Shown: positions 1-64,000 of the stretch, one piece after another
How the letters are laid out: each line of letters begins with the position of its first letter
Position numbering within the stretch: the stretch's first letter is position 1
Assembly (NCBI GenBank): GCA_963615025.1
Contig: CAVEFV010000002.1
Coordinates: forward strand, 10,755 to 74,754
Source of the DNA: Firmicutes bacterium CAG:95
Lineage (GTDB): Bacteria; Bacteroidota; Bacteroidia; Bacteroidales; Paludibacteraceae
DNA: 64,000 nt
Direction: 5' to 3'
Notes under the pieces: generated by a model
The model's input: the letters and a program-made list of their open reading frames with translations, nothing else
What the model was told of the DNA's origin: nothing
Databases searched by the model: none
Program-made: the position numbers and the translations under genes

Positions 1-196
1 CTTTGTTGGTTTCGGTATAGGTACTCTCCGGCGTAGCAGCCTTAGCCTGCTCGGGACACGACAAACGACCGATACGAATTCTCGTATCGGTTTTCTCTAT
101 CAGAAAGTGATTGGAAACGGGTTGTTCCGAAGACTTGCTCTCGTAGCAAGGGATGATTCTGCCGTCAAGCAGTGTGATAGAAGGTGTTTGTCTCAT
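1..196 (-). CDS. hypothetical protein, first 65 codons only (gene runs off the left edge); paralog of the 329-1453 gene
   Basis: ATG at 196-194. Hand translation MRQTPSITLLDGRIIPCYESKSSEQPVSNHF... aligns with MEQTHFITLLDGRTLTCYENNTSEQPISNQL... of the neighbouring ORF. It is preceded by the same ~105-nt leader. Confidence 0.55.
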   Translation of the reverse strand, partial: MRQTPSITLLDGRIIPCYESKSSEQPVSNHFLIEKTDTRIRIGRLSCPEQAKAATPESTYTETNK

Positions 197-305
197 TTGT
201 TTTTTTAATTAATTTATTGGTTAATAATTAATTCGCATCATTTTACCACCGTGGCCTGTAGACATGGGCTCGGTTGGTGTGACTTAATGCCAACTCGGGA
301 TACTT
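197..305 (-). repeat. conserved 5' leader, copy 1 (intergenic, upstream of the truncated paralog)
   Basis: About 93% identical by hand alignment to 1454-1560 (roughly 7 differences in ~105 nt). Contains the palindrome CCACCGTGG and a GTTGG/CCAAC stem. Confidence 0.8.
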
Positions 306-328
306 ACAAGTGTATTTTTGTGGAACTA

Positions 329-1453
329 TTACTGCTGCCGTATTGCATAGGATTTAATAGCCATGATCAAGTTAGACAACATGTTATTCCGCTCGGTCTG
401 GGGAAAATGGGTAATGAAATTTCGCATCTCTTTGAACGAGATGTATTCGCCATCGAATAGGGCATTACATATATGGGCGGTAGACCGATTGCGACAAAAG
501 CGCAGAATCTCCTCTCGCTCTCGATTGAATGGGGCGAATTGCTGCTGGTAGTCACAAGGTGAAATCTCCTTATTCTTCAATCGATTGCGCAAGTCAGCAC
601 GAAGGGCGTATATCTGTTGCAGGCGCTGTTCTCTATCGGATAGTTGCTGCTCTAATTCGGCAACCATCGTGCATAGTTGGTCGAAATGACGCTTCATAAG
701 GGCTTGGTGGAAATCAGCGGTTCGCTTTCGGTCACGCTCCTCAGCGTAGGTGATTTGTCGCTTGAGGTTAGCAATTTGGTTATTAAGGTGCAAGATAGTT
801 ATCTCGTTTTGGTCAAGTTGGAGAAGTCCTTCTTGGGTAAAGATTTCCACTACCTCTTCGAGTGTATAGTGTTGGTATTGAACCTTGGCGTCGTCGTATA
901 GGCCGTTGATATACATAAATGGACGCCACAGAGAAGCAAAACTATCCACTTGTTGGAGTTTGGTATTGCCTTCGGCATCGACCAAAGTGCAGCGATTGGA
1001 ACCGGACAGCGGAGAGCCAGCGAGGCCGCAAACCATCCATATACGCCCATCTGCATCTTGTTCGGTGGCGTTGGGAGCATGGAGCAACCACTCGATAAGT
1101 ACCCCGAGGGTGGGGCACTCGAAACCGCTTGTTCCGGTGTAGGCCAAACCGTTGCGCATAGGGATACGCGCCAGGAACATGCGGCTATCCGAAAGGATGC
1201 GCTCACGATGGGAATAGAAAGTGTGGAAATAGGTAAGGAATAGTTTCCTTCGATCTTGTGCAGCGGATTCGGCATAAGGGCTTTCCGTCTTAGCGTCTTT
1301 AGACGGCTTGGTACTTGACGAACTCCCCACACGGAAATAGGTGCCGGTAGTGTCAAGCTGAAGTTGATTGGAAATGGGTTGCTCCGAAGTGTTGTTCTCG
1401 TAGCAAGTGAGTGTTCTGCCATCAAGCAGAGTAATGAAATGTGTCTGTTCCAT
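329..1453 (-). CDS. hypothetical protein with a central coiled-coil-like segment; family not recognised
   Basis: 374-aa ORF with no competing ORF. It has a low-complexity linker (SSSSTKPSKDAKTE), then a globular part, then heptad-like charged helices (LNNQIANLKRQITYAEERDRKR...LEQQLSDREQRLQQIYALRADLRNRLK). Confidence 0.7.
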   Translation of the reverse strand: MEQTHFITLLDGRTLTCYENNTSEQPISNQLQLDTTGTYFRVGSSSSTKPSKDAKTESPYAESAAQDRRKLFLTYFHTFYSHRERILSDSRMFLARIPMRNGLAYTGTSGFECPTLGVLIEWLLHAPNATEQDADGRIWMVCGLAGSPLSGSNRCTLVDAEGNTKLQQVDSFASLWRPFMYINGLYDDAKVQYQHYTLEEVVEIFTQEGLLQLDQNEITILHLNNQIANLKRQITYAEERDRKRTADFHQALMKRHFDQLCTMVAELEQQLSDREQRLQQIYALRADLRNRLKNKEISPCDYQQQFAPFNREREEILRFCRNRSTAHICNALFDGEYISFKEMRNFITHFPQTERNNMLSNLIMAIKSYAIRQQ

Positions 1454-1560
1454 TATTTTTTAATTAATTTATTAGGTTAATAATTAATTCGTATCATTTT
1501 ACCACCGTGGCCTGTCGACTTGGGCTCGGTTGGTGTGGCATAATGCCAACTCTGGATACT
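1454..1560 (-). repeat. conserved 5' leader, copy 2
   Basis: Near-identical to 197-305 and lies directly upstream of the ATG at 1453. Confidence 0.8.
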
Positions 1561-1651
1561 CAATATGTCAAAAATCGCTTTCTTAAGATTAGATATGTAT
1601 ACTCCCCTCCAATAAACTGCTTATATACTTATATATCTTACAAAGTAGTTG

Positions 1652-1659
1652 CAAAGGTA
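1652..1659 (-). promoter_or_regulatory. Bacteroidota -7 promoter box TACCTTTG (TAnnTTTG)
   Basis: Exact match on the minus strand, 199 nt upstream of the ATG at 1453. This implies a long leader that contains the conserved repeat. Confidence 0.45.
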
Positions 1660-2315
1660 AGATAAATATTTGATATATGCAAGTATTTTTCAGTATTTTT
1701 TGTAAAAGTTACAATTTAACCCATCTGTACTGTCTAATAACAGATGGCATTTATGGTGCAATGTTAGATGAAATAGTGGAAGAAGTACTCTTGAAGTGTA
1801 GAGAAATTCAATTCTATAGGTCTTCAATTTAATTTCCTTCGTATTTTCGATACATCCTTCATGCAGGGAGGAATAATCATCGGTAAAATACACAATCCCA
1901 TCTTCCTTCCCCCTCTTGCGATATGTATTCTTTTTGTGCATACTCTTAAACTTTCCTTAATTCATTATTAGGAAAAGTATAGGACAAATTAGCCACTAAT
2001 TAGCCACTTATATCCATACCACATCCTTAGCACATCCATAGCACTACCTTACCACCTATGACTTTTATATGGGTTTTATATACCTCTTAGTATGCCCATA
2101 CTCTCACCAACAGGACTCTATATCCTGTTCGCATATTTGAGCGAAGGAGGACAATATCAAATCATTGATGGTTGATGTAGAAAATAAATCAAAATCGAAG
2201 AGATTACCTCTACATTCAAACAATACATACAATAAAACGCAAAGAAATAAATACACAATGGGATACTCTCATACGAGTAGTAATAAAAGAGGAGAATGGT
2301 TTATGTGAAAACAAA

Positions 2316-2349
2316 CATCCCGTATAGATGTCAAAACCTATACGGGATG
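2316..2349 (-). terminator. intrinsic terminator downstream of ackA
   Basis: 12-bp perfect stem CATCCCGTATAG/CTATACGGGATG with a 10-nt loop. On the minus strand it is followed by TTTGTTTTC. Confidence 0.75.
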
Positions 2350-2396
2350 ATTTTATACAGACGGACCTATCGTCTTTGTTGTTTGCAATAATGGAC

Positions 2397-3593
2397 TTAA
2401 CGAATAAGTGCTGCGGTGTCGGATGCAATCATCAACTCTTCATCGGTAGGGATAATACATACTTGTACTTTGCTTTCGGGAGTAGAAAGAAGTGCTTCCT
2501 TTCCACGAGTAGCAGTGTTGACCTCTTCGTTGAGTGTAATACCCAGGAACGATAATCCTTTGATGATTTCACCACGAATAAAGGTATCATTTTCTCCGAT
2601 ACCTCCGGTAAAGACAATAATATCTACACCATTCATTGCTGCAGCGTAAGCACCAATATACTTGATGACACGATAAATGAACATCTTTCGAGCGAGGTCA
2701 GCACGATGATTACCTGCTTTAACAGCAGCGTCTATATCTCGTGCGTCAGACGATACGCCAGAGACACCGGCAAGACCGGACTTCTTATTTACAAGCGTAG
2801 AAAATTCTGCCGTAGATAGATGCTCTTTATCCATAATATACATAGCCGCACCTAAATCGAGGTCTCCTGCACGAGTACCCATCATAAGACCTTCTACAGG
2901 CGTAAGCCCCATACTGGTATCAACAGACTTTCCATATAATACTGCAGCACAACTACCGCCATTACCGATATGTGCCGTGATAACTTTCTTTTCCTTCGGG
3001 TCAACTCCTAAAAACTCACATACTCGCTTCGATACATAACGGTGGGAGGTACCATGAAAGCCATAACGACGAATTGCATACTTATCATAGAGTTCGTAAG
3101 GCAGAGCGTACATATATGCATAATCAGGCATCGTTTGATGAAAAGCCGTATCAAATACGGCAACTTGAGGTACTTTGGGTAAAGTTTTACTAATAGCGTC
3201 TATTCCCTTAAGGTTAGCAGGGTTATGAAGAGGTGCCAAGTCAGCGCATTTTTCTATCTCACGGCGTACTTCTTCGGTAATAAGAACCGACTTGTTGAAG
3301 CGTTCGCCACCATGTACAACACGGTGTCCAACAGCATCTATCTCGCTTAAATTTTTGATACAGCCTATTTTCTCATCAGTCAGGGCAGAGAGTATGAGTT
3401 CAATACCGATTGTATGTTCCGGCATTGGTTTATCAAATTGCACTTTTTCTCCGTTTGGCAGTTTAACTACAAGGAAAGAATCGGGTAGCCCAATCTTTTC
3501 TACTCCTCCTTGTGCAATAACCTCTTTCTTTTCTATCTCGAACAATTTATACTTGATAGAGGAACTTCCGCAGTTTAATACTAATATCTTCAT
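2397..3593 (-). CDS. ackA: acetate kinase
   Basis: 398 aa. N-terminus MKILVLNCGSSSIKYKLF and full-length resemblance to acetate kinases. Adjacent to pta. Confidence 0.96.
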   Translation of the reverse strand: MKILVLNCGSSSIKYKLFEIEKKEVIAQGGVEKIGLPDSFLVVKLPNGEKVQFDKPMPEHTIGIELILSALTDEKIGCIKNLSEIDAVGHRVVHGGERFNKSVLITEEVRREIEKCADLAPLHNPANLKGIDAISKTLPKVPQVAVFDTAFHQTMPDYAYMYALPYELYDKYAIRRYGFHGTSHRYVSKRVCEFLGVDPKEKKVITAHIGNGGSCAAVLYGKSVDTSMGLTPVEGLMMGTRAGDLDLGAAMYIMDKEHLSTAEFSTLVNKKSGLAGVSGVSSDARDIDAAVKAGNHRADLARKMFIYRVIKYIGAYAAAMNGVDIIVFTGGIGENDTFIRGEIIKGLSFLGITLNEEVNTATRGKEALLSTPESKVQVCIIPTDEELMIASDTAALIR

Positions 3594-3614
3594 TATATAA
3601 AATCTCTTACTGGT

Positions 3615-4613
3615 TTATTTGATAGCCTGATTGGCAGTGATTATAATCATTTGTACGATGTCATCTACTTTGCATCCTCTACTGAGGTCATTAACCGGTG
3701 CTGCAATACCTTGGAGTATAGGTCCAATAGCATTCGCACCAGAGAATCGTTCTACCAATTTATATCCGATATTACCTGCTTGCAAGTCGGGGAATACCAA
3801 TACATTGGCTTTTCCTGCAACTTTGGAATTAGGTGCCTTCGTTGCTGCAACGCGTTCAATAAGAGCAGCGTCTGCTTGTAGTTCTCCATCAATATCAAGG
3901 TTGGGTGCAAGTTCTTTTGCGATTTGTGTAGCCTCCGTTACTTTATCTACCAATTCATGTTTGGCGGAGCCTTTTGTAGAGAATGAGAGCATAGCAATTT
4001 TAGGTTCTATACCCGCCAATGTTCGTGCCGTTTCAGCAGTAGAAACGGCTATCTGTGCTAACTCCTGCGCATTAGGACAAGGGTTTACTGCACAGTCGGC
4101 GAATACTAAGAATCCGTTTTCTCCGAGTTGTGTTGCCGGTGTAAACATCAAGAATGCTCCGGATACAATAGAGACACCCGGCTTTGTTTTAAGTATTTGG
4201 AAGGCAGGTCGTATAGTATCTGCCGTAGTTCCTCTTGCTCCTGCAAGTTCTCCATCAGCGTCACCGTTTTTAATCATTAAGCATCCAAGATAGAGTGGAT
4301 CTTGTGCTTTGTGGCGAGCCTCTTCTTCGGTCATACCCTTTTTCTTACGAAGTTCATAGAGCAGTTGCGCATACTCTTCCATTCGAGGGTCGTTTTTAGG
4401 GTCAAGAATCTCGGCTTCTGCGATATGGCTATATCCTTTTTCCTTTGCCATATCGTTGATTGTTTTAGGGTCGCCAATTAAAATCAGTTTGGCCACTTTA
4501 TCACGAAGGATGATATTTGCAGCCTCGAGTGTACGAGGCTCGTCCCCTTCGGGGAGTACGATGCGCTGTGGATTGGCTTGCGCTCGTTTGAGCATTTGTT
4601 GTAATATGTCCAT
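3615..4613 (-). CDS. pta: phosphate acetyltransferase
   Basis: 332 aa short-form Pta (RIVLPEGDEPRTLEAA..., SFSTKGSAKH). Classic pta-ackA pairing. Confidence 0.95.
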   Translation of the reverse strand: MDILQQMLKRAQANPQRIVLPEGDEPRTLEAANIILRDKVAKLILIGDPKTINDMAKEKGYSHIAEAEILDPKNDPRMEEYAQLLYELRKKKGMTEEEARHKAQDPLYLGCLMIKNGDADGELAGARGTTADTIRPAFQILKTKPGVSIVSGAFLMFTPATQLGENGFLVFADCAVNPCPNAQELAQIAVSTAETARTLAGIEPKIAMLSFSTKGSAKHELVDKVTEATQIAKELAPNLDIDGELQADAALIERVAATKAPNSKVAGKANVLVFPDLQAGNIGYKLVERFSGANAIGPILQGIAAPVNDLSRGCKVDDIVQMIIITANQAIK

Positions 4614-4643
4614 TATTAAGAATATATAAAGTTATGTTTTGTA

Positions 4644-5924
4644 TTATGCTTTATTTTTCTGTTTTAGTTTCTTGATTTCTGTTTCTAACTTTACTATCTC
4701 TTTCTCTTGGTTATTGATAGTGGTGAGCAGTTCATTCAGTTCTTCATTATCAATGGTTGTTGGATATTGCTCATCAACAAGTTGCAGGAAGTCGGCCAAT
4801 ACATTCATATAGTTAGTAAAGGCTTCGTAAGCAGACTCATAGTTAGTACCTTCGGCATCTATATGATTCATGAAGCGTAGATAGTCAACTGCTTGTAGGA
4901 ATAGCCAGTCTCTTTTAAGGCGTTTATCTTGACAGAGATGTACTCGTTCTGCCACTGCATATAGTTTATGTAAGGCTTCCTGTTGCAAGTCGTTACCATT
5001 GTAGGGTGTCAGGTCTTTTGCTTCTCCAGCCCATGTGATAGGATAAGGTACGGAAACTGCATCTACAATAGATAGTTTTTTAGCGATTTCTTGTGGTGTC
5101 ATGAAGCCAATATTCTTCTCGAGAAGATAGTAGGGCAATGCTTTCATAAAGTCGAATATACCGGTTTGTGCTTGTTGTCGTATACCGAAAGTTTCAGCAC
5201 CCATCCATATATTGACGATAGGTTCTTCTTGTGGGGTCTCGTCTATTATCTGCGCGAATTTAGGTGCATCCATTGGATAGTGGTGCCATGTAGGGTCGGA
5301 GAAGTGAAAAGCAAGTTCGTCGCTTAATGCAGTGTTGCGTAACAGTACTTTGAGTTTAGGAGCAGCCACCGAAGAATATAGGTAGTTGGGAGATTTCCAA
5401 CTCAATATATGTTTGGCACCCTCTGTCATTACCGCCTTATATCCAAGTTTAGTAAGCGTTTCGGCTATCTCGTCAGAATAGAGCAACTCTGTATTCCAAA
5501 CAGTAGTTGATTTTTGTGCAAACAGTTCCTGTGTGAGATGTTGGTGGTGTTTGAGTTGTTCTTCGAATTCATTTTGGTTGTAAACGGCAGCAAGTGAGTA
5601 GGCATAAGGTGTAGCAACGAATTCGACGCACTTGGTGTCTGCAAGTTCTTTGAGTAGGTCAATCATCTCCGGTACGAACTGTTCGAGCATTTCGAGCATA
5701 ATTCCAGACACACTGATGGCGCACTTGAATTTGCCGTTAGATACTTGTATCATTTCTTTAATCGTACGGCACAGTGGAATGTATGATGTTTGGCAGAGCC
5801 AAGAAATATTATCTTCGGTCTGCATATCATCGTAGTAATAATGGTCTTGCCCTATTTCGAAGAAACGATATCGTTTCAGCCGATACGGTGCGTGCAGGCT
5901 AAAACAGAAGCATGTATTTTTCAT
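4644..5924 (-). CDS. glycoside hydrolase family 57 (alpha-amylase/branching-enzyme-like)
   Basis: MKNTCFCFSLHAPYRLKRYRFFEIGQDHYYYDD is a typical GH57 N-terminus. I prefer the ATG at 5924, or alternatively 5948, which forms an ATGA overlap with the upstream stop. The 502-aa extension to 6152 overlaps the synthase gene. Confidence 0.88.
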   Translation of the reverse strand: MKNTCFCFSLHAPYRLKRYRFFEIGQDHYYYDDMQTEDNISWLCQTSYIPLCRTIKEMIQVSNGKFKCAISVSGIMLEMLEQFVPEMIDLLKELADTKCVEFVATPYAYSLAAVYNQNEFEEQLKHHQHLTQELFAQKSTTVWNTELLYSDEIAETLTKLGYKAVMTEGAKHILSWKSPNYLYSSVAAPKLKVLLRNTALSDELAFHFSDPTWHHYPMDAPKFAQIIDETPQEEPIVNIWMGAETFGIRQQAQTGIFDFMKALPYYLLEKNIGFMTPQEIAKKLSIVDAVSVPYPITWAGEAKDLTPYNGNDLQQEALHKLYAVAERVHLCQDKRLKRDWLFLQAVDYLRFMNHIDAEGTNYESAYEAFTNYMNVLADFLQLVDEQYPTTIDNEELNELLTTINNQEKEIVKLETEIKKLKQKNKA

Positions 5925-5944
5925 AATGTTGTAATTTACATTGT

Positions 5945-7207
5945 TCATAGTGTATGATTGATTACTCCATCGTAGATGGCTCTTACTTTGAGTCCTGCAT
6001 CGTACCATTTGATATTTGCGACTTCTTCTCGTCCGAGTTCTCGTAAACTCTTGTACATAGCAGGATATTTGACTATAGAATAGATAGCGTCTGCCATAGC
6101 GTCGATGTCCCAATAATCGGTTTTGATAGCATGTTGCAATATCTCTGCGCACCCTGACTGTTTGGAGATGATAGACGGTGTTCCTACTTGCATTGCCTCG
6201 AGGGGTGATATACCAAAGGGTTCAGATACGGAGGGCATTATGTACACATCGCTTTCTGCAAGCATTTCCTGTACTTGTCGTCCGCGTAAGAATCCGGTGA
6301 AGTGAAATCTGTCTGCGATACCTCGTTGTGCGACGAGATCTATCATCTGGTTCATCATATCTCCTGACCCTGCCATTACAAAGCGCACTCCATTGGTTTT
6401 CTGTAGTACTCGTGCTGCGGCTTCTACGAAGTACTCCGGTCCTTTTTGCATAGTGATACGCCCCAGGAATGTAACCACCTTGTCTTTTCTTGGCGTTTTG
6501 ACAAATGAGTCGATGTCTTTAAGTGGTTCTACTGCATTATGTACAGTTGATACTTTTCGGGGGTTCTGACCATACTTATCGATGACTGTTTGCCGTGTCA
6601 AATTACTTACACACATTATGTGATCGGCCTCGTCCATTCCCCGTTTCTCGATGGCATAGACGGAGGGGTTTACATTTCCCCTTGAGCGATCGAAGTCGGT
6701 CGCATGAACATGTATGACAAGTGGTTTGCCGGATATATGTTTAGCGAATACTCCTGCGGGATAGGTAAGCCAATCGTGGGAGTGAATGATATCGAAGTTT
6801 AGTTGATGTGCGAGTACGCTTGCGACTGCCTCGTAGTTTCCTATCTCTTCGAGGAGGTTGTCGGGATATCGTCCTGAAAAGTTTACACAACCGAGGTCAT
6901 CTGTTCCTATGCGTCGGTAATCGTAGTGGATACCTTGTCGCAGGTAGAAGTATTCGTCGGCACTCATTCGTCCTTGTAGTCGTTGGTTGACATACTCCCA
7001 TGAGTTCTCCTTCCATACGATAGGGACGGTATTTGCTCCTATTATTCGTAAGAAGGATTGGTCTTCGTCACCCCATGGTTTAGGAATGACGAAAGTAATG
7101 TGCATATCCGGTTGTTGTGCCATTCCCTTAGTTAGTCCGTAACTGGCAGTACCTAATCCTCCTAATATGTGCGGTGGGAATTCCCACCCGAACATTAGTG
7201 CTTGCAT
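5945..7207 (-). CDS. glycosyltransferase family 4-type glycogen synthase-like protein
   Basis: 420 aa. FPPHILGGLGTASYGL N-terminal motif and E-x7-E region (SEPFGISPLEAM). Located between the GH57 and debranching-enzyme genes. Confidence 0.85.
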   Translation of the reverse strand: MQALMFGWEFPPHILGGLGTASYGLTKGMAQQPDMHITFVIPKPWGDEDQSFLRIIGANTVPIVWKENSWEYVNQRLQGRMSADEYFYLRQGIHYDYRRIGTDDLGCVNFSGRYPDNLLEEIGNYEAVASVLAHQLNFDIIHSHDWLTYPAGVFAKHISGKPLVIHVHATDFDRSRGNVNPSVYAIEKRGMDEADHIMCVSNLTRQTVIDKYGQNPRKVSTVHNAVEPLKDIDSFVKTPRKDKVVTFLGRITMQKGPEYFVEAAARVLQKTNGVRFVMAGSGDMMNQMIDLVAQRGIADRFHFTGFLRGRQVQEMLAESDVYIMPSVSEPFGISPLEAMQVGTPSIISKQSGCAEILQHAIKTDYWDIDAMADAIYSIVKYPAMYKSLRELGREEVANIKWYDAGLKVRAIYDGVINHTL

Positions 7208-7219
7208 CGTTTGGGTATT

Positions 7220-9175
7220 CTATTTAGGGTTATTATCATCATTCCATTGTTGCAGTGTGTGTATGACGCTGATTACTGCTGCTACGCTGGGTGCATAACT
7301 CATGCCTCCGTGTCCTTTGTAGGGAGGATTGCCGTCGTATAGTTCGTTGAGTGTTCCAATACAGAGTTCGGACATTTCCACTTCGTATCCGACAAGGAGT
7401 CTCTCTATAAAGTTCCTTCCGCTTTGTTTGTAGAGGTCGAGATATGCATTTACATAGGCTGCGATGGTGCAAGGCCATACCGGTCCATTATGGAAGTTTC
7501 TGTCTCGTTCGAGTTGCCCTCCCACATAGACGGGCCTATAGTTTCCGCTTTTCGGGGATAGTGTTCTGAGTCCTCGTGGTGTGAGCAACTCTTTAGTACA
7601 GATGTCGACAACTGCCTTTCTCTGTTTTTTGTCGAGTGGAGAGAATGGCAACGAGGCAGCCCATATCTGGTTAGGTCTGACCTCTTTGTCTTTGTAAGCA
7701 TCGATAACATAGTCGTAGAGGTATAGTCCGTTCCAGAATGTTGCGACGAATGAGTTTTTGGCGAGTCCTGCTTGTGATTCGAGCAAGTCGGCTTCGTGCG
7801 CCCGTTGCAGTTGTCTTAAGAGTTCTGCAGTGAAGCAGAGTGCGTTGTACCACAGTGCATTGATTTCTACTACATATCCTGTTCTGGGTGTAATAGGTTT
7901 GCCGTCTTCGACGGCGTTCATCCATGTTGCAGGTCTTTCTGTTCCATTGACAAATACAAGTCCGTTGGCGTGTACCCAAATTCTCGGATGCCGTTGTTTG
8001 CGAATAAAGTCCATTATCTCTGCACAGATGTTGCCATATTTTTCGGCAGCCTCTTGGAGAGAGTAGTGTAGTGCATACTGTTGTATTGCACGGATGAACC
8101 ATAGTAGTACATCCGGCTCATCAAGTCCCTCAAGCGGAGATTGGACGGCAGGATTATTGAGGAATGCTTTGACTTCGTCGATGGCAGTTTGGTCCATGAT
8201 AGCCTCCCAGTATTCGGGTCGGTTAATCATCAGTGTACATGAGGGCAAGGAAAAGAACTGTTCTCTTGCTGTTGAGTGGAACCAAGGATATCCCGCTAAT
8301 AAATGACACTTATCGGCTTCTCTTTTGTAGAATTGTCCTGCGGAGTTTTTAAGACAAGCGAACATATCTGTTCTGATGATGCGTCGTTTAAGTTCCGTTT
8401 CCCATATCGTCTTGAGTTTGTTGGGGATTGCTTGTGTGATGCCTGCAGCAAAGATGACGGATTCTCCCTTCTTCATAGGCAGTTCGAAGTAGCCAGGTAC
8501 GAGCAAGTCTTCTTTGTAGTCGAAGCCTCGTTCCCGCTCTTTCATGTATTCGATATTCTTATACCAGAGGGGGTTGTGTTGGTAGTCGACGGTTTTAGAG
8601 AACTGCATATATAGTATAGGGAAGTCAGGGTAGAGTTGGCATGCTTCTCCGTTGATAACAGGAGTGCAGTCGGTGTTTGCGCGGTTGTTCTCTACCGTGA
8701 GTTCGTTTACACTACGGAAGGCGAGAAATGGACGAAAGCGGAGTTTTGTGGGTGAGTGTGCTTCGATGAGTGTGTATCGGATTAGCACCCGAGGTTCGAA
8801 ACTTACGAGCATACGCTCTTTGGAAAGTATGACTCCGCCTACCCGATAGATGGTGCGACTGATGAGTTCGCAATCAAATTGGCGGATGTATTTATGTCCG
8901 TTTGGTGCGAAATTGTTGTCGCCATACTGGTGGATGCCGAGATTGAACTCCGCTCCATGTTGTATGACTGTTTCATCGAGGGAACTGAGCAGAACATAGT
9001 TGTCGTTACTCAGTTCGGGCAGAGGAAGAACCAACTGTCCGTGGTACTTCCTCGTATTGCAGTCGACGAGTGTTGTGCTGTTGTATGCACCTGCACGGTT
9101 AGTCCGAATCATCTCTTTGCTTAGAGAGCGTTCGAGATTATTGAGGAGTGTCTTATCAAAGTTCAGGTATGACAT
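7220..9175 (-). CDS. glycogen debranching enzyme (amylo-alpha-1,6-glucosidase family)
   Basis: 651 aa. N-terminal GDE-like region (RAGAYNSTTLVDCNTRKYHGQLV) and a C-terminal (alpha/alpha)6-type region (FHNGPVWPC). Confidence 0.85.
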   Translation of the reverse strand: MSYLNFDKTLLNNLERSLSKEMIRTNRAGAYNSTTLVDCNTRKYHGQLVLPLPELSNDNYVLLSSLDETVIQHGAEFNLGIHQYGDNNFAPNGHKYIRQFDCELISRTIYRVGGVILSKERMLVSFEPRVLIRYTLIEAHSPTKLRFRPFLAFRSVNELTVENNRANTDCTPVINGEACQLYPDFPILYMQFSKTVDYQHNPLWYKNIEYMKERERGFDYKEDLLVPGYFELPMKKGESVIFAAGITQAIPNKLKTIWETELKRRIIRTDMFACLKNSAGQFYKREADKCHLLAGYPWFHSTAREQFFSLPSCTLMINRPEYWEAIMDQTAIDEVKAFLNNPAVQSPLEGLDEPDVLLWFIRAIQQYALHYSLQEAAEKYGNICAEIMDFIRKQRHPRIWVHANGLVFVNGTERPATWMNAVEDGKPITPRTGYVVEINALWYNALCFTAELLRQLQRAHEADLLESQAGLAKNSFVATFWNGLYLYDYVIDAYKDKEVRPNQIWAASLPFSPLDKKQRKAVVDICTKELLTPRGLRTLSPKSGNYRPVYVGGQLERDRNFHNGPVWPCTIAAYVNAYLDLYKQSGRNFIERLLVGYEVEMSELCIGTLNELYDGNPPYKGHGGMSYAPSVAAVISVIHTLQQWNDDNNPK

Positions 9176-9194
9176 AGGCTATGTGGGGTCTATA

Positions 9195-10286
9195 TTAGTT
9201 GTACTTCCCATTGAATCGCATCTGTGCATCATTGACGAACTGTCGTATTTGCTGTTCACATTCTTTACGACAGATAAGCAGTACATTGTCGGATTCGGCG
9301 ACGATGTATTCATTGAGTCCCTGTACAACTGCGAGTTTGCCTTGTGGCATGACTATTACATTGTTGTGGCTGTCATATAGAGCGGTTTCGCATCGCAGGG
9401 TTACATTACCATTTTCATCCTTTTCCGATTGCTCGTAGAGAGAACCCCATGTACCTAAATCACTCCATCCGAAATCTGCCTCGAGTACATACACATTGTT
9501 TGCCTTTTCCATTAGGCCGTAGTCTATAGAGATGTTGGCACATGATGGGAACATTTCTTGGATGAACGCGTCTTCTTCGGGTGTTGCCATATATTGGATT
9601 CCTGCTTGGAATTTGTCCCAAATAGATGGGATGTAGGTCTGTAGTGCCGTTGTGATTGCATCGAGGTTCCAAAGAAACATGCCCGAGTTCCATAGGAATT
9701 CTCCTGTACGGAGGAACATTTCCGCGAGTTCTCTGTTGGGTTTCTCGGTAAATGTTTTGACTTTGTTGATTCCTTGCAATTGGTTATCAGGATCGATTTG
9801 GATATACCCGTAACCTGTTTCCGGTCGGGTTGCCTTTATTCCGAGCGTCAGCAGTGCATTGTTGTTGGTAATGAATTCAAGCCCTGCTTCGATGGTTTTC
9901 CGAAAGGCGTCTTCCTGCAGTACGAGGTGGTCGGAAGGTGCAATGATGATATTGGCATGGTTGGTGATTGCTTTTATTCTTGCGATAGCATAGGCGATGC
10001 ATGGTGCAGTGTTCCGTCGTACGGGTTCGCAGAGAACTTGCTGTTCTTTCATCCATGTGAAGGTTTCGAGAACGAGGGATTTGTATTGTACATTGGTGAC
10101 AATGAGTATATTGTCTTTTGGTACGAGCGGGAGCAGTCGTTCGACTGTGAGTTGCAGGAGGGACTTACCTGTTCCAAAGAAATCCAAGAACTGTTTGGGT
10201 TTATCTTGCCTGCTATACGGCCAGAAGCGGCTACCTATTCCTCCTGCCATTATGACGCAGAAGTTATTTTGGATGTTGTTTGACAT
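9195..10286 (-). CDS. mannose-1-phosphate guanylyltransferase-like NDP-sugar pyrophosphorylase
   Basis: 363 aa. Nucleotidyltransferase motif VIMAGGIGSRFWPYSR. No isomerase domain. Confidence 0.85.
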   Translation of the reverse strand: MSNNIQNNFCVIMAGGIGSRFWPYSRQDKPKQFLDFFGTGKSLLQLTVERLLPLVPKDNILIVTNVQYKSLVLETFTWMKEQQVLCEPVRRNTAPCIAYAIARIKAITNHANIIIAPSDHLVLQEDAFRKTIEAGLEFITNNNALLTLGIKATRPETGYGYIQIDPDNQLQGINKVKTFTEKPNRELAEMFLRTGEFLWNSGMFLWNLDAITTALQTYIPSIWDKFQAGIQYMATPEEDAFIQEMFPSCANISIDYGLMEKANNVYVLEADFGWSDLGTWGSLYEQSEKDENGNVTLRCETALYDSHNNVIVMPQGKLAVVQGLNEYIVAESDNVLLICRKECEQQIRQFVNDAQMRFNGKYN

Positions 10287-10401
10287 ATTAAGGTACTATT
10301 GTTAGTGGTTAAACATCTGTTTTACAGCGACTAATACCTTTGTTGAAGGGATGTATTTTTTGTTATCCCTTTGCCTTGTTATTCTCATTGTTAAGATATT
10401 A

Positions 10402-10409
10402 CAAAGGTA
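10402..10409 (-). promoter_or_regulatory. -7 promoter box TACCTTTG for the manC-like/glycogen gene string
   Basis: Exact TAnnTTTG on the minus strand, 116 nt upstream of the ATG at 10286. Confidence 0.5.
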
Positions 10410-10558
10410 TTACATTTTTTTTGACGAGCAAAGGTTTTGTATGGATTTTTTTGCGTTGTTTTATAACAGAAAATGTGTAGATTTTGTTGTATTGGTTGTT
10501 TTGAGGGTGGTGTTGGGGATAGAATTGATTTGATTTTGGTTGTTGTTGGTAATAGAGA

Positions 10559-10703
10559 GGGAACGGTAACATATTGATTTCTCTGCGAAGGAGAGTCGAG
10601 AGCCATAGCACGCTATGGCTCTACAGCGGGCATAAACGATGATACCTTCGACGGGGAAACAGTGATGGTGTGAAGAGAGCCATAGCACGCTATGGCTCTA
10701 CAG
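10559..10703 (-). repeat. REP-like hairpin array, locus 1 (2 units, 77-nt period)
   Basis: Perfect palindromes AGAGCCATAGC-AC-GCTATGGCTCT at 10599-10622 and 10676-10699. Each is preceded on the minus strand by CTGT. The same units occur at 22.6 and 44.3-44.6 kb. Confidence 0.9.
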
Positions 10704-10787
10704 TTATTATCAATTAACAATTAACAATTAATAATTAATAAACCGAGAGGGCTATTTTGTAGGTTGTTGGTAGGTAGTTTGTAAGTT

Positions 10788-10831
10788 CTTCCTATATTCT
10801 TCCTATATTCTTCCTATATTCGTCGTATATA
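10788..10831 (-). repeat. 11-bp tandem array, locus 1 (4 units)
   Basis: CTTCCTATATT x3 then CGTCGTATATA. This is the reverse complement of the A(G/A)GA(C/T)GAATAT units at the other loci. Confidence 0.9.
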
Positions 10832-10840
10832 AAACCTTTG

Positions 10841-11100
10841 TAATATATAGGAATAATGGGGCTTGGCGGGAGGGAAGTTTGAGGGATTGGGAATTTAGGA
10901 GGGAGGAATGAGGATTAAAAGTGGAGAGTTGAAAGTTAATAGAAGTTTGGTATTGAGTGTATCAAGTAGAGGATAGAGGGGTTTACATAGTTGAGTGTTG
11001 AGAGTTGAGGGTTTAGTGCAGTTTAGCGTTGAGTGTTGATGAGTTTAGGGATTGATGAGTTTAGGGGAATTTGAGATTGAGGAAAGGGTGATGGTGTTGT
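10841..11100 (-). repeat. strand-asymmetric tract of the modular element (C-depleted on the + strand)
   Basis: By hand count there are only 6 C in 10861-11100 (240 nt). Internal direct repeat TTGATGAGTTTAGGG at 11036-11050 and 11052-11066. Confidence 0.8.
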
Positions 11101-11150
11101 AAAAAAACGGATTATGCATGGAATCGGTTGCATAATTACAGGAAAAGCCG

Positions 11151-11158
11151 TATCTTTG
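11151..11158 (+). promoter_or_regulatory. -7 promoter box TATCTTTG for ruvA
   Basis: Exact TAnnTTTG, 59 nt upstream of the ATG at 11217. Confidence 0.55.
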
Positions 11159-11216
11159 CCCCTTAAAAGGTATTTTTTACGAAAAAGTAAGGAATTATTA
11201 CAGAAAGGGATATGCT

Positions 11217-11819
11217 ATGATAGACTATATAAAAGGGACTTTGACCGAACTGACACCGACTTACGCTATTATTGAGGCTTGCGGTGTAGGTTATGATATA
11301 AATATCTCGTTGCCGACTTTTACGGCGTTGTCGGACAAGAAAGAGGATGTTCGTTTGTATATCAATGAGATTATCCGTGAAGATGCCCATTTGTTGTATG
11401 GTTTTATGAGTAAGCCCGAACGCTCGTTGTTTTTGTTGTTGATTAGTGTTTCTGGCATAGGTGCCAATACAGCCCGTATGATTATGTCGTCGTACACAGC
11501 ATCGGAGATTCGTCAGATTATCGCGACCGGTAATGCGCATGCGTTGTCGAGTATCAAGGGTATAGGAGCCAAGACTGCCCAGCGTATTATTGTGGAGTTG
11601 AAAGACAAGGTGTTGAAGATAGAGTTGGATGGTGGTTCGTTGGATAATGTTGTATCGGTGGATACGGTTGATAATGATTTGAAGCAGGAGGCCGTATCAG
11701 CCTTGATGATGCTCGGTTTCCAATCGTCGGCATCGTCGAAGGTGGTGGACAAGATATTGTCTGAAGACCCTCTTTGTTCGGTAGAGAAGGTTATTCGTAT
11801 TGCGTTGAAGATGTTGTAA
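11217..11819 (+). CDS. ruvA: Holliday junction DNA helicase subunit RuvA
   Basis: 200 aa. MIDYIKGTL...GVGYDINISL OB-fold start and helix-hairpin-helix motifs (VSGIGANTA, IKGIGAKTAQRI). Confidence 0.95.
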   Translation: MIDYIKGTLTELTPTYAIIEACGVGYDINISLPTFTALSDKKEDVRLYINEIIREDAHLLYGFMSKPERSLFLLLISVSGIGANTARMIMSSYTASEIRQIIATGNAHALSSIKGIGAKTAQRIIVELKDKVLKIELDGGSLDNVVSVDTVDNDLKQEAVSALMMLGFQSSASSKVVDKILSEDPLCSVEKVIRIALKML

Positions 11820-14800
11820 TCGTTGTAAGTCTGAAGCGTTTATTCCCCATAGGATTATTTCTTTTGTCGGTACCTGTATTCTGTCAGGTTCCTGAGGATT
11901 CCGTTGCTTTGCCGGAGCCGGTTCGTTCGGACAGTGTATTGTTTGCTCCTACCCGTGTGAAGCAGTATGAGGCGACGGATTATGAAGTTTTGTCGTCTCC
12001 TGCATCATCTATGGATTTGCAGGATCCGAACAATATCAAGACAGAGGTGGAATATCAGCCGTCGACGGGTTATTATATTATTCATACGAAGATAGGGGAT
12101 GTAGATATTGCTACGCCTTATCTGATGACGGAGAGTGAGTATGGTCAGTACTCGGCACAGCAGGCGATGTCCCGTTATTGGCAAGAGAAGATAAGCAAGG
12201 TTGAGCACAGTAACGAGAAGAAGTTCGACATCACAGATATGAAGTTCAACATCGGTCCGGCAGACAAAGTGTTTGGTCCCGGCGGTGTACAGTTGAAGTT
12301 ACAGGGTTCCGCCGAATTGATATTTGCCTTCAAACACCAGTACTTGGACAATCCTGCGTTGACACAACGAGGAAGGAATAACAATGTATTCGACTTTGAC
12401 GAGAAGATCCAATTGAATGTGAACGCATCGGTGGGGGACAAGTTGAAGTTTAATATGAACTACAACACGGAGGCCTCTTTTGATTTTGACCGACAGAATT
12501 TGAAGTTGAATTATCAGGGAAAGGAGGATGATATTATCCAGTCGTTGGAAGCAGGCAATGTGTCGATGAGTCTGAATAGTTCTCTTATCTCCGGAAGTCA
12601 GGCATTGTTTGGAATTAAAGCGAACTTGAAATTTGGGAAGTTGAGTATTCAAGCGTTGGTGTCGCAACAGAACTCGCAGAGTCAGACGGTGTCGTCAAAG
12701 GGTGGTGCGCAAACGACAGAGTTCGAGGTATCGGCGGACAGTTACGATGAGAACCGTCACTTCTTTCTGGGTCATTATTTCCGTGACACATACGAAAAGA
12801 ACATGGCTCAATTGCCATTTATTGCGTCAGGTGTGAACATTACCCGTATAGAGGTATGGATAACAAACAAGCGCGGACAGTATGACAATGCGCGTAATAT
12901 CATTGCCTTTACAGATTTGGGAGAGAACTCGGCGTCTCATATCAGCAGTACGCACTGGGTGCCGACGGAAGGTGTTGCTGTTCCGTATAACAGAGCGAAC
13001 AGTTTGTATCGTGAAGTGACGGGGTTGAGTGGTGTCCGTGATATACAACAGACGAATGTAGTATTGAGCAGTTTGGCGGGTTACGGTGTGATAGGTGGGG
13101 AGGATTACGAAAAGATAGAGTCGGCTCGTTTGTTGTCGAGTTCGGAATACACATTGAATGCTTCGTTGGGTTATATCTCGTTGAAGAGTGCATTGAACCA
13201 GGACGAGATATTGTGCGTTGCGTACGAATACACTTATAACGGTCAGGTGTATCAGGTAGGTGAGTTCTCTACGGATGCAGGGGAGGAGTTGAAGACGCCT
13301 AATGCGTTGATACTGAAGATGCTTAAGACCAGTTCAAATGCTCCTACGCAGAAGGGAAAAGGGACATGGGATCTGATGATGAAGAACGTCTATTCGATAG
13401 GCGCAATGCAGATGAGCCAGGAAAAGTTCGAGTTGTATGTGATGTACAAAAACGACTCTGTGGGTACGAGTATGCAATACATTTCGGAAGGGGATATAAA
13501 AGGACAGCAACTGCTTCGGGTAATGAATCTTGACCGTTTAGACCAGAAGAACAATGCCAACCCTGACGGAAAGTTTGACTATGTGGAAGGTTACACAGCG
13601 TTATCTTCCAACGGACGCATCATATTCCCTGTGTTAGAGCCTTTCGGCAGCCATCTTAAGAAGAAAATAAACAATCCCGCCATTGCAGAGAAGTATATTT
13701 TCCAGGAACTCTATGACTCTACTTTGGTGATAGCACAGGAGGTGTCGGAGAAGAACAAGTTTATGCTGGTGGGTAAGTACAAGGGTTCGTCGGGTAACGA
13801 GATCCGTCTGAATGCGATGAATGTTCCCCGTGGGAGTGTAAAGGTGACGGCAGGTGGAGCAGAGTTGGTTGAGAATGTGGACTATACGGTAGATTATGTA
13901 ATGGGAACGGTGACGATACTTAACCAGTCGATATTGGATGCGGGAACGAATGTGGATGTGAAGTTAGAGAATCAGTCGACCTTCTCTATGCAGCGTAAAT
14001 CGCTATACGGGACGCATATTGAGTATGCCTTTACTCCTGACTTTACGGTAGGTGGTACATTGATGCATCTTACGGAGCGTCCTTTGACGACGAAGGTGAA
14101 TACAGGCAGTGAGCCATTGTCGAATACAATATGGGGTTTGAACACCTCGTACAAGACGGAGTTCATGTGGTTGAGCAATGCATTGGATCGTATCCCATGG
14201 ATAACGGCGACGGCTCCTTCGACCTTGCAAGTGAATGCGGAGTTTGCCCATTTGATCCCCGGTCATACTCGCGATGTGGGTAAGGCAGGGTTGGCATATA
14301 TAGACGATTTTGAATCGACCAAGACCAATGTGGATATACACTATCCTACTTTCTGGAAGTTGAGTTCCACCCCGTCGTTCTTTGCGGAGTCGCAACTGAG
14401 CAACAATATCGAATATGGCAAGAACAGGGCTCGTATGGCGTGGTATATCGTTGACCCTATATTCGGTCACGCACAGAACAATACGCCTCAGCATATTCGA
14501 GACGATGTGAATATGTTGTCGGACCACAGGACTCGTATTGTGTATGAGCAGGAGATTTATCCGAACAAGGAGGTGTTAGCCACGGAGGATACTCGTTTGT
14601 CGATAATGAACATTTCGTTTTACCCAACAGAGCGCGGTCCGTATAATATCGTTGCCGATGAGATAGGCTCGGACGGTCGGTTGACTAATCCAGAGAAACG
14701 CTGGGGAGGTATGATGCGTAAGTTGGATAATACCGATTTTGAGACTTCGAATATCGAATATATAGAGTTCTGGATAATGGACCCGTTCCTTACCAATCCG

Positions 14801-17800
14801 GGCGCAGACTATGAGGGTGGCGATATATATATCAACTTGGGTGATGTGAGTGAGGATATTCTGAAGGACGGGAAAAAGTCGTTTGAGCATGGTCTTCCGA
14901 TCAGTGATACGGATGTGAACAGTACAGAGAATACAGTCTGGGGTCGTGTGCCTAAGACGACAAGCACCGTGATGGCTTTCTCGAACGAGAGTGGTGCGCG
15001 CGAGAAACAGGATGTGGGGCTTAACGGTCTGTCGACGGCAGATGAGTTCTTGTTTGAGTATAACGGTACGCGTCCTTATTCCGATTATGTGAATTCGTTG
15101 CGGGATAAGGTCTCTGCCGATGTTCGTAGCGCATGGGAGGCTGATCCGTTCTCGCCTCTTAACGACCCGGCAGGTGATAATTTTCACTATTATCGCGGGA
15201 GTGATTGGGACGAGCAGGAGGCGGATATCCTGACTCGATACAAGTACTTCAACGGGACAGAGGGAAACTCTCCTTCCACTGAGAACAGTTCGGAGACTTA
15301 TGGTACTGCTGCTACGCTACAACCCGATGTGGAGGATGTGAACATGGATAATACACTGAACGAGTATGAAAAGTATTATCAGTATCGCGTTCAGATTCGT
15401 CCAGGGATGTTGGAGGTAGGGCAGCAACATATCACAGAGAAGTTGGTGACAAAAGTTACCTTAGAGAATGGAAACACGGAGGAGGTAACATGGTATCAGT
15501 TTAAGATTCCTGTCCGTGAATATGACGACCGAGTAGGTACGATTCGTAACTTCAAATCGATACGCTTTATTCGTCTTTTCCTCACTAACTTTAAGCAGGA
15601 AACACACCTGCGTCTTGCTTCGCTTGACCTTGTTCGCGGGGAATGGCGTTCTTATACCAAGGACTTATATTCGACAACCGAACCGCCCAAGAGTTCGGCA
15701 TATATGGATGTGGAAGCCGTAAACATCGAGGAAAATGCCTCCCGTAGTCCGGTGAACTATGTATTACCTCCAGGTGTAAGTCGTCAGACCGATCCCGGTC
15801 AAGCGCAGTTGATTTCACAGAACGAACAGGCAATGGTGTTGCGTGTACATGAACTCTCCCCCGGTGATGCGCGTGCCGTATATAAGTCCACAGGATACGA
15901 TATGCGTAATTATAAGCGTCTGCAGATGTTTGTTCATGCTGAGGCACTGCGCGATGTTCCCGACCTTGCCGACCACGATTTGACTTGCTTCATCCGATTT
16001 GGGAGCGACCTGAAAAATAACTATTACGAATATGAGATTCCGCTTGTTCTCACACCGGAAGGTTTGTACAACAACGATGAAACTTCCGACCGAGAAAAGG
16101 TGTGGCCAACGGCTAATATGTTCGATTTTGCTTTCGATGTGCTGACCAATACGAAGTTGAAACGCAATAAAGCCAAACGAGCAGGGAACACAAATGTAAG
16201 CAACTCCATCCCCTATTCGGAATATGATACTGACTCTAACAAACCCGATAACAAGATTACCGTTATGGGTAACCCGACTTTAGGCGATGTGGAAAATATC
16301 ATGATCGGTATTCGTAACCGTGGACAGACTATCACCTCCGGCGAAATATGGGTCAACGAATTGCGCATGTCCGAATACAATGAGGATGGTGGTGTTGCTG
16401 CTATGGCGAATGTAGCCTTAGGCATCTCTGACATTGCGCAACTCAATATGGCAGGACGAATAGAGACTGCCGGCTACGGTTCGATTGAGAGTAATGTCTT
16501 GGACCGTAATATGGACAACAGTTACCAGTTCTCCGTCAGTGCGGCTTTGGAGGGTGGACGATTGTTTCCCGAACAAGCCAAGTTGCAGATCCCTCTCTAT
16601 GTGTCTTACACCAACGAGACCCTCTCTCCCAAGTACGACCCGTTGGACACCGACATAGAACTCAAAGAGAGTCTAAGTACCTACAACACAAAAACAGAGA
16701 GAGACTCTGTCAAGACCCTGTCCAATACCGTCCAAAAGAGTACAAACTTCTCGTTGAGTAGCGCAAAAATAAATATCCGCAGCAAGAAAAGAGATATGTT
16801 CTACGACCCTGCTAACTTCAACATATCCTATTCCTACGCCTTGCAAGATAAGCACAGTCCGGAAACGGAACACGACCTGCTGAAAGAGGAAAAAGGGTCA
16901 TTGAACTATTCATACAACTTCAATCCAAAACCATGGGAACCTTTTAAGAATAGCAAGAAGGTAGAGAAACTGAAATGGATCAAGGAACTGAATATCTACT
17001 ACCTGCCACAGAGTTGGGCGTTCTCTACCGATATGCAGCGTAGTTTCACCCAGATGAAGATGCGCGACCTGACAGGCGGGATGTCCTCCGACCCTATTTT
17101 CTCCAAAGACTGGATGTGGAATCGGAATTTTGACCTCAAATATGACCTGACCAAAACACTGAAGTTCTCTTTCCAGAGTGCGATGAACTCAACCGTAGAA
17201 GAGGGTACTCTCACTCCCGAAATCATTAAGGACTATAACTTTACCAACGACCACTACGAAGCATGGAAAGATACTGTCCTGCGCAGTCTGCGTACTATGG
17301 GGTCTCCTTACTCCTACCAACAGGTCTTCACGGCCTCCTATAGCGTACCATTCAATCGTTTCAAGGCTTTCGATTGGATGACCGCCACAGGAACTTACAA
17401 CGCCACATACAACTGGAACCGGACAGCACAAACAAGCGATGATAGTATCGACTATGGTAATGTCATCTCCTCTATGGCATCGTGGCAGGTGGACGGAGCA
17501 ATGAACTTCGAGTCGCTCTACAATAAATCCAAATACCTCAAAGGTGTCAACCAACGCTACTCCGGTCGGAACACCCGACGCGCTTTCCGTCCAAAGACCT
17601 ATACGCAGACTATTGCCGCAAAGGCTGACTCCACCATCGAGATTAACCATCGGCTCAACTCCGAGAATCTAAAGGTACAAGCAGTCGATGTCAACGGCAA
17701 GAAAGTAAGTATCAAGTACAAAACTGACGGTAAGGGTAAGATTCTATTGACTCCCAAAAAGAACTGCCCGAACCTGTCCATCACCATCACTACCAACGAC

Positions 17801-19261
17801 CCTAACTCGCGCACACCGGCTCAGATTGCCGGCGATTTGAGCGTACGCTTCCTAATGTTGGTTCGCAAAGCTCAGATAACCTATCGTGAGACCAACTCCC
17901 TCACCGTTCCCGGATTCTCTCCTCAGGTGGGCTTTATGGGAGAACGGAAGGTAGGCGACTACTACGCTCCGGGATTTGACTTTGCCTTTGGCTTTATCCC
18001 GACAGATTTTGTAGAGAAAGCAAAGGAACGCTATTGGTTGTCGCCCGACACTTCTGTCGTGCAGCCTGCTACACAAGCCAAGACAACTGACTTCAACCTT
18101 CGACTCACACTCGAACCCCTACCCGGACTGAAAATACAGATGAACGGACAACGATACACCTCTTCGGCTTCTTCCATCATCTACTCTTACGACCAACTGC
18201 AAGAAACCTTCACCGGCTCTTACAATATCACACAAGTAGCCATTGCCACCGCTTTTGATAAGATTGGTACTGCCGAACAGAACTACAACACGAAGTCTTT
18301 CGAACGATTCCTCAACTATCGCTCGACCATGCAGCAGCGATTGGAGAACGACTACACCTCCCTTTCCTATCCCGATGCAGGCTTTTTGAAAGGGACACCC
18401 ACTGCCAATACACCGTATAACCCCACCAAAGGAAGTGTCAATATCAACTCTGCCGATGTACTGATTCCTTCCTTCTTGGCAGCATACACAGGAAGAGACA
18501 TCAACAAGATACAAGCCAACCCCTTCCTGTCCATCTTGCAGATACTCCCTAACTGGAGCGTTACATTTGACGGACTGACTAAACTCCCGTGGATTAAAGA
18601 CCACTTCCGTTCAGTCAACATCACCCATGCCTATACCTGCAAATACAATATCGGAGCCTATAGCAGTTACTCCACATGGGTCCCCGCCATCGATAATAAT
18701 AACAAGTCCTATGGCTTCGTGCGCGATGTCACTACCGACAACCCTATACCCTCTTCCGCTTACGACATATCGAACATAAGCATCACCGAGCAGTTCTCTC
18801 CGCTCATCGGTCTTAATGTCGCCATGAAGAATTCACTCACCGCCAAGGTCGAGTACCGTAAACAACGCAACCTCACACTTAATGTTACCTCTGTGCAACT
18901 TATGGAGGGTGCTACCAACGAACTGGTAATAGGCTTGGGATATACAATCAAGGACTTCGATGTGATTATGAAACTGAAGAGCCAGAAGCAAACAAAGGTA
19001 AAGAACGACCTTAAGTTGAATGTTGATTTCTCCTACAAAGATGTCAAGACTCTGCTCCGTAAAGTAGAGGAGAATATCACCCAAGCCTCATCGGGTAACA
19101 AGGTTTTAGGCGTCAAGGTGTCTATCGATTATGTCCTGTCAAGTAAGGTCAACCTGCAACTCTTCTACGACCATCAAGGCACTACCCCGCTCATCTCCTC
19201 GTCCTATCCTATCAAGGCGGATAATGTCGGACTCAACATCAAACTTATGCTCACACGATAA
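11774..19261 (+). CDS. sprA: T9SS translocon / gliding-motility protein SprA
   Basis: 2495-aa single ORF. Size and composition match the giant SprA beta-barrel. A signal-peptide-like segment LKRLFPIGLFLLSVPVFCQ lies 20 aa after the only in-frame ATG. That start overlaps ruvA by 46 nt, so the start is uncertain. Confidence 0.9.
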   Translation: MFGREGYSYCVEDVVIVVSLKRLFPIGLFLLSVPVFCQVPEDSVALPEPVRSDSVLFAPTRVKQYEATDYEVLSSPASSMDLQDPNNIKTEVEYQPSTGYYIIHTKIGDVDIATPYLMTESEYGQYSAQQAMSRYWQEKISKVEHSNEKKFDITDMKFNIGPADKVFGPGGVQLKLQGSAELIFAFKHQYLDNPALTQRGRNNNVFDFDEKIQLNVNASVGDKLKFNMNYNTEASFDFDRQNLKLNYQGKEDDIIQSLEAGNVSMSLNSSLISGSQALFGIKANLKFGKLSIQALVSQQNSQSQTVSSKGGAQTTEFEVSADSYDENRHFFLGHYFRDTYEKNMAQLPFIASGVNITRIEVWITNKRGQYDNARNIIAFTDLGENSASHISSTHWVPTEGVAVPYNRANSLYREVTGLSGVRDIQQTNVVLSSLAGYGVIGGEDYEKIESARLLSSSEYTLNASLGYISLKSALNQDEILCVAYEYTYNGQVYQVGEFSTDAGEELKTPNALILKMLKTSSNAPTQKGKGTWDLMMKNVYSIGAMQMSQEKFELYVMYKNDSVGTSMQYISEGDIKGQQLLRVMNLDRLDQKNNANPDGKFDYVEGYTALSSNGRIIFPVLEPFGSHLKKKINNPAIAEKYIFQELYDSTLVIAQEVSEKNKFMLVGKYKGSSGNEIRLNAMNVPRGSVKVTAGGAELVENVDYTVDYVMGTVTILNQSILDAGTNVDVKLENQSTFSMQRKSLYGTHIEYAFTPDFTVGGTLMHLTERPLTTKVNTGSEPLSNTIWGLNTSYKTEFMWLSNALDRIPWITATAPSTLQVNAEFAHLIPGHTRDVGKAGLAYIDDFESTKTNVDIHYPTFWKLSSTPSFFAESQLSNNIEYGKNRARMAWYIVDPIFGHAQNNTPQHIRDDVNMLSDHRTRIVYEQEIYPNKEVLATEDTRLSIMNISFYPTERGPYNIVADEIGSDGRLTNPEKRWGGMMRKLDNTDFETSNIEYIEFWIMDPFLTNPGADYEGGDIYINLGDVSEDILKDGKKSFEHGLPISDTDVNSTENTVWGRVPKTTSTVMAFSNESGAREKQDVGLNGLSTADEFLFEYNGTRPYSDYVNSLRDKVSADVRSAWEADPFSPLNDPAGDNFHYYRGSDWDEQEADILTRYKYFNGTEGNSPSTENSSETYGTAATLQPDVEDVNMDNTLNEYEKYYQYRVQIRPGMLEVGQQHITEKLVTKVTLENGNTEEVTWYQFKIPVREYDDRVGTIRNFKSIRFIRLFLTNFKQETHLRLASLDLVRGEWRSYTKDLYSTTEPPKSSAYMDVEAVNIEENASRSPVNYVLPPGVSRQTDPGQAQLISQNEQAMVLRVHELSPGDARAVYKSTGYDMRNYKRLQMFVHAEALRDVPDLADHDLTCFIRFGSDLKNNYYEYEIPLVLTPEGLYNNDETSDREKVWPTANMFDFAFDVLTNTKLKRNKAKRAGNTNVSNSIPYSEYDTDSNKPDNKITVMGNPTLGDVENIMIGIRNRGQTITSGEIWVNELRMSEYNEDGGVAAMANVALGISDIAQLNMAGRIETAGYGSIESNVLDRNMDNSYQFSVSAALEGGRLFPEQAKLQIPLYVSYTNETLSPKYDPLDTDIELKESLSTYNTKTERDSVKTLSNTVQKSTNFSLSSAKINIRSKKRDMFYDPANFNISYSYALQDKHSPETEHDLLKEEKGSLNYSYNFNPKPWEPFKNSKKVEKLKWIKELNIYYLPQSWAFSTDMQRSFTQMKMRDLTGGMSSDPIFSKDWMWNRNFDLKYDLTKTLKFSFQSAMNSTVEEGTLTPEIIKDYNFTNDHYEAWKDTVLRSLRTMGSPYSYQQVFTASYSVPFNRFKAFDWMTATGTYNATYNWNRTAQTSDDSIDYGNVISSMASWQVDGAMNFESLYNKSKYLKGVNQRYSGRNTRRAFRPKTYTQTIAAKADSTIEINHRLNSENLKVQAVDVNGKKVSIKYKTDGKGKILLTPKKNCPNLSITITTNDPNSRTPAQIAGDLSVRFLMLVRKAQITYRETNSLTVPGFSPQVGFMGERKVGDYYAPGFDFAFGFIPTDFVEKAKERYWLSPDTSVVQPATQAKTTDFNLRLTLEPLPGLKIQMNGQRYTSSASSIIYSYDQLQETFTGSYNITQVAIATAFDKIGTAEQNYNTKSFERFLNYRSTMQQRLENDYTSLSYPDAGFLKGTPTANTPYNPTKGSVNINSADVLIPSFLAAYTGRDINKIQANPFLSILQILPNWSVTFDGLTKLPWIKDHFRSVNITHAYTCKYNIGAYSSYSTWVPAIDNNNKSYGFVRDVTTDNPIPSSAYDISNISITEQFSPLIGLNVAMKNSLTAKVEYRKQRNLTLNVTSVQLMEGATNELVIGLGYTIKDFDVIMKLKSQKQTKVKNDLKLNVDFSYKDVKTLLRKVEENITQASSGNKVLGVKVSIDYVLSSKVNLQLFYDHQGTTPLISSSYPIKADNVGLNIKLMLTR

Positions 19262-19302
19262 AGCCACCTGCTACCCCCTCTAACCGACAGACATATACAA
19301 CC

Positions 19303-19335
19303 GGAAGCCTGTCCGATAATAAAAATCAGCCTTCC
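19303..19335 (+). terminator. possible terminator hairpin after sprA
   Basis: GGAAGCCTG/CAGCCTTCC stem (8 of 9 pairs) with a 15-nt loop and no clear U-tract. Confidence 0.3.
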
Positions 19336-19446
19336 GCTTCGTTGGTACTTGCCACCTGTTCCGAAGGATTTATAGTAGAATGGGAATCGGCATAATATTC
19401 ACTTTGCAATCCGGAAATAAACACGGTGCCTGCATTTCTCTACCTG

Positions 19447-20439
19447 TCATTTCGGGAAAGGAATAAGACTCAGATGTTTATCCGTAATTCTGTAGGTAAT
19501 GTATTTATCCAGAACCAATTCTGCTCCACATTCATGCATTAGTTCGACCACTTCGGGATAATGCTTGATATGGACTATTTCCCCCACAGGATCCAAAAGG
19601 TCTTTATAGCGTTCCGCAACAATATCACCAATCGAAGAATACATTTTCAGACAAGCATTTTGCTTGTTCTGTGCTTGTTCCGACTTGAATTTGAAGGTAG
19701 TCCTCACTTTGCGCTTGATTACTTGGCAGAATCTCGTCAACATATTCCTTATTTCGCCTGTCAAGGTATGTGTTCCGCTACATATATTACGCTCTTCAGT
19801 CCGTATGTCCTTCGTTGTTTTAGAATTATGCTTGAGTATTTTTCGCCTTTCTACTCCACTCGCTTTGAAATATCTTGTCAATTTCTCTGTCTCATAAATC
19901 AATTTGACCGAGCGTTGTACCAGATCCTCTAAATTATCCTTGCGGGTTTGCTCGTCAATATCCGGATTTATGAAATGCGTACATGCTACTTCTGCACTGA
20001 CACCATAGTTGCGCATAAGTAGTTCCATCTCATGCATCGTCCCGTACATATCTGCATCATCAGATAGGCGATGAAAGTTACAATCTTCAGGAAGAAATGC
20101 AAGGCGGCGGAATATTCCTTCGTCAGGATAACCGTATGAATACCCTTTCTTTTCCAACTTGTCACGAAGAATCTCAACAATAGCGATATTGACAAACAAA
20201 TGGCGGATAATATCTTCCAGTATATTAATCTTTTGCTTTCGGCTTATTTTGGAATCATTGTACCATTTCCACACGCCAAAGATACCGAAAATGGTAACTA
20301 TGGAAGCCGCAAAGGCTACACCCTCGAAATAGGGCGTCCAGCCCAAAGTCCCGTCCGTATTATAGTTAATCAAGGTAACTTGCGACAATATGCTATCAAG
20401 CGCGTGTATATTGTCTGCCAAAATCAATGAATCATTCAT
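19447..20439 (-). CDS. hypothetical single-pass membrane protein, no recognisable domain
   Basis: 330-aa ORF with one hydrophobic helix (FEGVAFAASIVTIFGIFGVWKWY). It begins 29 nt downstream of the cca stop on the same strand. Spot G+C is about 35-43%, against about 55% in a sprA line. Confidence 0.65.
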   Translation of the reverse strand: MNDSLILADNIHALDSILSQVTLINYNTDGTLGWTPYFEGVAFAASIVTIFGIFGVWKWYNDSKISRKQKINILEDIIRHLFVNIAIVEILRDKLEKKGYSYGYPDEGIFRRLAFLPEDCNFHRLSDDADMYGTMHEMELLMRNYGVSAEVACTHFINPDIDEQTRKDNLEDLVQRSVKLIYETEKLTRYFKASGVERRKILKHNSKTTKDIRTEERNICSGTHTLTGEIRNMLTRFCQVIKRKVRTTFKFKSEQAQNKQNACLKMYSSIGDIVAERYKDLLDPVGEIVHIKHYPEVVELMHECGAELVLDKYITYRITDKHLSLIPFPK

Positions 20440-20468
20440 GCTAAAAGTATTTAATGGTTATTCAATCG

Positions 20469-21878
20469 TTACGCTAAACCTTTCTCTCTGGCAAGTAGCA
20501 TAAGATATTCCTTTGCCGGCTCATATTCGTTCGGTATCACACCGTCCAATATCGCATCTTTTACTGCATTCTTCAACTCTCCCACTACAGCACTTGGCTG
20601 CAAATGTAGCAACTCCATAATCTCCTCCCCGCGAATAGGAGGCTGAAACTGACGCAGACGGTCCTTCTCTTCTATCTCGCACATCTTCCGACGCACAATC
20701 TGATAGTTGTGTTTGTATCGCTGAACCTTCTCCTCGTTTTTCGAAGTTATATCAGCCTCGCACAACAACATCAGGTCGTCTATATCATCTCCAGCCTCAA
20801 ACAACAACCGACGCACTGCCGAATCAGTCACACGCTCTTCTATCAAGTTTATCGGACGCATGTGCAAATCCACCAACTTCATAACATACTTCATCTTCTC
20901 GTTTTGCGGCAACTTCATACGGGCGAAGATACGAGGTATCATCTTGCTACCCACATAATTATGATTATGAAAGGTCCAGCCAACACTGTCATCCCAACTC
21001 TTTGTGCGTGGCTTGCCTATGTCATGCAACAATGCAGCCCAACGCAACCACAGGTTATCCGACTTCGCAGCCACCGAGTCCAACACTTGCATCGTATGGC
21101 GGAATATATCCTTATGCCCGCGACCATCCTTCGTTTCCACACCCTTAAGAGCCGACAACTCCGGAAAAATGATGTTCAGTAGCCCTGTCTTGTCCAATAA
21201 GACCCAACCAACAGAAGGACGCCTCGAAAGCATAATCTTGTTCAGTTCCTCCACAATGCGCTCCTTGGTGATGATGTTTATCCGCTCACGGTTTCGTTCT
21301 ATCGCCTCAAAGGTCGTCAGATTCAAATAAAATCCCAACTGCGATGCAAAACGAATACCCCTCAACATCCGCAACGGGTCATCCGAGAAGGTAATATCTG
21401 GGTCTAACGGTGTACGGATAATACACTCATCCATGTCATACAATCCGTCAAAGGGGTCCAACAATTCACCGTAATGTTCTTTGTTCAAGCAGATTGCCAA
21501 CGCATTGATCGTAAAATCACGCCGCCGCTGGTCGTCTTCCAATGTCCCGTCCTCCACAATAGGATTACGCGAGTCTGAACAATACGACTCCTTGCGAGCC
21601 CCCACAAACTCAAGTTCCATATTCCCCTTTTTCACCTGCGCTGTACCGTATGTCCTGAACACCGACAAGTGCGAACCCCGTCCCAATGCCTCCTTTACCG
21701 CCTCAGCAAGACGGATACCGCTACCCACTACCACAATGTCTATATCGTCACTCTCCCGTCGGAGGAACAAGTCACGGACCCAACCGCCAATAACATAGCA
21801 CGGCATTCCAAGAGCATCGGCCTGCTCTCCGACCAAGCGGAGAATAGGAGTGTTTATTCTATCATTCTCAACAACCAT
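20469..21878 (-). CDS. cca: CCA-adding tRNA nucleotidyltransferase (PolyA-polymerase family with HD domain)
   Basis: 469 aa. GGWVRDLFL...DIDIVV nucleotidyltransferase head and HD motif LLHDIGKP. Confidence 0.9.
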   Translation of the reverse strand: MVVENDRINTPILRLVGEQADALGMPCYVIGGWVRDLFLRRESDDIDIVVVGSGIRLAEAVKEALGRGSHLSVFRTYGTAQVKKGNMELEFVGARKESYCSDSRNPIVEDGTLEDDQRRRDFTINALAICLNKEHYGELLDPFDGLYDMDECIIRTPLDPDITFSDDPLRMLRGIRFASQLGFYLNLTTFEAIERNRERINIITKERIVEELNKIMLSRRPSVGWVLLDKTGLLNIIFPELSALKGVETKDGRGHKDIFRHTMQVLDSVAAKSDNLWLRWAALLHDIGKPRTKSWDDSVGWTFHNHNYVGSKMIPRIFARMKLPQNEKMKYVMKLVDLHMRPINLIEERVTDSAVRRLLFEAGDDIDDLMLLCEADITSKNEEKVQRYKHNYQIVRRKMCEIEEKDRLRQFQPPIRGEEIMELLHLQPSAVVGELKNAVKDAILDGVIPNEYEPAKEYLMLLAREKGLA

Positions 21879-21900
21879 TACCTTACTGCTTTATTACTTG

Positions 21901-21908
21901 CAAAGATA
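21901..21908 (-). promoter_or_regulatory. -7 promoter box TATCTTTG for cca
   Basis: Exact TAnnTTTG on the minus strand, 23 nt upstream of the ATG at 21878. Confidence 0.5.
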
Positions 21909-21954
21909 ATGTATTTTTTATTTTGGCACAAATGTTGTCGCTCAATCAGTAGTT

Positions 21955-22536
21955 ATGAAACGCATTGTCACCATTCTCCTTATAGTATTAGCACCTATCG
22001 CTGCAACCCGAACCTGTGCAGCACGACCCGATTCCTGCCTCGTGCAAGTCCATAATGGCGACACCATCTACCTCGTTTCCTTGCGCACCGTATATGTGTA
22101 CCCTCCCCTGCGCTTCAAAAACAAAAAGCAGGAGCGGTTCTATTGGAAAACCGTACGCGATGTCAAGAAAACTCTTCCCATCGCCAAAGTACTGACGCAG
22201 GAAATGAACCGCACCTACGACATTATGAGCAAGATGGACCGAAGGGATCAACGCAAATTCTGGAAGCAATACGAGAAAAACCTCTATGCACAATACGAGG
22301 ACCAGTTCCGAAGCATGACCGCTTCGCAAGGGCAAATGCTCATGAAACTACTCAATCGGGAATGCGGACAAACTTCCTACGATGTCATCAAGTTCTACAA
22401 AGGATCTCTTACCGCCTCTTTTTGGCAGATGGTTGCAAAGATGGTCGGCAACGACCTCAAAGCCGAATATGACGGCAACGACAAAGACCAAATCACCGAA
22501 CGCATCATCACACTCGTAGAAGCAGGACAGTTATAA
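21955..22536 (+). CDS. secreted hypothetical protein (DUF4294-like)
   Basis: 193 aa with a signal peptide (MKRIVTILLIVLAPIAA). The pattern VYVYPPLRFKNKKQERFYWKTVRDVKK resembles the Bacteroidota DUF4294 family as I remember it. Confidence 0.6.
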   Translation: MKRIVTILLIVLAPIAATRTCAARPDSCLVQVHNGDTIYLVSLRTVYVYPPLRFKNKKQERFYWKTVRDVKKTLPIAKVLTQEMNRTYDIMSKMDRRDQRKFWKQYEKNLYAQYEDQFRSMTASQGQMLMKLLNRECGQTSYDVIKFYKGSLTASFWQMVAKMVGNDLKAEYDGNDKDQITERIITLVEAGQL

Positions 22537-22578
22537 CACCCCTTTTCCACCGCCACCCTCACTATATGCTCTTAATAA

Positions 22579-22920
22579 CTGTAGAGCCATAGCGTGCTAT
22601 GGCTCTCTGCGTGGCTTCTTGCGTGGCAATATGTTTGATAATCCTTTGCCCGTCGTCTGTAACTTCGTTTAGGCTAACTGTAGAGCCATAGCGTGCTATG
22701 GCTCTCAACTCCCTTTTGCAGAACAAACAATATGTTCCCCTCCAACCTATGTAAACCCCTCAATAGATCAATATTATTTGGCTATTATTTGATTATTATT
22801 TGTTCCTTGTTTGTCCGTCCCATACCCGTCGTCTGTAACTTCGTTTAGGCTAACTGTAGAGCCATAGCGTGCTATGGCTCTCGACTTCCTTCCGCAGACA
22901 GAACAATGTGTTACCGTTTT
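22579..22920 (+). repeat. REP-like hairpin array, locus 2 (3 units)
   Basis: CTGT + AGAGCCATAGC-GT-GCTATGGCTCT at 22583-22606, 22682-22705 and 22858-22881. An exact 29-nt pre-hairpin repeat CCCGTCGTCTGTAACTTCGTTTAGGCTAA lies at 22649-22677 and 22825-22853. Confidence 0.9.
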
Positions 22921-23049
22921 ACCTATATTGACAACTCCTATCAACTATTTACTTTCAACCATCAAACTTTAATATCCATTCTTCTATCCTATTTCCCTCT
23001 TTCCTCTAAACTCCCCTCCGCAAAGCCCTATATTTACTACCATTTCCAA

Positions 23050-23104
23050 AGGATTGATATAGGACGAATATAAGACGAATATAGGATGAATATAGAACGA
23101 ATAT
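23050..23104 (+). repeat. 11-bp tandem array, locus 2 (5 units)
   Basis: Units in order: AGGATTGATAT, AGGACGAATAT, AAGACGAATAT, AGGATGAATAT, AGAACGAATAT. Confidence 0.9.
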
Positions 23105-23360
23105 AGAAATCACATTCCACAATCACCCCAAAATCATCCAATCAACAATCATAAAATTATTAAAATTTTTAGATTCAATCACTCGTTCAACTATATCCCC
23201 TATATCAACCATAAACGCCATACATCCAGTACACATCTCGCATATCAATTATCAATAAAGTATGGATAGTAGGAACAATAAGGATGTGTCTAAACTCTAC
23301 TGCACACCCCTTTCCATAAAATATCCATATAGGGGTACTAAGTATGATGTTATAAAATAC

Positions 23361-24104
23361 CTATATAGCCTTTATTGTATGATACACTTTGCGAATAAAA
23401 TTCTCATAATCATTCAGAATGATAGAACTACCAAAATCAGAATAGTGGTTTGTACTTACTCGGATTTGTGTATTGCATTGTGTGTAAAAGTCCATATACT
23501 CTTTGTCAGTTTTCCCCAACAACGCATCATTGTTTGGAATATGTACCACATACAAAAGTGTCTTGTTGGGCGTATGGAAAAATCTGTCCACATTATCGTG
23601 CGATAAGGTAATATATTTAGCGGCATTATGCTCCGTGAATGTTTCCCACTTAGCAATTCGTTTATCTCTCTTATAATAGGGCAATCGGTCTAAGATAATG
23701 AATATCTGAAAATACGGGCAATTATTAGCGCGTATATTAGCAGTCTCGCCTAACATATTTTCGAAGTAGTTATTTGAATTCTGCGAATAATTCTGCATTA
23801 TAAATTTTACGGCAATGCCGGCAATCGGCATATTTGTATCTGATTCACATATAGTCACATCCACCTTCTTATCTACATACCTCCCTTGTATATTCCCCTC
23901 TCTATCATCCTCCCACCCTTGTGAATGCACACAATATCCTATTCCCAACCGCAGAGACAAGTCTTTGGCTATAGCACCGTGTAATGGTTTCAATTTAGCC
24001 GTACTACGGGATGTCCCTGACTGAAGGAACTCGCAAAACGAATTGGAGATTACATCAAGAAATCCATTATTACTCAATGGAAAAGAGATCTCTTTGCTTT
24101 TCAT
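23361..24104 (-). CDS. putative type II restriction endonuclease (family not recognised)
   Basis: 247-aa ORF overlapping the 3' end of the methyltransferase gene by 35 nt. Very AT-rich. Has a candidate PD-(D/E)XK-like segment (VDKKVDVTI...IAGIAVKF). The assignment rests on context. Confidence 0.55.
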   Translation of the reverse strand: MKSKEISFPLSNNGFLDVISNSFCEFLQSGTSRSTAKLKPLHGAIAKDLSLRLGIGYCVHSQGWEDDREGNIQGRYVDKKVDVTICESDTNMPIAGIAVKFIMQNYSQNSNNYFENMLGETANIRANNCPYFQIFIILDRLPYYKRDKRIAKWETFTEHNAAKYITLSHDNVDRFFHTPNKTLLYVVHIPNNDALLGKTDKEYMDFYTQCNTQIRVSTNHYSDFGSSIILNDYENFIRKVYHTIKAI

Positions 24105-25512
24105 ATAGACCCAGTTTATAGTTAATATATTGTTCCAATTCTTTGGAACTGAAAGTATAATATCCGCCGCTCTTATAATGCCGTAATGTTCGGATATAAT
24201 GCATAAATTCTTCTGTAAATAGAATGTCCCTTAAGGTATCCTTATCTACTTTTGTTAAGATATACAAACCACTATATACCCCTGCTCCTTCAACAACCTG
24301 TTTCAGTTTGATAGAGCCTTGGTTAATGAACAAACTATTGATAGCGTATTTATTAGTCCACACATCTTTCAAGGCTTGCGTCCGACCATATAAATACCAC
24401 TCGGGACAATCCTGTTCACTTCGTCCTTTCAACAAGATTTCCTTGTTTTGTAATAAATAGTCACGGATAGCCGGAACAGAGAAAATTTGTTCTTTGGACA
24501 ACGGCTTCCCCTGTGTATCGTAAGGATAGAAGGCATGATACCAATTCCCTGTAGATGCCTTTAATACAGGGATAGTATATTCTGTAAAAGGAAAACTCGG
24601 ACGGATGAAGACATTGTCTGCAAGTGTGGCAAAACCATTCTTTACTTGCACATATTGTTTGTGCGGTGAGACAAATATCTTTCGTAATATAGCAAGCATT
24701 TGAGGATTAGCCATATACATATAGTTCCCTATCATAGTTTCCTCTATTGTCAAACAGTCTGTTACTAAAATAATATGCCGCTCACCTATATATTTGCAAT
24801 ATGTAAAATCATTGTGTCGAACGCCCTTCTCAAATAAAGCGATCATTGTATAAGTGGTCGCCGAAAAAGGTTGGAAGTGTTCCAGATCAATGAGTTTTAC
24901 CAAGTTATGCTGTGTACGGATATATTGCCTGAAAACTCCACCTGCTACACTATTTATCCACGAACTCGGAGTGATGTAACATAATCGCCCGCCCGAACAA
25001 AGCATTTGGAACCCGATTTCATAAAACGCCAGATACAAATCGGTCATTCCTCCTTGCGTAAAACATAATTGCTTGATTGAAGCATAATTGTCCACAAGAT
25101 TATGCACGCGTACATATGGCGGATTGCCCACCACAAAATCCATTTTACCATTGAATTTCGAAATGGTTAAGGCATCAGCATTGAGTATATCCCATGGTAC
25201 ATCAGGCACGCCCAATTCCTCCAACAATGTATCTAAATTTCGGATACATTGGGAATATGCCACGCCATCCAATTCTATACCATGGATATAGGTGGAAAGT
25301 TCCTGCTGTAAAACTTGGACATCAGATGATTGTTGCAGAAAAACAGCGCAGTAACGCCGTACTATTTCGCAGAGAAAAGCACCGTCACCACAACTGTTAT
25401 CAATGATGTGCTTACGAAGAATGCGTGTGCCGACATACCCTGCTACATCGAGGATATCACACACTAAATAATGGGGCGTAAAGACCTGCCCTGATTGTTT
25501 TATAGTTGCCAT
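24070..25512 (-). CDS. N6-adenine DNA methyltransferase, gamma class (Eco57I/TaqI-like)
   Basis: 480 aa. GQVFTPHYLVCDILD, then AdoMet motif I IIDNSCGDGAFL, then catalytic motif IV VVGNPPYV, followed by a long C-terminal target-recognition region. Confidence 0.88.
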   Translation of the reverse strand: MATIKQSGQVFTPHYLVCDILDVAGYVGTRILRKHIIDNSCGDGAFLCEIVRRYCAVFLQQSSDVQVLQQELSTYIHGIELDGVAYSQCIRNLDTLLEELGVPDVPWDILNADALTISKFNGKMDFVVGNPPYVRVHNLVDNYASIKQLCFTQGGMTDLYLAFYEIGFQMLCSGGRLCYITPSSWINSVAGGVFRQYIRTQHNLVKLIDLEHFQPFSATTYTMIALFEKGVRHNDFTYCKYIGERHIILVTDCLTIEETMIGNYMYMANPQMLAILRKIFVSPHKQYVQVKNGFATLADNVFIRPSFPFTEYTIPVLKASTGNWYHAFYPYDTQGKPLSKEQIFSVPAIRDYLLQNKEILLKGRSEQDCPEWYLYGRTQALKDVWTNKYAINSLFINQGSIKLKQVVEGAGVYSGLYILTKVDKDTLRDILFTEEFMHYIRTLRHYKSGGYYTFSSKELEQYINYKLGLYEKQRDLFSIE

Positions 25513-25912
25513 ATTGCATCATGGCGAAAGCATTATGCGGTATGGCAACACTACAGATTGGCGACTAAAAGAAAAGAATTTAACAAACGCTTTGGCTGCC
25601 GTATGAATATCATACAAACAAGACACACGAAAAGCAGATGTTCTCTTATCTCCTGTCGCGTGGCTGTAGGAATCGCCAAAAATGGAAGAATAAGTAAAAC
25701 ATCTGCTAACGCAGACGCTTACAACTTACTCGAATCCATTTTGTCTTTAAGAACTTCCTACATTCCGCGACAAATACCGAATAAATAGCAAACGCTATTA
25801 AATTAAGGAGTGTATGTATTATACCCCTATCGTACTCCCTTACACCATAGAGGTTATTTCAAAAGCAAAGGTAGCACTATTTTTTAACTTGTGCAACTTG
25901 AATAATTTATTG

Positions 25913-25920
25913 TATCTTTG
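25913..25920 (+). promoter_or_regulatory. -7 promoter box TATCTTTG
   Basis: Exact TAnnTTTG, 47 nt upstream of the ATG at 25967. It lies inside the annotated 25814 ORF extension, which argues for the shorter CDS. Confidence 0.55.
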
Positions 25921-25966
25921 CAGTGCGTTTCAACATGATATACTAACCAACGCCATTAGGCTGAAT

Positions 25967-27199
25967 ATGGTACTTAATTATATTTGGATAGGCTTTATAC
26001 TGATTGCTGTAATAAGCGGTATTATACAGTTCTTCTTTTTAGGGGAGACCGATATATTCAACGCCATACTAAACTCCACCTTCGATTCTGCAAAGACAGG
26101 ATTTGAAATATCATTAGGCCTAACAGGCGTACTCACACTATGGTTAGGTATTATGAAAATAGGAGAACGAGGAGGTGTCGTCGCATCATTCTCCCGAGTT
26201 GTAGCACCCTTCTTCTCGCGTATATTCCCCGATGTACCTAAGAATCACCCTGCTTATGCTAGTATGTTTATGAACATCTCCGCTAATATGTTAGGACTGG
26301 ATAATGCGGCGACGCCTATGGGATTAAAGGCTATGCAAGAATTGCAGGAAATTAACCCCGACAAAAATCGAGCGTCCAACGCAATGATTATGTTCTTGGT
26401 GCTAAACACCTCCGGACTGACATTGATACCTGTCAGTATCATGGTCTATCGTGCTCAATTAGGCGCAGCAAACCCCGCCGATGTATTCTTGCCGATACTC
26501 TTAGCCACCTATTTCTCAACATTGGTAGGTCTTATATCGGTCTGTATAGCACAGCATATCCGTCTATGGGATAAGGTCATCCTACTCACATTGGGAGGAC
26601 TGACAGCGTTCGTCGGGCTTATGTTATATGGTGCATACCGCCTCCCAGAACCTACACTCACCAAATGGTCAAGCATCTGTTCTGCAGTAATACTATTAAG
26701 TGTCATCGTCGCTTTTATTATAAAGGCAATGATACGGAAAGTCAATGTATACGAAGCCTTTATAGATGGCGCAAAAGATGGTTTTAAGACCGCTGTGGGT
26801 ATTATACCCTACTTAGTGGCAATGCTCGTAGCAGTGGGGATGTTTCGAGCATCTGGAGCAATGGATTTAATGGTCGATGCTATTGCGTGTGTTGTAGCAA
26901 CTATGGGGCTGAATACCGACTTTGTTCCAGCATTGCCGACCGCATTTATGAAGCCACTTAGTGGTAGCGGGGCAAGAGGACTAATGGTAGATGCAATGAC
27001 GCAGTATGGAGCAGATTCGTTTGTCGGCCGATTAGTGAGTATTATGCAAGGGGCTACAGATACAACATTCTACATACTGGCAGTCTATTTTGGTTATGTA
27101 GGCATCAAAGATACTCGGTATGCTGTTGTATGCGGACTGATAGCAGATGTAGCAGGACTTGTAGCAGCGATACTGATAGCCTACTTGTTTTTTCATTAA
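25967..27199 (+). CDS. nucleoside-recognition (Gate) domain membrane protein, fused SpmA/SpmB-like
   Basis: Starts MVLNYIWIGFILIAVISG. Polytopic membrane protein with two Gate-like halves. The upstream 51 codons of the ORF look non-coding. Confidence 0.75.
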   Translation: MVLNYIWIGFILIAVISGIIQFFFLGETDIFNAILNSTFDSAKTGFEISLGLTGVLTLWLGIMKIGERGGVVASFSRVVAPFFSRIFPDVPKNHPAYASMFMNISANMLGLDNAATPMGLKAMQELQEINPDKNRASNAMIMFLVLNTSGLTLIPVSIMVYRAQLGAANPADVFLPILLATYFSTLVGLISVCIAQHIRLWDKVILLTLGGLTAFVGLMLYGAYRLPEPTLTKWSSICSAVILLSVIVAFIIKAMIRKVNVYEAFIDGAKDGFKTAVGIIPYLVAMLVAVGMFRASGAMDLMVDAIACVVATMGLNTDFVPALPTAFMKPLSGSGARGLMVDAMTQYGADSFVGRLVSIMQGATDTTFYILAVYFGYVGIKDTRYAVVCGLIADVAGLVAAILIAYLFFH

Positions 27200-27230
27200 A
27201 GGATAGATTCTCTCTCAACGATAGTCTAAT

Positions 27231-27656
27231 ATGATTTATTTTCAAGCAGATAATATCCCTCTTCCTGCATTACAACAGGAACAGGTGAATAATTGGATAC
27301 ATTCCATCGCTGCTTATTATGGCAAGCGGGTAGGGAACATACACTATATATTCTGCAACGACGAACGGATATTGGACGTTAATCGTCAGTTCTTGCAACA
27401 TGATTACTACACCGATGTTATAACATTCGATTACTCTAATGGGGTCGTTCTTTCAGGGGACATATTCATTAGCGTGGATACAGTTCGTTCAAACGCAGCA
27501 CAACAAAAAGTGCTGTTTGAACAGGAGTTATTACGCATCATCATTCATGGTGTGCTACACCTGACAGGTCAAAACGACAAAACACCGGAAACCCATGCAC
27601 AAATGACCCAAAAAGAAGAACATGCGCTTGGACTATACAGTAAACTATTGGAATAG
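27231..27656 (+). CDS. ybeY: rRNA maturation endoribonuclease YbeY
   Basis: 141 aa with a metal-binding motif HGVLHLTGQND. Confidence 0.9.
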   Translation: MIYFQADNIPLPALQQEQVNNWIHSIAAYYGKRVGNIHYIFCNDERILDVNRQFLQHDYYTDVITFDYSNGVVLSGDIFISVDTVRSNAAQQKVLFEQELLRIIIHGVLHLTGQNDKTPETHAQMTQKEEHALGLYSKLLE

Positions 27657-27700
27657 TTTTTGCTATCTATTGGTAATATAAACCCTTAATTTAAACCTTT

Positions 27701-27934
27701 ATGAAGAAATTATTATCATTAGTAGGAGGCATCGCTATCGGAGCCATCTTAGGTATTCTTCTTGCCCCGCAAAGTGGTAAGGATACGCGTGAACAAATCA
27801 AGAAACTTATTCAAGAGAAAATGCCTAACTTGAGCAAAGAACGGTTGGAGCAGTTAGTAGACGAAGTGATTGCAAAATTAAAGAATCTATCTGCAGAATC
27901 TGTCGAATGCAAGTGCGATGAACAAGAAGCGTAG
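27701..27934 (+). CDS. YtxH domain-containing protein
   Basis: 77 aa. N-terminal helix plus LAPQSGKDTREQIKK, characteristic of YtxH. Confidence 0.85.
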   Translation: MKKLLSLVGGIAIGAILGILLAPQSGKDTREQIKKLIQEKMPNLSKERLEQLVDEVIAKLKNLSAESVECKCDEQEA

Positions 27935-28295
27935 TTCGTTGGAACAACTCATTGAGGATGGTAAAGCGTATTTGCAAAAGCGAGGGGACTTATGCCGATT
28001 GGAGTTGGTAGATAAGTTATCCGTTATTTTAGGCTTATTCTTTACATTCTTGGTATTGGGACTATTGTTGTTGGCTGCTGTAGGCTATTTTTCAGTGGCT
28101 ATAGTTGATAGTTTGTCTACTTGTATGCCTATATGGGCTGCATGTTGTATCATAGGTGGTGTATTTGTTGTGCTGTCTATTGTAGCGTATCTATGTAGGC
28201 ACCCGCTATTTATCAACCCGCTTATTCGTTTGTTGAGCGGTATTCTGTTCCACAATGAAGAAAGGAAGGAGGATGAAGATGAGAGCCTTGAATGA
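27918..28295 (+). CDS. small two-TM membrane protein (holin-X/DUF1469-like)
   Basis: 125 aa with two long hydrophobic helices. Overlaps the ytxH stop by 17 nt. This is the usual partner gene of ytxH in Bacteroidota. Confidence 0.6.
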   Translation: MNKKRSSLEQLIEDGKAYLQKRGDLCRLELVDKLSVILGLFFTFLVLGLLLLAAVGYFSVAIVDSLSTCMPIWAACCIIGGVFVVLSIVAYLCRHPLFINPLIRLLSGILFHNEERKEDEDESLE

Positions 28296-28506
28296 TATGC
28301 GTAATCAGCAAGATATAATGCGCCAGCGTAATCGGTTGAACAAAGAACTGAAGCGCTGCGAAAAGGCTTGCACGGCAGATGCTCAACAGGTGCGACAAGC
28401 ATGGAAGAATGTAGGACGGATATTCTCTCTTGCATCGTCCTCATTTACTTATCTCTTGACAGGTTTGTCTATAGCAAAACATATATTCTGCAATAAGAAA
28501 GCCTGA
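28255..28506 (+). CDS. small hypothetical protein, third gene of the YtxH triad (start uncertain; the ATG at 28297 is also possible)
   Basis: 83-aa ORF with a charged helix followed by a C-terminal hydrophobic segment. It is followed immediately by a strong terminator. Confidence 0.5.
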   Translation: MKKGRRMKMRALNDMRNQQDIMRQRNRLNKELKRCEKACTADAQQVRQAWKNVGRIFSLASSSFTYLLTGLSIAKHIFCNKKA

Positions 28507-28513
28507 GTCTAAC

Positions 28514-28546
28514 AAAAAAGCCTCTCCACTCGGAGGGGCTTTTTTC
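28514..28546. terminator. bidirectional intrinsic terminator (YtxH triad on +, htpG on -)
   Basis: AAAAAA, then the AGCCTCTCC/GGAGGGGCT 9-bp stem with an ACTC loop, then TTTTTT. Confidence 0.85.
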
Positions 28547-28567
28547 TTTATTACTTGTATATTTATT

Positions 28568-30658
28568 CTACTTTAAGAGCGATACACTTCTATTGACAAA
28601 TTTAGCAAGTGCTTCACCTCTTAATAGTCCGGACGCAAGCATAGCAATATCAATAAGTTGTGGAATCTGTTCATTGTCGTTGGCAAAAGCAGCATATACT
28701 TGTTTTTTCTGCTCGCGTAAAGCAGCAAGTTTCTTCGTACAATTATCAACTGAATCTTTCTCTTCTTGTGTAAGTTCCTCTTCTTTCTTACCTTTCTGTT
28801 GTTCTTGTAGCACTTTTTCTTCTTCTTTCTTGGTCTCTAATTGCTCGTTGATAGGTGCCACTTTGCTATCAGTAGCCGTATGTATAGCAGCAAGGAGCGA
28901 TAGAACAAGCGGGTGTGCAGTATTGATAACCAAATTGTATTGGTCGGGCATCGTACCATAGAAAGAAAGTCCTTGCTGGTGTTGTGACATATCTTTCATA
29001 CGACGCATAAACTCGTTTTGTGTAAGGAACACAGGTAGAGCAGACTCTCCTACTGCTTCGAACGATACAAATATATTTGTCTTATCATTTTTAGGCAAGC
29101 GTGATTCAAAGGCAAATCGAAGGGCCTCAGTATCTGCATCAGATAGTGTAACTTGTGCCTTCTCTTCTTTTTGAATAAGATTCTCTACTATATCCGAATC
29201 AACACGCACGAAGCGTACTGCCTCCTTCTTCTCTGTTCCATCGGTTTGATAATTGCTGTTCTTTTCTTCGGTCTGCGAGATAATATGCACATCCAATTCT
29301 CCATTCATCAGCAATACATCGTATCCCTTTTGTTTAGCACGCTCTATATATGCGTAGGACTCATCAGGGTCTTGTGTGTAAAGACAGATTAGGTTACCAT
29401 TCTTATCGGTTTGTTGCTCTTTAATTTTATCTTTATACTCACTGAATGTAAAGAACTGGTGTTCTATATTCTCGAACAGAGCAAAATTGACTGCACGCTC
29501 GTAGAACTTTTCATCAGAGAGCATCCCATATTGGATGAATAGTTTAATATCGTTCCACTTTTTACAGAAGTCCTCTCTTTCATTCTTGAATATCTCTGCA
29601 AGTTTGTCTGCTACTTTCTTTGTGATATGAGATGATATCTTCTTTACATTCTGGTCCGATTGTAGATATGAGCGTGAAACATTTAGAGGTATATCAGGAG
29701 AATCGATGACCCCATGTAGAAGCGTTAGGTATTCAGGCACGATGTTTTCTATCTCATCTGTAACAAATACCTGGTTGCAATAGAGTTGTATTTTATTGCG
29801 GTGTACATCAAGGTTGTTCTTTATCTTCGGGAAATATAGAATACCTGTCAGATGGAAGGGATAGTCTACATTGAGGTGTATGTGAAATAGGGGTTCGTCT
29901 ATTTGATTCGGGTACAACTCATGGTAGAACTTTGTATAATCTTCTTCTGTTAGGTCGGCGGGCTTTCGTGTCCATGCAGGATTTGTATCGTTGATGATAT
30001 TATCTTCTGCGGTTTCTTGTTCGCGCCCGTCTTTCCATTCCTTTTTCTTTCCAAAGACGATCTCTACAGGAAGGAACTTGCAGTATTTGTTGAGTATTTC
30101 TTGTATTTTGCTATCTTCGAGCAGGTTGAGATTATCATCATCGAGATGTAGAATAATGTCGGTACCTCGTTCGGATTTGATGGTTTCTTCCATTTCATAT
30201 TCAGGGCTGCCGTCACATGACCAATGGACTGCTTTCTCGTTTTCTTTCCATGACTGTGAGATTATTTCCACCCGTTTTGATACCATGAAGGCGGAATAGA
30301 ATCCCAAGCCAAAATGTCCGATGATGGCTTGTGCGTTGTCTTTGTATTTATTGACGAACTCTTCTGCACCCGAGAATGCTATTTGGTTGATGTACTTATC
30401 TACTTCTTCGGAGGACATTCCAATGCCGTGGTCAGATACGGTGAGTGTATGTTTCTCTTTGTCGAGTAGTACGCGTACCTTTAGGTCTCCCAATTCTCCT
30501 TTGAACTCTCCTACAGCAGCAAGTGTTTTTAGTTTTTGTGTTGCATCTACTGCGTTGGATATTAGTTCACGGAGGAAGATTTCGTGATCGGAGTATAAGA
30601 ATTTCTTGATGACGGGGAATATGTTATCTGATGTTACCCCAATATTACCTTTTGCCAT
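28568..30658 (-). CDS. htpG: molecular chaperone HtpG (Hsp90)
   Basis: 696 aa. FLRELISNAVDA Bergerat ATP-binding N-box and GHFGLGFYSAF. Confidence 0.96.
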   Translation of the reverse strand: MAKGNIGVTSDNIFPVIKKFLYSDHEIFLRELISNAVDATQKLKTLAAVGEFKGELGDLKVRVLLDKEKHTLTVSDHGIGMSSEEVDKYINQIAFSGAEEFVNKYKDNAQAIIGHFGLGFYSAFMVSKRVEIISQSWKENEKAVHWSCDGSPEYEMEETIKSERGTDIILHLDDDNLNLLEDSKIQEILNKYCKFLPVEIVFGKKKEWKDGREQETAEDNIINDTNPAWTRKPADLTEEDYTKFYHELYPNQIDEPLFHIHLNVDYPFHLTGILYFPKIKNNLDVHRNKIQLYCNQVFVTDEIENIVPEYLTLLHGVIDSPDIPLNVSRSYLQSDQNVKKISSHITKKVADKLAEIFKNEREDFCKKWNDIKLFIQYGMLSDEKFYERAVNFALFENIEHQFFTFSEYKDKIKEQQTDKNGNLICLYTQDPDESYAYIERAKQKGYDVLLMNGELDVHIISQTEEKNSNYQTDGTEKKEAVRFVRVDSDIVENLIQKEEKAQVTLSDADTEALRFAFESRLPKNDKTNIFVSFEAVGESALPVFLTQNEFMRRMKDMSQHQQGLSFYGTMPDQYNLVINTAHPLVLSLLAAIHTATDSKVAPINEQLETKKEEEKVLQEQQKGKKEEELTQEEKDSVDNCTKKLAALREQKKQVYAAFANDNEQIPQLIDIAMLASGLLRGEALAKFVNRSVSLLK

Positions 30659-30704
30659 AATTATAAGTGTTTAGATTCTTTGTTATCGATATATGTCAGA
30701 TAGA

Positions 30705-31859
30705 TTATTTACTAAATAAGTTACTGAAGAAGTTCTTTCTGTCGGAGGATGACGGTTTGACATTCTCTGAAGCAGATAATTGTTCCATTAGTTTCTTCTC
30801 ATCTCGTGAGAGGTGTTCAGGGATATAGACATTAACATTGATGAGCATATCTCCTGTGGCGTACTGTCGTCCGTATTGGTCGATAGTAGGCAGTCCCTTA
30901 CCTCGTAGCCGTAATACTTTACCGGGTTGCGTACCTGGTGCTATAGTGACTTTGACTTTCCCGGTTAGTGTAGGTACCTCTATTTGTCCGCCGAGCGTAG
31001 CCGTAGGTACTGATAGAAGCAGGTTGTAGATTAGGTCAGAGCCGTCGCGTATGAGTTCGGGGTGTTCTACTTCTTCGATGAGTACGAGCAAGTCGCCATT
31101 TATTCCTCCTCTTGGTGCAGCGTTGCCTTTACCTTGCATGGTTAGTTGCATACCGTCCATGACACCTGCAGGGATGTGTATGGATATGACTTCTTCATCT
31201 CGTACGATGCCTTCTCCATTGCAGTGCGGACATTTGTTGCGTACAATTTTACCCTCGCCGTGACATACAGGGCAGGCATCTTGTACCTGCATCATACCGA
31301 GAAGTGTGCGTTGTGTACGCACTACCCGACCTGTTCCGTGGCATTGTTGACAAGTCTCCACTTTACCGTCGATAGAGCCTGTAGCGTGGCAGTCAGGACA
31401 AGGTATTTGTTTTTTGACGCGTATCTTCTTATCAACTCCCGTTGCTATTTCTTCGAGTGTCAGTTTCACTTTTACCCGAAGGTCGCTTCCCCGTGCTACC
31501 CGTTGTCCTGCAGTACGCCCTGAAGTAAATCCCCCGAATAAATCACCAAAGCCCGTCCCTCCAAAAAGGTCGCCAAATCGTGAGAAGATGTCTTCCATAG
31601 ACATGCCTCCAGATGAGAAGCCCGCAGCACCATTCATGCCTGCATGTCCGAACTGGTCGTATCGTTGCCTCTTTTGCGGGTCGGACAAGACTTCATACGC
31701 CTCCGCTGCTTCTTTGAACTTCTCTTCTGCAACCTTGTCTCCCGGATTTTTGTCCGGGTGATATTGTATAGCCTTTTTACGGTAGGCTTTTTTTATTTCG
31801 TCGGCTGAGGCGTTTTTATCGACGCCGAGCACTTCGTAGTAATCTCTTTTTTCTGCCAT
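30705..31859 (-). CDS. dnaJ: molecular chaperone DnaJ
   Basis: 384 aa. J-domain (YYEVLGV...YHPDKN), G/F-rich linker and four CxxCxGxG zinc-finger repeats. Confidence 0.97.
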
Positions 31860-31886
31860 AGGATAGATGTCCTCTTGTTAGTTGTA

Positions 31887-32516
31887 TTAGTTACCTACCA
31901 CCACTTTGGCATAACGAATGACTTTTCCTGCGAGGGTGTAGCCTCGTTGTGTGCAGTCGATAACTTTGCCTTTCTGTTCAGGTGTTGTAGATGGTATAGT
32001 GGTGATGGCTTCATGGAACTCGGTATCAAAATCGGAGTCGGTAGTTTCGATAGGTTCTACTTCATACTTTTTGAGGAATGCGAGGAACTTGTCGTATATA
32101 AGGTTGATACCTTGTCGTACGGCTTCTATATCGTCGGTTTGAGCCATTGCGGTTTTTGCCCGTTCGAAGTCGTCAACAAGAGGTAACATATCACAGAATA
32201 TCTTCTCTCCTGCTGTTTTTGTTAGTTCGAGTTTCTCTTTATTTGTTCGCTGGCGGTAATTATTGAACTCTGCCAACATTCGTAAGTTTTTATCTGCCAA
32301 ATCGGCACATTTCTGTTCCAATTCAGCGATATGTTCGTTTAGTTGTTCGTCGGTTGGTTGATCGTTGTTGTTTTCTTCAAGCGGCTGTTCTTGTTGTTGT
32401 TCTTCTGTTGGTTGTTGCGGTGCAGCAGCCTCCGTCTGTGCAGTCTTTTCTGTTGCCTTGTTGTCGGCAGTCGGTTGAGAAGATGTATTCATATTGTTTT
32501 TGTTTTTCTTGAACAT
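31887..32516 (-). CDS. grpE: nucleotide exchange factor GrpE
   Basis: 209 aa. Acidic/Q-rich N-terminus, then LRMLAEFNNYRQRTNKE and the C-terminal GrpE beta-domain. Confidence 0.93.
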   Translation of the reverse strand: MFKKNKNNMNTSSQPTADNKATEKTAQTEAAAPQQPTEEQQQEQPLEENNNDQPTDEQLNEHIAELEQKCADLADKNLRMLAEFNNYRQRTNKEKLELTKTAGEKIFCDMLPLVDDFERAKTAMAQTDDIEAVRQGINLIYDKFLAFLKKYEVEPIETTDSDFDTEFHEAITTIPSTTPEQKGKVIDCTQRGYTLAGKVIRYAKVVVGN

Positions 32517-32657
32517 GGTTGCATTTATTATATAGTCGTTTTGTAGTAAGCAAAAAGATTGCCATGTGTATGGTGCTGCCAGAATGGCAGGGAGGATTTT
32601 TGTTTAGTTGATAGTTGATGGTTGATAGAGGATATAGTTGGAACGGATAAAAATGTG

Positions 32658-32665
32658 TATCTTTG
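32658..32665 (+). promoter_or_regulatory. -7 promoter box TATCTTTG
   Basis: Exact TAnnTTTG, 26 nt upstream of the ATG at 32691. It argues against the 32622 start. Confidence 0.55.
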
Positions 32666-32690
32666 CGGGCGCAAAATGAAATGTTATACT

Positions 32691-34769
32691 ATGAAGAAAC
32701 TATTATTATCGATTCTTTTCTGTGGTATGGGTGTGTCGTTTTATGCTGCCCAGACCACTTATACTTTTACCTCCAAGACTTGGGCATCGAAGGTGGGTAG
32801 TGTTGTTACCGACGGTAATACTGACGGTTGGACTTCGATAGAAGCAGGTCAGGACTATGTAGTTGGTCGTGAGACCCCTCAAGGATTGAACGGTCAAGGT
32901 ATACGCATTACCAATTCGACGAATGCGGAAGCACAGTCGGTGTTTGCTTTTACGGATGTGCGCAAGTTGGTGCTAAACTATTGTACCAATAACAAGAAAG
33001 GCAAGGGGGATGTTGTTATATGGGTAGGAGATAATGATTCGATAGTTACCTCTATTGCGGCTCCTTCGGACAACGGAGGTTTGAACAGGGAAGTAGAGAT
33101 AGTTGTCCCTTTTGTTCAGTCGGGAAAGATCCGAATGAAAGTTAAGTGTGCAGAGAGCAGCATTTATATCAATGAGATTACTGTAAAGGCATCGAATGCA
33201 AGTCCTTCGGTGGGTGGTTTGACAAAGAGCAGTTTTCAGTTGGTGACCAATATATCGCAATTAGCGGATAGTGATGAGGTGATGATAGGTGTGTCGGGTT
33301 CGTCGTATAACTATGTTATGGGTGTGTATGATGAGTCTGTGAGCAGGAATAATATACATGCCGTTCGTGCATCGTATTCGGCAGACCGTAATACGGTTAG
33401 TGAAGTGGCTGAGGCTGTTTATCGGTTGCGAGTGGTTACGAATGTGGAAGACGGCAGTGTGTCGTATACATTGCAGGACTATACAGATTGGTATATTGTG
33501 GCGAGCGGCGGCAATCCTAACAGGGGTAATAATAATTACTTGACTGTATGGGATACGGTGGACAGTCCTTCGTACGGCCGTTTTGGTTATTGGACGATAC
33601 ATATAGCGGACGATGGTGCGGCATCGGTAGTTAATGAGGGTTCGTCAAGAAGTAAGATGCTACAGTATAACAACAACGGAGGTACGCCTATTTTTGCTTG
33701 TTATGAGAACGCATCTCAGACCGCCGTTACTCTTTATCGCCGTGTTAGTGTACCTGCCGATGATGAGGCGTATATACAACCTACTTTTGTGAATTTCGGT
33801 ACGGCATTGCTTACTGCGGAGAGTATCAGCGATACGAAGAGCATAGTTGTTAATGCTATCAATCTGACGGCGGAGATCTGTGCCTCGTTGAAAGACGGGT
33901 CGGTGTTCTCGCTTGACAAGACGGAATTGGATAGGGACGGTGATCGTTTGAGTGTTTCTTATCAGGTGTCGGCCGAAGGTGCATACAAGGATACTATTGT
34001 ATTGAGCAGCGGCAGTACGCAGGTGGAAGTGCCGATCTTCTTATATGTGAACAGGCTTCTTACGATAGCGGAGGCAATGCAGTTGGATGAACAGAGTACT
34101 TGTTATCTGCAAGAGGTGGTAGTGACAAAGAAGTATAACAAATATATCTTTGTGCAGGATAGTACGGGTTCGATGTTACTTTTTGATGGTGGTAATATGT
34201 ATGGAAAAGAGTTGTCGAATGGTTATCGTTTGCAGGGAGTTACGGGCAAGTTTCAGAATTATTACGGAAATCCGAGTGTGAACCTTTCTGCAGCGTTTAC
34301 TTCGATCAAGGGTAAGGAATGTTTGCCTGCGGAACAACCGACGGCTTTGACAGAAGATGATGTATGTCGTTTTATTATTGTCCGCAATACGACCTTTAAT
34401 GGTGATATGGAGTGCCTTATAGGTGGTGTTTATGTACCTTTGTATGCTTTGTTTGGTGAGATGCCGACGATTAGTGAGGGTATGCGTTATGATGTGTCGG
34501 GTATTGTTTACAACTACAATGGTGTGGTGTTGTGTCCTGTTTCGGCGACGGAAGTCGGTACGGGTGTTGATGATGTAAGGTTGGCTGAACAATTGCAGTG
34601 GCGAGATGGCATGTTGCTTAATCCACAAGGGTTGCCACTGCGTATCTATTCGGTTTCCGGTACGCTCGTATTTAGTAGTTGCGGGGATGTTTGTACGGCA
34701 GAATGGGCGAGTGGTACTTATCTGATTTGTGCGGATGGTTTGAAGCCTTTGAAACTGACGATATGGTAA
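32691..34769 (+). CDS. secreted protein with T9SS C-terminal sorting domain; function unknown
   Basis: Signal peptide MKKLLLSILFCGMGVSFYAAQ. The C-terminus LRIYSVSGTLVFSS...WASGTYLICADGLKPLKLTIW fits the type-A CTD pattern. Confidence 0.75.
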   Translation: MKKLLLSILFCGMGVSFYAAQTTYTFTSKTWASKVGSVVTDGNTDGWTSIEAGQDYVVGRETPQGLNGQGIRITNSTNAEAQSVFAFTDVRKLVLNYCTNNKKGKGDVVIWVGDNDSIVTSIAAPSDNGGLNREVEIVVPFVQSGKIRMKVKCAESSIYINEITVKASNASPSVGGLTKSSFQLVTNISQLADSDEVMIGVSGSSYNYVMGVYDESVSRNNIHAVRASYSADRNTVSEVAEAVYRLRVVTNVEDGSVSYTLQDYTDWYIVASGGNPNRGNNNYLTVWDTVDSPSYGRFGYWTIHIADDGAASVVNEGSSRSKMLQYNNNGGTPIFACYENASQTAVTLYRRVSVPADDEAYIQPTFVNFGTALLTAESISDTKSIVVNAINLTAEICASLKDGSVFSLDKTELDRDGDRLSVSYQVSAEGAYKDTIVLSSGSTQVEVPIFLYVNRLLTIAEAMQLDEQSTCYLQEVVVTKKYNKYIFVQDSTGSMLLFDGGNMYGKELSNGYRLQGVTGKFQNYYGNPSVNLSAAFTSIKGKECLPAEQPTALTEDDVCRFIIVRNTTFNGDMECLIGGVYVPLYALFGEMPTISEGMRYDVSGIVYNYNGVVLCPVSATEVGTGVDDVRLAEQLQWRDGMLLNPQGLPLRIYSVSGTLVFSSCGDVCTAEWASGTYLICADGLKPLKLTIW

Positions 34770-35275
34770 AGATGTTGCGCATAGGTATAGTGGGTGCTGA
34801 GTCGTGCGGGAAAACTACACTCGCCCTATCTCTTGCGCAGCAACTACATGGGACTTTCGTGGGTGAGTATGCCCGTGATTATGTAGGGCAGTTGTCTGCT
34901 CCGTACACATATAATGATGTGGTGCATATTGCAAGGAAGCAGTGTGAAGAATTGTCGGCAGATTATCCGACGAAGTGGGTATTTTATGATACGGAACTGA
35001 TTATCACAAAGGTATGGTTCATGCATAAATATGGTTGTTGCCCTGCTTTCGTGACGGAAATGCTGAGGTCTTATCCTCTTGATTTTGTGCTGTTGTGTGC
35101 CTGCGATTTGCCTTTTGTTCCCGACCCTTTGAGGGAGAACCCTGCTATCCGTCCGCAACTGACTGCGTGGTACAGAGAAGAGTTGGAGGAATACGGGATA
35201 CCCTTCAGTGTTGTGAGTGGTATGGGAGATGCGCGTTTGCAATCTGCCTTGCACGCATTGAAACGGTTTGACTAA
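34763..35275 (+). CDS. P-loop ATPase, NadR C-terminal/nicotinamide-riboside-kinase-like (AAA_28)
   Basis: MVKMLRIGIVGAESCGKTTLA Walker A and GEYARDY. The start overlaps the upstream stop (ATGGTAA). Confidence 0.7.
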   Translation: MVKMLRIGIVGAESCGKTTLALSLAQQLHGTFVGEYARDYVGQLSAPYTYNDVVHIARKQCEELSADYPTKWVFYDTELIITKVWFMHKYGCCPAFVTEMLRSYPLDFVLLCACDLPFVPDPLRENPAIRPQLTAWYREELEEYGIPFSVVSGMGDARLQSALHALKRFD

Positions 35276-35376
35276 AGAATGCAGTAAAATCGCGTTGTGT
35301 TTTATCAATAGAGGTTATATTTTCAGGGTGTGATTTTGGTGGGTGATGAGTACCATTTTGGGAGGTAGTTTATAGG

Positions 35377-35420
35377 TTCGTCCTATATTCATCCTATATT
35401 CGTCCTATATTCATCCTTTG
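35377..35420 (-). repeat. 11-bp tandem array, locus 3 (4 units)
   Basis: Units in order: TTCGTCCTATA, TTCATCCTATA, TTCGTCCTATA, TTCATCCTTTG. This is the reverse-complement orientation. Confidence 0.9.
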
Positions 35421-35494
35421 AAACAGGCAGTATTTATCGGGCTTGACGGATGGTGAGTTTTTCGTTTTGGGGTTGAATAGGTATGCTTTCGGGC
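35415..35494 (-). repeat. conserved core of the modular element, locus 3
   Basis: 73 of 80 nt identical to the reverse complement of 52071-52150. Confidence 0.9.
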
Positions 35495-35719
35495 ATGAAT
35501 TCCATTTAGATCCTTTAAGAATTGAGTATAGCGGAGCAGGGGAGTGGGAAGGAAGTGGAATTTGACGGGATGGGAATGTGGCATTGCGTTGGTTTGCAGT
35601 AGGTTGACAGGATGATGGAAGATGGGATGGGGCAGGGTGGTGGTGCTATGGAAGGGGTGTTCTTACAGGGAAAACATTATTTTTTACCGAAAACGCTTGC
35701 ATAATCGGCACAGAAGCAC

Positions 35720-35727
35720 TACCTTTG
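35720..35727 (+). promoter_or_regulatory. -7 promoter box TACCTTTG for tRNA-Gln
   Basis: Exact TAnnTTTG, 50 nt upstream of the tRNA 5' end. Confidence 0.5.
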
Positions 35728-35776
35728 CAGTCGCTCTTGTAGAAGACGGCGGAAAGCATTTTGCTGGGGATGAAAT

Positions 35777-35847
35777 TGCCTAATGGTGTAATGGTAGCAC
35801 TACAGATTCTGGTTCTGTCTGTCTGGGTTCGAGTCCTGGTTAGGCAA
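35777..35847 (+). tRNA. tRNA-Gln (anticodon CUG)
   Basis: Hand-folded cloverleaf, 71 nt. Acceptor TGCCTAA/TTAGGCA with a U1-A72 pair. D-arm GTGT-AATGGTA-GCAC. Anticodon arm ACAGA-TTCTGGT-TCTGT. T-arm CTGGG-TTCGAGT-CCTGG. CCA is not encoded. Confidence 0.9.
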
Positions 35848-35941
35848 CAATAGGGAGATACGGTTTGCAGTTTGCAACAATCTTCTTTCTTTGTATTTCA
35901 CAGATAACACATTTTCTCTTGCATGTATCGGCAAAAGATTG

Positions 35942-35949
35942 TACCTTTG
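35942..35949 (+). promoter_or_regulatory. -7 promoter box TACCTTTG for porQ
   Basis: Exact TAnnTTTG, 34 nt upstream of the ATG at 35983. Confidence 0.5.
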
Positions 35950-35982
35950 CGGTGGTAAATTTTGCAGATGAACGGATAAAGG

Positions 35983-37074
35983 ATGCCGATTGTAATGGAT
36001 AGGAAGGAGCGCAATGGTCGCAAAGGCTCACGGATGTTGATGTTGGGTATTGCGACGGTGTTTGCCGTGTGCGTCTATGCGCAGGGGGGTAGTAGTGTAT
36101 ATTCGTTCTTAGACTTGCCTTATTCTGCCCGTTTGAACGGGTTAGGCGGTTCGACGGTATCGTTGAAGGAGGCGGAGTTGAGTTTGTTTACTTGTAACCC
36201 CGCCTTGCTGAGTCCTGCGACTGACAAGGTTCTGCAACTCAATTATGCGCACTATTTGGAGGGCGTGAACATCGGTTCGGTGCTTTACGGACATAATTAC
36301 AAGGAGAATTATTTTGCTGCTGCGATCCACTACTTGAACTATGGGAAGTTTGATTATGCGGATGAGTTGGGCAATCGGTTGGGGACTACTTTTACTGCGC
36401 AAGACATGTGTATCACTTTGTCTTATGCACGGCAGTTGGGTCCTTATTTCACGATAGGAACATCGTTGAAGCCTATCTATTCGCATTACGAGTCGTACTC
36501 GGCGTTTGCTTTGGCTGCTGATGTGGGCGGGCATTTCCAAACGAGGGACTCTACCTTTCAGTTGGGCATCAGTTTGCAGAATATCGGTTGGCAGTTGAAG
36601 GGCTTTTATACGACCGAGTCGGGTCAGCACAGAGAGCGGTTGCCCTTGAATCTGCAGTTAGGCATGAACTATCGTTTCAAGCATGCTCCGATACGGTTGA
36701 GCATGACTATTCATAATATGCAGCGTTGGGATTTGAGTTATCAACTCACCAATCAGCCGACGCAAGAGACCTATTCTGACGAGGAAGTGGTTACGGGCAA
36801 TTCAATACCGTGGTATGATATGATGTTCAGACACACCATATTCGCCATTGATATTGTTCCGAAGAGCGATAGGTTTTATGTTACCCTTTCTTATAATCAC
36901 CGTCGCAGGATGGAACTCGGTCTGAAGGACCAGCGTTCTTTTGCCGGTTTTGCCATTGGCGCAGGGTTGCGAATCCGCAATTTCCAACTTGGTGCAGCGT
37001 TCTCGCAGCAGACTAAAGGAGGATATATATACCAAGTCAGTTTGTCGATGAACATCAACGAGTACCTCAAATAA
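35983..37074 (+). CDS. porQ: type IX secretion system outer-membrane protein PorQ
   Basis: 363 aa. GGSSVYSFLDLPYSARLNGLGGSTVS is the conserved PorQ N-terminal motif, followed by a beta-barrel-like alternating pattern. The start could instead be an internal Met (36034). Confidence 0.8.
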   Translation: MPIVMDRKERNGRKGSRMLMLGIATVFAVCVYAQGGSSVYSFLDLPYSARLNGLGGSTVSLKEAELSLFTCNPALLSPATDKVLQLNYAHYLEGVNIGSVLYGHNYKENYFAAAIHYLNYGKFDYADELGNRLGTTFTAQDMCITLSYARQLGPYFTIGTSLKPIYSHYESYSAFALAADVGGHFQTRDSTFQLGISLQNIGWQLKGFYTTESGQHRERLPLNLQLGMNYRFKHAPIRLSMTIHNMQRWDLSYQLTNQPTQETYSDEEVVTGNSIPWYDMMFRHTIFAIDIVPKSDRFYVTLSYNHRRRMELGLKDQRSFAGFAIGAGLRIRNFQLGAAFSQQTKGGYIYQVSLSMNINEYLK

Positions 37075-37076
37075 CG

Positions 37077-37760
37077 ATGAGACGCATCAATGTTGCCATA
37101 GACGGATATTCTTCATGTGGCAAGAGTACGATAGCGAAGGCTCTTGCCCAGTATGCCGGTTACGCTTACATAGACTCTGGTGCGATGTATCGTGCCGTTG
37201 CGCTTTACTGTTTACGGAGCGGTATAATGGATGAGGAGCATATAGATGAGGAGATGCTGCGGGCGAGGATTGCATCGTTGCATATCAGTTTTCGTGTTAC
37301 CTCTGAAGGACAGAGGATTTGCCTGAACGGAGAGGATGTGGAAAGTGAGATCCGTACCTTGGCAGTGGGAAACGGTGCGTCGCGTGTCAGTACGATAGGC
37401 TTTGTGCGGGCGTTCCTGGTGGAACAGCAACAGCGGATGGGACGAGAGAAGGGTGTAGTGATGGACGGACGGGATATTGGTACGGTGGTCTTTCCTACGG
37501 CAGAGTTGAAACTGTTCCTTACGGCTGCTCCGGAAATACGGGCTCGTCGTCGTTTTACAGAACTGCAGGAGAAAGGGCTGAATCCTGACTTTGAAAGCGT
37601 GTTGCGAGATGTGAACGATAGAGATTATCGGGATACGCATCGACAGGAGAGTCCGTTGCGACAGGCAGAGGATGCGGTTGTGGTGGACAACAGCAGCATG
37701 AACAGAGAACAACAATTCGAATATATCCGCAAGATATTTGACCAGCGAATAGCCGAATAA
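37077..37760 (+). CDS. cmk: cytidylate kinase
   Basis: 227 aa. INVAIDGYSSCGKSTIAK P-loop and DSGAMYRAV. Confidence 0.94.
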   Translation: MRRINVAIDGYSSCGKSTIAKALAQYAGYAYIDSGAMYRAVALYCLRSGIMDEEHIDEEMLRARIASLHISFRVTSEGQRICLNGEDVESEIRTLAVGNGASRVSTIGFVRAFLVEQQQRMGREKGVVMDGRDIGTVVFPTAELKLFLTAAPEIRARRRFTELQEKGLNPDFESVLRDVNDRDYRDTHRQESPLRQAEDAVVVDNSSMNREQQFEYIRKIFDQRIAE

Positions 37761-37777
37761 CGCTTTATGATAGCGAG

Positions 37778-38680
37778 ATGCGCATAACAATCGATAAACA
37801 ATCGGGCTTCTGCTTTGGTGTGGTGAAGGCCATCAGAAAGGCGGAGGAAGTGCTGCAGTCGGAAGGTCATCTCTACTGTTTAGGTGATATTGTACACAAT
37901 GCTGAGGAGGTGGAACGCCTCTCTCGTTTAGGTTTGGAGAGTATAGACTACAATACTTTCTGCAGTCTGCACAAGACGGCAGTGCTGCTCAGGGCACACG
38001 GAGAGCCACCGGAGACCTACCGGATAGCAAGAGAAAATAATGTGGAGATTATTGATGCCAGTTGTCCTGTGGTACGGAGTTTGCAAAGGAACATACGACG
38101 AACCTACGAACAGATACAGGCGGATGGAGATGGCGGGCAGATTGTTATTTTCGGGAAGAGAGGTCATGCGGAAGTGGTAGGATTGGAGGGTCAGACGGAT
38201 GGGAACGCGATAGTGGTGGAGTGTGTAGATGACCTTGTGAAGGTGGATATGCGTTTGCCTATATATCTGTTTTCGCAGACTACGAAGTCGGTGGGTGAGT
38301 TCATGGCACTTGTCGGAGAGATTGAGTATCGGCGCGAGACGGAAGGTGTGCGGGATGTTGTTTTTGAGTGGCATGACACTATCTGCGGGCAAGTTCGAAA
38401 CCGCATAGACCATATTGCCCAGTTTGCTGCGCAGAATGATGTAGTACTCTTTGTGGGAGGGGAGAACTCCTCGAACGGGAAGGTGCTTTATCTTCGGTGC
38501 AAGGAGGTGAACCGGAACACATTCTTTCTTTCGAGTGCGAAAGATATAACCCAAGCGATTGTGACGGCGGTGCAAGGGGCGGACAAGGTAGGTATATGCG
38601 GTGCGACCTCTACGCCATTATGGCTTATGGAGGAGGTGGCAGCAAGGCTGACAGAATGTCAGGGTATGGCAGAAGGATAA
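37778..38680 (+). CDS. ispH: 4-hydroxy-3-methylbut-2-enyl diphosphate reductase
   Basis: 300 aa. GFCFGVVKAI, DASCPVV and GGENSSNG motifs carrying the three cluster cysteines. Confidence 0.94.
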   Translation: MRITIDKQSGFCFGVVKAIRKAEEVLQSEGHLYCLGDIVHNAEEVERLSRLGLESIDYNTFCSLHKTAVLLRAHGEPPETYRIARENNVEIIDASCPVVRSLQRNIRRTYEQIQADGDGGQIVIFGKRGHAEVVGLEGQTDGNAIVVECVDDLVKVDMRLPIYLFSQTTKSVGEFMALVGEIEYRRETEGVRDVVFEWHDTICGQVRNRIDHIAQFAAQNDVVLFVGGENSSNGKVLYLRCKEVNRNTFFLSSAKDITQAIVTAVQGADKVGICGATSTPLWLMEEVAARLTECQGMAEG

Positions 38681-38716
38681 TTTAATACACACAACCAATA
38701 CATTAACTGAACAACT

Positions 38717-39700
38717 ATGGAATACAGAATCAGAACCATTGGAGTCCTCACTTCAGGTGGTGACGCACCGGGTATGAATGCCGCCATCCGCGCCGTGACA
38801 CGGACGGCTATTTACAACAGTATCCGTGTTAAGGCCATTTATCGTGGTTACAAAGGACTGATCACGGGAGAAATAAAAGAGTTTTATACCGAAGACGTGA
38901 GTGGTATTATCCAACGCGGAGGCACTATACTCAAGACTGCACGATGTGAGGAATTCCGCAGCGCAGAAGGACGCAAGATCGCCTACGAGACAATGCAACG
39001 CGAAGAGATTGATGCTTTGGTTGTTATCGGCGGAGATGGCACATTCACCGGTGCGCGTCTTTTTGCTCAAGAGTTTAATGTGCCTATTGTGGGCATACCG
39101 GGTACGATAGATAATGACTTGTGGGGGACAGATAGTACGATAGGGTATGATACGGCTCTTAACACGATTATGGATTGCGTGGATAAGATACGCGACACGG
39201 CATCTTCGCACGAGCGGGTGTTCTTTGTAGAAGTGATGGGACGCGATGCGGGATTCTTGGCACTTAACAGCGCATTGGCTGCGGGGGCTGAGGCTGCTAT
39301 TATCCCTGAGCGTAAGACACCGGAGGAACAATTAGAGACCTTTATTGGTAATGGCTTCCGTAAATCAAAGAGTTCGAGTATTGTTATCGTCGCAGAGAAT
39401 CCGACAACGGGAGGTGCGCAGGGTTTAGCCGATACGCTGAAGAAAAATCATCCGGAGTATGATGTGCGCGTGACGATTCTCGGTCACTTGCAGCGGGGTG
39501 GCAGTCCGACATCTTACGACCGTATACTTGCAAGCCGTATGGGTGTTGCGGCTATTAGTGCCTTGCTTGAAGAACAACGAAGCATTATGGTAGGGCTCAA
39601 GAACGATGATATTGTGTATGTGCCTTTCTCACAGGCGATAAAAGATGACAAGGATGTTAAGCCTGATAGTGTGCAAGCACTGCAGATACTGTCTATATAG
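38717..39700 (+). CDS. pfkA: ATP-dependent 6-phosphofructokinase
   Basis: 327 aa. [26 protein letters not shown] and [10 protein letters not shown]. Confidence 0.96.
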
Positions 39701-39710
39701 CACAAGCATT

Positions 39711-41105
39711 ATGTCGTATCATCAATCAACAGCACTATTATTCATTTTAGCCATCTTTGTCGCATGTAACGGAGGTAATGTAATAGACGACCCGCGTCGG
39801 GAGGACTACGATACAACAAAGATTCACGAAGATACAACATGGGCGCGTGTTTCGATGCAGCGTTCTGTTACGGGTGTGCAGCCTATGACGGGATTAGTTC
39901 TTTGGACCGATTATGCAGAGGAATTGCATTCGAGATATGGTCAATCGATCTCGTTGGAGTATTCTTATTGTCTTCCCTGTAAAGTGGTTACGGGTAAGAC
40001 GGGCGATGAGATACAATACGATTGGTCTTCGTTCGACGAGATGTTAGATGGCATTGCCGCTCGTGGGCATCAGGCTATTGTGCGCTTTCGGTATGAGTAT
40101 CCGAGTGGTACGGATGTGGATGGCAAAAAGGGGACAACAGCAGTGCCTGCCTATATCAAAGCATTGCCCGATTATCACGAGACCTATAGCAAGAACCCTG
40201 GAGGTGACGGACCTACCTATTATGCTGACTGGAGTAATGCAGAACTGCAGTGGTTCACTACACAATTCTATACAGATTTCAACGAACGATATGGCAACGA
40301 TTCTCGTCTGGCTTTCATAGAAGTTGGTTTCGGGCATTGGTCGGAATACCATACCTATGGTACAGATGTTCAATTAGGAATCAATTTCCCCTCAAAAGCG
40401 TATCAAACAGCCTTCTTACAACATCTTGCCACAACAATGACTATCCCGTGGTCGGTAAGTATTGATGCTGCCGATACAGACTACTCCCCTATAACCGAGA
40501 ACAACATCTTGATGAACTTGAACTTCGGTTTGTTCGACGATTCATTTATGCACAAACAGCACGATAAAGTGCAAGGTGAGGGGTATAACGAAGAGTGTTG
40601 GCTCGCTTTAGATACCACCCGATGGAAAAGAGGCGTGTGTGGTGGCGAAATCAGTTATTATGCCGACAAAGACCAACGCAACTTCCTCAATCCCAATGGA
40701 ATGTATGGTGTTACATGGGAAGCAGCATCGGCCAAGTATCACATCACATTCATGATTGCCAACGATGCGCCTGAAACCACCTATGGAACCCCCGAACGCT
40801 TCAGAGAGGCAAGTATGCAATGTGGTTATCATTTCAAGGTACTCGACTGCCTGACTAACAGCACCGAGACAAAAGTCCTTGTCAAGAATACTGGCATTGC
40901 GCCACTCTATAGAGATGCCTATTTTTCCATCAACAATTCTCGCAGCGAAGAGTCTTTGCGCGGACTGCTGCCGGGTGAACGCAAACTAATTCTCATCAAG
41001 CAACCACTAACCAACGAGCAAGATTTGTGTATCGTGTCCGACGCTATAGGGACACAACAGAAGATTGAATATGAATGCAGCATACACGCCAAAGGGACTG
41101 AATAA
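39711..41105 (+). CDS. lipoprotein, glycoside-hydrolase-like TIM-barrel (DUF4832-like); function uncertain
   Basis: The ATG at 39711 gives MSYHQSTALLFILAIFVAC with a lipobox. FIEVGFGHWSEYH resembles GH-clan TIM barrels. Confidence 0.55.
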   Translation: MSYHQSTALLFILAIFVACNGGNVIDDPRREDYDTTKIHEDTTWARVSMQRSVTGVQPMTGLVLWTDYAEELHSRYGQSISLEYSYCLPCKVVTGKTGDEIQYDWSSFDEMLDGIAARGHQAIVRFRYEYPSGTDVDGKKGTTAVPAYIKALPDYHETYSKNPGGDGPTYYADWSNAELQWFTTQFYTDFNERYGNDSRLAFIEVGFGHWSEYHTYGTDVQLGINFPSKAYQTAFLQHLATTMTIPWSVSIDAADTDYSPITENNILMNLNFGLFDDSFMHKQHDKVQGEGYNEECWLALDTTRWKRGVCGGEISYYADKDQRNFLNPNGMYGVTWEAASAKYHITFMIANDAPETTYGTPERFREASMQCGYHFKVLDCLTNSTETKVLVKNTGIAPLYRDAYFSINNSRSEESLRGLLPGERKLILIKQPLTNEQDLCIVSDAIGTQQKIEYECSIHAKGTE

Positions 41106-42414
41106 AGAAGTACTGCGTCTCGCATTGCCGAGCATATTGGCAAGTGTCACCATCCCTCTCGTAGGAATGGTCGATACGGCCATCGTCGGACATATAGCAG
41201 ACGCTACGGCTATCGGTGGTATTGCTATTGGTACTATGTTGTTCGACCTGCTCTATTGGAACTTCGGCTTCCTGCGAGTCGGCACAGGGGGTATGGCGGC
41301 ACAAGCCTATGGCCGGAAAGATAAGGCTGCCATGTCCAATATCTTGGCGCAAAGTCTCGGTATCGCTTTTTCTGCCTCTCTGCTGATATGGGCATTGCAA
41401 TGGGTTTTCGTCAATTTGGTCTTGTGGTTCGTACCTTGTTCCGAAGAAGTATCTCTCTTTGCCCAACGCTATTTCTATGTGCGTGTATGGGCTGCCCCTG
41501 CCACTTTAAGCCTCTTGGCTATCAAAGGCTGGCTCATAGGCATGCAAGACACCATCGGTCCCATGATTTGCGACTTGGTGGTCAATGTCGTCAACATCGT
41601 TGCCAGTTACCTTCTCGCTGTCAAGACCCCTCTGGGTGCTATCGGTGTCGCATACGGCACCGTCGTGGCGCAATACACAGGACTTCTGGTTGCCTTTATC
41701 CTTCTCTATAAATACCGTACCGTCATCCGTACTCTCGACTGGAAACATTGTATCCGCTGGAGCGAAATGCGCAAACTCTTTGCTCTCAACAGCAATCTCT
41801 TTCTGCGCTCACTCTGTTTCATGATCGTCTATGTCGGCTTCACCACTATGGCGGCAAAGTATGGCGACGAAGAACTGGCAGTTAGCAGTATCATTATGAA
41901 ACTATTGCTGCTCTATTCCTACTTCCTTGATGGCTTCGCTTACGCAGGAGAGGCACTAACAGGCCGCTTCTTCGGAGAAAGAAACAAAACAGCATTGCGC
42001 AAGGTCGTCAGGATACTCTTCCTATGGACACTTGTCATAGGTGTTGTAAGCACCGTCATCTACGCCGTCGGAGGAGAATGGATGGTGCGTATCATGACCG
42101 ACAACCAAGAGATAATCAACTGCGCACGCAAATACCTTTTCTGGCTTGTACTCATGCCTCTCGTCAGTTGTGCAGCGTTCATCTGGGATGGTATCTATAT
42201 CGGAGCAACGGCGGGCAAAGAGGTCAGAAATTGCATGATATTCGCCGCCGTCGGGTTTATCATCACCTACTTCGCCCTCGAGAATAGGCTCTTGGTACAA
42301 GCACTCTACATTGCCTACTTCGTTCACCTCGTCATCCGTGCAGTCTATCTGACCATCAAATGGAGGTCTATCGAACGGCGCATCGAACTCAATGAAACGA
42401 TTCTAAATACATAA
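41065..42414 (+). CDS. MATE family efflux transporter
   Basis: 449 aa with 12 hydrophobic segments and an N-terminus LRLALPSILASVTIPLVGMVDTAIVGH. Overlaps the upstream gene by 41 nt. Confidence 0.88.
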   Translation: MNMNAAYTPKGLNKEVLRLALPSILASVTIPLVGMVDTAIVGHIADATAIGGIAIGTMLFDLLYWNFGFLRVGTGGMAAQAYGRKDKAAMSNILAQSLGIAFSASLLIWALQWVFVNLVLWFVPCSEEVSLFAQRYFYVRVWAAPATLSLLAIKGWLIGMQDTIGPMICDLVVNVVNIVASYLLAVKTPLGAIGVAYGTVVAQYTGLLVAFILLYKYRTVIRTLDWKHCIRWSEMRKLFALNSNLFLRSLCFMIVYVGFTTMAAKYGDEELAVSSIIMKLLLLYSYFLDGFAYAGEALTGRFFGERNKTALRKVVRILFLWTLVIGVVSTVIYAVGGEWMVRIMTDNQEIINCARKYLFWLVLMPLVSCAAFIWDGIYIGATAGKEVRNCMIFAAVGFIITYFALENRLLVQALYIAYFVHLVIRAVYLTIKWRSIERRIELNETILNT

Positions 42415-42420
42415 CTTACT

Positions 42421-43986
42421 ATGAAAAGAACATTCTTACTTTGGATCTCTTGCCTCGTTCTGACAAGCCTGTCCGCACAAGTCTGGAAAGCAGATACGGG
42501 AGATGGTTATTACCGTAACCCTATACTCTATGCCGACTATTCTGACCCCGATGTATGCCGTGTAGGCAACGACTTTTACATGACCGCATCATCTTTCAAC
42601 GCCGTACCTGGATTGCAGATTCTCCACTCAAACGACTTGGTACACTGGGAGATTATCGGTGCGGCTCTACCCGAAACCCTCCCCGGTACAGAGAACATCG
42701 AAGCACCACAGTATGGCGGATGTGTATGGGCTCCGTCTATTCGCCACCACGATGGAACTTTCTATATCTACTACGGCGACCCCGATAGAGGTATCTATAT
42801 GTTGCATACCAAAGACATACAAGGTCTATGGAGCGAACCTGTCCTTGTAAAAGCAGGTAAGGGACTTATCGACCCCTGTCCTCTTTGGGACAACGACGGA
42901 CGCGTCTATCTCGTCCATGCCTTTGCCGGTAGTCGGGCAGGACTGAAAAGTGTGCTTGCGCTTATGGAACTCTCACCCGATGGAAGCAAAGTCCTGCGGG
43001 ATAGCAAAATCATCTACGATGGTCACAAAGATAATCCCACCATCGAAGGACCCAAGTTCTATAAACGCAACGGCTACTACTATATCTTTGCGCCTGCAGG
43101 AGGAGTCAAGCAAGGGTGGCAGTTGGCTATGCGGAGCCGCAATGCCTATGGCCCCTACGAAACCAAAATAGTCTTGGAACAAGGCGAGACCGCTGTCAAT
43201 GGACCTCATCAAGGGGCTTGGGTCGATACCGAAGCAGGCGAAGATTGGTTCATCCACTTCCAGGATGCAGGAGTCTATGGGCGCATCGTCCACCTGCAAC
43301 CCATGTCTTGGGAGAGCGACTGGCCTGTCATGGGCAGATATGGTACTCCCGTCGCCAAACACAAGAAACCGATCGTAACTGCTCCTGTCAAACCGTGCTA
43401 TATAGCCGAATCTGACGAGTTCGACTCTCCTTCATTGGGACTGCAATGGCAATGGGCTGCGAATGTAAATCCCAAATGGTACTACTGCGATGCTGTTGCA
43501 GGCTACCTCCGCTTGTTCTCCTATTACTCGTCTTCTGCCAATACACCCAATGTCCTGCTGCAGAAGTTCCCCGCACCTGCCTTCCAAGTAACTGCTCGTA
43601 TGCGCTTCTGTCCCGATGCCAAACACAAAGGTGAACAGGCAGGACTCATTTTAGATGGACCGAAACCGGCGTATATGGTCATGAAGAATCTGGCAGACGG
43701 CATTGTACTGAGTTTCAAGGCAGAAACTTACAACATGGCTCTGGCAAGCGTCGAACCAAATGCATGGGTCTATCTGCGTATGCAGTGTAAACCCAAAGGG
43801 GAGTGCGTCTTCTCCTATAGCCTTGATGGGAAAAAGTTCAAGACCATCGCCATACCCGTTCAAGCCACACAACGAGACTGGATCGGTGCGAAAATGGGAC
43901 TCTTCTGTACCCGTGCCGCAGAGGGGAAGAACGACGGAGGTTGGCTCGACATCGACTATTGGCGGGTAGAACCTTTGCAAAAGTAA
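42421..43986 (+). CDS. glycoside hydrolase family 43 (beta-xylosidase/arabinofuranosidase-like) with C-terminal lectin-like domain
   Basis: 521 aa with a signal peptide. YRNPILYADYSDPDVCRVGNDFYMTASSF and the GH43 five-bladed propeller pattern (WAPSIRHHDGTFYIYY, IEGPKFYKRNGYYYIF). Confidence 0.9.
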   Translation: MKRTFLLWISCLVLTSLSAQVWKADTGDGYYRNPILYADYSDPDVCRVGNDFYMTASSFNAVPGLQILHSNDLVHWEIIGAALPETLPGTENIEAPQYGGCVWAPSIRHHDGTFYIYYGDPDRGIYMLHTKDIQGLWSEPVLVKAGKGLIDPCPLWDNDGRVYLVHAFAGSRAGLKSVLALMELSPDGSKVLRDSKIIYDGHKDNPTIEGPKFYKRNGYYYIFAPAGGVKQGWQLAMRSRNAYGPYETKIVLEQGETAVNGPHQGAWVDTEAGEDWFIHFQDAGVYGRIVHLQPMSWESDWPVMGRYGTPVAKHKKPIVTAPVKPCYIAESDEFDSPSLGLQWQWAANVNPKWYYCDAVAGYLRLFSYYSSSANTPNVLLQKFPAPAFQVTARMRFCPDAKHKGEQAGLILDGPKPAYMVMKNLADGIVLSFKAETYNMALASVEPNAWVYLRMQCKPKGECVFSYSLDGKKFKTIAIPVQATQRDWIGAKMGLFCTRAAEGKNDGGWLDIDYWRVEPLQK

Positions 43987-44008
43987 ACCCCAAGCCAACA
44001 ACCTCATC

Positions 44009-44036
44009 CTCGTGCCGTACTCCTGTGCGGCACGAG
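44009..44036 (+). terminator. terminator hairpin after the GH43 gene
   Basis: 9-bp GC-rich stem CTCGTGCCG/CGGCACGAG with a 10-nt loop and no clear U-tract. Confidence 0.5.
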
Positions 44037-44117
44037 TGATATATCTCCAAATCCCCCGTCCTGCACCCTCCTTAAAAGTAACCCATCGCCAACGCCCGTC
44101 ATTCCTATGTATTTCAA

Positions 44118-44172
44118 AGGTTTAATATAGGATGAATATAGGACGAATATAAGACGAATATAGGATGAATAT
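44118..44172 (+). repeat. 11-bp tandem array, locus 4 (5 units)
   Basis: Units in order: AGGTTTAATAT, AGGATGAATAT, AGGACGAATAT, AAGACGAATAT, AGGATGAATAT. Confidence 0.9.
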
Positions 44173-44271
44173 ATCATGATGTGACGAGGTATATACAAAA
44201 TTGTGACGAAATACGATACCTAATCCATACTTGTCAAATTGTAAATTATCCAATTGTCAATTCCATATACT

Positions 44272-44620
44272 GACTGCAAAACCATACCATGCTATGGCTC
44301 TCTTCACACCATCTCCATTTGCCCATCAAATGGATCATCGTTTATGCTCGCTGTAAAACCATACCATGCTATGGCTCTCTTCACACCATCTCCGTTTGCT
44401 TATCAAATGTAACATCGTTTATGCTCGCTGTAGAGCCATAGCGTGCTATGGCTCTCAACTCTCCTTCGCAGACTAAACAATATGTTACCCTCACACCTCT
44501 ATAATCCCCACCAATGCACAACCATCAACGATGCGACTTTCATATTGGCTGTAAAACCATACCATGCTATGGCTCTCAACTCTCCTTCACAGAACAAACA
44601 ATATGTTCCCGTTAAACCTA
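44272..44620 (+). repeat. REP-like hairpin array, locus 4 (4 head-to-tail units; spacings 79, 77 and 121 nt)
   Basis: Hairpins at 44276-44299, 44355-44378 and 44553-44576 are the degenerate variant AAAACCATACCATGCTATGGCTCT. The hairpin at 44432-44455 is the perfect AGAGCCATAGCGTGCTATGGCTCT form. Confidence 0.9.
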
Positions 44621-44712
44621 ATTAACCCTTTCAACCAATTAAACAACACTACTATAAACCCACAACTTTTCTCAATCTCGCAGAAACATTTGTACAACCA
44701 ACCAAAAATCTG

Positions 44713-44720
44713 TAACTTTG
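44713..44720 (+). promoter_or_regulatory. -7 promoter box TAACTTTG for the FKBP pair
   Basis: Exact TAnnTTTG, 45 nt upstream of the ATG at 44765. Confidence 0.5.
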
Positions 44721-44764
44721 CACGAATTTTGTAGTGTAAAACCAACAAAGACAAATAGACAATC

Positions 44765-45349
44765 ATGGATAAACTCAGTTACGCCTTAGGGGTAAGCATA
44801 GGACAAAACTTGAAAAGTAGTGGCGTCAACAAACTGCAATACCAAGACTTCGCACAAGGCATCGAAGATATTCTCTCGCCTAACCCAACCAAAATCACAA
44901 TGCAAGAGGCACAACAACTTTTGCAGAATTATTTTACACAGTTGGAGCAGGAAATCTCCGCCGCTGAAAAAGAAAGAGGCAAACAATTCTTGGAGGAAAA
45001 TGCCAAACGGCAGAATGTACACACTACCCCTTCAGGACTGCAGTACGAAGTAATCGAATCCACACTTGGCAGAAAACCCAAAGCAACCGACACTGTACGA
45101 GTACACTACGAAGGAACACTCATCGACAATACGCCGTTCGACAGTTCATATAAGCGAGGCGAACCGGTATCATTCCCACTTAATCAGGTCATCAAAGGAT
45201 GGACAGAAGGACTGCAACTCATGAGCATAGGCTCTAAATACAAGTTCTATATCCCCTACAACCTGGCGTACGGAGAAAGAGGGGCAGGACAGCAAATACC
45301 ACCCTATGCCACACTCATCTTCACCGTCGAACTGCTAAACATTGAATAA
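44765..45349 (+). CDS. FKBP-type peptidyl-prolyl cis-trans isomerase
   Basis: 194 aa. FKBP_N-like start (KLSYALGVSIGQNL) and C-terminal FKBP domain (VRVHYEGTLIDNTPFDSS...IPPYATLIFTVELL). Confidence 0.92.
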   Translation: MDKLSYALGVSIGQNLKSSGVNKLQYQDFAQGIEDILSPNPTKITMQEAQQLLQNYFTQLEQEISAAEKERGKQFLEENAKRQNVHTTPSGLQYEVIESTLGRKPKATDTVRVHYEGTLIDNTPFDSSYKRGEPVSFPLNQVIKGWTEGLQLMSIGSKYKFYIPYNLAYGERGAGQQIPPYATLIFTVELLNIE

Positions 45350-45371
45350 TTCTTAATAATATTATAAAGCA

Positions 45372-46634
45372 ATGAAAAAAATCGGAATTTCCTTATTGGT
45401 TCTTTGCATGGCAATGGTTTCTTGCAGCCATTCCTATGAGGTAAAGAAAATTCAATTGTCAGATCAAACAGATAGTATCAACTATGCATTGGGCTATCTT
45501 AATGGCTCACAAATCAAAATGTTCTACCTGGCTAATGATTCTAGTAAAGCAGTCATAAACGAGTTTATAAACTCCTTAACGAAAGGCTACGAGAAAAAAG
45601 AATCGCTCTCCCAAGTAGAACAAATGGGACAAGATTTAGGCATCTTTGTCAAACAAATGGAAAAAACAGGGCTCGCCGAAAATCCACGCTATCCTGTTAA
45701 TGAGAAAGCCTTCTTTCAAGGCATAGTCAATGGTATTCACCACGATACACTCATAATGAACGCAAATAACGCACGCCTATTTTATCAAACCAAACTAATG
45801 GCGGCGTACACAGATACTATCGGCCACAAAGATGTCAAACTCGTCAAAGGAAAATGCCCCAACAGAGTCAAATCTATCGCACTCAAGAATCTCATAGATA
45901 GCATCAGTTATGCTTTCGGCTATGTCAATGGTGATGGCATCGCACAAAATCTCTTGGTGAACGATACCACAGGCAAAGAATTCAAAACCCTGGTTAAATC
46001 CATCAACAAAGGACTGTCCTTCAAACGAGTAAATCCGGAGTTGGCACAAATGGCGAACAATATAGGCTCAACCATCGCCAAACAAGAGAAAGAAGGACAA
46101 CTCATCGGTATTGAAGGCATAGAAACACGATTCGAACTCATCAAACAAGGCTTCGTCAATGGTTTCTACGGCGATACTATTATGTTCACATTCCCACAGG
46201 CAAACGACTATCTGCGCAGCGCACTCAATGAGATACAGTTCGGAGAAATACGCCGCGAAGGAGAAGCCTTCCTGGAGGCTAACAAACTCAAAAAAGGAAT
46301 CATTACGACGGAATCAGGACTCCAATACGAGGTCTTGGTCGCAGGAAAAGGTGCCGTACCTACCAAAAACGATAAAGTATGCGTACACTACCATGGCACA
46401 CTCATAGATGGTACCGTCTTCGATAGTTCCGTAGAGCGTGAAGAACCCGCAGAATTTGGTGTCACGCAGGTCATTCCGGGCTGGACTGAAGCAATCCAAT
46501 TAATGCCTGTAGGCTCAAAGTGGCGACTCTACATCCCATATTATTTAGCCTACGGAGAAAGAGGCGCAGGACAACAAATATCACCCTACGCTACTCTCAT
46601 CTTCGAAGTTGAATTGCTCGGTATAGTCAAATAA
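45372..46634 (+). CDS. FKBP-type PPIase lipoprotein with duplicated N-terminal domain
   Basis: 420 aa with lipobox MAMVSC. Two FKBP_N-like segments (DSINYALGYLNGSQI and DSISYAFGYVNGDGI) precede the FKBP domain (VCVHYHGTLIDGTVFDSS). Confidence 0.9.
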   Translation: MKKIGISLLVLCMAMVSCSHSYEVKKIQLSDQTDSINYALGYLNGSQIKMFYLANDSSKAVINEFINSLTKGYEKKESLSQVEQMGQDLGIFVKQMEKTGLAENPRYPVNEKAFFQGIVNGIHHDTLIMNANNARLFYQTKLMAAYTDTIGHKDVKLVKGKCPNRVKSIALKNLIDSISYAFGYVNGDGIAQNLLVNDTTGKEFKTLVKSINKGLSFKRVNPELAQMANNIGSTIAKQEKEGQLIGIEGIETRFELIKQGFVNGFYGDTIMFTFPQANDYLRSALNEIQFGEIRREGEAFLEANKLKKGIITTESGLQYEVLVAGKGAVPTKNDKVCVHYHGTLIDGTVFDSSVEREEPAEFGVTQVIPGWTEAIQLMPVGSKWRLYIPYYLAYGERGAGQQISPYATLIFEVELLGIVK

Positions 46635-46663
46635 CTCTGAGCAACAAGCCGCAATCATACAAC

Positions 46664-46694
46664 AAGCCCGCTTCCCACATCGGGGAGTGGGCTT
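46664..46694 (+). terminator. terminator hairpin after the FKBP pair
   Basis: 13-bp stem AAGCCCGCTTCCC/GGGGAGTGGGCTT (two G-U pairs) with a 5-nt loop. Confidence 0.65.
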
Positions 46695-46732
46695 ATTGGT
46701 AAAAGAGAATACTGTTACCTTCAACCTGCACA

Positions 46733-48238
46733 ATGGGCATCATCGCTAAACAAAGTTTCAAAGGTACTGTCGTCAATTATCTTGGTGTATTCATCGGATT
46801 TCTGACGACCTTCTTTGTACTAACCCGTTTCCTATCCCCAGAGGAAATAGGACTGACACGCGTACTAATCGATGCCGCTACTATATTCATCAGTCTTGCA
46901 GGATTAGGCACTACATCCTCCATAGTCCGTTTTTACCCCTACTTCTTTGATAAAAACAACAATTGTCACGGCTTCTTCTTTCTTACAACCCTCATACCTT
47001 TCGTCGGTTTTATTCTATTCTCGTTTCTCTATTGGGCGTTACATGTCCCCATACAGCAGTTCTTTGCCGAAAAGTCACCACTGTTTGTTGACTACTATTA
47101 TTTCGTCCTGCCAATTGCCTTCTTCCTTCTATACCAAACCACATTCGAAACGCAGGCGAATGTACTGATGCGTATCGTATTCCCAAAGTTCGTACGAGAG
47201 GTATTAACCCGTATTCTACTCCTCGCCGCTTACCTACTCTATGCTTTCCGCATACTCAGTATGGACGGCTTCGTCATTGCAATATGTGCCGTCTATGCCA
47301 TCGCCGCTCTTTCCAACTTGCTCTATCTTTGTTGCATCGGCAAAATTTCATTCCGACCAGATTTCTCCTACCTAAATCGAAAAATAGTCCTGCAATGGGC
47401 AGCCTATTCCTCTTTCTTGCTCCTATCTGCCTGCGTCAGTATGTTAGGCCCGACAATAAGTGGCTTCTTCGTAACAGCAAAACTCGGACTTGATCAGACA
47501 GGCATATTTGCTATAGCCACCTATATAGCCGTCATGGTTTCTATTCCCTATCGCTCACTATCCGCCATCGTACAACCCGAATTGTCCAAAGCATCCAAAA
47601 ACAAAGATATCTTCAAACTCAATACTCTCACCAAGCAATCAGCATCAGTCATGATGTGGATCGGAGTCCTTATTCTGTCGTTAATATGGATAAACATCGA
47701 TGTCATTTTTGCCTTGCTCCCCAATGGCAGCATCTATGCTCCCGCACGATATGTAGTACTCTTGCTCGGAATAAGTAACCTTCTTACAGGAACCTTCATC
47801 CTATCTTCAACGGTACTCTCATTTTCCCCCTACTACTATCTCTCCTTATTCTTCTCTCTCTTGCTCGCAGCAGCCACTGTCACACTCAATAACTACCTCG
47901 TCCCGCTTCTCGGCATCAATGGTGCCGCCATCACCACTTGCGCATCCAATGCACTATACATCTTCGCTCTCCTGCTCTTCGTACGACTTAAACTGAAGGT
48001 ATCACTCTTCTCCAAAGCCCTTTGGAAAGTCTTCGCTCTGGCAATAGCAGGTGTATTGCTGAACGAACTGCTCACCCCTCTCCTTGCTGACTTCAACCTC
48101 TACATCAGCGCAGCCCTGCGTACAATCGTTATCGTCGGAGGTATGTTCCTCTTTTCCTATTTCGCCAGTATTGTACCGGAGATAACTACCTTCATCAATA
48201 ACTTCTGCCGCCGTCTGACATCCAAAATCCATAGATGA
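46733..48238 (+). CDS. MOP-superfamily oligosaccharide/polysaccharide flippase (Wzx-like)
   Basis: 501 aa with about 12-14 hydrophobic segments and an N-terminus SFKGTVVNYLGVFIGFLTTFFVLTRFLSPEEIGL typical of this family. Confidence 0.7.
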   Translation: MGIIAKQSFKGTVVNYLGVFIGFLTTFFVLTRFLSPEEIGLTRVLIDAATIFISLAGLGTTSSIVRFYPYFFDKNNNCHGFFFLTTLIPFVGFILFSFLYWALHVPIQQFFAEKSPLFVDYYYFVLPIAFFLLYQTTFETQANVLMRIVFPKFVREVLTRILLLAAYLLYAFRILSMDGFVIAICAVYAIAALSNLLYLCCIGKISFRPDFSYLNRKIVLQWAAYSSFLLLSACVSMLGPTISGFFVTAKLGLDQTGIFAIATYIAVMVSIPYRSLSAIVQPELSKASKNKDIFKLNTLTKQSASVMMWIGVLILSLIWINIDVIFALLPNGSIYAPARYVVLLLGISNLLTGTFILSSTVLSFSPYYYLSLFFSLLLAAATVTLNNYLVPLLGINGAAITTCASNALYIFALLLFVRLKLKVSLFSKALWKVFALAIAGVLLNELLTPLLADFNLYISAALRTIVIVGGMFLFSYFASIVPEITTFINNFCRRLTSKIHR

Positions 48239-48993
48239 TGCGCTATTTCCTCTACTTTGCATATAACGGCACCCATTTTCATGGATGGCAACGACAACCC
48301 AATGCCATCACGGTGCAAGGGGTCATGGAAGACGCGATCACTACTCTCCTGCGCCATCCGACTACCCTCACCGGTGCAGGAAGAACCGACACAGGAGTCC
48401 ATGCCGAAGCAATGGTTGCACACTTCGATACCATCGCCCCTATTGAAAGCAAACAGCAGTTTTGCAACCACCTGAACAGTATCTTGCCACCTGCTATCGC
48501 AGTCCGCCAACTCCGTACGGTCCAACCTGGCGCACACGCACGGTTCGACGCCCTCTCCCGAAAGTACGAGTATCGAACAACTATGCAGAAAGACCCCTTC
48601 CTCACGGAACTGACCACACGCATACCTGCTAATCTCGACTTCCAAACGATGAATATCGCAGCCGATCGCCTGCTTCTGCAAACCGACTTCGCCTCCTTCT
48701 GCAAACTGCATACCGATGTCAAAACAACCATCTGCCATCTCTCGCAAGCACAATGGATACAGAGCAACGGACAATGGATCTTCCACATCCGAGCCGACCG
48801 CTTCCTGCGGAACATGGTGCGCGCTATCGTCGGCACAATGTTCGACATAGGCAGCGGACGGACTTCCCTTTCGCAATTCGAGGAAATACTTGCAGCCGCC
48901 CATCGTACTGCAGCAGGAATGTCTGCACCTGCGCAAGGACTTTTCCTCACCGATGTAACCTATCCCGATACAATCTTCTCCCCCGAAGACTGA
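48235..48993 (+). CDS. truA: tRNA pseudouridine(38-40) synthase TruA
   Basis: 252 aa. YNGTHFHGWQRQ and catalytic GAGRTDTGVHA. ATGA overlap with the upstream gene. Confidence 0.94.
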   Translation: MMRYFLYFAYNGTHFHGWQRQPNAITVQGVMEDAITTLLRHPTTLTGAGRTDTGVHAEAMVAHFDTIAPIESKQQFCNHLNSILPPAIAVRQLRTVQPGAHARFDALSRKYEYRTTMQKDPFLTELTTRIPANLDFQTMNIAADRLLLQTDFASFCKLHTDVKTTICHLSQAQWIQSNGQWIFHIRADRFLRNMVRAIVGTMFDIGSGRTSLSQFEEILAAAHRTAAGMSAPAQGLFLTDVTYPDTIFSPED

Positions 48994-49150
48994 TCTTTCA
49001 CCCCACCACCAATTCCCACGAACACCATGCAGGTAAACAGATGCTTGCTGACGGCTGTTTTCCCCCTTTTTTCTCCCTATTTCCTACCTCCTTTGCCAAT
49101 TCATTGTATTAAAGTGGCAAATAATACACGCTACCCCAAAAGCAATAACC

Positions 49151-49158
49151 TACCTTTG
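49151..49158 (+). promoter_or_regulatory. -7 promoter box TACCTTTG for the GH28 gene
   Basis: Exact TAnnTTTG, 42 nt upstream of the ATG at 49200. It lies only 12 nt from the 49170 ATG, which favours the 49200 start. Confidence 0.5.
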
Positions 49159-49199
49159 CCACCGTATAAATGTTTATTTTTGTTACCACTTTTAATGCA

Positions 49200-50744
49200 A
49201 TGATGAAAACACTCCTTCCGACACTCTTGTCCGTCTTGATACTGCTTTCTTCATGTCAAGAACATTCTACTTATCAGCAAATTACGCAGCAACAAGTAAA
49301 CAATATCCTTGCTTCTGCATCTATGAATATGCCCGCCATCACGCTGCCTGCTATCCCCGATCGAACCTTCAATGTACTGGATTACGGGGCAAACAACGAC
49401 GGCTCCGAACTGTCCACTGAGGCAATCCAGTCCGCCATCGATAGGGCAGGCGAGGCAGGCGGAGGCACAGTCATCATCCCCGCAGGGGTGTACCTTACAG
49501 GTCCCATCGTCCTGCGCTCCAACATCCGTCTGTATGCCGAGCAAAATGCCTTGGTCATCTTTTCCTCCGACTTTTCGCTCTACCCCATAGTCGATGCCAT
49601 CTTCGAAGGGGTCGATACCAAGCGTTGTCAATCCCCCATCAGTGCTTCCAATGCCGAGAATATCGCCATCTGCGGACAAGGCACCTTCGATGCTTCCGGC
49701 GATGCATGGCGACCACTACGGCGCGCTAAGGCTACCGCCAAACAGTGGAAAAAACAAGTAGAGTGTGGCGGTGTCGTGTCCGAAGATGGTAAGACCTGGT
49801 ACCCCGACGAGAATGCCCTGTATGCACAGACCCTCTGTGTCGATCAGAATGTGCCGGTTAATGTCCCCAATTGGGATTCCATACAGTCCTTTCTCCGTCC
49901 CGTACTGCTCAACTTCGTCAACTGTAAGAACATCCTTCTGGAAGGCGTATGCTTCGAGAACTCGCCCGCATGGAACCTACACCCCCTCATGTGCGAGAAC
50001 CTTGTACTCAACAATCTCACAGTACGCAATCCGTGGTATTCTCAAAACGGAGACGGAGTCGATGTCGAATCATGCACGAATGTACTCATCAACCATTGCG
50101 TATTCGATGTGGGCGACGATGCTATCTGCATGAAATCCGGTAAGAACGAAGACGGTCGCCGTCGCGCTATGCCTACCGAGAATGTCCTTATCAAAGCCTG
50201 TACGGTTTACCACGGGCATGGAGGCTTTGTCGTAGGAAGCGAAATGTCCGGCGATGTGCGCAAGATAGAGGTGTCCGACTGCCTGTTCATCGGTACCGAT
50301 GTGGGTCTGCGCTTCAAATCTACTCGTGGCAGAGGAGGTGTTGTAGAGGATATTTACATCAAGAATATCAATATGGCAGCCATCGAAAACGATGCCCTTA
50401 CCTTCGACCTCTTCTATGGAGGCAAAGGGGTAGGGGAGGAATCCGACAAAGAAATAGCCGAGCGTATGGCTGCACAAGTTCCAGCCGTCACCGAAGAAAC
50501 ACCTGTATTCCGCAACATAACCATTCAAGATGTGATCTGCAAAGGAGCCGACAGGGCAATCTACTTCAATGGCTTACCCGAGATGAAGATACAGAATGTC
50601 TCTTTGAGCAATATCCGTATGACCGCACAACAAGGGGCTATCTTCCGATATACCAACGGGCTGACACTCAACAATGTCCTCATTCATGCTACCGAAGGAC
50701 AAGACATGGAATTTGTAGAGGTTGATAATGTCGTGCAAGACTAA
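49200..50744 (+). CDS. glycoside hydrolase family 28 (polygalacturonase-like) lipoprotein
   Basis: MMKTLLPTLLSVLILLSSC lipobox. GH28 motifs NGDGVDVES, GDDAICMKSG, GHGGFVVGSE and RFKSTRGRGG. Confidence 0.9.
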   Translation: MMKTLLPTLLSVLILLSSCQEHSTYQQITQQQVNNILASASMNMPAITLPAIPDRTFNVLDYGANNDGSELSTEAIQSAIDRAGEAGGGTVIIPAGVYLTGPIVLRSNIRLYAEQNALVIFSSDFSLYPIVDAIFEGVDTKRCQSPISASNAENIAICGQGTFDASGDAWRPLRRAKATAKQWKKQVECGGVVSEDGKTWYPDENALYAQTLCVDQNVPVNVPNWDSIQSFLRPVLLNFVNCKNILLEGVCFENSPAWNLHPLMCENLVLNNLTVRNPWYSQNGDGVDVESCTNVLINHCVFDVGDDAICMKSGKNEDGRRRAMPTENVLIKACTVYHGHGGFVVGSEMSGDVRKIEVSDCLFIGTDVGLRFKSTRGRGGVVEDIYIKNINMAAIENDALTFDLFYGGKGVGEESDKEIAERMAAQVPAVTEETPVFRNITIQDVICKGADRAIYFNGLPEMKIQNVSLSNIRMTAQQGAIFRYTNGLTLNNVLIHATEGQDMEFVEVDNVVQD

Positions 50745-52017
50745 ATTCATAACCCACCTCATCGCACTTGCTGCACTGTGCCTGTCCATGCCTGCCATCC
50801 AAGCACAGACTCCTCTGCCGTGTGCCTCCCTGCAAGGCAATAGCCCCGTCACGCTCGCCTGTTGCCCCGTTATCATCCCCCTCGATAGTCTCTCTCAAAT
50901 ACCTGTCGGGCAGCGGAACAATCTTGTCGTCTTTGTCAACGGCAACGAAGTGCCATCGCAATGCGACGATACCAATGGCGATAACATCCCTGACGAAATA
51001 GCCTTCCTGCTCTCGCTCCATAAGAACCAACCCTACACCATCCAAATACAGGCAACAGAGGACAAAACTTACTACCCCGCTCTTGTCTGGGCGGAGATGT
51101 ATCGCAAAGGCAATATCGGTGGCGAATATCGCCAACACACCGCCGAAGGAAAAACCTACGGCATCAAACCCGTAACGCAACAGACGTTCTACCCCGCCGA
51201 TAAGTCCTTCCGACTCATGCACCACCACGGAGTAGCCTTCGAGTCCGAACTCATGGCGTACCGTATTTACTTCGACGCACGCCAAACCATCGATGTCTAT
51301 GCCAAACGCCATCCCCAATTGGAACTTCAACAATCCCTTTGGTATCCCGACGATAGCCTGCTCGCTCTCGGCTATGGCGACGATGTACTCAAAGTCGCAA
51401 ACACCATCGGAGTAGGTTCAGTCCGTCCCTGTCAAGGAAATAAACTGCAAAAGATAGAACCCTTTACCTCTCGCACACAGCGTATCATCGCCAATGGTCC
51501 CGTTCGCACAATAGTCGAGGTCGAAGTCAATGGATGGCAGCCCCGACCTGCCTCTCCCGATGCACTCACCATGCGGGTACGCTACACCCTTTTTGCGCAC
51601 CACCGCGATGTCTTCTGCGAGGTGTTCCTTTCCGATACCCTCTCCTCCTTGGTCAGCGGCGTACAGCGTGTCGGGGAAGGGGAATATCGTTATCTGAACC
51701 GTTCCGTCGCCTCGTGGGGTACCGACTGGCCTGTCAACGATACCGTCAAATACCCAAAAGAAACAGTCGGGCTTGCCGTCTGTGTACCCCAAGAATACTA
51801 TTGCGGTCAGGTTGTCAACCGGCATAATGCCCTCATCCGATTCCAACCCTCCCGCTATCTGTGCTTCCACCTCACCGTCGTAAGCCAAAAAGAAAACACC
51901 CCGCCTGCTGCTTCGTCCCGACAGTTTTGGCACTTCGTCAAGCAATGGGAAAAACAACTGTCCCGCGAGCAGACACTCCGACGCCAACTCCTGTCCACTC
52001 ACCATCCCGCTCCCTGA
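50722..52017 (+). CDS. secreted protein, DUF4861-like (pectin-utilisation context)
   Basis: 431 aa with a signal peptide. Overlaps the GH28 stop by 23 nt. The family call is from memory of DUF4861 neighbours of GH28 genes. Confidence 0.5.
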   Translation: MIMSCKTKFITHLIALAALCLSMPAIQAQTPLPCASLQGNSPVTLACCPVIIPLDSLSQIPVGQRNNLVVFVNGNEVPSQCDDTNGDNIPDEIAFLLSLHKNQPYTIQIQATEDKTYYPALVWAEMYRKGNIGGEYRQHTAEGKTYGIKPVTQQTFYPADKSFRLMHHHGVAFESELMAYRIYFDARQTIDVYAKRHPQLELQQSLWYPDDSLLALGYGDDVLKVANTIGVGSVRPCQGNKLQKIEPFTSRTQRIIANGPVRTIVEVEVNGWQPRPASPDALTMRVRYTLFAHHRDVFCEVFLSDTLSSLVSGVQRVGEGEYRYLNRSVASWGTDWPVNDTVKYPKETVGLAVCVPQEYYCGQVVNRHNALIRFQPSRYLCFHLTVVSQKENTPPAASSRQFWHFVKQWEKQLSREQTLRRQLLSTHHPAP

Positions 52018-52070
52018 CAACTCCTTTCCCGTAAGACAATAGAAAGTTAAAGACTCTAAATCTCCAACCT

Positions 52071-52150
52071 ACCCAAAAGCATACCTGTTCAAACCCAAAA
52101 CGACAAACTCACCATCCGTCAAGCCCGATAAATACTGCCTATTTCGAAGG
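52071..52150 (+). repeat. conserved core of the modular element, locus 5
   Basis: Reverse complement is 73/80 identical to 35415-35494. Confidence 0.9.
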
Positions 52151-52202
52151 TTTTATATAGGATGAATATAGGATGAATATAAGACGAATATAAGATGAGT
52201 AT
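52148..52202 (+). repeat. 11-bp tandem array, locus 5 (5 units)
   Basis: Units in order: AGGTTTTATAT, AGGATGAATAT, AGGATGAATAT, AAGACGAATAT, AAGATGAGTAT. Confidence 0.9.
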
Positions 52203-52421
52203 AGAAACAACATAGAAAAACCCTCAAAACGCACTACAAAACAGGCAAAACAAAAATACAACAATCATTCGTAACCCAATAGTCATATCTTAATAATTGT
52301 TCCTATAAAAACGACAACAAAATACTTTTTTCCTCTCTCACCCCAATCGGATATATACCTCCTAAACGCTTTTTTCCTACCTTTCCCATTCCGCCATCTT
52401 GTGTAACTTAATTAAATGTCG

Positions 52422-52429
52422 TATCTTTG
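52422..52429 (+). promoter_or_regulatory. -7 promoter box TATCTTTG for lepA
   Basis: Exact TAnnTTTG, 30 nt upstream of the ATG at 52459. Confidence 0.55.
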
Positions 52430-52458
52430 CCATTGATTTATAATCTGCTCTCCGTAGT

Positions 52459-54234
52459 ATGAAAAATATACGAAACTTCTGTATCATAGCCCACATCGAC
52501 CATGGCAAGTCCACACTGGCTGACAGGTTGCTGGAATATACCCATACAATCGAACAGAAAGATATGGAAAACCAGGTGCTTGATGATATGGACCTTGAAC
52601 GGGAGAGGGGAATAACCATAAAGAGCCACGCCATTCAAATGCAATACAATGGCTACACGCTCAATCTGATTGACACACCGGGACATGTCGACTTCTCTTA
52701 TGAAGTAAGCCGATCAATAGCCGCCTGCGAAGGTGCATTATTGATTGTAGATGCCTCGCAGGGAGTACAAGCACAAACAATAAGCAACCTCTATATGGCA
52801 CTCGAACATGACCTTGAAATCATACCCGTCATAAACAAGTGCGATATGGATTCCGCGATGCCCGATATGGTCGAAGACGAAATAATCGACCTCTTGGGGT
52901 GCAAACGCGAGGAAATTATCAGAGCCTCCGGACGAACGGGAATGGGAGTTCCCGAAATACTCGATGCCATTATCGAGCGTATTCCCGCACCGCACGGAGA
53001 CCCGTCAGCACCACTACAGTGCCTCGTATTTGATTCGGTATTCAATCCTTTTCGGGGTATCATTGCATACTTCAAAATAGTAAACGGCACGCTGCATTCA
53101 GGCGACCGGGTTCGTTTCTTCAACACCGAAAAAGAATACGATGCAGATGAGATTGGAGTACTCAAACTCAATATGCAACCTACCCGCGAACTATCGGCTG
53201 GCAATGTCGGATACATCATCAGCGGAATAAAAAACTCAACCGAAGTAAAGGTCGGCGACACAATTACCCATGTCAATCGCCCATGCAACGAGGCAATCGC
53301 AGGATTCGAAGAAGTCAAACCTATGGTTTTCGCGGGAGTCTATCCTATCGAAACCGAAGATTTCGAGAACCTTCGAGCAAGCCTCGAGAAACTGCAACTT
53401 AACGACGCATCACTCACCTTCACACCCGAATCGTCTGTCGCTCTCGGCTTCGGCTTCCGATGCGGCTTCCTCGGACTACTCCACATGGAGATAGTACAGG
53501 AACGATTAGATCGCGAGTTCGATATGAATGTTATCACTACAGTACCCAATGTCAGTTATCTAATCTACGACAAACAAGGCGAAGTCAAAGAAGTGCATAA
53601 CCCTGCAGGAATGCCAGACCAGACACTCATCGACCATATAGAAGAACCCTATATCAGGGCATCCATCATCACTACTACCAACTTCATCGGACCTATCATG
53701 ACGCTTTGTCTCGAAAAACGAGGCGAACTCATCAAACAAGAATATATCACTGGTAATCGGGTGGAGATATACTTTGACTTGCCGCTCGGAGAAATAGTCA
53801 TCGACTTCTACGACAAACTCAAATCCATATCCAAAGGATATGCCTCATTCGACTATCACCCCAACGGCTACCGACCCTCAAAACTTGTCAAACTCGATAT
53901 ACTACTAAACGGAGAGCCTGTTGACGCACTCTCTACACTTACCCATCAGGATAATGCAGTGGACTTCGGACGACGGATGTGCGAGAAACTCAAGGAACTA
54001 CTACCTCGCCAACAGTTCGATATCGCAATACAGGCTGCTATCGGTGCCAAAATTATTGCAAGGGAAACAGTAAAGCAAGTCCGAAAAGATGTATTGGCTA
54101 AATGCTACGGAGGAGATGTAAGCCGCAAACGCAAACTGTTGGAAAAGCAAAAGAAAGGCAAGAAGAGAATGAAGCAAATCGGTAATGTAGAGGTACCACA
54201 AAAAGCCTTCCTCGCTGTACTCAAATTAGACTAA
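52459..54234 (+). CDS. lepA: translation elongation factor 4 (LepA)
   Basis: 591 aa. [23 protein letters not shown]1 motif, [12 protein letters not shown] and the LepA C-terminal domain. Confidence 0.97.
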
Positions 54235-54279
54235 CCCAATTTTTATAATTATATTAACTACTAATTATTTACGCGTAAT

Positions 54280-55599
54280 ATGGAACAGATTGTGCATAGC
54301 GCATATAGCATGATACCTTTCTGCCTCATGCTGCTTATGATCGCTATTGGTCCACTCGTAGTGGAAAAGTTCTGGGAGAAAAATGTAAACAAACTCATTG
54401 TATCCCTCTTGTTGGGTGTCCCGACTGCCGTATGCCTCATCATCGGAGGAATGGCGGACAAATTAGAACACCAAATACTATTTGATTACATCCCATTCAT
54501 TATCTTGCTGCTTGCTCTATTTGTCATCACAGGAGGTATCCACCTCTCTGGAGACATCAAAGCAAAACCATGGGTCAATACTGCATTCTTGGCTATAGGT
54601 TGGATTCTCGCAAGTATAATGGGGACAACAGGTGCGGCAATGCTTATGATTCGCCCGCTCATAACTACCAACCAGCAACGAAAATACTCCGTCCATACTA
54701 TCCTGTTCTTTATTGCATTGGTGGCTAACTGTGGCGGATTGCTTACTCCGCTCGGAGATCCTCCATTGTTCATGCTATTCTTGCGCGGAGCAGAATTTAC
54801 GTGGTTCCTGCAACTGATACCCGAATGGGCATTCACGGGGCTACTGCTTCTATTCATATACTTTTGCATGGATAGTTATTACTACAAGAAAGAACATTGG
54901 ACAGCCCTCTCTGCCGACGCACGCGAACGAGTGCCGATGAGAATAGGAGGCAAAATCAATTTTATCTACCTGCTTGGTGTCATACTCAGCGTTGCTTTCA
55001 TCAACGTAGGCTATATACCGCAAATGGGAGAGGAAAACGCACCGCTATGGATCAAATATCTACGCGAGATCGTACTGCTTTCGCTCACATTCCTAAGCCT
55101 CTACACAACAAAAAGAAAAGTACGCTATGAACTCAACAAATATTCTTGGTCACCTATTATTGAGGTCGCCGTACTGTTCTTAGGCATATTCACTACCATG
55201 ACCCCTGCTTTGGCATACCTCAATGCTCACGCAGCAGACCTTGGATTCTCCCACACATGGCAGTTCTACTACTCAACAGGCGCATTATCCTCTTTCTTGG
55301 ATAATACACCTACAGCAGTCGCATTCTACGAGGTCGCTAAAGGATTAACACCCGAACAAATGGCACTGTTCGGTGAAACAATGGTCGCAGGTATCCCCGA
55401 AATACTACTTAAAGCCATATCACTTGGTGCAGTTATGTTCGGTTCTATGACCTACATAGGAAATGGTCCGAACTTTATGGTGAAGGCTATAGCAGAAGAG
55501 AACGGAATTAAAATGCCGTCATTCTTTGGATATATGTTCAAGTTCTCTCTCATCATCCTGCTACCTGTCTATATTCTCGTACAATTAATATTCCTATAA
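54280..55599 (+). CDS. ArsB/NhaD-superfamily ion transporter (often annotated sodium:proton antiporter)
   Basis: 439 aa and polytopic. The N-terminus IPFCLMLLMIAIGPLVVEKFWEKN resembles this family. Confidence 0.6.
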   Translation: MEQIVHSAYSMIPFCLMLLMIAIGPLVVEKFWEKNVNKLIVSLLLGVPTAVCLIIGGMADKLEHQILFDYIPFIILLLALFVITGGIHLSGDIKAKPWVNTAFLAIGWILASIMGTTGAAMLMIRPLITTNQQRKYSVHTILFFIALVANCGGLLTPLGDPPLFMLFLRGAEFTWFLQLIPEWAFTGLLLLFIYFCMDSYYYKKEHWTALSADARERVPMRIGGKINFIYLLGVILSVAFINVGYIPQMGEENAPLWIKYLREIVLLSLTFLSLYTTKRKVRYELNKYSWSPIIEVAVLFLGIFTTMTPALAYLNAHAADLGFSHTWQFYYSTGALSSFLDNTPTAVAFYEVAKGLTPEQMALFGETMVAGIPEILLKAISLGAVMFGSMTYIGNGPNFMVKAIAEENGIKMPSFFGYMFKFSLIILLPVYILVQLIFL

Positions 55600-55606
55600 A
55601 TCGGTT

Positions 55607-56587
55607 ATGGAGGAAAAGAAGAATAACGATATGAATCTATTCGACCTTATAGTACTCTGTTGTAAGGCTATCGGTAAACTGTTTCGTTACTGCGGTCATT
55701 TCATTAAGGAGATGCTACGCTTGTCCTATCGTCGTTGGTATATCGTTCTGCCTGTTATCCTCTTGGGGATAGCAGTGGCACTCTATTGGGCAAGACCGAC
55801 CAACAGAATGTACAAAGCAGGAACAATGGTACATCTCAACGGCGTTCAAGCAAACGATGTCAAACAACAATGGGCTGCACTATGCAAGGCAACGCCTGCC
55901 TGTATCTCTCAACAACAATCAGTAGCGCAACTGCTGCAAATCGACGAATCAGCAGCATTCGGACTAAGTAACTTCCGGTGCTTTAATGTAATCGATTGCA
56001 AACGCGACTCACTACCTGACTTTGTCGATTTCAAAGAGAAACACAGCCTGTCCGACACCGTAGATGTCGTTATGGACAACTATCTCTACTTGCAGTTCCG
56101 CACAAAGGACCCGCAAAATGCAGTCGAAATAGGAAAGGCAACCATTGCATACCTCAATAGCAGTTCGTTGATGCAAAATGCTTTTGGCAACTATCGGAAA
56201 ACATTGCAACAAAAAGTGCTGTTCTGTCAACAACAGATAGAGATGATGGATTCAATCACACGAAACTTCTATTTCCAACACACACCCGATAAGCAATACA
56301 TCTATCAAGGAGGTTCCTCTATCCTTATCGGAAGAAGAGAAATTCGTATGTTGCACCCGCAAATACTAACCCTTATGGATAATGCAATAAAAGACCAATA
56401 TCTCTACAGCATAGCACAAGCACCGGTAGTACCTGTCGCCGACTTCACTATTTCACCCATTGCAGTAAACGGACCTATACGCTGTTCTATCTGGGGTATA
56501 ATCGTGGGTTATCTCATAGGCTGCCTCCTGGCTCTGATCGTCGAACGACGCAAGGCCATTCATGCTTGGCTGAGCAGGAAAGAGTAA
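55607..56587 (+). CDS. hypothetical bitopic membrane protein with Wzz/PCP-like topology
   Basis: 326 aa. TM segments lie near aa 44-62 (WYIVLPVILLGIAVALYWA) and aa 291-312 (IRCSIWGIIVGYLIGCLLALIV), flanking a ~230-aa soluble domain. Confidence 0.6.
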   Translation: MEEKKNNDMNLFDLIVLCCKAIGKLFRYCGHFIKEMLRLSYRRWYIVLPVILLGIAVALYWARPTNRMYKAGTMVHLNGVQANDVKQQWAALCKATPACISQQQSVAQLLQIDESAAFGLSNFRCFNVIDCKRDSLPDFVDFKEKHSLSDTVDVVMDNYLYLQFRTKDPQNAVEIGKATIAYLNSSSLMQNAFGNYRKTLQQKVLFCQQQIEMMDSITRNFYFQHTPDKQYIYQGGSSILIGRREIRMLHPQILTLMDNAIKDQYLYSIAQAPVVPVADFTISPIAVNGPIRCSIWGIIVGYLIGCLLALIVERRKAIHAWLSRKE

Positions 56588-56591
56588 TATA

Positions 56592-57305
56592 ATGGGTATT
56601 CTCAATATACTAAGAGGCGGATGGACAAGTCTTCTTGACTTATTCTATCCGCCTCTCTGTATGCAATGCCAATCACTGCTCAATAATAACGAACACTTCC
56701 TTTGTGCCGACTGTCTTCAAAACCTGCCTCGGACAGAAATGGCACAACATCGTGGCAACCGTGTCGAACAACTATTCTGGGATATATCCAAACTGCAAAA
56801 AGGAGCGGCATTCTGCTTTTACAGGCACGATGAACCCTACAGGAAACTAATACACAGAATTAAGTATAACAACAAGCCTCTTCTTGGGGAATATTTAGGC
56901 GAGGTAATGGCACGAGAATTCCTAAAACAACACTTCTTCGATACAATAGACTTCGTTGTACCTGTCCCGCTGCATCCAAAACGCCAACGCAAACGCGGCT
57001 ACAACCAAGCCGAATATATTGCAAAAGGAATAAGCAACATCACAGCCATTCCACTCGATACAACCCATCTGCAACGAGTCGTCAACAACCCTACTCAAAC
57101 AAAGAAATCATCTGCCGAACGAGTAAGAAACACACAAGGGGTATTTAGCGTGAAAATGCCTGCGAACTGGCGGGGAAAACACATCCTTTTAGTTGACGAC
57201 ATCATTACAACTGGCGCAACACTTCGTGCCTGTATGCAAGTCATTACGCCCATTCATGGTACTACCATCAGTGTCATCGCCTTAGGAATAGCCGACAGCC
57301 TCTAA
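56592..57305 (+). CDS. comF: ComF family protein (phosphoribosyltransferase fold)
   Basis: 237 aa. N-terminal Cys pairs (CMQC...CADC) and PRTase motif ILLVDDIITTGATL. Confidence 0.88.
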   Translation: MGILNILRGGWTSLLDLFYPPLCMQCQSLLNNNEHFLCADCLQNLPRTEMAQHRGNRVEQLFWDISKLQKGAAFCFYRHDEPYRKLIHRIKYNNKPLLGEYLGEVMAREFLKQHFFDTIDFVVPVPLHPKRQRKRGYNQAEYIAKGISNITAIPLDTTHLQRVVNNPTQTKKSSAERVRNTQGVFSVKMPANWRGKHILLVDDIITTGATLRACMQVITPIHGTTISVIALGIADSL

Positions 57306-57341
57306 TCCTCCTCTAATCCTCACCAAACAACTGTCGAACCG

Positions 57342-58106
57342 TCAACCTTTCTTCACGCTCTTTACTACCTTCTTCCCAATCCACACAAGGATAACAAGCC
57401 CCAACAAACCAAGAATAACAATCGACAATTCATGGCTGTATCTACTTATCAGGTCTTGTTGACCATGGGCGATATAACCTATCAATGCCAATACACAGTT
57501 CCACAAAAATGCACCTAAAAAGGTATAAAGCAGAAACGGAATAAAAGGCATACGCGCCAGACCTGCAGGGATGGAAATTAACTGACGAATACCGGGTATC
57601 AATCTGCCTATAAAGGTCGACATCTTACCGTGTTTATTGAAATAATCCTCTGCCTTCTGTACTTTCTCACTGCTTAATAAACAAAGCCTGCCTAATCTAC
57701 TATCAGAAAATTTATAGATAATCGGACGCCCTAACCAGATAGATAACCCATAGTTCACTATTGCACCGATTATAGCACCAATCGTCCCAAACAATATAAT
57801 CAACAACACATTCAGCAAGTACGAATCACTTACCTTCAAACTACTGTTTTCCTCTTCTGCTACATACACTGCAGGAGGAATAACCACTTCTGAAGGGAAG
57901 GGAATAAAACTGCTCTCCACTGCCATTAGCGCAGTAATACTATAGTAGTTCATATTCTCCGCATACCACGAAGTAACACGATCAATCAACGAGGCTTTCA
58001 CCTCCGTACTATCCACACAAGACACACTGTCTTTCTCTTGTCCTGAAACAAGGGTACTAAAACAAAAAAATATACTTAATACGAAAAAGAATCGTTTCAT
58101 ATTCAT
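57342..58106 (-). CDS. DedA/VTT-domain membrane protein
   Basis: 254 aa. ESSFIPFPSEVVIPP and GRLIPGIRQLISIPAGL motifs. Confidence 0.85.
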   Translation of the reverse strand: MNMKRFFFVLSIFFCFSTLVSGQEKDSVSCVDSTEVKASLIDRVTSWYAENMNYYSITALMAVESSFIPFPSEVVIPPAVYVAEEENSSLKVSDSYLLNVLLIILFGTIGAIIGAIVNYGLSIWLGRPIIYKFSDSRLGRLCLLSSEKVQKAEDYFNKHGKMSTFIGRLIPGIRQLISIPAGLARMPFIPFLLYTFLGAFLWNCVLALIGYIAHGQQDLISRYSHELSIVILGLLGLVILVWIGKKVVKSVKKG

Positions 58107-59540
58107 TTATTGATTATTTTTAGATGCTTCCGTCTCTATAGAATGAATAAAACTCTCTCCTTGAGGAATAATCTGAAGGAATATATCTCTTGCACTCGGC
58201 TCCAACGCAAGTGCCTTTCTCAAATGTTCCTTCGCCTCATCAAACTTATCATCCATATATTTCATCACCGCCACTACAACATAATTCCTCCAATTGTCAG
58301 GAAACAAACGAAGGGACTTTTCCAATAACTTCCTGCCTCTTTCTTCCTGACCATCGTCAAATAAAAGCATGGCACAAAGGGCATAATTCTCTTCATCGTT
58401 CGGTTCTAACTTTATGCAACGCTCAATGTATTTAATCGCAAGACTCAACTTCCGTTGTTGTACATACACTTGCGATAACAGACGCAAAGCCATCGTGTTC
58501 TTCGAATCGTAGTCAATCGCCTCTCGTAGCAATTTCTCTGCATCTTGCCAACGATGAAGTTGTGTTTTGCAATCTGCATAATAAACAAGTTGGTTAGAGG
58601 CTATATTATCTTTCTTGTAAATAATGCTATACAACTTGCTCGCTTTCCTGTAATCTTTCTTCCAGTAGGCAATATCAGCCGACAGACTTTCCACCAACGA
58701 CTCCAACAAATGGTACGATTGCACCTTCTTCGGACCCAACTCCATAAGATATGCTATCCGCTTCTCTGCCTCATCCAATTTGTCAAGAAGGATATAAATC
58801 TTTGCGGCCTCCAACAAGGCTTGGGCATTGTTCGGATTGATAGCGAACACATATTCCAACTTGCTCAAGGCTTCCTCCAACTTGTTTCCCTGCGCAAGAG
58901 CATGAGCCTCCATGCACCATGCAACTTCATTATAAGGGTCTTGCTCAATAATTCTTTCTGCCAATCGGTAAGATAAGTCCATATCATCTAAATCAAGAGC
59001 GGAAAGACTGTATTTGATAAGCGTTGCCTTGTCTAATGATTCATAATCCAATGCCATCTCCAAATAACTACATGCCAACTTTTGTTCACCTGCCTCTATC
59101 AGCAATTCCACAATGTCCGATAAAAAGTACTCTATCCCAATCTCCGTCGCCACAATACGATCGGCTGCTTCTTGGGCTTTGCCTATATTATGAATACGGC
59201 AATAAGCGGAAAAGCATAAAAAGTTCCAGTCTTCATCTTCCTCATTCGGATAAGCAAGATACTTCTTTAATGCTTTCTTGTAATTGCCGTTCTCATCATC
59301 AAAAACCCCCTCTAAATAAAAGAACTGGGGAACATCAGGGTGCTGTTTTCTTCCGACATTCAACACCTCTTTGGCCAACAACTTATCTGACTTGTCTATC
59401 TCAAAGTAAAACAAGTCAACAAGATCCTCTATGTCAAAGAATAGGGTAGTACGCCCCGATAAGAAATCTAAGAATTCTTTTTCTATACAGAGCAATCTGG
59501 CATCAACATCATTGGGAGAGGTGTTACCTAAATCTTTCAT
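58107..59540 (-). CDS. tetratricopeptide repeat protein
   Basis: 477 aa with repeated 34-aa TPR-like helical pairs throughout (e.g. AQALLEAAKIYILLDKLDEAEKRIAYLMELGP). Confidence 0.8.
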   Translation of the reverse strand: MKDLGNTSPNDVDARLLCIEKEFLDFLSGRTTLFFDIEDLVDLFYFEIDKSDKLLAKEVLNVGRKQHPDVPQFFYLEGVFDDENGNYKKALKKYLAYPNEEDEDWNFLCFSAYCRIHNIGKAQEAADRIVATEIGIEYFLSDIVELLIEAGEQKLACSYLEMALDYESLDKATLIKYSLSALDLDDMDLSYRLAERIIEQDPYNEVAWCMEAHALAQGNKLEEALSKLEYVFAINPNNAQALLEAAKIYILLDKLDEAEKRIAYLMELGPKKVQSYHLLESLVESLSADIAYWKKDYRKASKLYSIIYKKDNIASNQLVYYADCKTQLHRWQDAEKLLREAIDYDSKNTMALRLLSQVYVQQRKLSLAIKYIERCIKLEPNDEENYALCAMLLFDDGQEERGRKLLEKSLRLFPDNWRNYVVVAVMKYMDDKFDEAKEHLRKALALEPSARDIFLQIIPQGESFIHSIETEASKNNQ

Positions 59541-59989
59541 GACCCAAGCAGTTGTTTGACTTTTTCCGAAATAATACGACCGTCAGCCTTGCCTGCCAAC
59601 TGTTTCGAAGCAATCCCCATCACTTTCCCCATCTCTTTCATACTTGTAGCACCTGTCTGAGCAATAATCTCTTTCAATACGCCGACAATCTCTTCTTCAC
59701 TCATCTGTGCAGGCATATACTGTTCTATTATTGCCACTTGAGCCATCTCATTCTCTGCTAATTCAGGACGATTGGCACTTTTGTACATCTCTGCCGACTC
59801 CTTGCGCTGTTTAACCATCTTCTGTAGTATCTTCACTCCCTGTTCATCCGTCAACTCACCATTATTACCTTTAGCAGTCTTCGCCTCTAAAAACTCTTTC
59901 TTTATACCACGCAAGGTGTCCATTGCTACCTTGTCCTGTGCGAGCATAGCCTTCTTGATATCCTCGCTCACTTGATCAAATAAATTCAT
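59537..59989 (-). CDS. GatB/YqeY domain-containing protein
   Basis: 150 aa. MNLFDQVSEDIKKAMLAQDKVAMDTLRGIK is typical of YqeY. Confidence 0.88.
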   Translation of the reverse strand: MNLFDQVSEDIKKAMLAQDKVAMDTLRGIKKEFLEAKTAKGNNGELTDEQGVKILQKMVKQRKESAEMYKSANRPELAENEMAQVAIIEQYMPAQMSEEEIVGVLKEIIAQTGATSMKEMGKVMGIASKQLAGKADGRIISEKVKQLLGS

Positions 59990-60016
59990 AACTTCTTCTT
60001 TATAAACAATTAAACA

Positions 60017-61282
60017 TTACCTCCGACGCATCCAGGCAGGAGTATTCTCCATATCACTCAACTCATCATCAGTCATATTGTCAATATCGATAACCCCCGA
60101 CTCATCTTCTTTCTCCGTATCACTCCACTCAATGGTTACAGGGGTCTTCTTTTCAATTAGTATATCCTCTTCTTCCTCTTGCTTGTCTTTTTCTTCGGTA
60201 TTTTTTTTCTGAATCAAATTATCTCCATACATTTCAGCCATTGCCTCATCAACACTTTTGGTAGGCTTACCTATTTCAGGCTTCTTCTCTTCTGTCTGCA
60301 AGGCCTCTTCTATGCCTGGCAAATCATTCACACTGTAACCTGTCGCAATAATAGTTACCTTCACATCCTCACCCAAAGAGTCATCAAATGTAGCACCCCA
60401 CTTAATATCTACCTCTTCACCTACCGAGTCGCAAAAAGCCTGCACCTCATCCAATTCCTCCATACGGACAGCATGCTCCCTCGAACAATAGAAATTCAGT
60501 AATATACGACTCGCCCCATGCACATCGGTCGTATTTACCAATGGCGAATTCAGCGCATTCTCAATGGCTTTTGTGATGCGTTTCTCACCACTTGCTATCC
60601 CTACATTCATAATCGCTACATTACCATCTTTCAATGTGTTGTACACATCCTGAAAGTCAGTGTTGATATAGCCCGGAATAGTAATAATCTCGGCTATCGA
60701 TTTCGCAGCATTACAAAGTATCTCATCCGACTTACTGAACGCAATAGGCAGATCAAACTCTGGAAACAACAACTTCAGTTTCTCGTTGTTGATCACCAAT
60801 AACGCATCCGTATGCGGTGCCAACTGAGCAATACCCCGCATCGCTTTCCGTATGGCACGCTTACCCTCAAAAGCAAAAGGAATAGTAACAATACCAACTG
60901 TCAAGATGCCCATCGATTGCGCCACTTCGGCTACTGTAGGAGATGCACCCGTACCGGTACCACCTCCCATTCCCGCTGTGATAAACACCATTCGGGTACC
61001 ATCCGACAATGCCTCTTTCAACTGCTCTTCCGACTCCTCCGCATACTCTTTAGCCTTCTCAGGTCTTCCCCCCGCACCCAAACCGGGTCCCATCTGAAAC
61101 TTGCTCGGTACATCCATCTTCTCCAATGCCATACTATCCGTGTTGCAAACCATAAACGACACATCCTTTATGCCCTGACGATACATATAGTTAACAGCAT
61201 TGCAGCCACCACCGCCTACTCCCAACACTTTAATCAAGCGGGGTTCTTCGGCATCTATATTTAAGGGGAGACCATCTTTCAT
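60017..61282 (-). CDS. ftsZ: cell division protein FtsZ
   Basis: 421 aa. Tubulin signature GMGGGTGTGASP and an acidic C-terminal tail. Confidence 0.97.
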   Translation of the reverse strand: MKDGLPLNIDAEEPRLIKVLGVGGGGCNAVNYMYRQGIKDVSFMVCNTDSMALEKMDVPSKFQMGPGLGAGGRPEKAKEYAEESEEQLKEALSDGTRMVFITAGMGGGTGTGASPTVAEVAQSMGILTVGIVTIPFAFEGKRAIRKAMRGIAQLAPHTDALLVINNEKLKLLFPEFDLPIAFSKSDEILCNAAKSIAEIITIPGYINTDFQDVYNTLKDGNVAIMNVGIASGEKRITKAIENALNSPLVNTTDVHGASRILLNFYCSREHAVRMEELDEVQAFCDSVGEEVDIKWGATFDDSLGEDVKVTIIATGYSVNDLPGIEEALQTEEKKPEIGKPTKSVDEAMAEMYGDNLIQKKNTEEKDKQEEEEDILIEKKTPVTIEWSDTEKEDESGVIDIDNMTDDELSDMENTPAWMRRR

Positions 61283-61295
61283 AATACTTTCCTTT

Positions 61296-62564
61296 TTAAT
61301 CTTGGGTAAATATATTTTTTATCATTTCTTCTACTTTAGTCCTGAAAGGAGGATTGGTCAAGGGCTTCGTATGCTCTTTCTGATAGTCTGCCCCTAAAAC
61401 AATAGTGCCGATCAATGTGGCATACATAGGCTTGTAATACTCTTTTTCTGTACTCTCGTCTAACCAGTCGGCATGAGAACCTATATCTGTCGGCAAACCG
61501 GTCTTGTCCTGCAAATACGGAATAAGACCTTGCAACATCGCCCCTCCTCCCGTCACATAGATATGACCGATCCTGTCTTTTGCCTTCTCTATCTCTGCCA
61601 AAAGAGGGGCAACCATCTCATCCAAACGAGCCTTGATACACTGGGCAATCAAAGCCGTACTCAGAGTAATGGTCGGATTGTTTGCATCGGTCGAACTCAT
61701 TTTCAGCAACTGTTCCTGCTTGATATAACGAGGCGACGCATAACCAAACCGCTTCTTAAGTTTATCGGCTGTGTCGAAACTGATATTCAACGACTGCAAA
61801 TCCTGTGTAATATGGTCGCTGCCCAAAGGAACCACCTTCACCAATTGACAATAGTTACTCCCGTAAATACTCAATGTCGTCGTCTGCGCACCGAAATCCA
61901 AGATAGCACACCCCTCCTCGCAATCTCTGTCCTGCAACAAAGCAGTCATCTGGGGCAATGGTTTGGCCCAGCAATAATTAATGGCCACCTTGCCTCGGTC
62001 ACACGAACCTTTCAACTTCTCCCAAGTCTCCTCCTTCAATATGGACACGCTGTAATCTACTTTAATGTGCTGAGCCTTCTGTGTCTTCTGGGGTACCTCC
62101 GTCTGCACTTCGTCATCCAAGGTATATCGGATAGCCTCCGAATTGATGCCTGTCATTCCAGGACACTTCTTCGCAATCTTTTCCATCGACTCTTTCTGCA
62201 TCTCGTCTAACAATGGCTGCGTAATATAAGTCTTCGACGGGAAATTGCGCAACACCGGCACAATCTTCTCCTGTAGCAACCGACCACCCAATGAGAAGAA
62301 TGCCGATTGTATATCCTCCTGACAACCAATACGATTCTTTAGCAAATGCAATATCTTCCCCAACTTTATACTCGCATCCGTAGAGTTCGTTATAATTCCG
62401 TTCTTTATATAACCGCACTTGCTTATCTCCTCCACGCCCAAGATGTGAAAGGTACCGTCAGCATTCTGCGTAGCAGACATGGCACGCAATGCTGAACTGC
62501 CGAAATCAACGGCAGTAATAATCCTTGGCACTTGTACTTTTGCTTTCATACTTTTTGCTTTCAT
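61296..62564 (-). CDS. ftsA: cell division protein FtsA
   Basis: 422 aa, actin-like ATPase (AVDFGSS, FGAQTTTLS, VTGGGA). ATGA overlap with ftsQ. Confidence 0.93.
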   Translation of the reverse strand: MKAKSMKAKVQVPRIITAVDFGSSALRAMSATQNADGTFHILGVEEISKCGYIKNGIITNSTDASIKLGKILHLLKNRIGCQEDIQSAFFSLGGRLLQEKIVPVLRNFPSKTYITQPLLDEMQKESMEKIAKKCPGMTGINSEAIRYTLDDEVQTEVPQKTQKAQHIKVDYSVSILKEETWEKLKGSCDRGKVAINYCWAKPLPQMTALLQDRDCEEGCAILDFGAQTTTLSIYGSNYCQLVKVVPLGSDHITQDLQSLNISFDTADKLKKRFGYASPRYIKQEQLLKMSSTDANNPTITLSTALIAQCIKARLDEMVAPLLAEIEKAKDRIGHIYVTGGGAMLQGLIPYLQDKTGLPTDIGSHADWLDESTEKEYYKPMYATLIGTIVLGADYQKEHTKPLTNPPFRTKVEEMIKNIFTQD

Positions 62565-63295
62565 TTACGACACACAACCTGACCACGATAACGCAAATCA
62601 ATTTCCTTGTAGGGAATCCAACCCGTCTTGTTCATAGCCTCCGTGTAAAAGGTCTGCAGTTTGTCCAGTTTGCTTTCATAACCATCCAAATCTCCCAATA
62701 TAATCACATGACTGCCTATACGGGGGATCAACTCTATCTGTTTCTCTCCCACCACATGGATCTGTTCTATCTGCGCCGACCAGAAATTATCACGCTCAAT
62801 ATACTGTACAAAATCAAACAGATCCCCTTGAGCAAACGATTTGCTCACACGACCCGTCACAATCGGCACGTAAGCCGCTATCGATGCCATATCGGGCAAG
62901 ATATTCCTATCTTCATCTACAAAATAATTCTCACCGGTCGCTACTCGCAACACCGGTATCCGTTGCCACACATCCACACACACCTTCCCCTCTGTCGTCT
63001 TGTAACACACTGCCTTGCTCAATACGGGATACTCCAACACACAGTCTTCTATCGCTTGGGTCGAGATACTGCTCATTGCCTTGCCGACAGGATATACCTT
63101 GTCCTGCTTGATGCGGTTCAATAGTGTCGAACTCCTCGTATAACAACGCTCCGCACTATCGCGAATCACAATCTCTAACCCGCAGCATACACGCTCCTCC
63201 TCATGCTGAGGCACCACCACATACACAAAGCACAAATACAATACCGTAACCGCCAATGCTACACATACCAACGCTATGTGAACGCCCTTGCTCAT
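62561..63295 (-). CDS. ftsQ: cell division protein FtsQ
   Basis: 244 aa. N-terminal TM helix followed by a POTRA-like region. Positioned between murC and ftsA. Confidence 0.85.
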   Translation of the reverse strand: MSKGVHIALVCVALAVTVLYLCFVYVVVPQHEEERVCCGLEIVIRDSAERCYTRSSTLLNRIKQDKVYPVGKAMSSISTQAIEDCVLEYPVLSKAVCYKTTEGKVCVDVWQRIPVLRVATGENYFVDEDRNILPDMASIAAYVPIVTGRVSKSFAQGDLFDFVQYIERDNFWSAQIEQIHVVGEKQIELIPRIGSHVIILGDLDGYESKLDKLQTFYTEAMNKTGWIPYKEIDLRYRGQVVCRK

Positions 63296-64000
63296 TTCAA
63301 CAGTTGGGTAATCAATGGTACCAAACGGTCTATATCTCCTGCACCCAGTGTCATAATTACCTCACCACGACGACCACGCAAACAATCCAACAACGCATCC
63401 TTCTCCACCAATCGCTTGTGCTTGCACTGTATCTTGTCCAACAACATCCGTGAATCAACACCGGCAATAGGCTCCTCTCTCGCAGGGTAAATAGGCAATA
63501 GTATTACCTCGTCCAATTCCGACAACACTGCCGCAAAGGCATCCGCAAAGTCCCGCGTCCTGCTGTATAGGTGGGGCTGGAATATACCCACCAAACGCTT
63601 GTCGGGATACAATCGGCGAACCGACGATATACAGGCGTGCAACTCTGTAGGATGATGCGCATAATCGTCTATATACACAATATCAGGCGTGTTGACATGC
63701 AGGTCAAACCTGCGATACACTCCCGAATACGATGCCAATCCCAAACGCAACTCATTGGCAGTAACTCCATTCAACCATGCTACCGCCAACGCTGCAACAC
63801 TATTCTCCACATTGATAAACGCTGGAACACCCAACTTCAAATGCGCAATCGTCTCATGAGGCGTATGAAAGTCAAAATACAACTCTCCCCGCTCGGCTTG
63901 TATGTTGTCAGCATAAAAATCCGCCTCTTCTTCCACTGCGTACAAGTACAAACGCACACCATCCGCCAATCTTGGAGCAATAGCCAACCCTTTCTTCATA
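63292..64000 (-). CDS. murC: UDP-N-acetylmuramate--L-alanine ligase, C-terminal part (5' end beyond the window)
   Basis: DDYAHHPTEL and the Mur-ligase C-terminal domain. The ORF is open to the window edge. Confidence 0.9.
   Translation of the reverse strand, partial: MKKGLAIAPRLADGVRLYLYAVEEEADFYADNIQAERGELYFDFHTPHETIAHLKLGVPAFINVENSVAALAVAWLNGVTANELRLGLASYSGVYRRFDLHVNTPDIVYIDDYAHHPTELHACISSVRRLYPDKRLVGIFQPHLYSRTRDFADAFAAVLSELDEVILLPIYPAREEPIAGVDSRMLLDKIQCKHKRLVEKDALLDCLRGRRGEVIMTLGAGDIDRLVPLITQLLK

Follow-up and report, generated by a model that had tools for sequence, protein, structure and literature searches.

A possible BIME/REP-like, strand-polarised mosaic repeat with a putative protein-binding array in Prevotella-like gut bacteria

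Results

Copies of the element in the window

The stretch of DNA analysed here (64,000 nucleotides, hereafter the window) carries an intergenic element at five loci flanked by housekeeping genes. The copies are located in long intergenic spacers, and no replication, partition or regulator gene adjoins them. All five consist of a conserved core, a linker ending in CAAAGG or CGAAGG, and 3.7-4.5 tandem 11-bp units (ATATAGGAYGA). At locus 1, on the minus strand, the core (AAACTTCCCTCCCGCCAAGCCCC at 10880-10858) and its CAAAGG-ended linker occupy 10831-10891 (profile match 10815-10891, E 2e-14) and are followed by 4.1 copies of the 11-bp unit (ATATAGGAAGA, 10786-10830), by an AT-rich array of 4.7 copies of a 7-bp unit of the TTAATTG type (10706-10738) and by two head-to-tail hairpin units (10595-10626 and 10672-10703, together 10595-10703), each made of GTAG, a 10-bp stem and a 4-nt loop. 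Locus 2, on the plus strand, begins with three hairpin units (22579-22610, 22678-22709 and 22854-22885, together 22579-22885), among which lies an array of the 11-nt unit TATTATTTG (22772-22802, plus strand), and continues with the core (AAACTCCCCTCCGCAAAGCCCT) and linker (22998-23056, E 6e-16) and 4.5 copies of the 11-bp unit (23057-23106), the distal ones decayed through G to A changes. Locus 3, on the minus strand, has a core (AAACTCACCATCCGTCAAGCCCG) and linker at 35418-35465 (E 6e-13) and 3.7 units at 35377-35417. On the plus strand, locus 4 comprises core (AAAGTAACCCATCGCCAACGCCCG) and linker (44067-44123, E 1e-13), 4.5 units (44124-44173), an AT-rich 7-bp array (44231-44262) and four hairpin units (44274-44305, 44351-44382, 44428-44459 and 44549-44580, together 44274-44580); the first three of these form a 77-nt tandem duplication, and the 5' arm is decayed in three of the four. 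Locus 5, also on the plus strand, has the same core as locus 3 (AAACTCACCATCCGTCAAGCCCG) with its linker (52098-52154, E 6e-17) and 4.5 units (52155-52204), the distal ones again decayed through G to A changes.

When the window was scanned with a profile of core and linker, only loci 1-5 matched strongly (E 6e-13 to 6e-17). One further weak match (E 1.2e-3) is a decayed relic on the plus strand at 19314-19390, with the core-like sequence CCTTCCGCTTCG...TTCCGAAGGATTTATAGTAGAATGGGAATCGG. The initial annotation had described five loci sharing ordered modules: all five are real, and the core sequences and coordinates that it quoted are present in the window, but the copy number is six once the relic at 19.3 kb is included, that is, about one copy per 11-13 kb. 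Tandem Repeats Finder recovered the 11-bp arrays, proposed to hold 4-5 units, at each of the five loci, and its period-7 arrays at loci 1 and 4 correspond to the AT-rich spacer that had been noticed there. A degenerate pattern of two and a half array units gave 9 matches in the window, against 0.00 expected from 100 shuffles. The hairpin units, put at 2-4 per locus, number nine in all (two, three and four at loci 1, 2 and 4), each oriented as its local core.

The copies differ in their relation to neighbouring genes. Locus 1 lies between divergent promoters, locus 3 runs toward a convergent gene and faces its 3' end, and loci 4 and 5 begin directly after co-oriented upstream genes. At loci 1, 4 and 5, where the downstream promoter is recognisable, Bacteroidetes promoter boxes separate the element from the start codon of the downstream gene, which places the element outside the promoter-to-start-codon interval. 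Given these boxes and the convergent gene at locus 3, the element is not a leader.

Architecture and constraint in related genomes

The core profile identified 64 copies in 510 kb of sequence sampled from three genomes. A scan with the repeat pattern gave at least 59 matching stretches and, among the matches listed, almost all were in two related genome bins. The element was not found in 81 more distant Bacteroidales loci, plasmid, phage and viral-contig records held nothing similar, and Rfam returned no match even at E = 1. The loci may well be copies of an undescribed interspersed mosaic repeat, non-coding and specific to one small clade of Prevotella-like gut bacteria, a view we hold with middling confidence; sites with a TATAGGA array probably number in the hundreds per genome.

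The obligatory unit of each copy is a core of about 22 nt, the linker ending in CAAAGG or CGAAGG, and 2-5 TATAGGA heptamers phased at exactly 11 bp; the core precedes the array in every sampled copy. Optional modules follow in a fixed order, the AT-rich 7-bp array and then one or more head-to-tail REP-like hairpins (GTAG and a 10-bp stem). An AT-rich tract follows the array in about 40% of copies, it precedes the hairpin in all 17 copies having both, and hairpin and AT-rich modules are missing from half of the copies. Hairpins share the orientation of the core in 58 of 60 units and lie within 650 nt of it in 59 of 60, mostly 165-300 nt downstream. Module order and co-occurrence, first noticed in the window, thus hold across the 64 copies, and the proposal of an ordered, strand-oriented, non-coding family of a functional type is borne out as regards order, orientation and non-coding nature, the function itself being putative.

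The heptamer is nearly invariant over 293 array units, all copies but one carry two to five exact heptamers, and 161 of the 164 spacings measure 11 bp; these three features point to constraint on the array. The hairpin, with GTAG at the base of a 10-bp stem and a 4-nt loop, folds better than shuffled sequence (z -2.7 to -3.2), and its 3' arm is almost invariant across units. Covariation was not detected in the stems, in which 38 pair cells were broken and 1 was compensated, a pattern suggestive of repeat-like decay. Core and array together form less structure than shuffled controls (z +0.8 to +1.6). Neither part lends support to the structured RNA that had been offered as one option.

Orientation follows local strand asymmetry

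The element strand is poor in G (10-13%), which is missing altogether from runs as long as 96 nt, and rich in C (25-31%). A G-depleted tract had been regarded as the first module; the depletion is real but not specific to the element and mostly reflects a local mutational strand bias, because the same bias is present in element-free intergenic DNA and at synonymous sites of neighbouring genes. Element-free spacers track the skew of their flanks (r 0.72), and flank skew is negative in the element's orientation at 59 of 65 copies. Within 3 kb, the GC skew at third codon positions is as the element predicts in 96% of 92 co-oriented genes and in 94% of 66 anti-oriented genes. In about 95% of cases a neighbouring gene, on whichever strand, has the third-position skew expected from the element, whose orientation is tied to local GC skew and not to gene direction; this skew-matched orientation, absent from the initial annotation, is the element's most informative property. 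The imbalance between G and C near the elements is unusually strong. In the longer contigs the elements keep a coherent orientation for more than 100 kb, and in one contig the orientation is uniform over 176 kb; the skew changes sign inside two conserved genes, sprA and a lipoprotein gene.

Copies are retained at orthologous sites

No transposase gene flanks the five loci and they share no terminal inverted repeats, in agreement with the first description. Genes for a transposase or a Y1/HUH enzyme were found neither near any copy nor in the 510 kb sampled, which also yielded no RAYT gene. Between species whose flanking DNA differs by 8-15%, all eight orthologous sites compared are occupied; as no empty site was found in these eight comparisons, they give no positive sign of mobility and do not define the ends of the element. 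The flanks of orthologous copies are 90-92% identical, whereas the interiors are 66-77% identical and altered in structure, diverging faster than the flanks. Locus 3 is 88% identical to locus 5 and 75% identical to its own ortholog, and locus 1 is 83% identical to locus 4 and 75% identical to its ortholog. Since copies of the same genome are more alike than orthologous copies, the family is subject to concerted evolution. These comparisons show copies kept at orthologous sites and, as judged from the identities, homogenised within each genome.

Discussion

Our preferred reading, to which we give roughly even chances, sees in the element a strand-polarised mosaic repeat of the BIME/REP kind that carries a putative protein-binding array. 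The 11-bp period places all heptamers on one face of the helix, and the array would provide a platform for an oligomeric DNA-binding protein along that face. The family would owe its copying or conversion to a strand-specific mechanism that works on single-stranded DNA, possibly a REP-associated Y1/HUH enzyme acting on the hairpin; alternatively, one orientation relative to fork movement would be selected. Either would account for the polarity. The G-poor tracts would be spacer DNA free of constraint, in which the strand-specific mutation pressure that also skews neighbouring genes has reached an extreme. The G-rich strand is the leading strand in most bacteria. If this applies here, the strand with GTAG belongs to the leading-strand template, whereas a Y1 enzyme would most simply be expected to insert into the lagging-strand template. 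The retention of all eight sites, the narrow heptamer range and the near-invariant 3' arm are at least as compatible with a selected host function as with a selfish repeat.

On a rather less probable reading, the element would be a selected polar site of chromosome architecture. A clade-specific protein would bind core and phased array and serve a function sensitive to the direction in which forks travel, for example directional DNA translocation, fork handling, recombination control or supercoil management. On the model of KOPS, Chi, Ter and gyrase-binding BIMEs, the repeats would be kept for working, not for spreading. Occupancy of all orthologous sites despite the divergence of their flanks, the phased near-invariant heptamers confined to 2-5 per copy, the agreement with local skew, the long-range coherence of orientation and the density of copies in the window speak for it. 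However, known polar motifs are short oligomers spread across genes, not mosaics of 0.2-1 kb with variable modules; ortholog interiors outpace their flanks in divergence and change structure, the hairpin and AT-rich modules are absent from half of the copies, and no candidate binding protein was found.

It is improbable that the element works as a transcribed cis-acting RNA, be it a C-rich, G-poor, unstructured Rho-loading tract or 3'-UTR module behind genes, or a family of small RNAs or protein sponges with reiterated AGGA motifs. Its strand composition and the poor folding of core and array would suit a Rho-utilisation site, loci 4 and 5 directly follow co-oriented genes, and some 58-75% of the genes nearby point the same way as the element. 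Yet skew, not gene direction, sets the orientation, as the anti-oriented genes show; locus 1 has divergent promoters on its two sides, locus 3 runs toward a convergent gene, and neither an Rfam match nor covariation in the hairpin was found.

Slightly more doubtful still is the proposal that the elements themselves cause the local asymmetry, for example through a single-strand nick that directs long-range excision or mismatch correction; repair over several kb on both sides would fix lesions of the un-nicked strand and create polarity domains centred on elements. Oriented skew indeed peaks beside the element and has faded 4-6 kb away in either direction, and in six of seven intervals between opposed neighbours the sign changes at 0.29-0.54 of the interval (0.44 between loci 1 and 2, or 0.67 if measured to the 19.3-kb relic), although with n = 7 this midpoint tendency is only suggestive (estimate about p 0.07). 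The two sign changes inside conserved genes lie in intact genes, which rules out inversion as their source, and one is kept in a species about 25% diverged at four-fold sites. Among 81 element-free distant relatives none has a comparably strong sign change in sprA: most show weak or uniform skew, and three have moderate extremes of opposite sign, up to ±0.25. Against this, homologous replacement from a lineage of opposite replication orientation could also give in-gene sign changes, the sign change at one site (L041) falls within about 10 nt of a synteny breakpoint, as plain rearrangement predicts, the 176 kb of uniform orientation fit ordinary replichore polarity, and skew midway between co-oriented neighbours is not consistently weaker. 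An ordinary MITE that descends from a DDE insertion sequence and, like BrickBuilt of Porphyromonas gingivalis, contains a minisatellite is very unlikely: the element is intergenic, high-copy and from Bacteroidales, with a tandem array between conserved leader-like and tail-like sequence (cf. PMC4596501), but the five loci have no terminal inverted repeats in common, the strong orientation bias is not normal for DDE-derived elements, presence/absence polymorphism was not seen in the eight orthologous comparisons, and plasmid and phage records hold no similarity.

Comparison with known systems

Phased direct-repeat arrays occur in Pho boxes (bound by PhoB/OmpR-type proteins), in the 11-bp iterons of the R1 parC centromere and in plasmid origin iterons. 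These offer a lead for a 7-bp word repeated 2-5 times at an 11-bp period and followed by an AT-rich tract in about 40% of copies; they differ in that the present arrays adjoin no replication, partition or regulator genes and probably occupy hundreds of sites per genome. KOPS and Chi share an orientation tied to replication-associated strand asymmetry but are 8-mers found throughout genes, unlike this mosaic. The same tie is seen in IS200/IS605 elements and their miniature derivatives. IS200/IS605 elements lack terminal inverted repeats and target duplications and have subterminal hairpins (PMC6006769); their derivatives combine a hairpin at either end with a cognate TnpA, and neither feature was seen here. 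BrickBuilt likewise lies between genes in a member of the Bacteroidales and consists of a leader, tandem repeats and a tail, but its ends are IS-related, it bears terminal inverted repeats and its unit measures 23 nt (PMC4596501), whereas the present unit is 11 nt and such ends and repeats are absent.

The initial annotation could assign the element to no described family. This holds for Rfam, but the hairpin, with GTAG, a short perfect stem and a 4-nt loop, fits the published definition of REP sequences (GT[AG]G next to the base of a hairpin whose stem has 7-20 bp and whose loop has 2-5 nt; PMC6006769), and the whole resembles interspersed mosaic elements of other bacteria. REPs are normally inverted pairs, whereas these hairpins are head-to-tail, and GTAG-type REPs were unreported from Bacteroidetes as of 2013 (PMC3733652). 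The core and the 11-bp-phased TATAGGA array have no counterpart in REPs, and the RAYT gene of REPIN-RAYT systems was not found in the 510 kb sample. We know of no REP with a skew coupling nearly as strong. The likeness to the BIME, REP and REPIN-RAYT systems of Proteobacteria is otherwise extensive: these too combine a few conserved modules into mosaics that occur in high copy number and strictly between genes, lack terminal inverted repeats and target duplications, are homogenised within a genome and decay without compensatory change. BIMEs bind host proteins such as IHF and gyrase. By description, BOX of Streptococcus pneumoniae (boxA-boxB(n)-boxC) is also modular and intergenic, with a fixed order and one tandem module varying in number, and the NIMEs of Neisseria set short-repeat arrays between variable blocks, though their sequences and hosts are unrelated; to our knowledge, neither family has an 11-bp phased heptamer array or skew polarity. 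On our preferred reading, enterobacterial BIME/REP, pneumococcal BOX and the Neisseria intergenic mosaic elements are of the same general kind as the element described here.

A mosaic intergenic repeat with a fixed module order

The initial annotation described five intergenic loci that share four ordered modules, and all the sequences that it quoted at these loci were found in the window by direct reading. A core-plus-linker profile, built on 60 copies, matched exactly these five loci (E values of 1e-13 to 1e-17) together with a decayed sixth copy of core and array at 19314-19390 on the plus strand, in the spacer after sprA; the five copies stand and the count for the window rises by one. Arrays of 11-bp units, with 3.7-4.5 copies each, were identified by Tandem Repeats Finder at all five loci: 10786-10830 (locus 1), 23057-23106 (locus 2), 35377-35417 (locus 3), 44124-44173 (locus 4) and 52155-52204 (locus 5). 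A degenerate pattern of two and a half array units gave 9 matches in the window compared to 0 in 100 shuffles.

In every copy the core (consensus AAAACTCCCCTCCGCCAAGCCC) is followed by a linker of about 25 nt, with CAAAGG or CGAAGG at its end, and then by the array, and the conserved unit of the element is at least 100 nt long. The array unit is ATATAGGAYGA, within which the heptamer TATAGGA is near-invariant (293 units). Copies carry 2 to 5 exact heptamers with a mode of 4 (one copy has 7), and 161 of the 164 distances between successive heptamers measure 11 bp. Copy numbers so confined and a phase so strict are not those of a neutral minisatellite and suggest that the array is a platform for a predicted protein oligomerising along one face of the helix. 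The downstream modules are optional: in the 51 copies whose sequence extends far enough, an AT-rich 7-bp array is present in 21 and hairpins in 23, and the AT-rich array precedes the hairpin in 17 of the 17 copies having both. The modular description is correct, as module order and co-occurrence persist across this larger number of copies.

Distribution of the family and exchange between copies

The array pattern was searched in species-representative genomes and detected in at least 59 stretches. Among the matches listed, all but one were in two metagenome bins, "Bacteroidaceae bacterium" (CAVEIE01) and Prevotella sp. P5-108 (CAVHKB01), and a match in a Clostridium was a chance match. Both bins are close relatives of the window organism, with five blocks aligning to the window at 85-92% identity. 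The related sequence consists of 8-kb blocks (L001-L059) from fragmented bins, picked for carrying the array, and density estimates are thereby biased. The element was absent from 81 sprA loci of more distant Bacteroidales (at most 73% protein identity); a protein search with a 541-aa SprA segment returned relatives at 70% identity or less only, and in a metagenome scan with this segment 0 of 80 loci (at most 73% identity) carried the element, a negative control. Plasmid records, phage records and viral contigs contained no match, and a plasmid, phage or virus origin was rejected. At the window loci Rfam 15 gave nothing at the gathering score, and up to E = 1 it gave only chance matches to eukaryotic snoRNA and miRNA, well under threshold. 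The element sequences were not found in the searchable literature. Interspersed intergenic repeats are known mainly in Proteobacteria, pneumococci and Neisseria; as far as our searches show, this multi-module repeat family of gut or rumen Prevotella, a dominant and little studied host group, is previously undescribed. Many P5-108 contigs start or stop inside the element (e.g. L003, L008, L028, L033, L040, L041 and L045), and the family fragments short-read assemblies of these organisms.

The CAVEIE bin has extra modules, namely an 11-nt-phased CTAGAT array, a GC-rich hairpin and a palindromic block of about 190 nt. Arrays with an 11-nt period were noted at window positions 22772-22802 and in block L019 (about 3100-3200, minus strand). 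One of them, TATTATTTGNN, lies between hairpin units; with the CAVEIE array (CTAGATYYYY), the 11-nt phase is thus seen in several mosaic modules. The palindromic block (TTTCGGCCTTGTGTCGGTGCGTCAAAAAT ... ATTTTTGGCAACGCCCGACACACAGCCG) is well conserved and nested in the CAVEIE mosaic in L007, L018, L026, L027, L042 and L055 (e.g. L007, minus strand, offset 3433). It is not present in the window and looks like a separate MITE-like insertion.

Orthologous sites were occupied in both species in 8 of the 8 cases compared, and no new insertion was seen among them. The interior of locus 1 is 66% identical to its ortholog compared to 92% for the flanks, with large insertions and deletions and differing hairpin numbers; L019 and L031 differ in their modules. 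Copies in the same genome are closer to each other than to their orthologs: locus 3 is 88% identical to locus 5 and 75% identical to its own ortholog, and locus 1 is 83% identical to locus 4 and 75% identical to its own ortholog. This is concerted evolution, through ectopic conversion or in-place replacement, and shows that sequence is still exchanged between copies.

Element orientation follows local strand asymmetry

The strand bias of the window is very strong regardless of gene orientation, with a third-position GC skew of up to 0.3-0.6 in magnitude and an AT skew opposite in sign to the GC skew. On the plus strand the third-position GC skew is +0.1 to +0.5 at 1-16 kb, -0.2 to -0.4 at 16-24 kb, about 0 at 24-30 kb, +0.25 to +0.5 at 30-40 kb and -0.2 to -0.5 at 40-64 kb. 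In 6 of 6 window copies the G-poor strand of the element is the locally C-rich strand. When skew was computed over 3 kb on either side of each copy, leaving out the nearest 600 nt, it was negative in the orientation of the element for 59 of 65 copies. In neighbouring ORFs (250 codons or more, no further than 3 kb from an element), the sign of the third-position skew was predicted by element orientation for 96% of the 92 co-oriented and 94% of the 66 anti-oriented genes. Spacers devoid of the element also track the local bias (r 0.72), with a mean signed skew of 0.20 compared to 0.36 in element-bearing spacers. The "G-depleted tract" counted as a module in the initial annotation is therefore largely unconstrained DNA under local mutation pressure.

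Orientation is coherent in the longer CAVEIE contigs, where all 7 copies agree across 176 kb in one contig and 6 of the 8 across 233 kb in another, the pattern expected of polarity at the level of replichores. The two exceptions in the second contig are the orthologs of loci 1 and 3, so that the positive-skew stretches of the window are conserved islands of minority polarity. As leading-strand markers, recA, lepA and ftsZ were the only housekeeping genes found and their skew signs are mixed. In the window and L001-L059, a biased sample, 92 ORFs within 3 kb of a copy are on the C-rich strand and 66 on the G-rich strand; should genes favour the leading strand, that strand would be C-rich in this clade, contrary to the usual rule. 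Because orientation and the exceptionally strong asymmetry are coupled almost perfectly, the element can serve as a marker of replication polarity where metagenome bins are fragmented.

The family is observed directly, as are its architecture, its polarity, its retention and its homogenisation. To account for the whole we propose a reading that we judge to have about an even chance of being right. The repeat is non-coding and resides in long spacers; its array would bind a protein encoded by the host or by the element; copies would be renewed by strand-specific copying or conversion, through a putative single-strand mechanism and a presumed enzyme, and this renewal would fix their orientation relative to fork movement; and the G-poor tracts would result from the strand-specific mutation pressure that also skews neighbouring genes. 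The obligatory core and phased array point to a predicted DNA-binding protein, whose sites on the chromosome would probably number in the hundreds. The main rival takes the same polar, phased element to be a selected site of chromosome architecture, and we consider it rather unlikely.

Hairpin units and gene context

The hairpin unit, CTGTAGAGCCATAGCGTGCTATGGCTCTC, has nine copies in the window (2 at locus 1, 3 at locus 2 and 4 at locus 4), which are head-to-tail throughout and share the orientation of the local core. In the 510 kb sampled 61 units were counted. Of 60 units, 59 are no more than 650 nt away from a core and 58 are oriented with it; all are in core-bearing long intergenic spacers except one, located 7.4 kb from the nearest core. 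A GTAG sequence stands immediately 5' of the palindrome, its G, T and A columns being at least 90% conserved or invariant and its last G retained in about 80% of the 59 copies. A stem of 10 bp (8 bp without the AG of GTAG) carries a 4-nt loop (CGTG).

That the element is an RNA feature or a Rho site we regard as improbable. As single-stranded DNA the hairpin folds at -10 to -13 kcal/mol (z -2.7 to -3.2), and the core-plus-array folds more poorly than shuffled sequence. Compensatory stem changes were sought in the 59 hairpins and 1 compensated cell was found against 38 unpaired ones, no better than in shuffles. Variation is concentrated in the 5' arm, and the 3' arm (GCTATGGCTCTC) is near-invariant. 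Such variation is the decay pattern of copies of a master sequence and not that of an RNA helix selected copy by copy. At locus 4, a 77-nt tandem duplication at 44274-44456 (2.4 copies, 90% matches) has amplified the hairpin unit in situ, and in 3 of the 4 hairpins pairing has been lost through changes confined to the 5' arm (G to A and G to C).

All the copies for which gene context was examined are intergenic. Flanking genes encode a nucleotidyl transferase (mannose-1-phosphate guanylyltransferase-like), RuvA, SprA, a DUF4294 protein, an AAA_28 protein, a tRNA, a GH43 protein, an FKBP, a DUF4861 protein and LepA, and no transposase or recombinase is found among them. Locus 1 is located between the divergent promoters of ruvA and of the transferase gene, and in the ortholog these two promoter regions are conserved whereas the intervening element is not. 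Promoter boxes of the Bacteroidetes type (TTG...TAnnTTTG) separate the element from the next start codon at loci 1, 4 and 5, and locus 3 is directed into the 3' end of a gene convergent with it. The element is thus no 5' leader, a role rejected because promoters are downstream of it at loci 1, 4 and 5. The direction of nearby genes is loosely tied to that of the element, 58% being co-oriented. A promoter on the G-rich strand formed by CCTTTG, the complement of the linker, was rejected as a general feature, as TTTG is changed to TTCG or another sequence in about 40% of copies and there is no -33 box.

Beside locus 1, the Bacteroidetes-type promoter upstream of ruvA (11217-11819, plus strand) is at 11128-11160 on the plus strand, and a mechanical ORF at 11163-11540 on the minus strand is probably not a gene. 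Elsewhere in the window, two SAM-I/IV riboswitch aptamers are present on the minus strand, at 207-308 and 1463-1564. They sit in similar stretches of about 300 nt (8-304 and 1265-1560), 1256 nt apart, which suggests a duplicated riboswitch-controlled unit.

Changes in the sign of skew

Third-position GC skew switches sign three times in 64 kb. One change, at about 15.9-16.5 kb, is inside sprA (11774-19261; PF14349, E 5e-215) and another, at about 40.1-40.25 kb, is about 500 nt into a lipoprotein gene (about 39711-41105); both genes are intact and conserved. Inversion between element copies was rejected as the cause, as the changes are away from elements and inside genes, where inversions cannot produce them. 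The change at 40.2 kb is kept in the CAVEIE ortholog and the identity profile is flat across it, with no sign of recombination after the species split. The in-gene changes could stem from homologous replacement, the donor being a lineage in which replication orientation is opposite. A sign change linked to a rearrangement was found in the P5-108 bin, in block L041, where it coincides with a synteny breakpoint (L041 position 2908, equivalent to window position 20200). That polarity islands are bordered inside conserved genes bears on the origin and upkeep of strand asymmetry.

Gene order also differs from that of the CAVEIE bin: window 3223-10507 aligns to CAVEIE contig 2 at 248-256 kb and window 25.8-41.4 kb to the same contig at 144-128 kb, so that segments 15-25 kb apart in the window are more than 100 kb apart in that contig. 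The only skew-free stretch of the window (24-30 kb) contains an Eco57I-like N6 DNA methylase gene (24070-25512), and recently acquired DNA would fit this stretch.

An alternative, which we hold to be very improbable, is that elements are cis-acting determinants of local strand asymmetry, the chromosome in this clade being split into polarity domains of about 10-25 kb each taking its strand-specific mutation bias from the direction of the nearest element; strand-specific nicks that guide long-patch excision or mismatch correction to either side could be the means. This alternative would account for sign changes within intact genes such as sprA. In its favour, oriented skew falls off with distance on both sides of the element, and between oppositely oriented neighbours the sign changes at 0.29-0.54 of the interval in 6 of 7 intervals; the seventh, from locus 1 to locus 2 of the window, gives 0.44, or 0.67 when measured to the relic at 19.3 kb. 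Among element-free relatives, none has a comparably strong sign change in sprA, most having weak or uniform skew and three having moderate extremes of opposite sign, up to ±0.25. Unpolarised substitution counts between the window and its orthologs, at third positions and four-fold sites, did not separate equilibrium from decaying skew. Changes from G to A relative to the array consensus affect 0 of 60 G sites in island copies and 26 of 819 in the others, a sample too small to be informative.

Comparison with known repeat systems

In the published definition (PMC6006769), a REP is a stem of 7-20 bp with a loop of 2-5 nt, and GT[AG]G is placed 0-2 nt 5' of the hairpin. The GTAG, the fully paired stem and the loop size of our hairpin are those of this definition, and the element has many intergenic copies, as REPs do. 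However, head-tail dimers are rare and inverted pairs typical in REP families (PMC3733652), whereas hairpin clusters here are all head-to-tail, and the obligatory core-plus-array has no REP counterpart. Y1 transposases of the REP-associated type occur in Bacteroidetes (PMC6006769). REP systems include a cognate single-copy Y1 (HUH) gene with REPs on its flanks. No Y1/HUH gene was found in the 510 kb sampled, the sole ORF with an HUH-like motif being an acyltransferase, and if the G-rich strand leads, the simplest Y1 model is disfavoured because the GTAG strand would be the leading-strand template.

Conserved modules in a fixed order are shared with BIMEs, but the palindromic units never alternate in orientation here. 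Phased direct repeats, and an AT-rich tract after the array in 21 of 51 copies, recall iteron-type origins and partition sites; unlike these, the element has no adjacent Rep/ParR-type gene and no plasmid or phage context. A strong orientation bias with respect to strand asymmetry is found in KOPS and Chi, which are short oligomers that a translocase or nuclease reads and that are spread over genes and non-coding DNA alike, whereas the present element is a long intergenic unit. An ordinary MITE is extremely unlikely: apart from the hairpin itself no inverted repeat is common to the five loci, which lack terminal inverted repeats, and BrickBuilt (a Porphyromonas MITE, PMC4596501) is for that reason only a loose analogue. 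Among known kinds, the interspersed mosaic elements (BIME, BOX, NIME) describe the repeat most closely; two of its traits are unusual, the phased heptamer array and the near-complete polarity.

Follow-up and report, generated by a model that had tools for sequence, protein, structure and literature searches.

A lineage-restricted, high-copy intergenic repeat element with a core of phased 11-bp arrays in Bacteroidales

The window and its repeat element

The window, by which we mean the whole 64,000-nucleotide stretch of DNA analysed here, comes from an uncultured gut member of the Bacteroidales that carries SprA (T9SS), and it also codes for HtpG, LepA, and other housekeeping genes. Comparisons of LepA and HtpG identified Bacteroidales MAGs as its nearest relatives, and the genes of the window are preceded by promoters of the Bacteroidetes type, TTG-N20-TAnnTTTG. 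One such promoter, TTG-N20-TAACTTTG, lies on the plus strand before an FKBP gene (44690-44720) and is invariant in orthologues, and members of the same promoter family were found at 52399-52431, 35697-35729, and 11128-11160. Our first thought, suggested by the heptamer arrays described below, had been a cyanobacterial repeat; SprA and the T9SS, the Bacteroidetes promoters, and the Bacteroidales relatives led us to reject it.

A GH43 gene lies upstream of the FKBP gene, and directly 3' of its stop codon stands a GC-rich hairpin with 12-nt arms (44009-44036, plus strand) that is invariant in five orthologues. This hairpin is probably the terminator of the GH43 gene; our terminator scan did not call it because it has no T-tract. 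It is situated between the GH43 gene and a copy of the 11-bp element that is the subject of this study, and it is not part of that element. The FKBP-gene promoter also falls outside the element and sets its outer limit. Elsewhere in the window, two SAM-I/IV riboswitch aptamers on the minus strand (207-308 and 1463-1564; 60.2 and 50.5 bits), about 1.26 kb apart, sit in a duplicated segment whose halves (8-304 and 1265-1560) are 71-87% identical.

A preliminary description of this DNA had reported five tandem arrays with a strict 11-bp period, and all five were recovered by Tandem Repeats Finder, at 10786-10830, 23057-23106, 35377-35417, 44124-44173, and 52155-52204, with 3.7-4.5 copies and 87-94% matches. 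Chance is excluded by shuffles: two consecutive units, RGAYGAATATARGAYGAATAT, occur 11 times in the window when 0.00 occurrences are expected, and the single unit ATATAGGAYGA occurs 10 times, always within the arrays, when 0.08 are expected. The strands given for the arrays (-, +, -, +, +) agree with ours, every array does begin with a degenerate unit after (C/T)(A/G)AAGG, and variation between units is indeed concentrated at the R and Y positions.

The arrays are not free-standing, however; each is the core of a repeat element that lies between genes, is present in many copies, and is restricted to one lineage. We assign them to this longer dispersed element, which the preliminary description had not recognised, because a leader of about 45 bp and a small set of tails are common to the copies. 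The architecture was defined from 33 copies, drawn from the window and from loci found in a pattern scan (272 kb of sequence in all). Each element is about 110-125 bp long (in round terms, roughly 100 bp) and consists of the leader, 4-7 units of ATATAGGAYGA, and one of three tails. The leader consensus across the 33 copies is ..AAACTnCCCTCCGCCAAGCCCnnTAAATACTACCTnTTYCAAAGGWTTT, ending in CAAAGGWTTT. Four units were present in 7 copies, five in 18, six in 6, and seven in 2, and the identity of a unit depends on its position: the first often ends in ..GGATCT or ..GGTTTT, the next ones carry GATGA, GACGA, and GATGA, and the last reads ..GGAAGA, ..GAAAGA, or ..ACCAAGA. Because different copies repeat this T-C-T order of variants, the element was copied as a whole rather than grown at each locus by slippage. 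The class A tail is GCATACAAA; in class B, more 11-mers (ACCTACAAAnn) lead into TTAATTN heptamers and a hairpin; and class C consists of two copies of TGTGACGA placed 22 bp apart. The 11-bp phase of the array runs on into the tails.

A profile built from MAG copies only recovered exactly the five window arrays (nhmmer E 1e-19 to 1e-25) together with one solo leader. The copy between the GH43 and FKBP genes, a4 (44080-44173, plus strand, E 1.3e-23), lies between genes in tandem. Its leader occupies approximately 44080-44124 and ends in CAAAGGTTTA; the units that follow are ATATAGGATGA, ATATAGGACGA, ATATAAGACGA, ATATAGGATGA again, and ATATATCATGA, the last of which extends to 44179. Orthologues with the same number of units are present in L038-L041. 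In the class C tail of a4 (44180-44212, plus strand), a distance of 22 bp separates the two copies of TGTGACGA, which keep the phase of the array (TGTGACGAGGTATATACAAAATTGTGACGAAAT), and this tail is 92% identical between the species of the window and its sister species. It is the single tail of this class in the window, and the same module follows the arrays in L004, L016, and L021, and the array in L002 is followed by a TGTGACG start.

Copy a5 (52108-52204, plus strand, E 5e-25) lies between a DUF4861 gene and lepA, also in tandem, and decaying units run on from it to about 52220; orthologues with an unchanged unit count occur in L038, L040, L043, L044, and L045, and the copy is absent in L032-L037. 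Copy a3 (35376-35456, minus strand, E 3.5e-19) has four units and is antisense to an AAA_28 gene and to tRNA-Gln. Copy a1 (10782-10877, minus strand, E 2.3e-22) stands between the divergent manC-like gene and ruvA, within a composite of approximately 10664-10942 that comprises the element, a class B tail of ACCTACAAAnn 11-mers, TTAATTN heptamers, and a hairpin, and that matches L026 over 279 nt. Tandem Repeats Finder called a period-11 array at 10759-10787 and a period-7 array at 10706-10738 beside it. Copy a2 (23010-23106, plus strand, E 1.8e-23) is placed between convergent genes, the DUF4294 gene and an open reading frame at 23361-24104. The solo leader (19327-19378, plus strand, E 3e-4, leader positions 5-56), which runs from CCTTCCGC to CCTGTTCCGAAGGATTTATA and has no array, is a sixth copy beyond those of the preliminary description.

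Array a2 adjoins an N6_Mtase/Eco57I-type gene (24070-25512) and a 247-aa open reading frame, together spanning 23361-25512 of the window. Both are kept in the conspecific strains L055 and L056, and the syntenic place in the sister species (L053, 12095-16435) is filled by other genes; the region is a strain- or species-variable restriction-modification island.

The element occurs in mosaic clusters with other repeats. A REP-like palindrome, (A/G)AGCCATAGCGTGCTATGGCTCT, is present in nine copies, often in 77-bp tandem units (Tandem Repeats Finder, 44274-44456). Five of the copies are at 10592-10623, 10669-10700, 22576-22607, 22675-22706, and 22851-22882, and the others are at 44271-44302, 44348-44379, 44425-44456, and 44546-44577. 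Its depth in metagenome contigs (bins 44399-44492) was about 240-910 times that of the flanks, which is higher than for the 11-bp array, and conspecific strains differ by one 77-bp module in the a2 spacer. Heptamer arrays (ATTAACA/TTAATTG, GTTGAGT, TAGTTGA, TTGTCAA) also share spacers with the 11-bp element, at 10706-10738, 10990-11039, 32605-32628, and 44231-44262 and in L006, L007, L023, and L024, and TTAATTN heptamers regularly follow class B tails.

Copy number and genomic context

A genome-wide pattern search, as proposed in the preliminary description, showed that the arrays extend beyond the window. Taking one genome per species, the scan returned at least 26 loci, and among the matches listed all came from two related MAGs, "Bacteroidaceae bacterium G02652" and "Prevotella sp. 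P5-108". In four metagenomes, contig depth over the array was about 140-300 times that of unique flanks, and the contigs end at the repeat. Because of this excess depth we place the number of copies on the order of 10^2 per genome, a rough figure to which several related strains may have contributed. Pattern scans of JGI metagenome contigs gave no matches, and blastn gave no match that would indicate a plasmid or phage origin. One pattern match on a viral contig (L047) was rejected as an AT-rich chance match in which the leader is absent. A literature search found no match to the sequence strings of the element, and a keyword search for analogues yielded only BrickBuilt and PINSR, which we compare with it below.

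All copies are intergenic and occur in either orientation. The flanking genes are in tandem for 11 copies (8 sense, 3 antisense), divergent for 10, and convergent for 4; three copies, that at 35377-35420 among them, run antisense to the genes on both sides. Downstream of a co-oriented gene, the array often begins 29-140 nt past the stop codon. Small hypothetical open reading frames (58-88 aa, no Pfam match) have been called in the element-bearing lepA and a3 spacers of related genomes, at 9606-9830 in L038 and L039 and 4945-5121 in L053, both on the minus strand, and at 4971-5237 on the plus strand of L055. These are probably spurious, as reported for PINSR, and the minus-strand calls in L038/L039 and L053 likely arose because the complementary strand of the array has no stop codons.

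The preliminary description had also linked the arrays to promoters. We found that the Bacteroidetes promoters adjoin their genes (44690-44720 and 52399-52429 in the window), at array-promoter distances ranging from 86 to 528 nt, so this link did not hold. Canonical promoters in the sense orientation were found only downstream of the element (19 copies, +86 to +510 nt), and antisense ones only upstream of it (15 copies, -108 to -528 nt), with one exception in 33 copies; the element is therefore never inside a 5'UTR. Since it keeps no fixed spacing to promoters, whether 86-510 nt downstream or 108-528 nt upstream, no regulatory target is evident, and for the same reason we rejected a response-regulator operator of the pho-box type. 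About 10 copies are flanked by divergent canonical promoters, both of which read away from the element, so that it lies in DNA left untranscribed by them; by this geometry the copies as a whole occupy DNA that is either untranscribed or close to gene 3' ends. A scan of the spacer for sigma-70 promoters and intrinsic terminators gave nothing above shuffles.

The base composition of these spacers is unusual. Over about 200 nt on each side of every array, in the window and in L001-L026, the ATATAGGAYGA strand contains 10-14% G and 22-33% C, and the array itself is 71% A+G, which makes the composition strand-specific over about 400 nt. Repeat modules within one spacer are all co-oriented, and the choice of strand is independent of the orientation of the neighbouring genes.

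Such strand-specific composition raises the possibility that the element acts as RNA. Unstructured, purine-rich AUAUAGGAYGA repeats, in 3'UTRs or in transcripts of their own, might then recruit or titrate an RNA-binding protein, or they might combine with the C-rich flanks into a Rho entry region and so insulate the genes nearby. The frequent start of the array shortly past the stop codon of a co-oriented gene would fit this idea, as would the predicted structure, which is at or below that of shuffled sequences (of six strands, five had a fold z of +0.3 to +1.1 and one had -1.3) and thus suggests single-stranded RNA. We nonetheless regard an RNA role as improbable. Orientation relative to neighbouring genes is mixed, the three doubly antisense copies included; about 10 copies lie between divergent promoters; a canonical sense promoter upstream was seen in only one copy of 33; and at a4 the conserved hairpin separates the element from the upstream gene. 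In Rfam searches of the window and three loci, no match reached the gathering threshold, and at E<=1 the spacer returned only chance snoRNA and miRNA rows. A structured noncoding RNA or riboswitch was rejected, as both conserved structure and an Rfam match are lacking.

Conservation between strains and species

We gathered orthologous loci through relatives identified by LepA and HtpG. A sister species (L038-L041, L043, and L053), with LepA 99% identical and identity at 4-fold degenerate sites of 0.62-0.74, has the element in the matching place at three loci (a3, a4, and a5), and a second relative (L044/L045, LepA 98%) has it at a5. It is absent from the lepA locus of relatives with LepA identities of 96% and 95% (4-fold identity about 0.34). 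At the counterpart of the lepA spacer, the 96% relative has another 11-bp array, TATCGGAGAGA x3.2 (L032, 3758-3792; also L033 and L034). Copy a1 was left out of the orthologue comparison, as the related contig L048 ends at repeats, and a2 was left out of the comparison with the sister species, as the restriction-modification island breaks synteny there.

To compare rates of change we pooled a3, a4, and a5, giving 154 array positions at three loci. Between species, 132 of these 154 positions (0.857) are identical, compared with 694 of 1009 (0.688) in other spacer DNA (Fisher p 6e-6) and 518 of 739 (0.701) at 4-fold sites (Fisher p 4e-5). The leader, at 109 of 155 (0.703), cannot be told from neutral DNA, and the array is held nearer to its consensus than neutral DNA would be. 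A core that changes more slowly than neutral hints that the array may be bound by protein.

Number of units is likewise nearly fixed. Across species it is kept at a4 and a5, and among conspecific strains at a2 (5 units, L055/L056). At a3 the window has 4 units, and the conspecific L055 and L056 and the sister-species L053 have 5, a single 11-bp indel (35377-35420) that makes one altered locus of the two compared within species. This indel between strains also excludes a coding function of the array. The preliminary description had suggested slipped-strand variation; the number of units does differ between loci (4-7), but change is rare, with three of four comparable loci unchanged in orthologues.

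Variation in unit number between loci, together with the one 11-bp indel, might suggest a contingency repeat that switches a neighbouring gene through 11-bp slippage, and tandem arrays of this kind can also recall the iterons of a replication origin. We consider both extremely unlikely. Orthologues share their unit number at three of the four loci, even across species, and no array falls within a promoter or 5'UTR or separates a promoter from its gene, the distance to promoters being 86-528 nt; a phase-variable contingency locus was rejected on these grounds, there being one 11-bp change in four orthologous comparisons. The iteron proposal of the preliminary description fell as well: five copies stand in 64 kb beside housekeeping genes, many more are distributed over the chromosome, none of the arrays adjoins a rep gene, and the searches for plasmid and phage matches gave nothing.

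Within the species, a2 differs from its conspecific counterpart by five transitions, all at R or Y positions (5 of 55 bp, against 26 of 682 bp, or 3.8%, in the flanks; p 0.07). Relative to L055, the differences are at 23073, 23076, 23084, 23096, and 23098. The Y position is a CpG/TpG site (GACGA/GATGA), and deamination of methyl-cytosine or exchange between units could drive this toggling.

Mobility was assessed in the relatives that can be aligned, more distant ones being beyond alignment, and the element filled each site compared, leaving no empty site from which a target-site duplication might be read. No presence/absence polymorphism was seen at the four comparable loci, of which a2 and a3 were compared among conspecific strains and a3, a4, and a5 across species. 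From these comparisons the insertions are old and stable, because the same sites are occupied in the sister species and the number of units is nearly fixed, and the array core is constrained, with two positions toggling between allowed states. The element had already spread when at least two sister species diverged, and no mobility is visible now.

These properties could belong to a decaying selfish repeat without host function, of the MITE, BrickBuilt, or PINSR kind, which spread once and whose arrays remain alike through gene conversion or unequal exchange among the roughly 10^2 copies and their units. Such a relic would be lineage-restricted, as is this family, which is missing from the lepA locus of the next relatives and from JGI metagenome contigs. 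It would occupy only spacer DNA, where insertions are tolerated, and it could form mosaics with other high-copy modules of strain-variable number. Neutral evolution of the leader, the solo leader at 19327-19378, and the changes in the a2 array (23057-23111), all of which are allowed variants and fit conversion, would be in keeping with it as well. Yet unbiased conversion does not slow long-term divergence, and the arrays stand at 0.857 when the neutral value is 0.70. Nor did we find terminal inverted repeats: a search for inverted repeats around five copies gave no pair that bounds the element consistently. The constancy of sites at the four comparable loci and the near-invariance of unit number also argue against it. 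We therefore consider a purely selfish relic possible but rather unlikely. As for membership among MITEs in the strict sense, the element is short, non-coding, multi-copy, and intergenic; we rejected that assignment on the lack of terminal inverted repeats and of mobility.

The array as a candidate protein-binding platform and its relation to known systems

A strict 11-bp period may matter through the shape of the DNA alone, if phased TATA steps curve it or make it flexible and this shape serves as the signal, no specific protein being needed. In our model each unit has a twist of 371.8 degrees, equivalent to a helical repeat of 10.65 bp, so that units would be nearly in phase, and spacer DNA in general is autocorrelated at lags of 11, 22, and 33 bp (0.292, 0.295, and 0.289, against a baseline of about 0.27, in spacers >150 bp with the five arrays removed). 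The preliminary description had raised intrinsic bending, and here the curvature check went against it. A wedge model with Bolshoy/Trifonov parameters, to which we give low weight, predicted a bend of 28-40 degrees over 75 bp. This value falls in the 70th-90th percentile of the window background, compared with 112 degrees for a phased A-tract control, and the bend is no greater than in shuffles of the same bases, 15-52% of which bend as much. Moreover, GGAYGA is conserved, beyond the AT steps alone, which points to base-specific recognition. We judge a purely structural role very improbable. As a separate observation on periodicity, coding DNA is autocorrelated only with a period of 3, and about 18 of the 45 Tandem Repeats Finder rows for the window have a period of 11.

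What, then, might the array do? The element is neither a promoter nor a replication origin, and it is no structured RNA or phase-variation switch either. The account that we tentatively consider best, though at slightly less than an even chance, is that it belongs to an immobile, old repeat family of the BrickBuilt/PINSR kind whose phased array has been kept as a DNA-level platform for protein binding. The array would act as a head-to-tail row of sites for a trans-acting, sequence-specific protein, with one putative binding site per helical turn and all sites on one face. The putative binder could be an architectural or nucleoid protein, or a recombinase that once moved the element, and by analogy with ParR on the 11-bp iterons of parC and PhoB on 11-bp pho boxes its binding would be cooperative. 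Of the two functions that the preliminary description had offered together, cooperative binding thus remains the best functional reading, the arrays being conserved above neutral, and only the iteron part is lost.

We infer the binding step from conservation of the array, and biased gene conversion among many copies could mimic selection of this sort. Binding to DNA also leaves the G-poor flanks and the co-orientation of modules without explanation. A more specific version, modelled on filaments of the ParR/parC or Xis type, would make the arrays domesticated nucleation sites spread over the whole chromosome. A lineage-specific protein would polymerise head-to-tail over 4-7 sites at some 10^2 places per chromosome, insulating or organising the spacers between transcription units in a clade of Bacteroidales. 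This proposal is speculative, and we think it unlikely to be correct in that form.

An array kept above neutral while its leader drifts offers a clean case for separating a selfish relic from a site used by the host. Should a binding protein exist, a clade that has received little study would have yielded a new system of architecture or regulation; should there be none, the family would remain useful as a lineage marker, and promoter or sRNA prediction in such genomes would still have to allow for it. Repeat families of this kind account for a noticeable part of the intergenic DNA of gut Bacteroidales, and MAG-based catalogues under-describe them because short-read assemblies break right at the repeat.

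Among known systems, BrickBuilt is a minisatellite-containing MITE of Porphyromonas gingivalis, which also belongs to the order Bacteroidales; its units are 23 nt long and number from 1 to about 23, it has small terminal inverted repeats, each genome carries 19 copies, promoter activity has been reported for it, and it is always intergenic, 49-591 nt from coding sequences (PMC4596501). The two share their order, a plan of leader, spacer-less tandem units, and tail, an intergenic location, restriction to a species, and copies with a partial leader or tail or none. The present element differs in its 11-nt units, of which each copy has 4-7 in a nearly fixed number, in its copy number of about 10^2, and in lacking both inverted ends and a canonical promoter. 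PINSR, of the P. intermedia group, is 188 bp long and present in about 180 copies, lacks inverted ends, and keeps most of its sites between strains (PMC4755523). It resembles our element as a lineage-specific, high-copy intergenic repeat without inverted ends over whose copies spurious small CDSs are called, as in L038 and L055. It differs in host clade and in length, and no internal 11-bp array has been described for it, a comparison made by description, as its consensus is published as a figure.

REP and BIME sequences of enterobacteria are extragenic mosaics of short repeat modules that bind IHF and gyrase. Here too the arrays share spacers with other modules, namely the REP-like palindrome GAGCCATAGCGTGCTATGGCTC and the heptamer arrays, but the array is a direct repeat, and modules within a spacer are co-oriented rather than alternating. 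Assignment to a REP/BIME unit was accordingly rejected, a palindrome being found only in the neighbouring hairpin module.

The closest models for the array itself are parC of plasmid R1, where ParR binds 11-bp iterons arranged as two sets of five, and the pho boxes, 11-bp direct repeats bound by PhoB. All are head-to-tail 11-bp direct repeats, and those of parC and the pho boxes are bound cooperatively, with one protein unit per helical turn. However, they are single per replicon or fixed in promoters, whereas ours number about 10^2 on the chromosome, are unrelated in sequence, and have a binder that is putative. The element is not a member of the parC or pho-box family. It is an addition to the lineage-specific intergenic repeat families, and what distinguishes it is a phased core that is conserved above neutral.

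Follow-up and report, generated by a model that had tools for sequence, protein, structure and literature searches.

Palindrome-containing intergenic mosaics with an 11-bp register in a gut Prevotella clade

A 24-nt palindrome (P) found repeatedly in the window (the whole 64-kb stretch of DNA analysed here) was the most conserved module of a larger non-coding mosaic, in which nearly all modules and nearly all length differences were multiples of 11 bp. These P mosaics made up a lineage-specific, dispersed element of a small gut Prevotella clade, and they would be the Bacteroidota counterpart of enterobacterial REP/BIME mosaics. The repeat family is apparently undescribed: a search of the literature on P/mosaic sequences and on REP, RAYT, 11-bp, and intergenic repeats of Prevotella or Bacteroidetes found no description. 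The explanation that we favor, with slightly less than even confidence, is that P mosaics are a BIME-like dispersed element, which would expand locally by steps of 11 bp and be recognized, as DNA, by binding proteins arranged in phase.

Structure of the palindrome and its mosaics

P was composed of two 11-nt arms flanking GT (11+11), and its consensus together with the prefix was written as CTGTAGAGCCATAGCGTGCTATGGCTCTC. The window contained exactly nine copies of P at three intergenic loci, all arranged head-to-tail, and every one of them lay where the original prediction (an earlier reading of the letters of this DNA) had placed it. Six of the nine copies displayed the perfect form (GTAGAGCCATAGCGTGCTATGGCTCT; 6 exact matches in the window versus 0 expected from 100 shuffles), while the remaining three shared one common variant (AAAACCATACCATGCTATGGCTCT) that was confined to locus 3. 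An nhmmer profile derived from 112 related units recovered from the window exactly these nine P units, with zero degenerate extras. The tetranucleotide GTAG, also expected at the 5′ foot, was present in six of the nine units, while the unit at 44274 had GCAA and two others had GTAA; CTGTAG or CCGTAG was located 5′ of P in 132/140 copies. The AG of GTAG was itself a part of the palindrome and could pair with the 3′ CT of P. The predicted RNA fold of a perfect P (unit 3 of locus 3) had a 10-bp stem and a 4-nt loop with about -15 kcal/mol, while unit 1 of locus 3, a variant with a weakened stem, folded weakly.

P was perfect in 130 of 138 copies of the related loci (flanks 75–90% identical), and its stem was perfect in 136 of 147 copies in the window plus related loci; the related loci were selected for containing a near-perfect palindrome, and thus the apparent conservation of P in these counts was inflated. 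The P 24-mer was identical in three species, in which the genes differed by 8–13% and the modules adjoining P by 10–25%. A single master sequence was dominant in the abundance profile of P, and the variants of P were one-sided and uncompensated; the constraint on P would probably be at the level of sequence rather than of structure.

The full element displayed, in one orientation, the structure 11-mer array (four to five direct ATATAGGAYGA, a repeat unit also written GAATATAGGAC)–spacer 'bricks'–33-bp 7-mer block–leader GYTTATGCnnn–P units–T-module. Each full element carried one to five or more P units with alternative filler modules between them, and neighboring units were not exact copies but 10–20% different. 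The T-module, the leader, the 11-mer and 7-mer blocks, and others recurred around and between the palindromes, in place of the two unit types proposed originally; in one related locus (L033), the leader formed a 22-bp minisatellite of about seven copies that kept the register of P. When 10 composites with a single P were aligned, their left border was sharp (CCCTCCGCCAAGCCC) and their right border fuzzy, and by eye neither of the MITE hallmarks, a terminal inverted repeat and a target-site duplication, was seen.

Locus 3 (plus strand) contained four P units: unit 1 (44274–44301; CTGCAAAACCATACCATGCTATGGCTCT, the locus-specific variant), unit 2 (44351–44378; CTGTAAAACCATACCATGCTATGGCTCT, variant) located 77 nt past unit 1, unit 3 (44428–44455; perfect CTGTAGAGCCATAGCGTGCTATGGCTCT) 77 nt past unit 2, and unit 4 (44549–44576; variant) 121 nt (11 × 11) past unit 3. 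T-modules followed unit 3 (44456–44492; CAACTCTCCTTCGCAGACTAAACAATATGTTACCCTC) and unit 4 (44577–44611). The 11-mer array of this locus (44124–44173; about 4.5 direct ATATAGGAYGA) was co-oriented with the palindromes and started 143 nt (13 × 11) 5′ of unit 1, and a 7-bp repeat block (44231–44262; TTGTCAA × 4.3) was located between the array and the palindromes. The small hairpin CCATTTG/CAAATGG that had been noticed earlier was found again at 44314–44334, folding in unit 1 and more weakly in unit 2.

Locus 2 (plus strand) contained three perfect P units: unit 1 (22579–22606), starting 43 nt past the stop codon of a DUF4294 gene, unit 2 (22678–22705) 99 nt past unit 1, and unit 3 (22854–22881) 176 nt past unit 2. 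T-modules followed unit 2 (22706–22742; array-internal, not terminal) and unit 3 (22882–22916). The 176-nt interval harbored TATTATTTGnn 11-mer repeats (22772–22802; × 2.8) in register with the palindromes, and an ATATAGGAYGA 11-mer array (23057–23106; × 4.5) had its register 209 nt (19 × 11) past unit 3. Locus 1 (minus strand), in the divergent intergenic region between a nucleotidyl-transferase gene and ruvA, contained two perfect P units, unit 1 (10676–10703) and unit 2 (10599–10626), the latter 77 nt past the former and followed by a T-module (10564–10598), together with a 7-bp repeat block of TTAATTG type (10706–10738; 33 nt, 3 × 11) and a GAATATAGGAA 11-mer array (10786–10830; × 4.1) with its register 121 nt (11 × 11) upstream of unit 1. 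Two further mosaics lacked the palindrome and each consisted of a same-family 11-mer array plus the conserved left flank (35377–35417, minus strand; 52155–52204, plus strand). The 11-mer arrays amounted to five in the 64-kb window, and at least 20 more were found in the sampled loci.

The exact spacings (77/77/121 at locus 3, 99/176 at locus 2, and 77 at locus 1) replaced the period of about 77–79 nt given by the original prediction. The supposedly terminal module CAACTCCCCTTCGCAGAACAAACAATATGTTCC was likewise not restricted to array ends, since it also opened longer inter-palindrome intervals at locus 2 of the window and in related genomes.

Distribution and relation to known repeat families

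At least 73 P-carrying stretches were found in the species collection. Prevotella sp. P5-108 contained at least 116 copies of P in at least 67 arrays within the 372 kb sampled, so the copies were not confined to a few loci, which was one part of the case that the original prediction had named as telling against itself; a second related species contained at least 11 copies, and the window nine. The related loci were SPAdes MAG contigs, and the window shared synteny with L053 (92% identity) and with L042, L044, and L047 (87–88%). Related species carried elements at shared intergenic sites, with different module content there. Among 86 arrays, one was within a called ORF, and arrays occurred in divergent, convergent, and tandem intergenic settings. 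Relative to the upstream gene, 33 arrays were co-oriented and 17 were not (about 2:1, with about a third antisense), and the mosaics frequently began directly past a stop codon. A Pfam scan of the 91 ORFs within 1.2 kb of arrays revealed unrelated housekeeping genes, with no recurrent family and no transposase among the families listed, which speaks against a regulon. An exact-pattern scan of viral and JGI metagenome contigs gave 0 matches, a metagenome scan with the 11-mer array pattern gave only five unrelated AGGAGGA-type low-GC sequences, and blastn against plasmid and phage collections gave no match.

After four decades in which REP/BIME-type repeats have been known, for the most part from Proteobacteria, their functions and spread are still debated. 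The P mosaics shared with E. coli REP/BIME the short high-copy extragenic palindromes, the GTAG at the 5′ foot, and the clustering of palindromes with other short conserved motifs, which is a BIME trait. Three differences were found: P units were arranged head-to-tail, while REPs alternate in orientation in BIMEs; the P stem was perfect, while the stems of E. coli REPs are imperfect; and no RAYT was found in the 526 kb around P. To our knowledge, neither 11-bp length quantization nor co-phased direct-repeat arrays have been described for BIMEs. The formal GTAG-REP rule specifies GT[AG]G at the 5′ foot of a fully paired stem of 7–20 nt with a loop of 2–5 nt (PMC6006769; families in PMC3733652), and P, judged with a stem of 6–20 bp and GT[AG]G at 0–2 nt 5′ of it, conformed in stem, loop, and GT[AG]G position. 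With REPIN-RAYT and GTAG-tagged families, P had in common the formal pattern (GTAG, 6–13 bp stem, and 2–3 nt loop), the dominant master sequence, vertical inheritance with persistence at orthologous sites, and a copy number varying widely between relatives; some of these families (Thauera, P. syringae, X. campestris) are also largely clustered or tandem (PMC3733652). Unlike REPINs, which are inverted pairs, P was head-to-tail: 54 adjacent pairs had the same orientation and 2 genuine pairs were opposed within 1 kb (window plus related loci), in agreement with the co-orientation within arrays reported originally. No cognate transposase of the kind known from REPIN-RAYT systems was found in any of the DNA sampled here. 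The REP-like character first proposed for the units was thus upheld for the formal GTAG-REP pattern, the high copy number, and the extragenic location, and it failed for the inverted pairs and the stem mismatch; no Y1 transposase was found in the sampled DNA.

These features bear on a reading of P as a classical REP/REPIN, that is, a single-stranded DNA hairpin whose 5′ GTAG would guide a single-copy RAYT (IS200/IS605-like Y1 HUH) encoded elsewhere, which would cleave at a nearby CT and copy the units. We consider this reading unlikely, although several features speak for it: P fits the formal pattern and has CTGTAG/CCGTAG at nearly all copies, its abundance profile has a single dominant master sequence, related species differ more than 10-fold in its copy number, and copies are retained at orthologous sites across species, like reported REPINs. 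In addition, a CT dinucleotide immediately preceded GTAG and another formed the 3′ end of the stem, CT being where E. coli TnpA-REP cleaves (PMC3479197). RAYT subclasses 2.4 and 2.6 occur in Bacteroidetes (PMC6006769). Against these points, neither an HUH...Y regex with the subclass signatures of PMC6006769 nor phmmer with E. coli RayT (best E = 1.7) recovered a Y1/RAYT homolog from 526 kb (the window and 73 loci, with 138 P copies in the loci; 4,547 six-frame segments), all hits being spurious, the search space being the window plus about 460 kb flanking the copies, not whole genomes; for the window itself, this motif scan and phmmer search bore out the predicted absence of a RAYT. Prevotella was also absent from the supplement listing of PMC6006769. 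Head-to-tail dimers are rare in known GTAG families (PMC3733652), and inverted pairs were lacking for P. E. coli TnpA-REP requires a mismatch or bulge in the stem (PMC3479197), which the perfect P stem did not have, this requirement being documented for the E. coli enzyme only. Reports of GTAG families cover Proteobacteria, Cyanobacteria, Chloroflexi, and the PVC group, with none from Bacteroidetes (Di Nocera et al. 2013, PMC3733652), and RAYTs of the Bacteroidetes-specific subclass 2.6 lack conservation in the region that recognizes GTAG (PMC6006769). Lastly, such a reading leaves the 11-bp register and the co-phased 11-mer arrays unexplained. The P mosaics extend GTAG-tagged extragenic palindromes to Bacteroidota, in head-to-tail order and with no visible RAYT.

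The comparison was also applied to two modular repeat families. BOX elements are composed of distinct modules, one of which is tandemly repeated in variable number, and we know of no central perfect palindrome, helical-turn quantum, or accompanying direct-repeat array in them. The P mosaics resembled BOX of Streptococcus pneumoniae as a modular dispersed intergenic repeat with one module tandemly and variably reiterated (PMC3049150), but the module sequences were unrelated. The BrickBuilt MITE of Porphyromonas gingivalis, with a 23-nt repeat unit, small inverted-repeat ends, 19 copies per genome, and promoter activity, resembled the P mosaics in its Bacteroidales host, strictly intergenic location, tandem minisatellite core with 'leader' and 'tail', and limited host range; it was set apart by its description, which includes neither a 24-nt palindrome nor a cross-module register (PMC4596501).

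The 11-bp register and its origin

Because modules and length differences were nearly all multiples of 11, the palindromes and the 11-mer arrays held one 11-bp register, tested up to 700 bp. This register, the most unusual property of the mosaics, was absent from the original prediction. The copies are related by descent and the register counts are therefore of non-independent events: (i) 53 of 54 P spacings were divisible by 11, taking 16 distinct values between 66 and 396; (ii) wherever an 11-mer array was paired with a nearby palindrome, the two were in phase and co-oriented (33/33 pairings); (iii) the cores from array to palindrome (124 to 256 nt long, 25% mean pairwise divergence) were congruent modulo 11 in 19/19 cases; (iv) in 90% of cases, the distance of a recurrent 12-mer from P had a constant residue modulo 11, versus 24–52% for other moduli; (v) 53% of the diagonal shifts between colinear matches among 86 mosaics were multiples of 11, versus 6–11% for other moduli; and (vi) the indels among 10 copies in CAVEIE01 were 11, 22, 33, and 110 nt. 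The window by itself displayed the same rule, the matches between any two of its five mosaics lying on one diagonal residue with a single exception. The in-register 11-mers also displayed phase-specific base composition (1.12 bits, versus 0.09–0.26 for periods 9, 10, 12, and 13). The commonest P period was 77 and the commonest diagonal shift 55. One 11-bp register maintained over hundreds of bp, in copies about 25% diverged and in three species, was not found described for any bacterial repeat family.

Usual k values of de Bruijn assemblers (33, 55, 77, and 99) are themselves multiples of 11, and the related loci were SPAdes MAG contigs in which the commonest period and the commonest diagonal shift coincided with two of these values, so that the quantization might have come from assembly. 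This origin was rejected as extremely improbable: spacings of 66, 110, 121, 165, 176, 242, and up to 396 were not k values; neighboring units were diverged rather than exact copies; graph traversal cannot make explicit 11-bp tandem repeats or phase-specific composition; a false join at a shared k-mer keeps a real register and creates none; and the window alone obeyed the rule.

The register may still be, in part or wholly, a mutational by-product, because its steps were exactly 11, never 10 or 21, as slippage among 11-bp-periodic repeats would give, and because selection on helical phase alone would permit a deviation of 1 bp. Taken to its limit, the mosaic would be a functionless satellite descended from a diverged 11-bp tandem repeat and rearranged by unequal crossover or slippage, comparable to the higher-order repeats of eukaryotic satellites, with the register as a historical by-product and no phased binding. 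The exactness of the steps agrees with such a history, as do the cryptic 11-bp compositional periodicity in all modules, the explicit 11- and 22-bp tandem arrays inside the mosaics, the fast module turnover between species, and the lack of a consistent relation to gene orientation. We nevertheless judge it distinctly unlikely, because P remained perfect in 130/138 copies and identical across species with genes 8–13% apart, while adjacent modules differed by 10–25%; because all 19 cores stayed in register at 25% divergence, where neutrality predicts small indels; and because it leaves unexplained the dispersal to many intergenic sites (at least 67 arrays in the sampled P5-108 DNA). If the register were only mutational, it would illustrate cleanly, in bacteria, how higher-order repeats evolve in the manner of satellites. 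Eleven bp is about one turn of the DNA helix and close to the in vivo helical repeat; a selected register would be a direct reflection of that repeat and would indicate that, in an abundant gut genus, many intergenic sites carry a phased nucleoprotein complex.

Putative function at the DNA or RNA level

Conservation and phasing point to a possible DNA-level function of the mosaics. In the favored explanation, a BIME-like element read by phased proteins, arrays would gain and lose units locally when in-register units undergo unequal recombination or replication slippage, which would account for the head-to-tail order, the variant private to locus 3, and steps of exactly 11; the confinement of the variant 24-mer to the four-unit array of locus 3 supports local amplification. 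The element would act as double-stranded DNA: P would be bound by a putative sequence-specific protein, probably dimeric, the 11-mers would be bound by a putative protein once per helical turn, and the 11-bp register would hold all sites on one face of the helix, forming a phased nucleoprotein scaffold. A putative RAYT-type enzyme might have spread copies to new intergenic sites.

In parC of plasmid R1, ParR binds direct iterons of 11 bp that are grouped in two sets of five, and Pho boxes are 11-bp direct repeats bound by PhoB. The 11-mer arrays resembled both, as a functional analogy only, in having four to five direct 11-bp repeats, for which parC and Pho boxes place one protein unit per helical turn; those are single-copy regulatory or segregation sites with known proteins, while the arrays here were dispersed over many intergenic regions and phase-coupled to palindromes. 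The proposed scaffold would be comparable to ParR on the 11-bp iterons of R1 parC or to BIMEs with IHF and gyrase, BIMEs being known to bind IHF, gyrase, and Pol I at the DNA level (PMC2817692, PMC3479197). A bolder proposal, which we consider unlikely, is that the mosaics are a new chromosome-architecture sequence, namely dispersed intergenic 'lattices' whose strict 11-bp steps would be followed by proteins assembling cooperatively, as a filament or a phased array, with nucleation at the ATATAGGAYGA iterons and anchoring at the 24-bp palindromes. Selection would then purge indels other than whole helical turns, and this would be the first helical-turn quantization written into a genome-wide repeat family. 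If the register is selected, the function of REP-like elements is directly testable, because the P and 11-mer baits are sharply defined and a carrier species has a cultured namesake strain.

A role at the RNA level, which we hold to be quite improbable, would have the P hairpin stabilize or terminate transcripts, with the C-rich, G-poor flanks as rut-like Rho-loading sites and the mosaics as Rho-dependent terminators or insulators. The stable predicted hairpin (10-bp stem, about -15 kcal/mol), the composition of the unit strand (C 29%, G 14%), the excess of co-oriented upstream genes (33 versus 17), and the frequent location of mosaics directly past a stop codon are in keeping with such a role. 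P lacked a T-tract, however, while the same genomes contained canonical hairpin-plus-T terminators (one directly preceding the element in L029 and L045, and one at 28514–28545 of the window), a third of the arrays were antisense to the upstream gene, and locus 1 of the window was divergent, with no gene transcribed into it. Moreover, all bases of P were conserved with compensatory changes absent, and an 11-nt register has no obvious meaning in RNA. P as an intrinsic terminator was rejected, since a terminator scan called zero P units and no T-run was located 3′ of any. Rfam 15 gave no family on the mosaics (the window at the gathering threshold; 8 array-rich loci at E ≤ 0.1).

Three further candidates were rejected: (i) a CRISPR array, since the 'spacers' were modules shared between loci, each genome had many short arrays, and no cas domains were found among the neighbors; (ii) a promoter role, as the main function, of the unit tail TCTGTAACTTCG, which resembled the FKBP promoter box TCTGTAACTTTG (44709–44720), but most of the 37 tails had TTCG rather than TTTG, which breaks the consensus; and (iii) a Cheo-box or LexA-like reading of GAACAATATGTTC, the spacing being N5 rather than N4 and the left arm being unconserved. 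TAnnTTTG was enriched in the mosaics mildly and symmetrically.

On the practical side, the repeats break short-read assemblies of these Prevotella genomes, and contig ends coincide with them: MAG and Logan contigs ended at the repeats, and those with the adjacent FKBP gene broke off at the repeat, 150 nt upstream of that gene.

Palindrome units in the window

The window, which belonged to Bacteroidota, encoded SprA, GH43, RuvA, and FKBP and had TAnnTTTG promoter boxes ahead of the tRNA-Gln and FKBP genes. It was syntenic with contigs of CAVEIE01 (a 'Bacteroidaceae bacterium' MAG) at 92% identity and of Prevotella sp. P5-108 (CAVHKB01) at 87–88%, and the window organism is therefore another, third species in that Prevotella clade. 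Two SAM-I/IV riboswitch aptamers (RF01725; 50.5 and 60.2 bits) lay on the minus strand at 207–308 and 1463–1564, within a duplicated ~300-nt upstream segment (repeats 8–304 and 1265–1560, 71–87% identical), apparently ahead of two successive minus-strand genes.

The original prediction of nine palindromes at 44272–44620 and two other loci, six perfect and three of one degenerate variant, agreed with the sequence: a profile of 112 related units recovered exactly nine units in the window and no degenerate extras. The 26-mer GTAGAGCCATAGCGTGCTATGGCTCT had six exact matches (0 expected from 100 shuffles): 10599–10624 and 10676–10701 on the minus strand (locus 1), and plus-strand copies starting at 22581, 22680, and 22856 (locus 2) and 44430 (locus 3); the three further units, all at locus 3, had the variant AAAACCATACCATGCTATGGCTCT in common. 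The proposed GTAG prefix held for six units, while two had GTAA and one had GCAA. The perfect unit folded into a 10-bp stem with a 4-nt loop (about -15 kcal/mol), and the variant unit kept 5 pairs. All three loci were intergenic: locus 1 was flanked by a nucleotidyl-transferase gene and ruvA, which diverge from it; locus 2 began 43 nt past the DUF4294 stop codon; and locus 3 lay between GH43 and an FKBP gene. Units of one array were arranged head-to-tail, as predicted, but the proposed period of ~77–79 nt had to be replaced by exact spacings that depended on the locus: 77 at locus 1, 99 and 176 at locus 2, and 77, 77, and 121 at locus 3.

Among related loci, the 24-mer palindrome (P) was perfect in 130 of 138 copies, a proportion inflated by the choice of loci through a near-exact pattern; the extra, unselected copies in those arrays were also perfect. 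Its variants were few, one-sided, and uncompensated, and the flanking modules had 75–90% identity. The same 24-mer was found in three species whose coding DNA differed by 8–13%. The locus-3 variant was private to its array, suggesting that this array was amplified locally or underwent gene conversion. Half-units kept the right arm and missed exactly 11 nt, CTG being joined directly to CGTGCTATGGCTCTC.

Mosaic modules and the 11-bp register

When the inter-palindrome intervals were cut into 11-nt pieces, they resolved into a small set of modules used in varying combinations: (i) the leader plus P module, GYTTATGCnnn CTGTAGAGCCA TAGCGTGCTAT GGCTCTC; (ii) the T-module, AACTCCCCTTCGCAG AACAAACAATA TGTTCCCCTC; (iii) TTTGnnTATTA 11-mers; (iv) a 33-bp TTAATTG 7-mer block; (v) a block CCCCAGAAATC CAGAATCCCCA GACCCTCCAGC; and (vi) 11-mer arrays with four to five direct copies of GAATATAGGAY. 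The 11-mer arrays were present in five of the six window intergenic regions of at least 400 bp (arrays at 10786–10830, 23057–23106, 35377–35417, 44124–44173, and 52155–52204). The module earlier described as terminal did exist, but it was also found inside arrays. The CAVEIE01 element was a regular composite of ~330 nt, running from an 11-mer array through spacer bricks, 7-mer block, leader, and one P to a CTAGAT-rich tail. A ~200-bp hairpin-rich element (…ACTTTCGGCTTTGGGTCGGTGCGTCAAAAATCGAGCGAGTAATGCGAAAAGCGG…GCAAAAGAAATGAAGAAC), without Rfam match, was embedded in mosaics of P5-108 (L001, L007, and L030) and CAVEIE01 (L002 and L048) and absent from the window; in either species its 11-bp phase with respect to P was always the same, and a MITE-like second passenger is a possible reading. 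In three CAVEIE01 loci (L040, L053, and L065), an insertion of 110 nt lying just 3' of P contained a GC-rich hairpin and ended in the tail GCAAAAGAAATGAAGAAC of the ~200-bp element; a second copy of the right half of P (GTSCTATGSCTCTC) came next. This segment looks like an insertion in or next to P, or a second P with its left arm replaced.

A strict one-helical-turn register across these heterogeneous modules was the main distinction of the family. Spacings between successive co-oriented palindromes ranged from 66 to 396, with 16 different values, and 53 of 54 were multiples of 11, the sole other value (208) belonging to a unit with a 34-nt deletion. Measured from the palindromes, recurrent 12-mers fell on a single residue modulo 11 in 90% of their distinct distances (other moduli: 24–52%), and of the offsets separating ungapped colinear matches in 86 mosaics, 53% were multiples of 11 (moduli 7, 9, 10, 12, and 13: 6–11%). 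In all 33 pairs of a palindrome and an 11-mer array up to 700 nt before or after it, the array was co-oriented and exactly in phase with the palindrome; all 19 cores (array start to first P, 124 to 256 nt, 25% mean pairwise divergence) had lengths congruent modulo 11; and ten CAVEIE01 composites showed indels of 11, 22, 33, and 110 nt. In-register 11-mers from all modules almost lacked G at phases 5, 8, and 9 and had 82% A/T at phase 8, the phase-specific composition totalling 1.12 bits against 0.09–0.26 for periods 9, 10, 12, and 13. In the window alone, matches between any two of five mosaics fell on one diagonal residue (17/17 for loci 2 vs 3 and 11/11 for loci 1 vs 3), the lone exception being a weak match for loci 1 vs 2; period 11 accounted for 18 of 45 TRF rows, and intergenic autocorrelation peaked at lags 11, 22, and 33.

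SPAdes k values of 33, 55, and 77 are all multiples of 11, and the quantisation might be thought an assembly artefact; this is unlikely, since most spacings differed from the k values, neighbouring units differed by 10–20%, graph traversal could not produce explicit tandem repeats of 11 bp or a phased composition, and contigs wrongly joined at a shared k-mer preserve a true register and cannot create one.

Short 11-bp tandem repeats also occurred in other intergenic DNA of the window (1987–2055, 49058–49082, and 57299–57321): AATTAGCCACT ×2, ATCCATACCAC ×4, TTTTCCCCCTA ×2.3, and CCTCTAATCCT ×2.1. At 10989–11066 (minus strand), upstream of the 11-mer array in the locus 1 mosaic, nested tandem repeats of 16, 31, and 38 bp (GTTGAGTGTTGATGAGTTGAGGGATTAATGAGTTTAGC), not multiples of 11, lay outside the phase-locked part. 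In L033 (CAVEIE01), a leader-derived 22-bp minisatellite (TTTGTTGCTTC GTTTATAACAG, ~7 copies) stood ~150 nt upstream of the palindrome and in register with it.

REP affinity and other readings of the units

The finding was real and of more interest than first described: in Bacteroidota, the units made up a REP/BIME-like family whose head-to-tail arrangement was unusual, with the strict register as its foremost feature. It is rather doubtful that they are GTAG REPs of a RAYT (Y1 transposase) system. In favour of that proposal, the units obeyed the formal GTAG-REP rule (PMC6006769, PMC3733652), and 104 of 140 copies had CT, the dinucleotide cleaved by E. coli TnpA-REP (PMC3479197), ahead of GTAG; an abundance profile with a master sequence and copy numbers that differed between relatives were likewise REPIN-like. 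Against it, inverted pairs were absent, the stem was perfect whereas E. coli TnpA-REP needs the mismatch of its REP stem (PMC3479197), and no Y1 transposase was found in 526 kb surrounding 138 copies. Known GTAG families seldom contain head-to-tail dimers, and none of these families was reported from Bacteroidetes (PMC3733652); in RAYT subclass 2.6, which is specific to Bacteroidetes, the conserved region for GTAG recognition is missing (PMC6006769).

The alternative of plain intrinsic terminators was rejected: no unit was followed by a T-run or called in the terminator scan, and true terminators were found elsewhere. A textbook bidirectional one, AAAAAAGCCTCTCC-ACTC-GGAGGGGCTTTTTT, lay between convergent genes at 28514–28545, so the window genome does use hairpin-plus-T terminators, and canonical ones directly preceded the element in L029 and L045. 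The upstream gene was co-oriented with the array in 33 vs 17 cases and the downstream gene in 26 vs 23; CAVEIE01 singletons with complete flanks occupied tandem, convergent, divergent, and fully antisense contexts, so a tie to transcription direction was dismissed. A regulon was dismissed because the adjoining genes were unrelated housekeeping genes, and CRISPR because the 'spacers' were modules common to several loci; the mosaics matched no known RNA family in Rfam. The likely FKBP promoter box TCTGTAACTTTG (44709–44720) was nearly identical to many unit tails, TCTGTAACTTCG (e.g. 22830–22841); this tail lay 18 nt ahead of CTGTAG in 37 copies, mostly with TTCG, a departure from the -7 consensus TAnnTTTG of Bacteroidetes.

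Distribution, turnover, and proposed mechanism

A scan for GTARARCCATASCRTGCTATGGCTCT in one genome per species gave at least 73 stretches. Copies were not confined to a few loci: P5-108 had at least 60 stretches, with at least 116 copies in 67 arrays of 1–5 units, many at contig ends. CAVEIE01 had at least 11, all singletons, and among the matches listed one stretch each fell in a Muribaculaceae-binned and a Leptospiraceae-binned contig. The P sequence had no match in viral contigs, JGI metagenome contigs, or plasmid and phage collections, and a literature search found neither the sequence nor a description of P repeats. All three window loci were occupied in P5-108 too, and locus 1 also in CAVEIE01, with different module content; P5-108 carried an extra array after sprA, where the window had none. 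Shared sites with differing modules mean that the elements are old at their sites and turn over rapidly in structure. The family was a non-coding, dispersed mosaic that persisted vertically, was restructured rapidly, and changed length in 11-bp units.

Head-to-tail order, the private variant, the L033 minisatellite, and the exact steps of 11 suggest that arrays lengthen and shorten in situ when in-register units slip or recombine unequally. Near-invariance of every base, lack of covariation, and independence from transcription direction would fit P and the 11-mers being read as DNA by putative sequence-specific proteins. The register would hold all sites on one helix face. Looping studies in E. 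coli give a helical repeat of about 11 bp in vivo. The E. coli genomic dinucleotide period is 11.07 bp (PMC7537859). The register may be purely historical, satellite-like; the 19 of 19 cores in register at 25% divergence argue for purifying selection against non-11 indels, and the steps of exactly 11 argue that indel supply itself is biased by 11-bp-periodic homology. Selection and biased supply probably act together.

In the Leptospiraceae-binned contig (L056, CAZCVM010000376.1), the 24-mer lay within a longer perfect 28-bp palindrome (CGTAGAGCCATAGCGTGCTATGGCTCTACG) at a junction of AT-rich and very GC-rich DNA, with the other modules absent; mis-binning, a chimera, or an independent context could account for this copy. 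Two Logan contigs carrying the FKBP gene (L075 and L076), from independent short-read assemblies, ended at the repeat array 150 nt upstream of the gene, indicating that the arrays break short-read assemblies.
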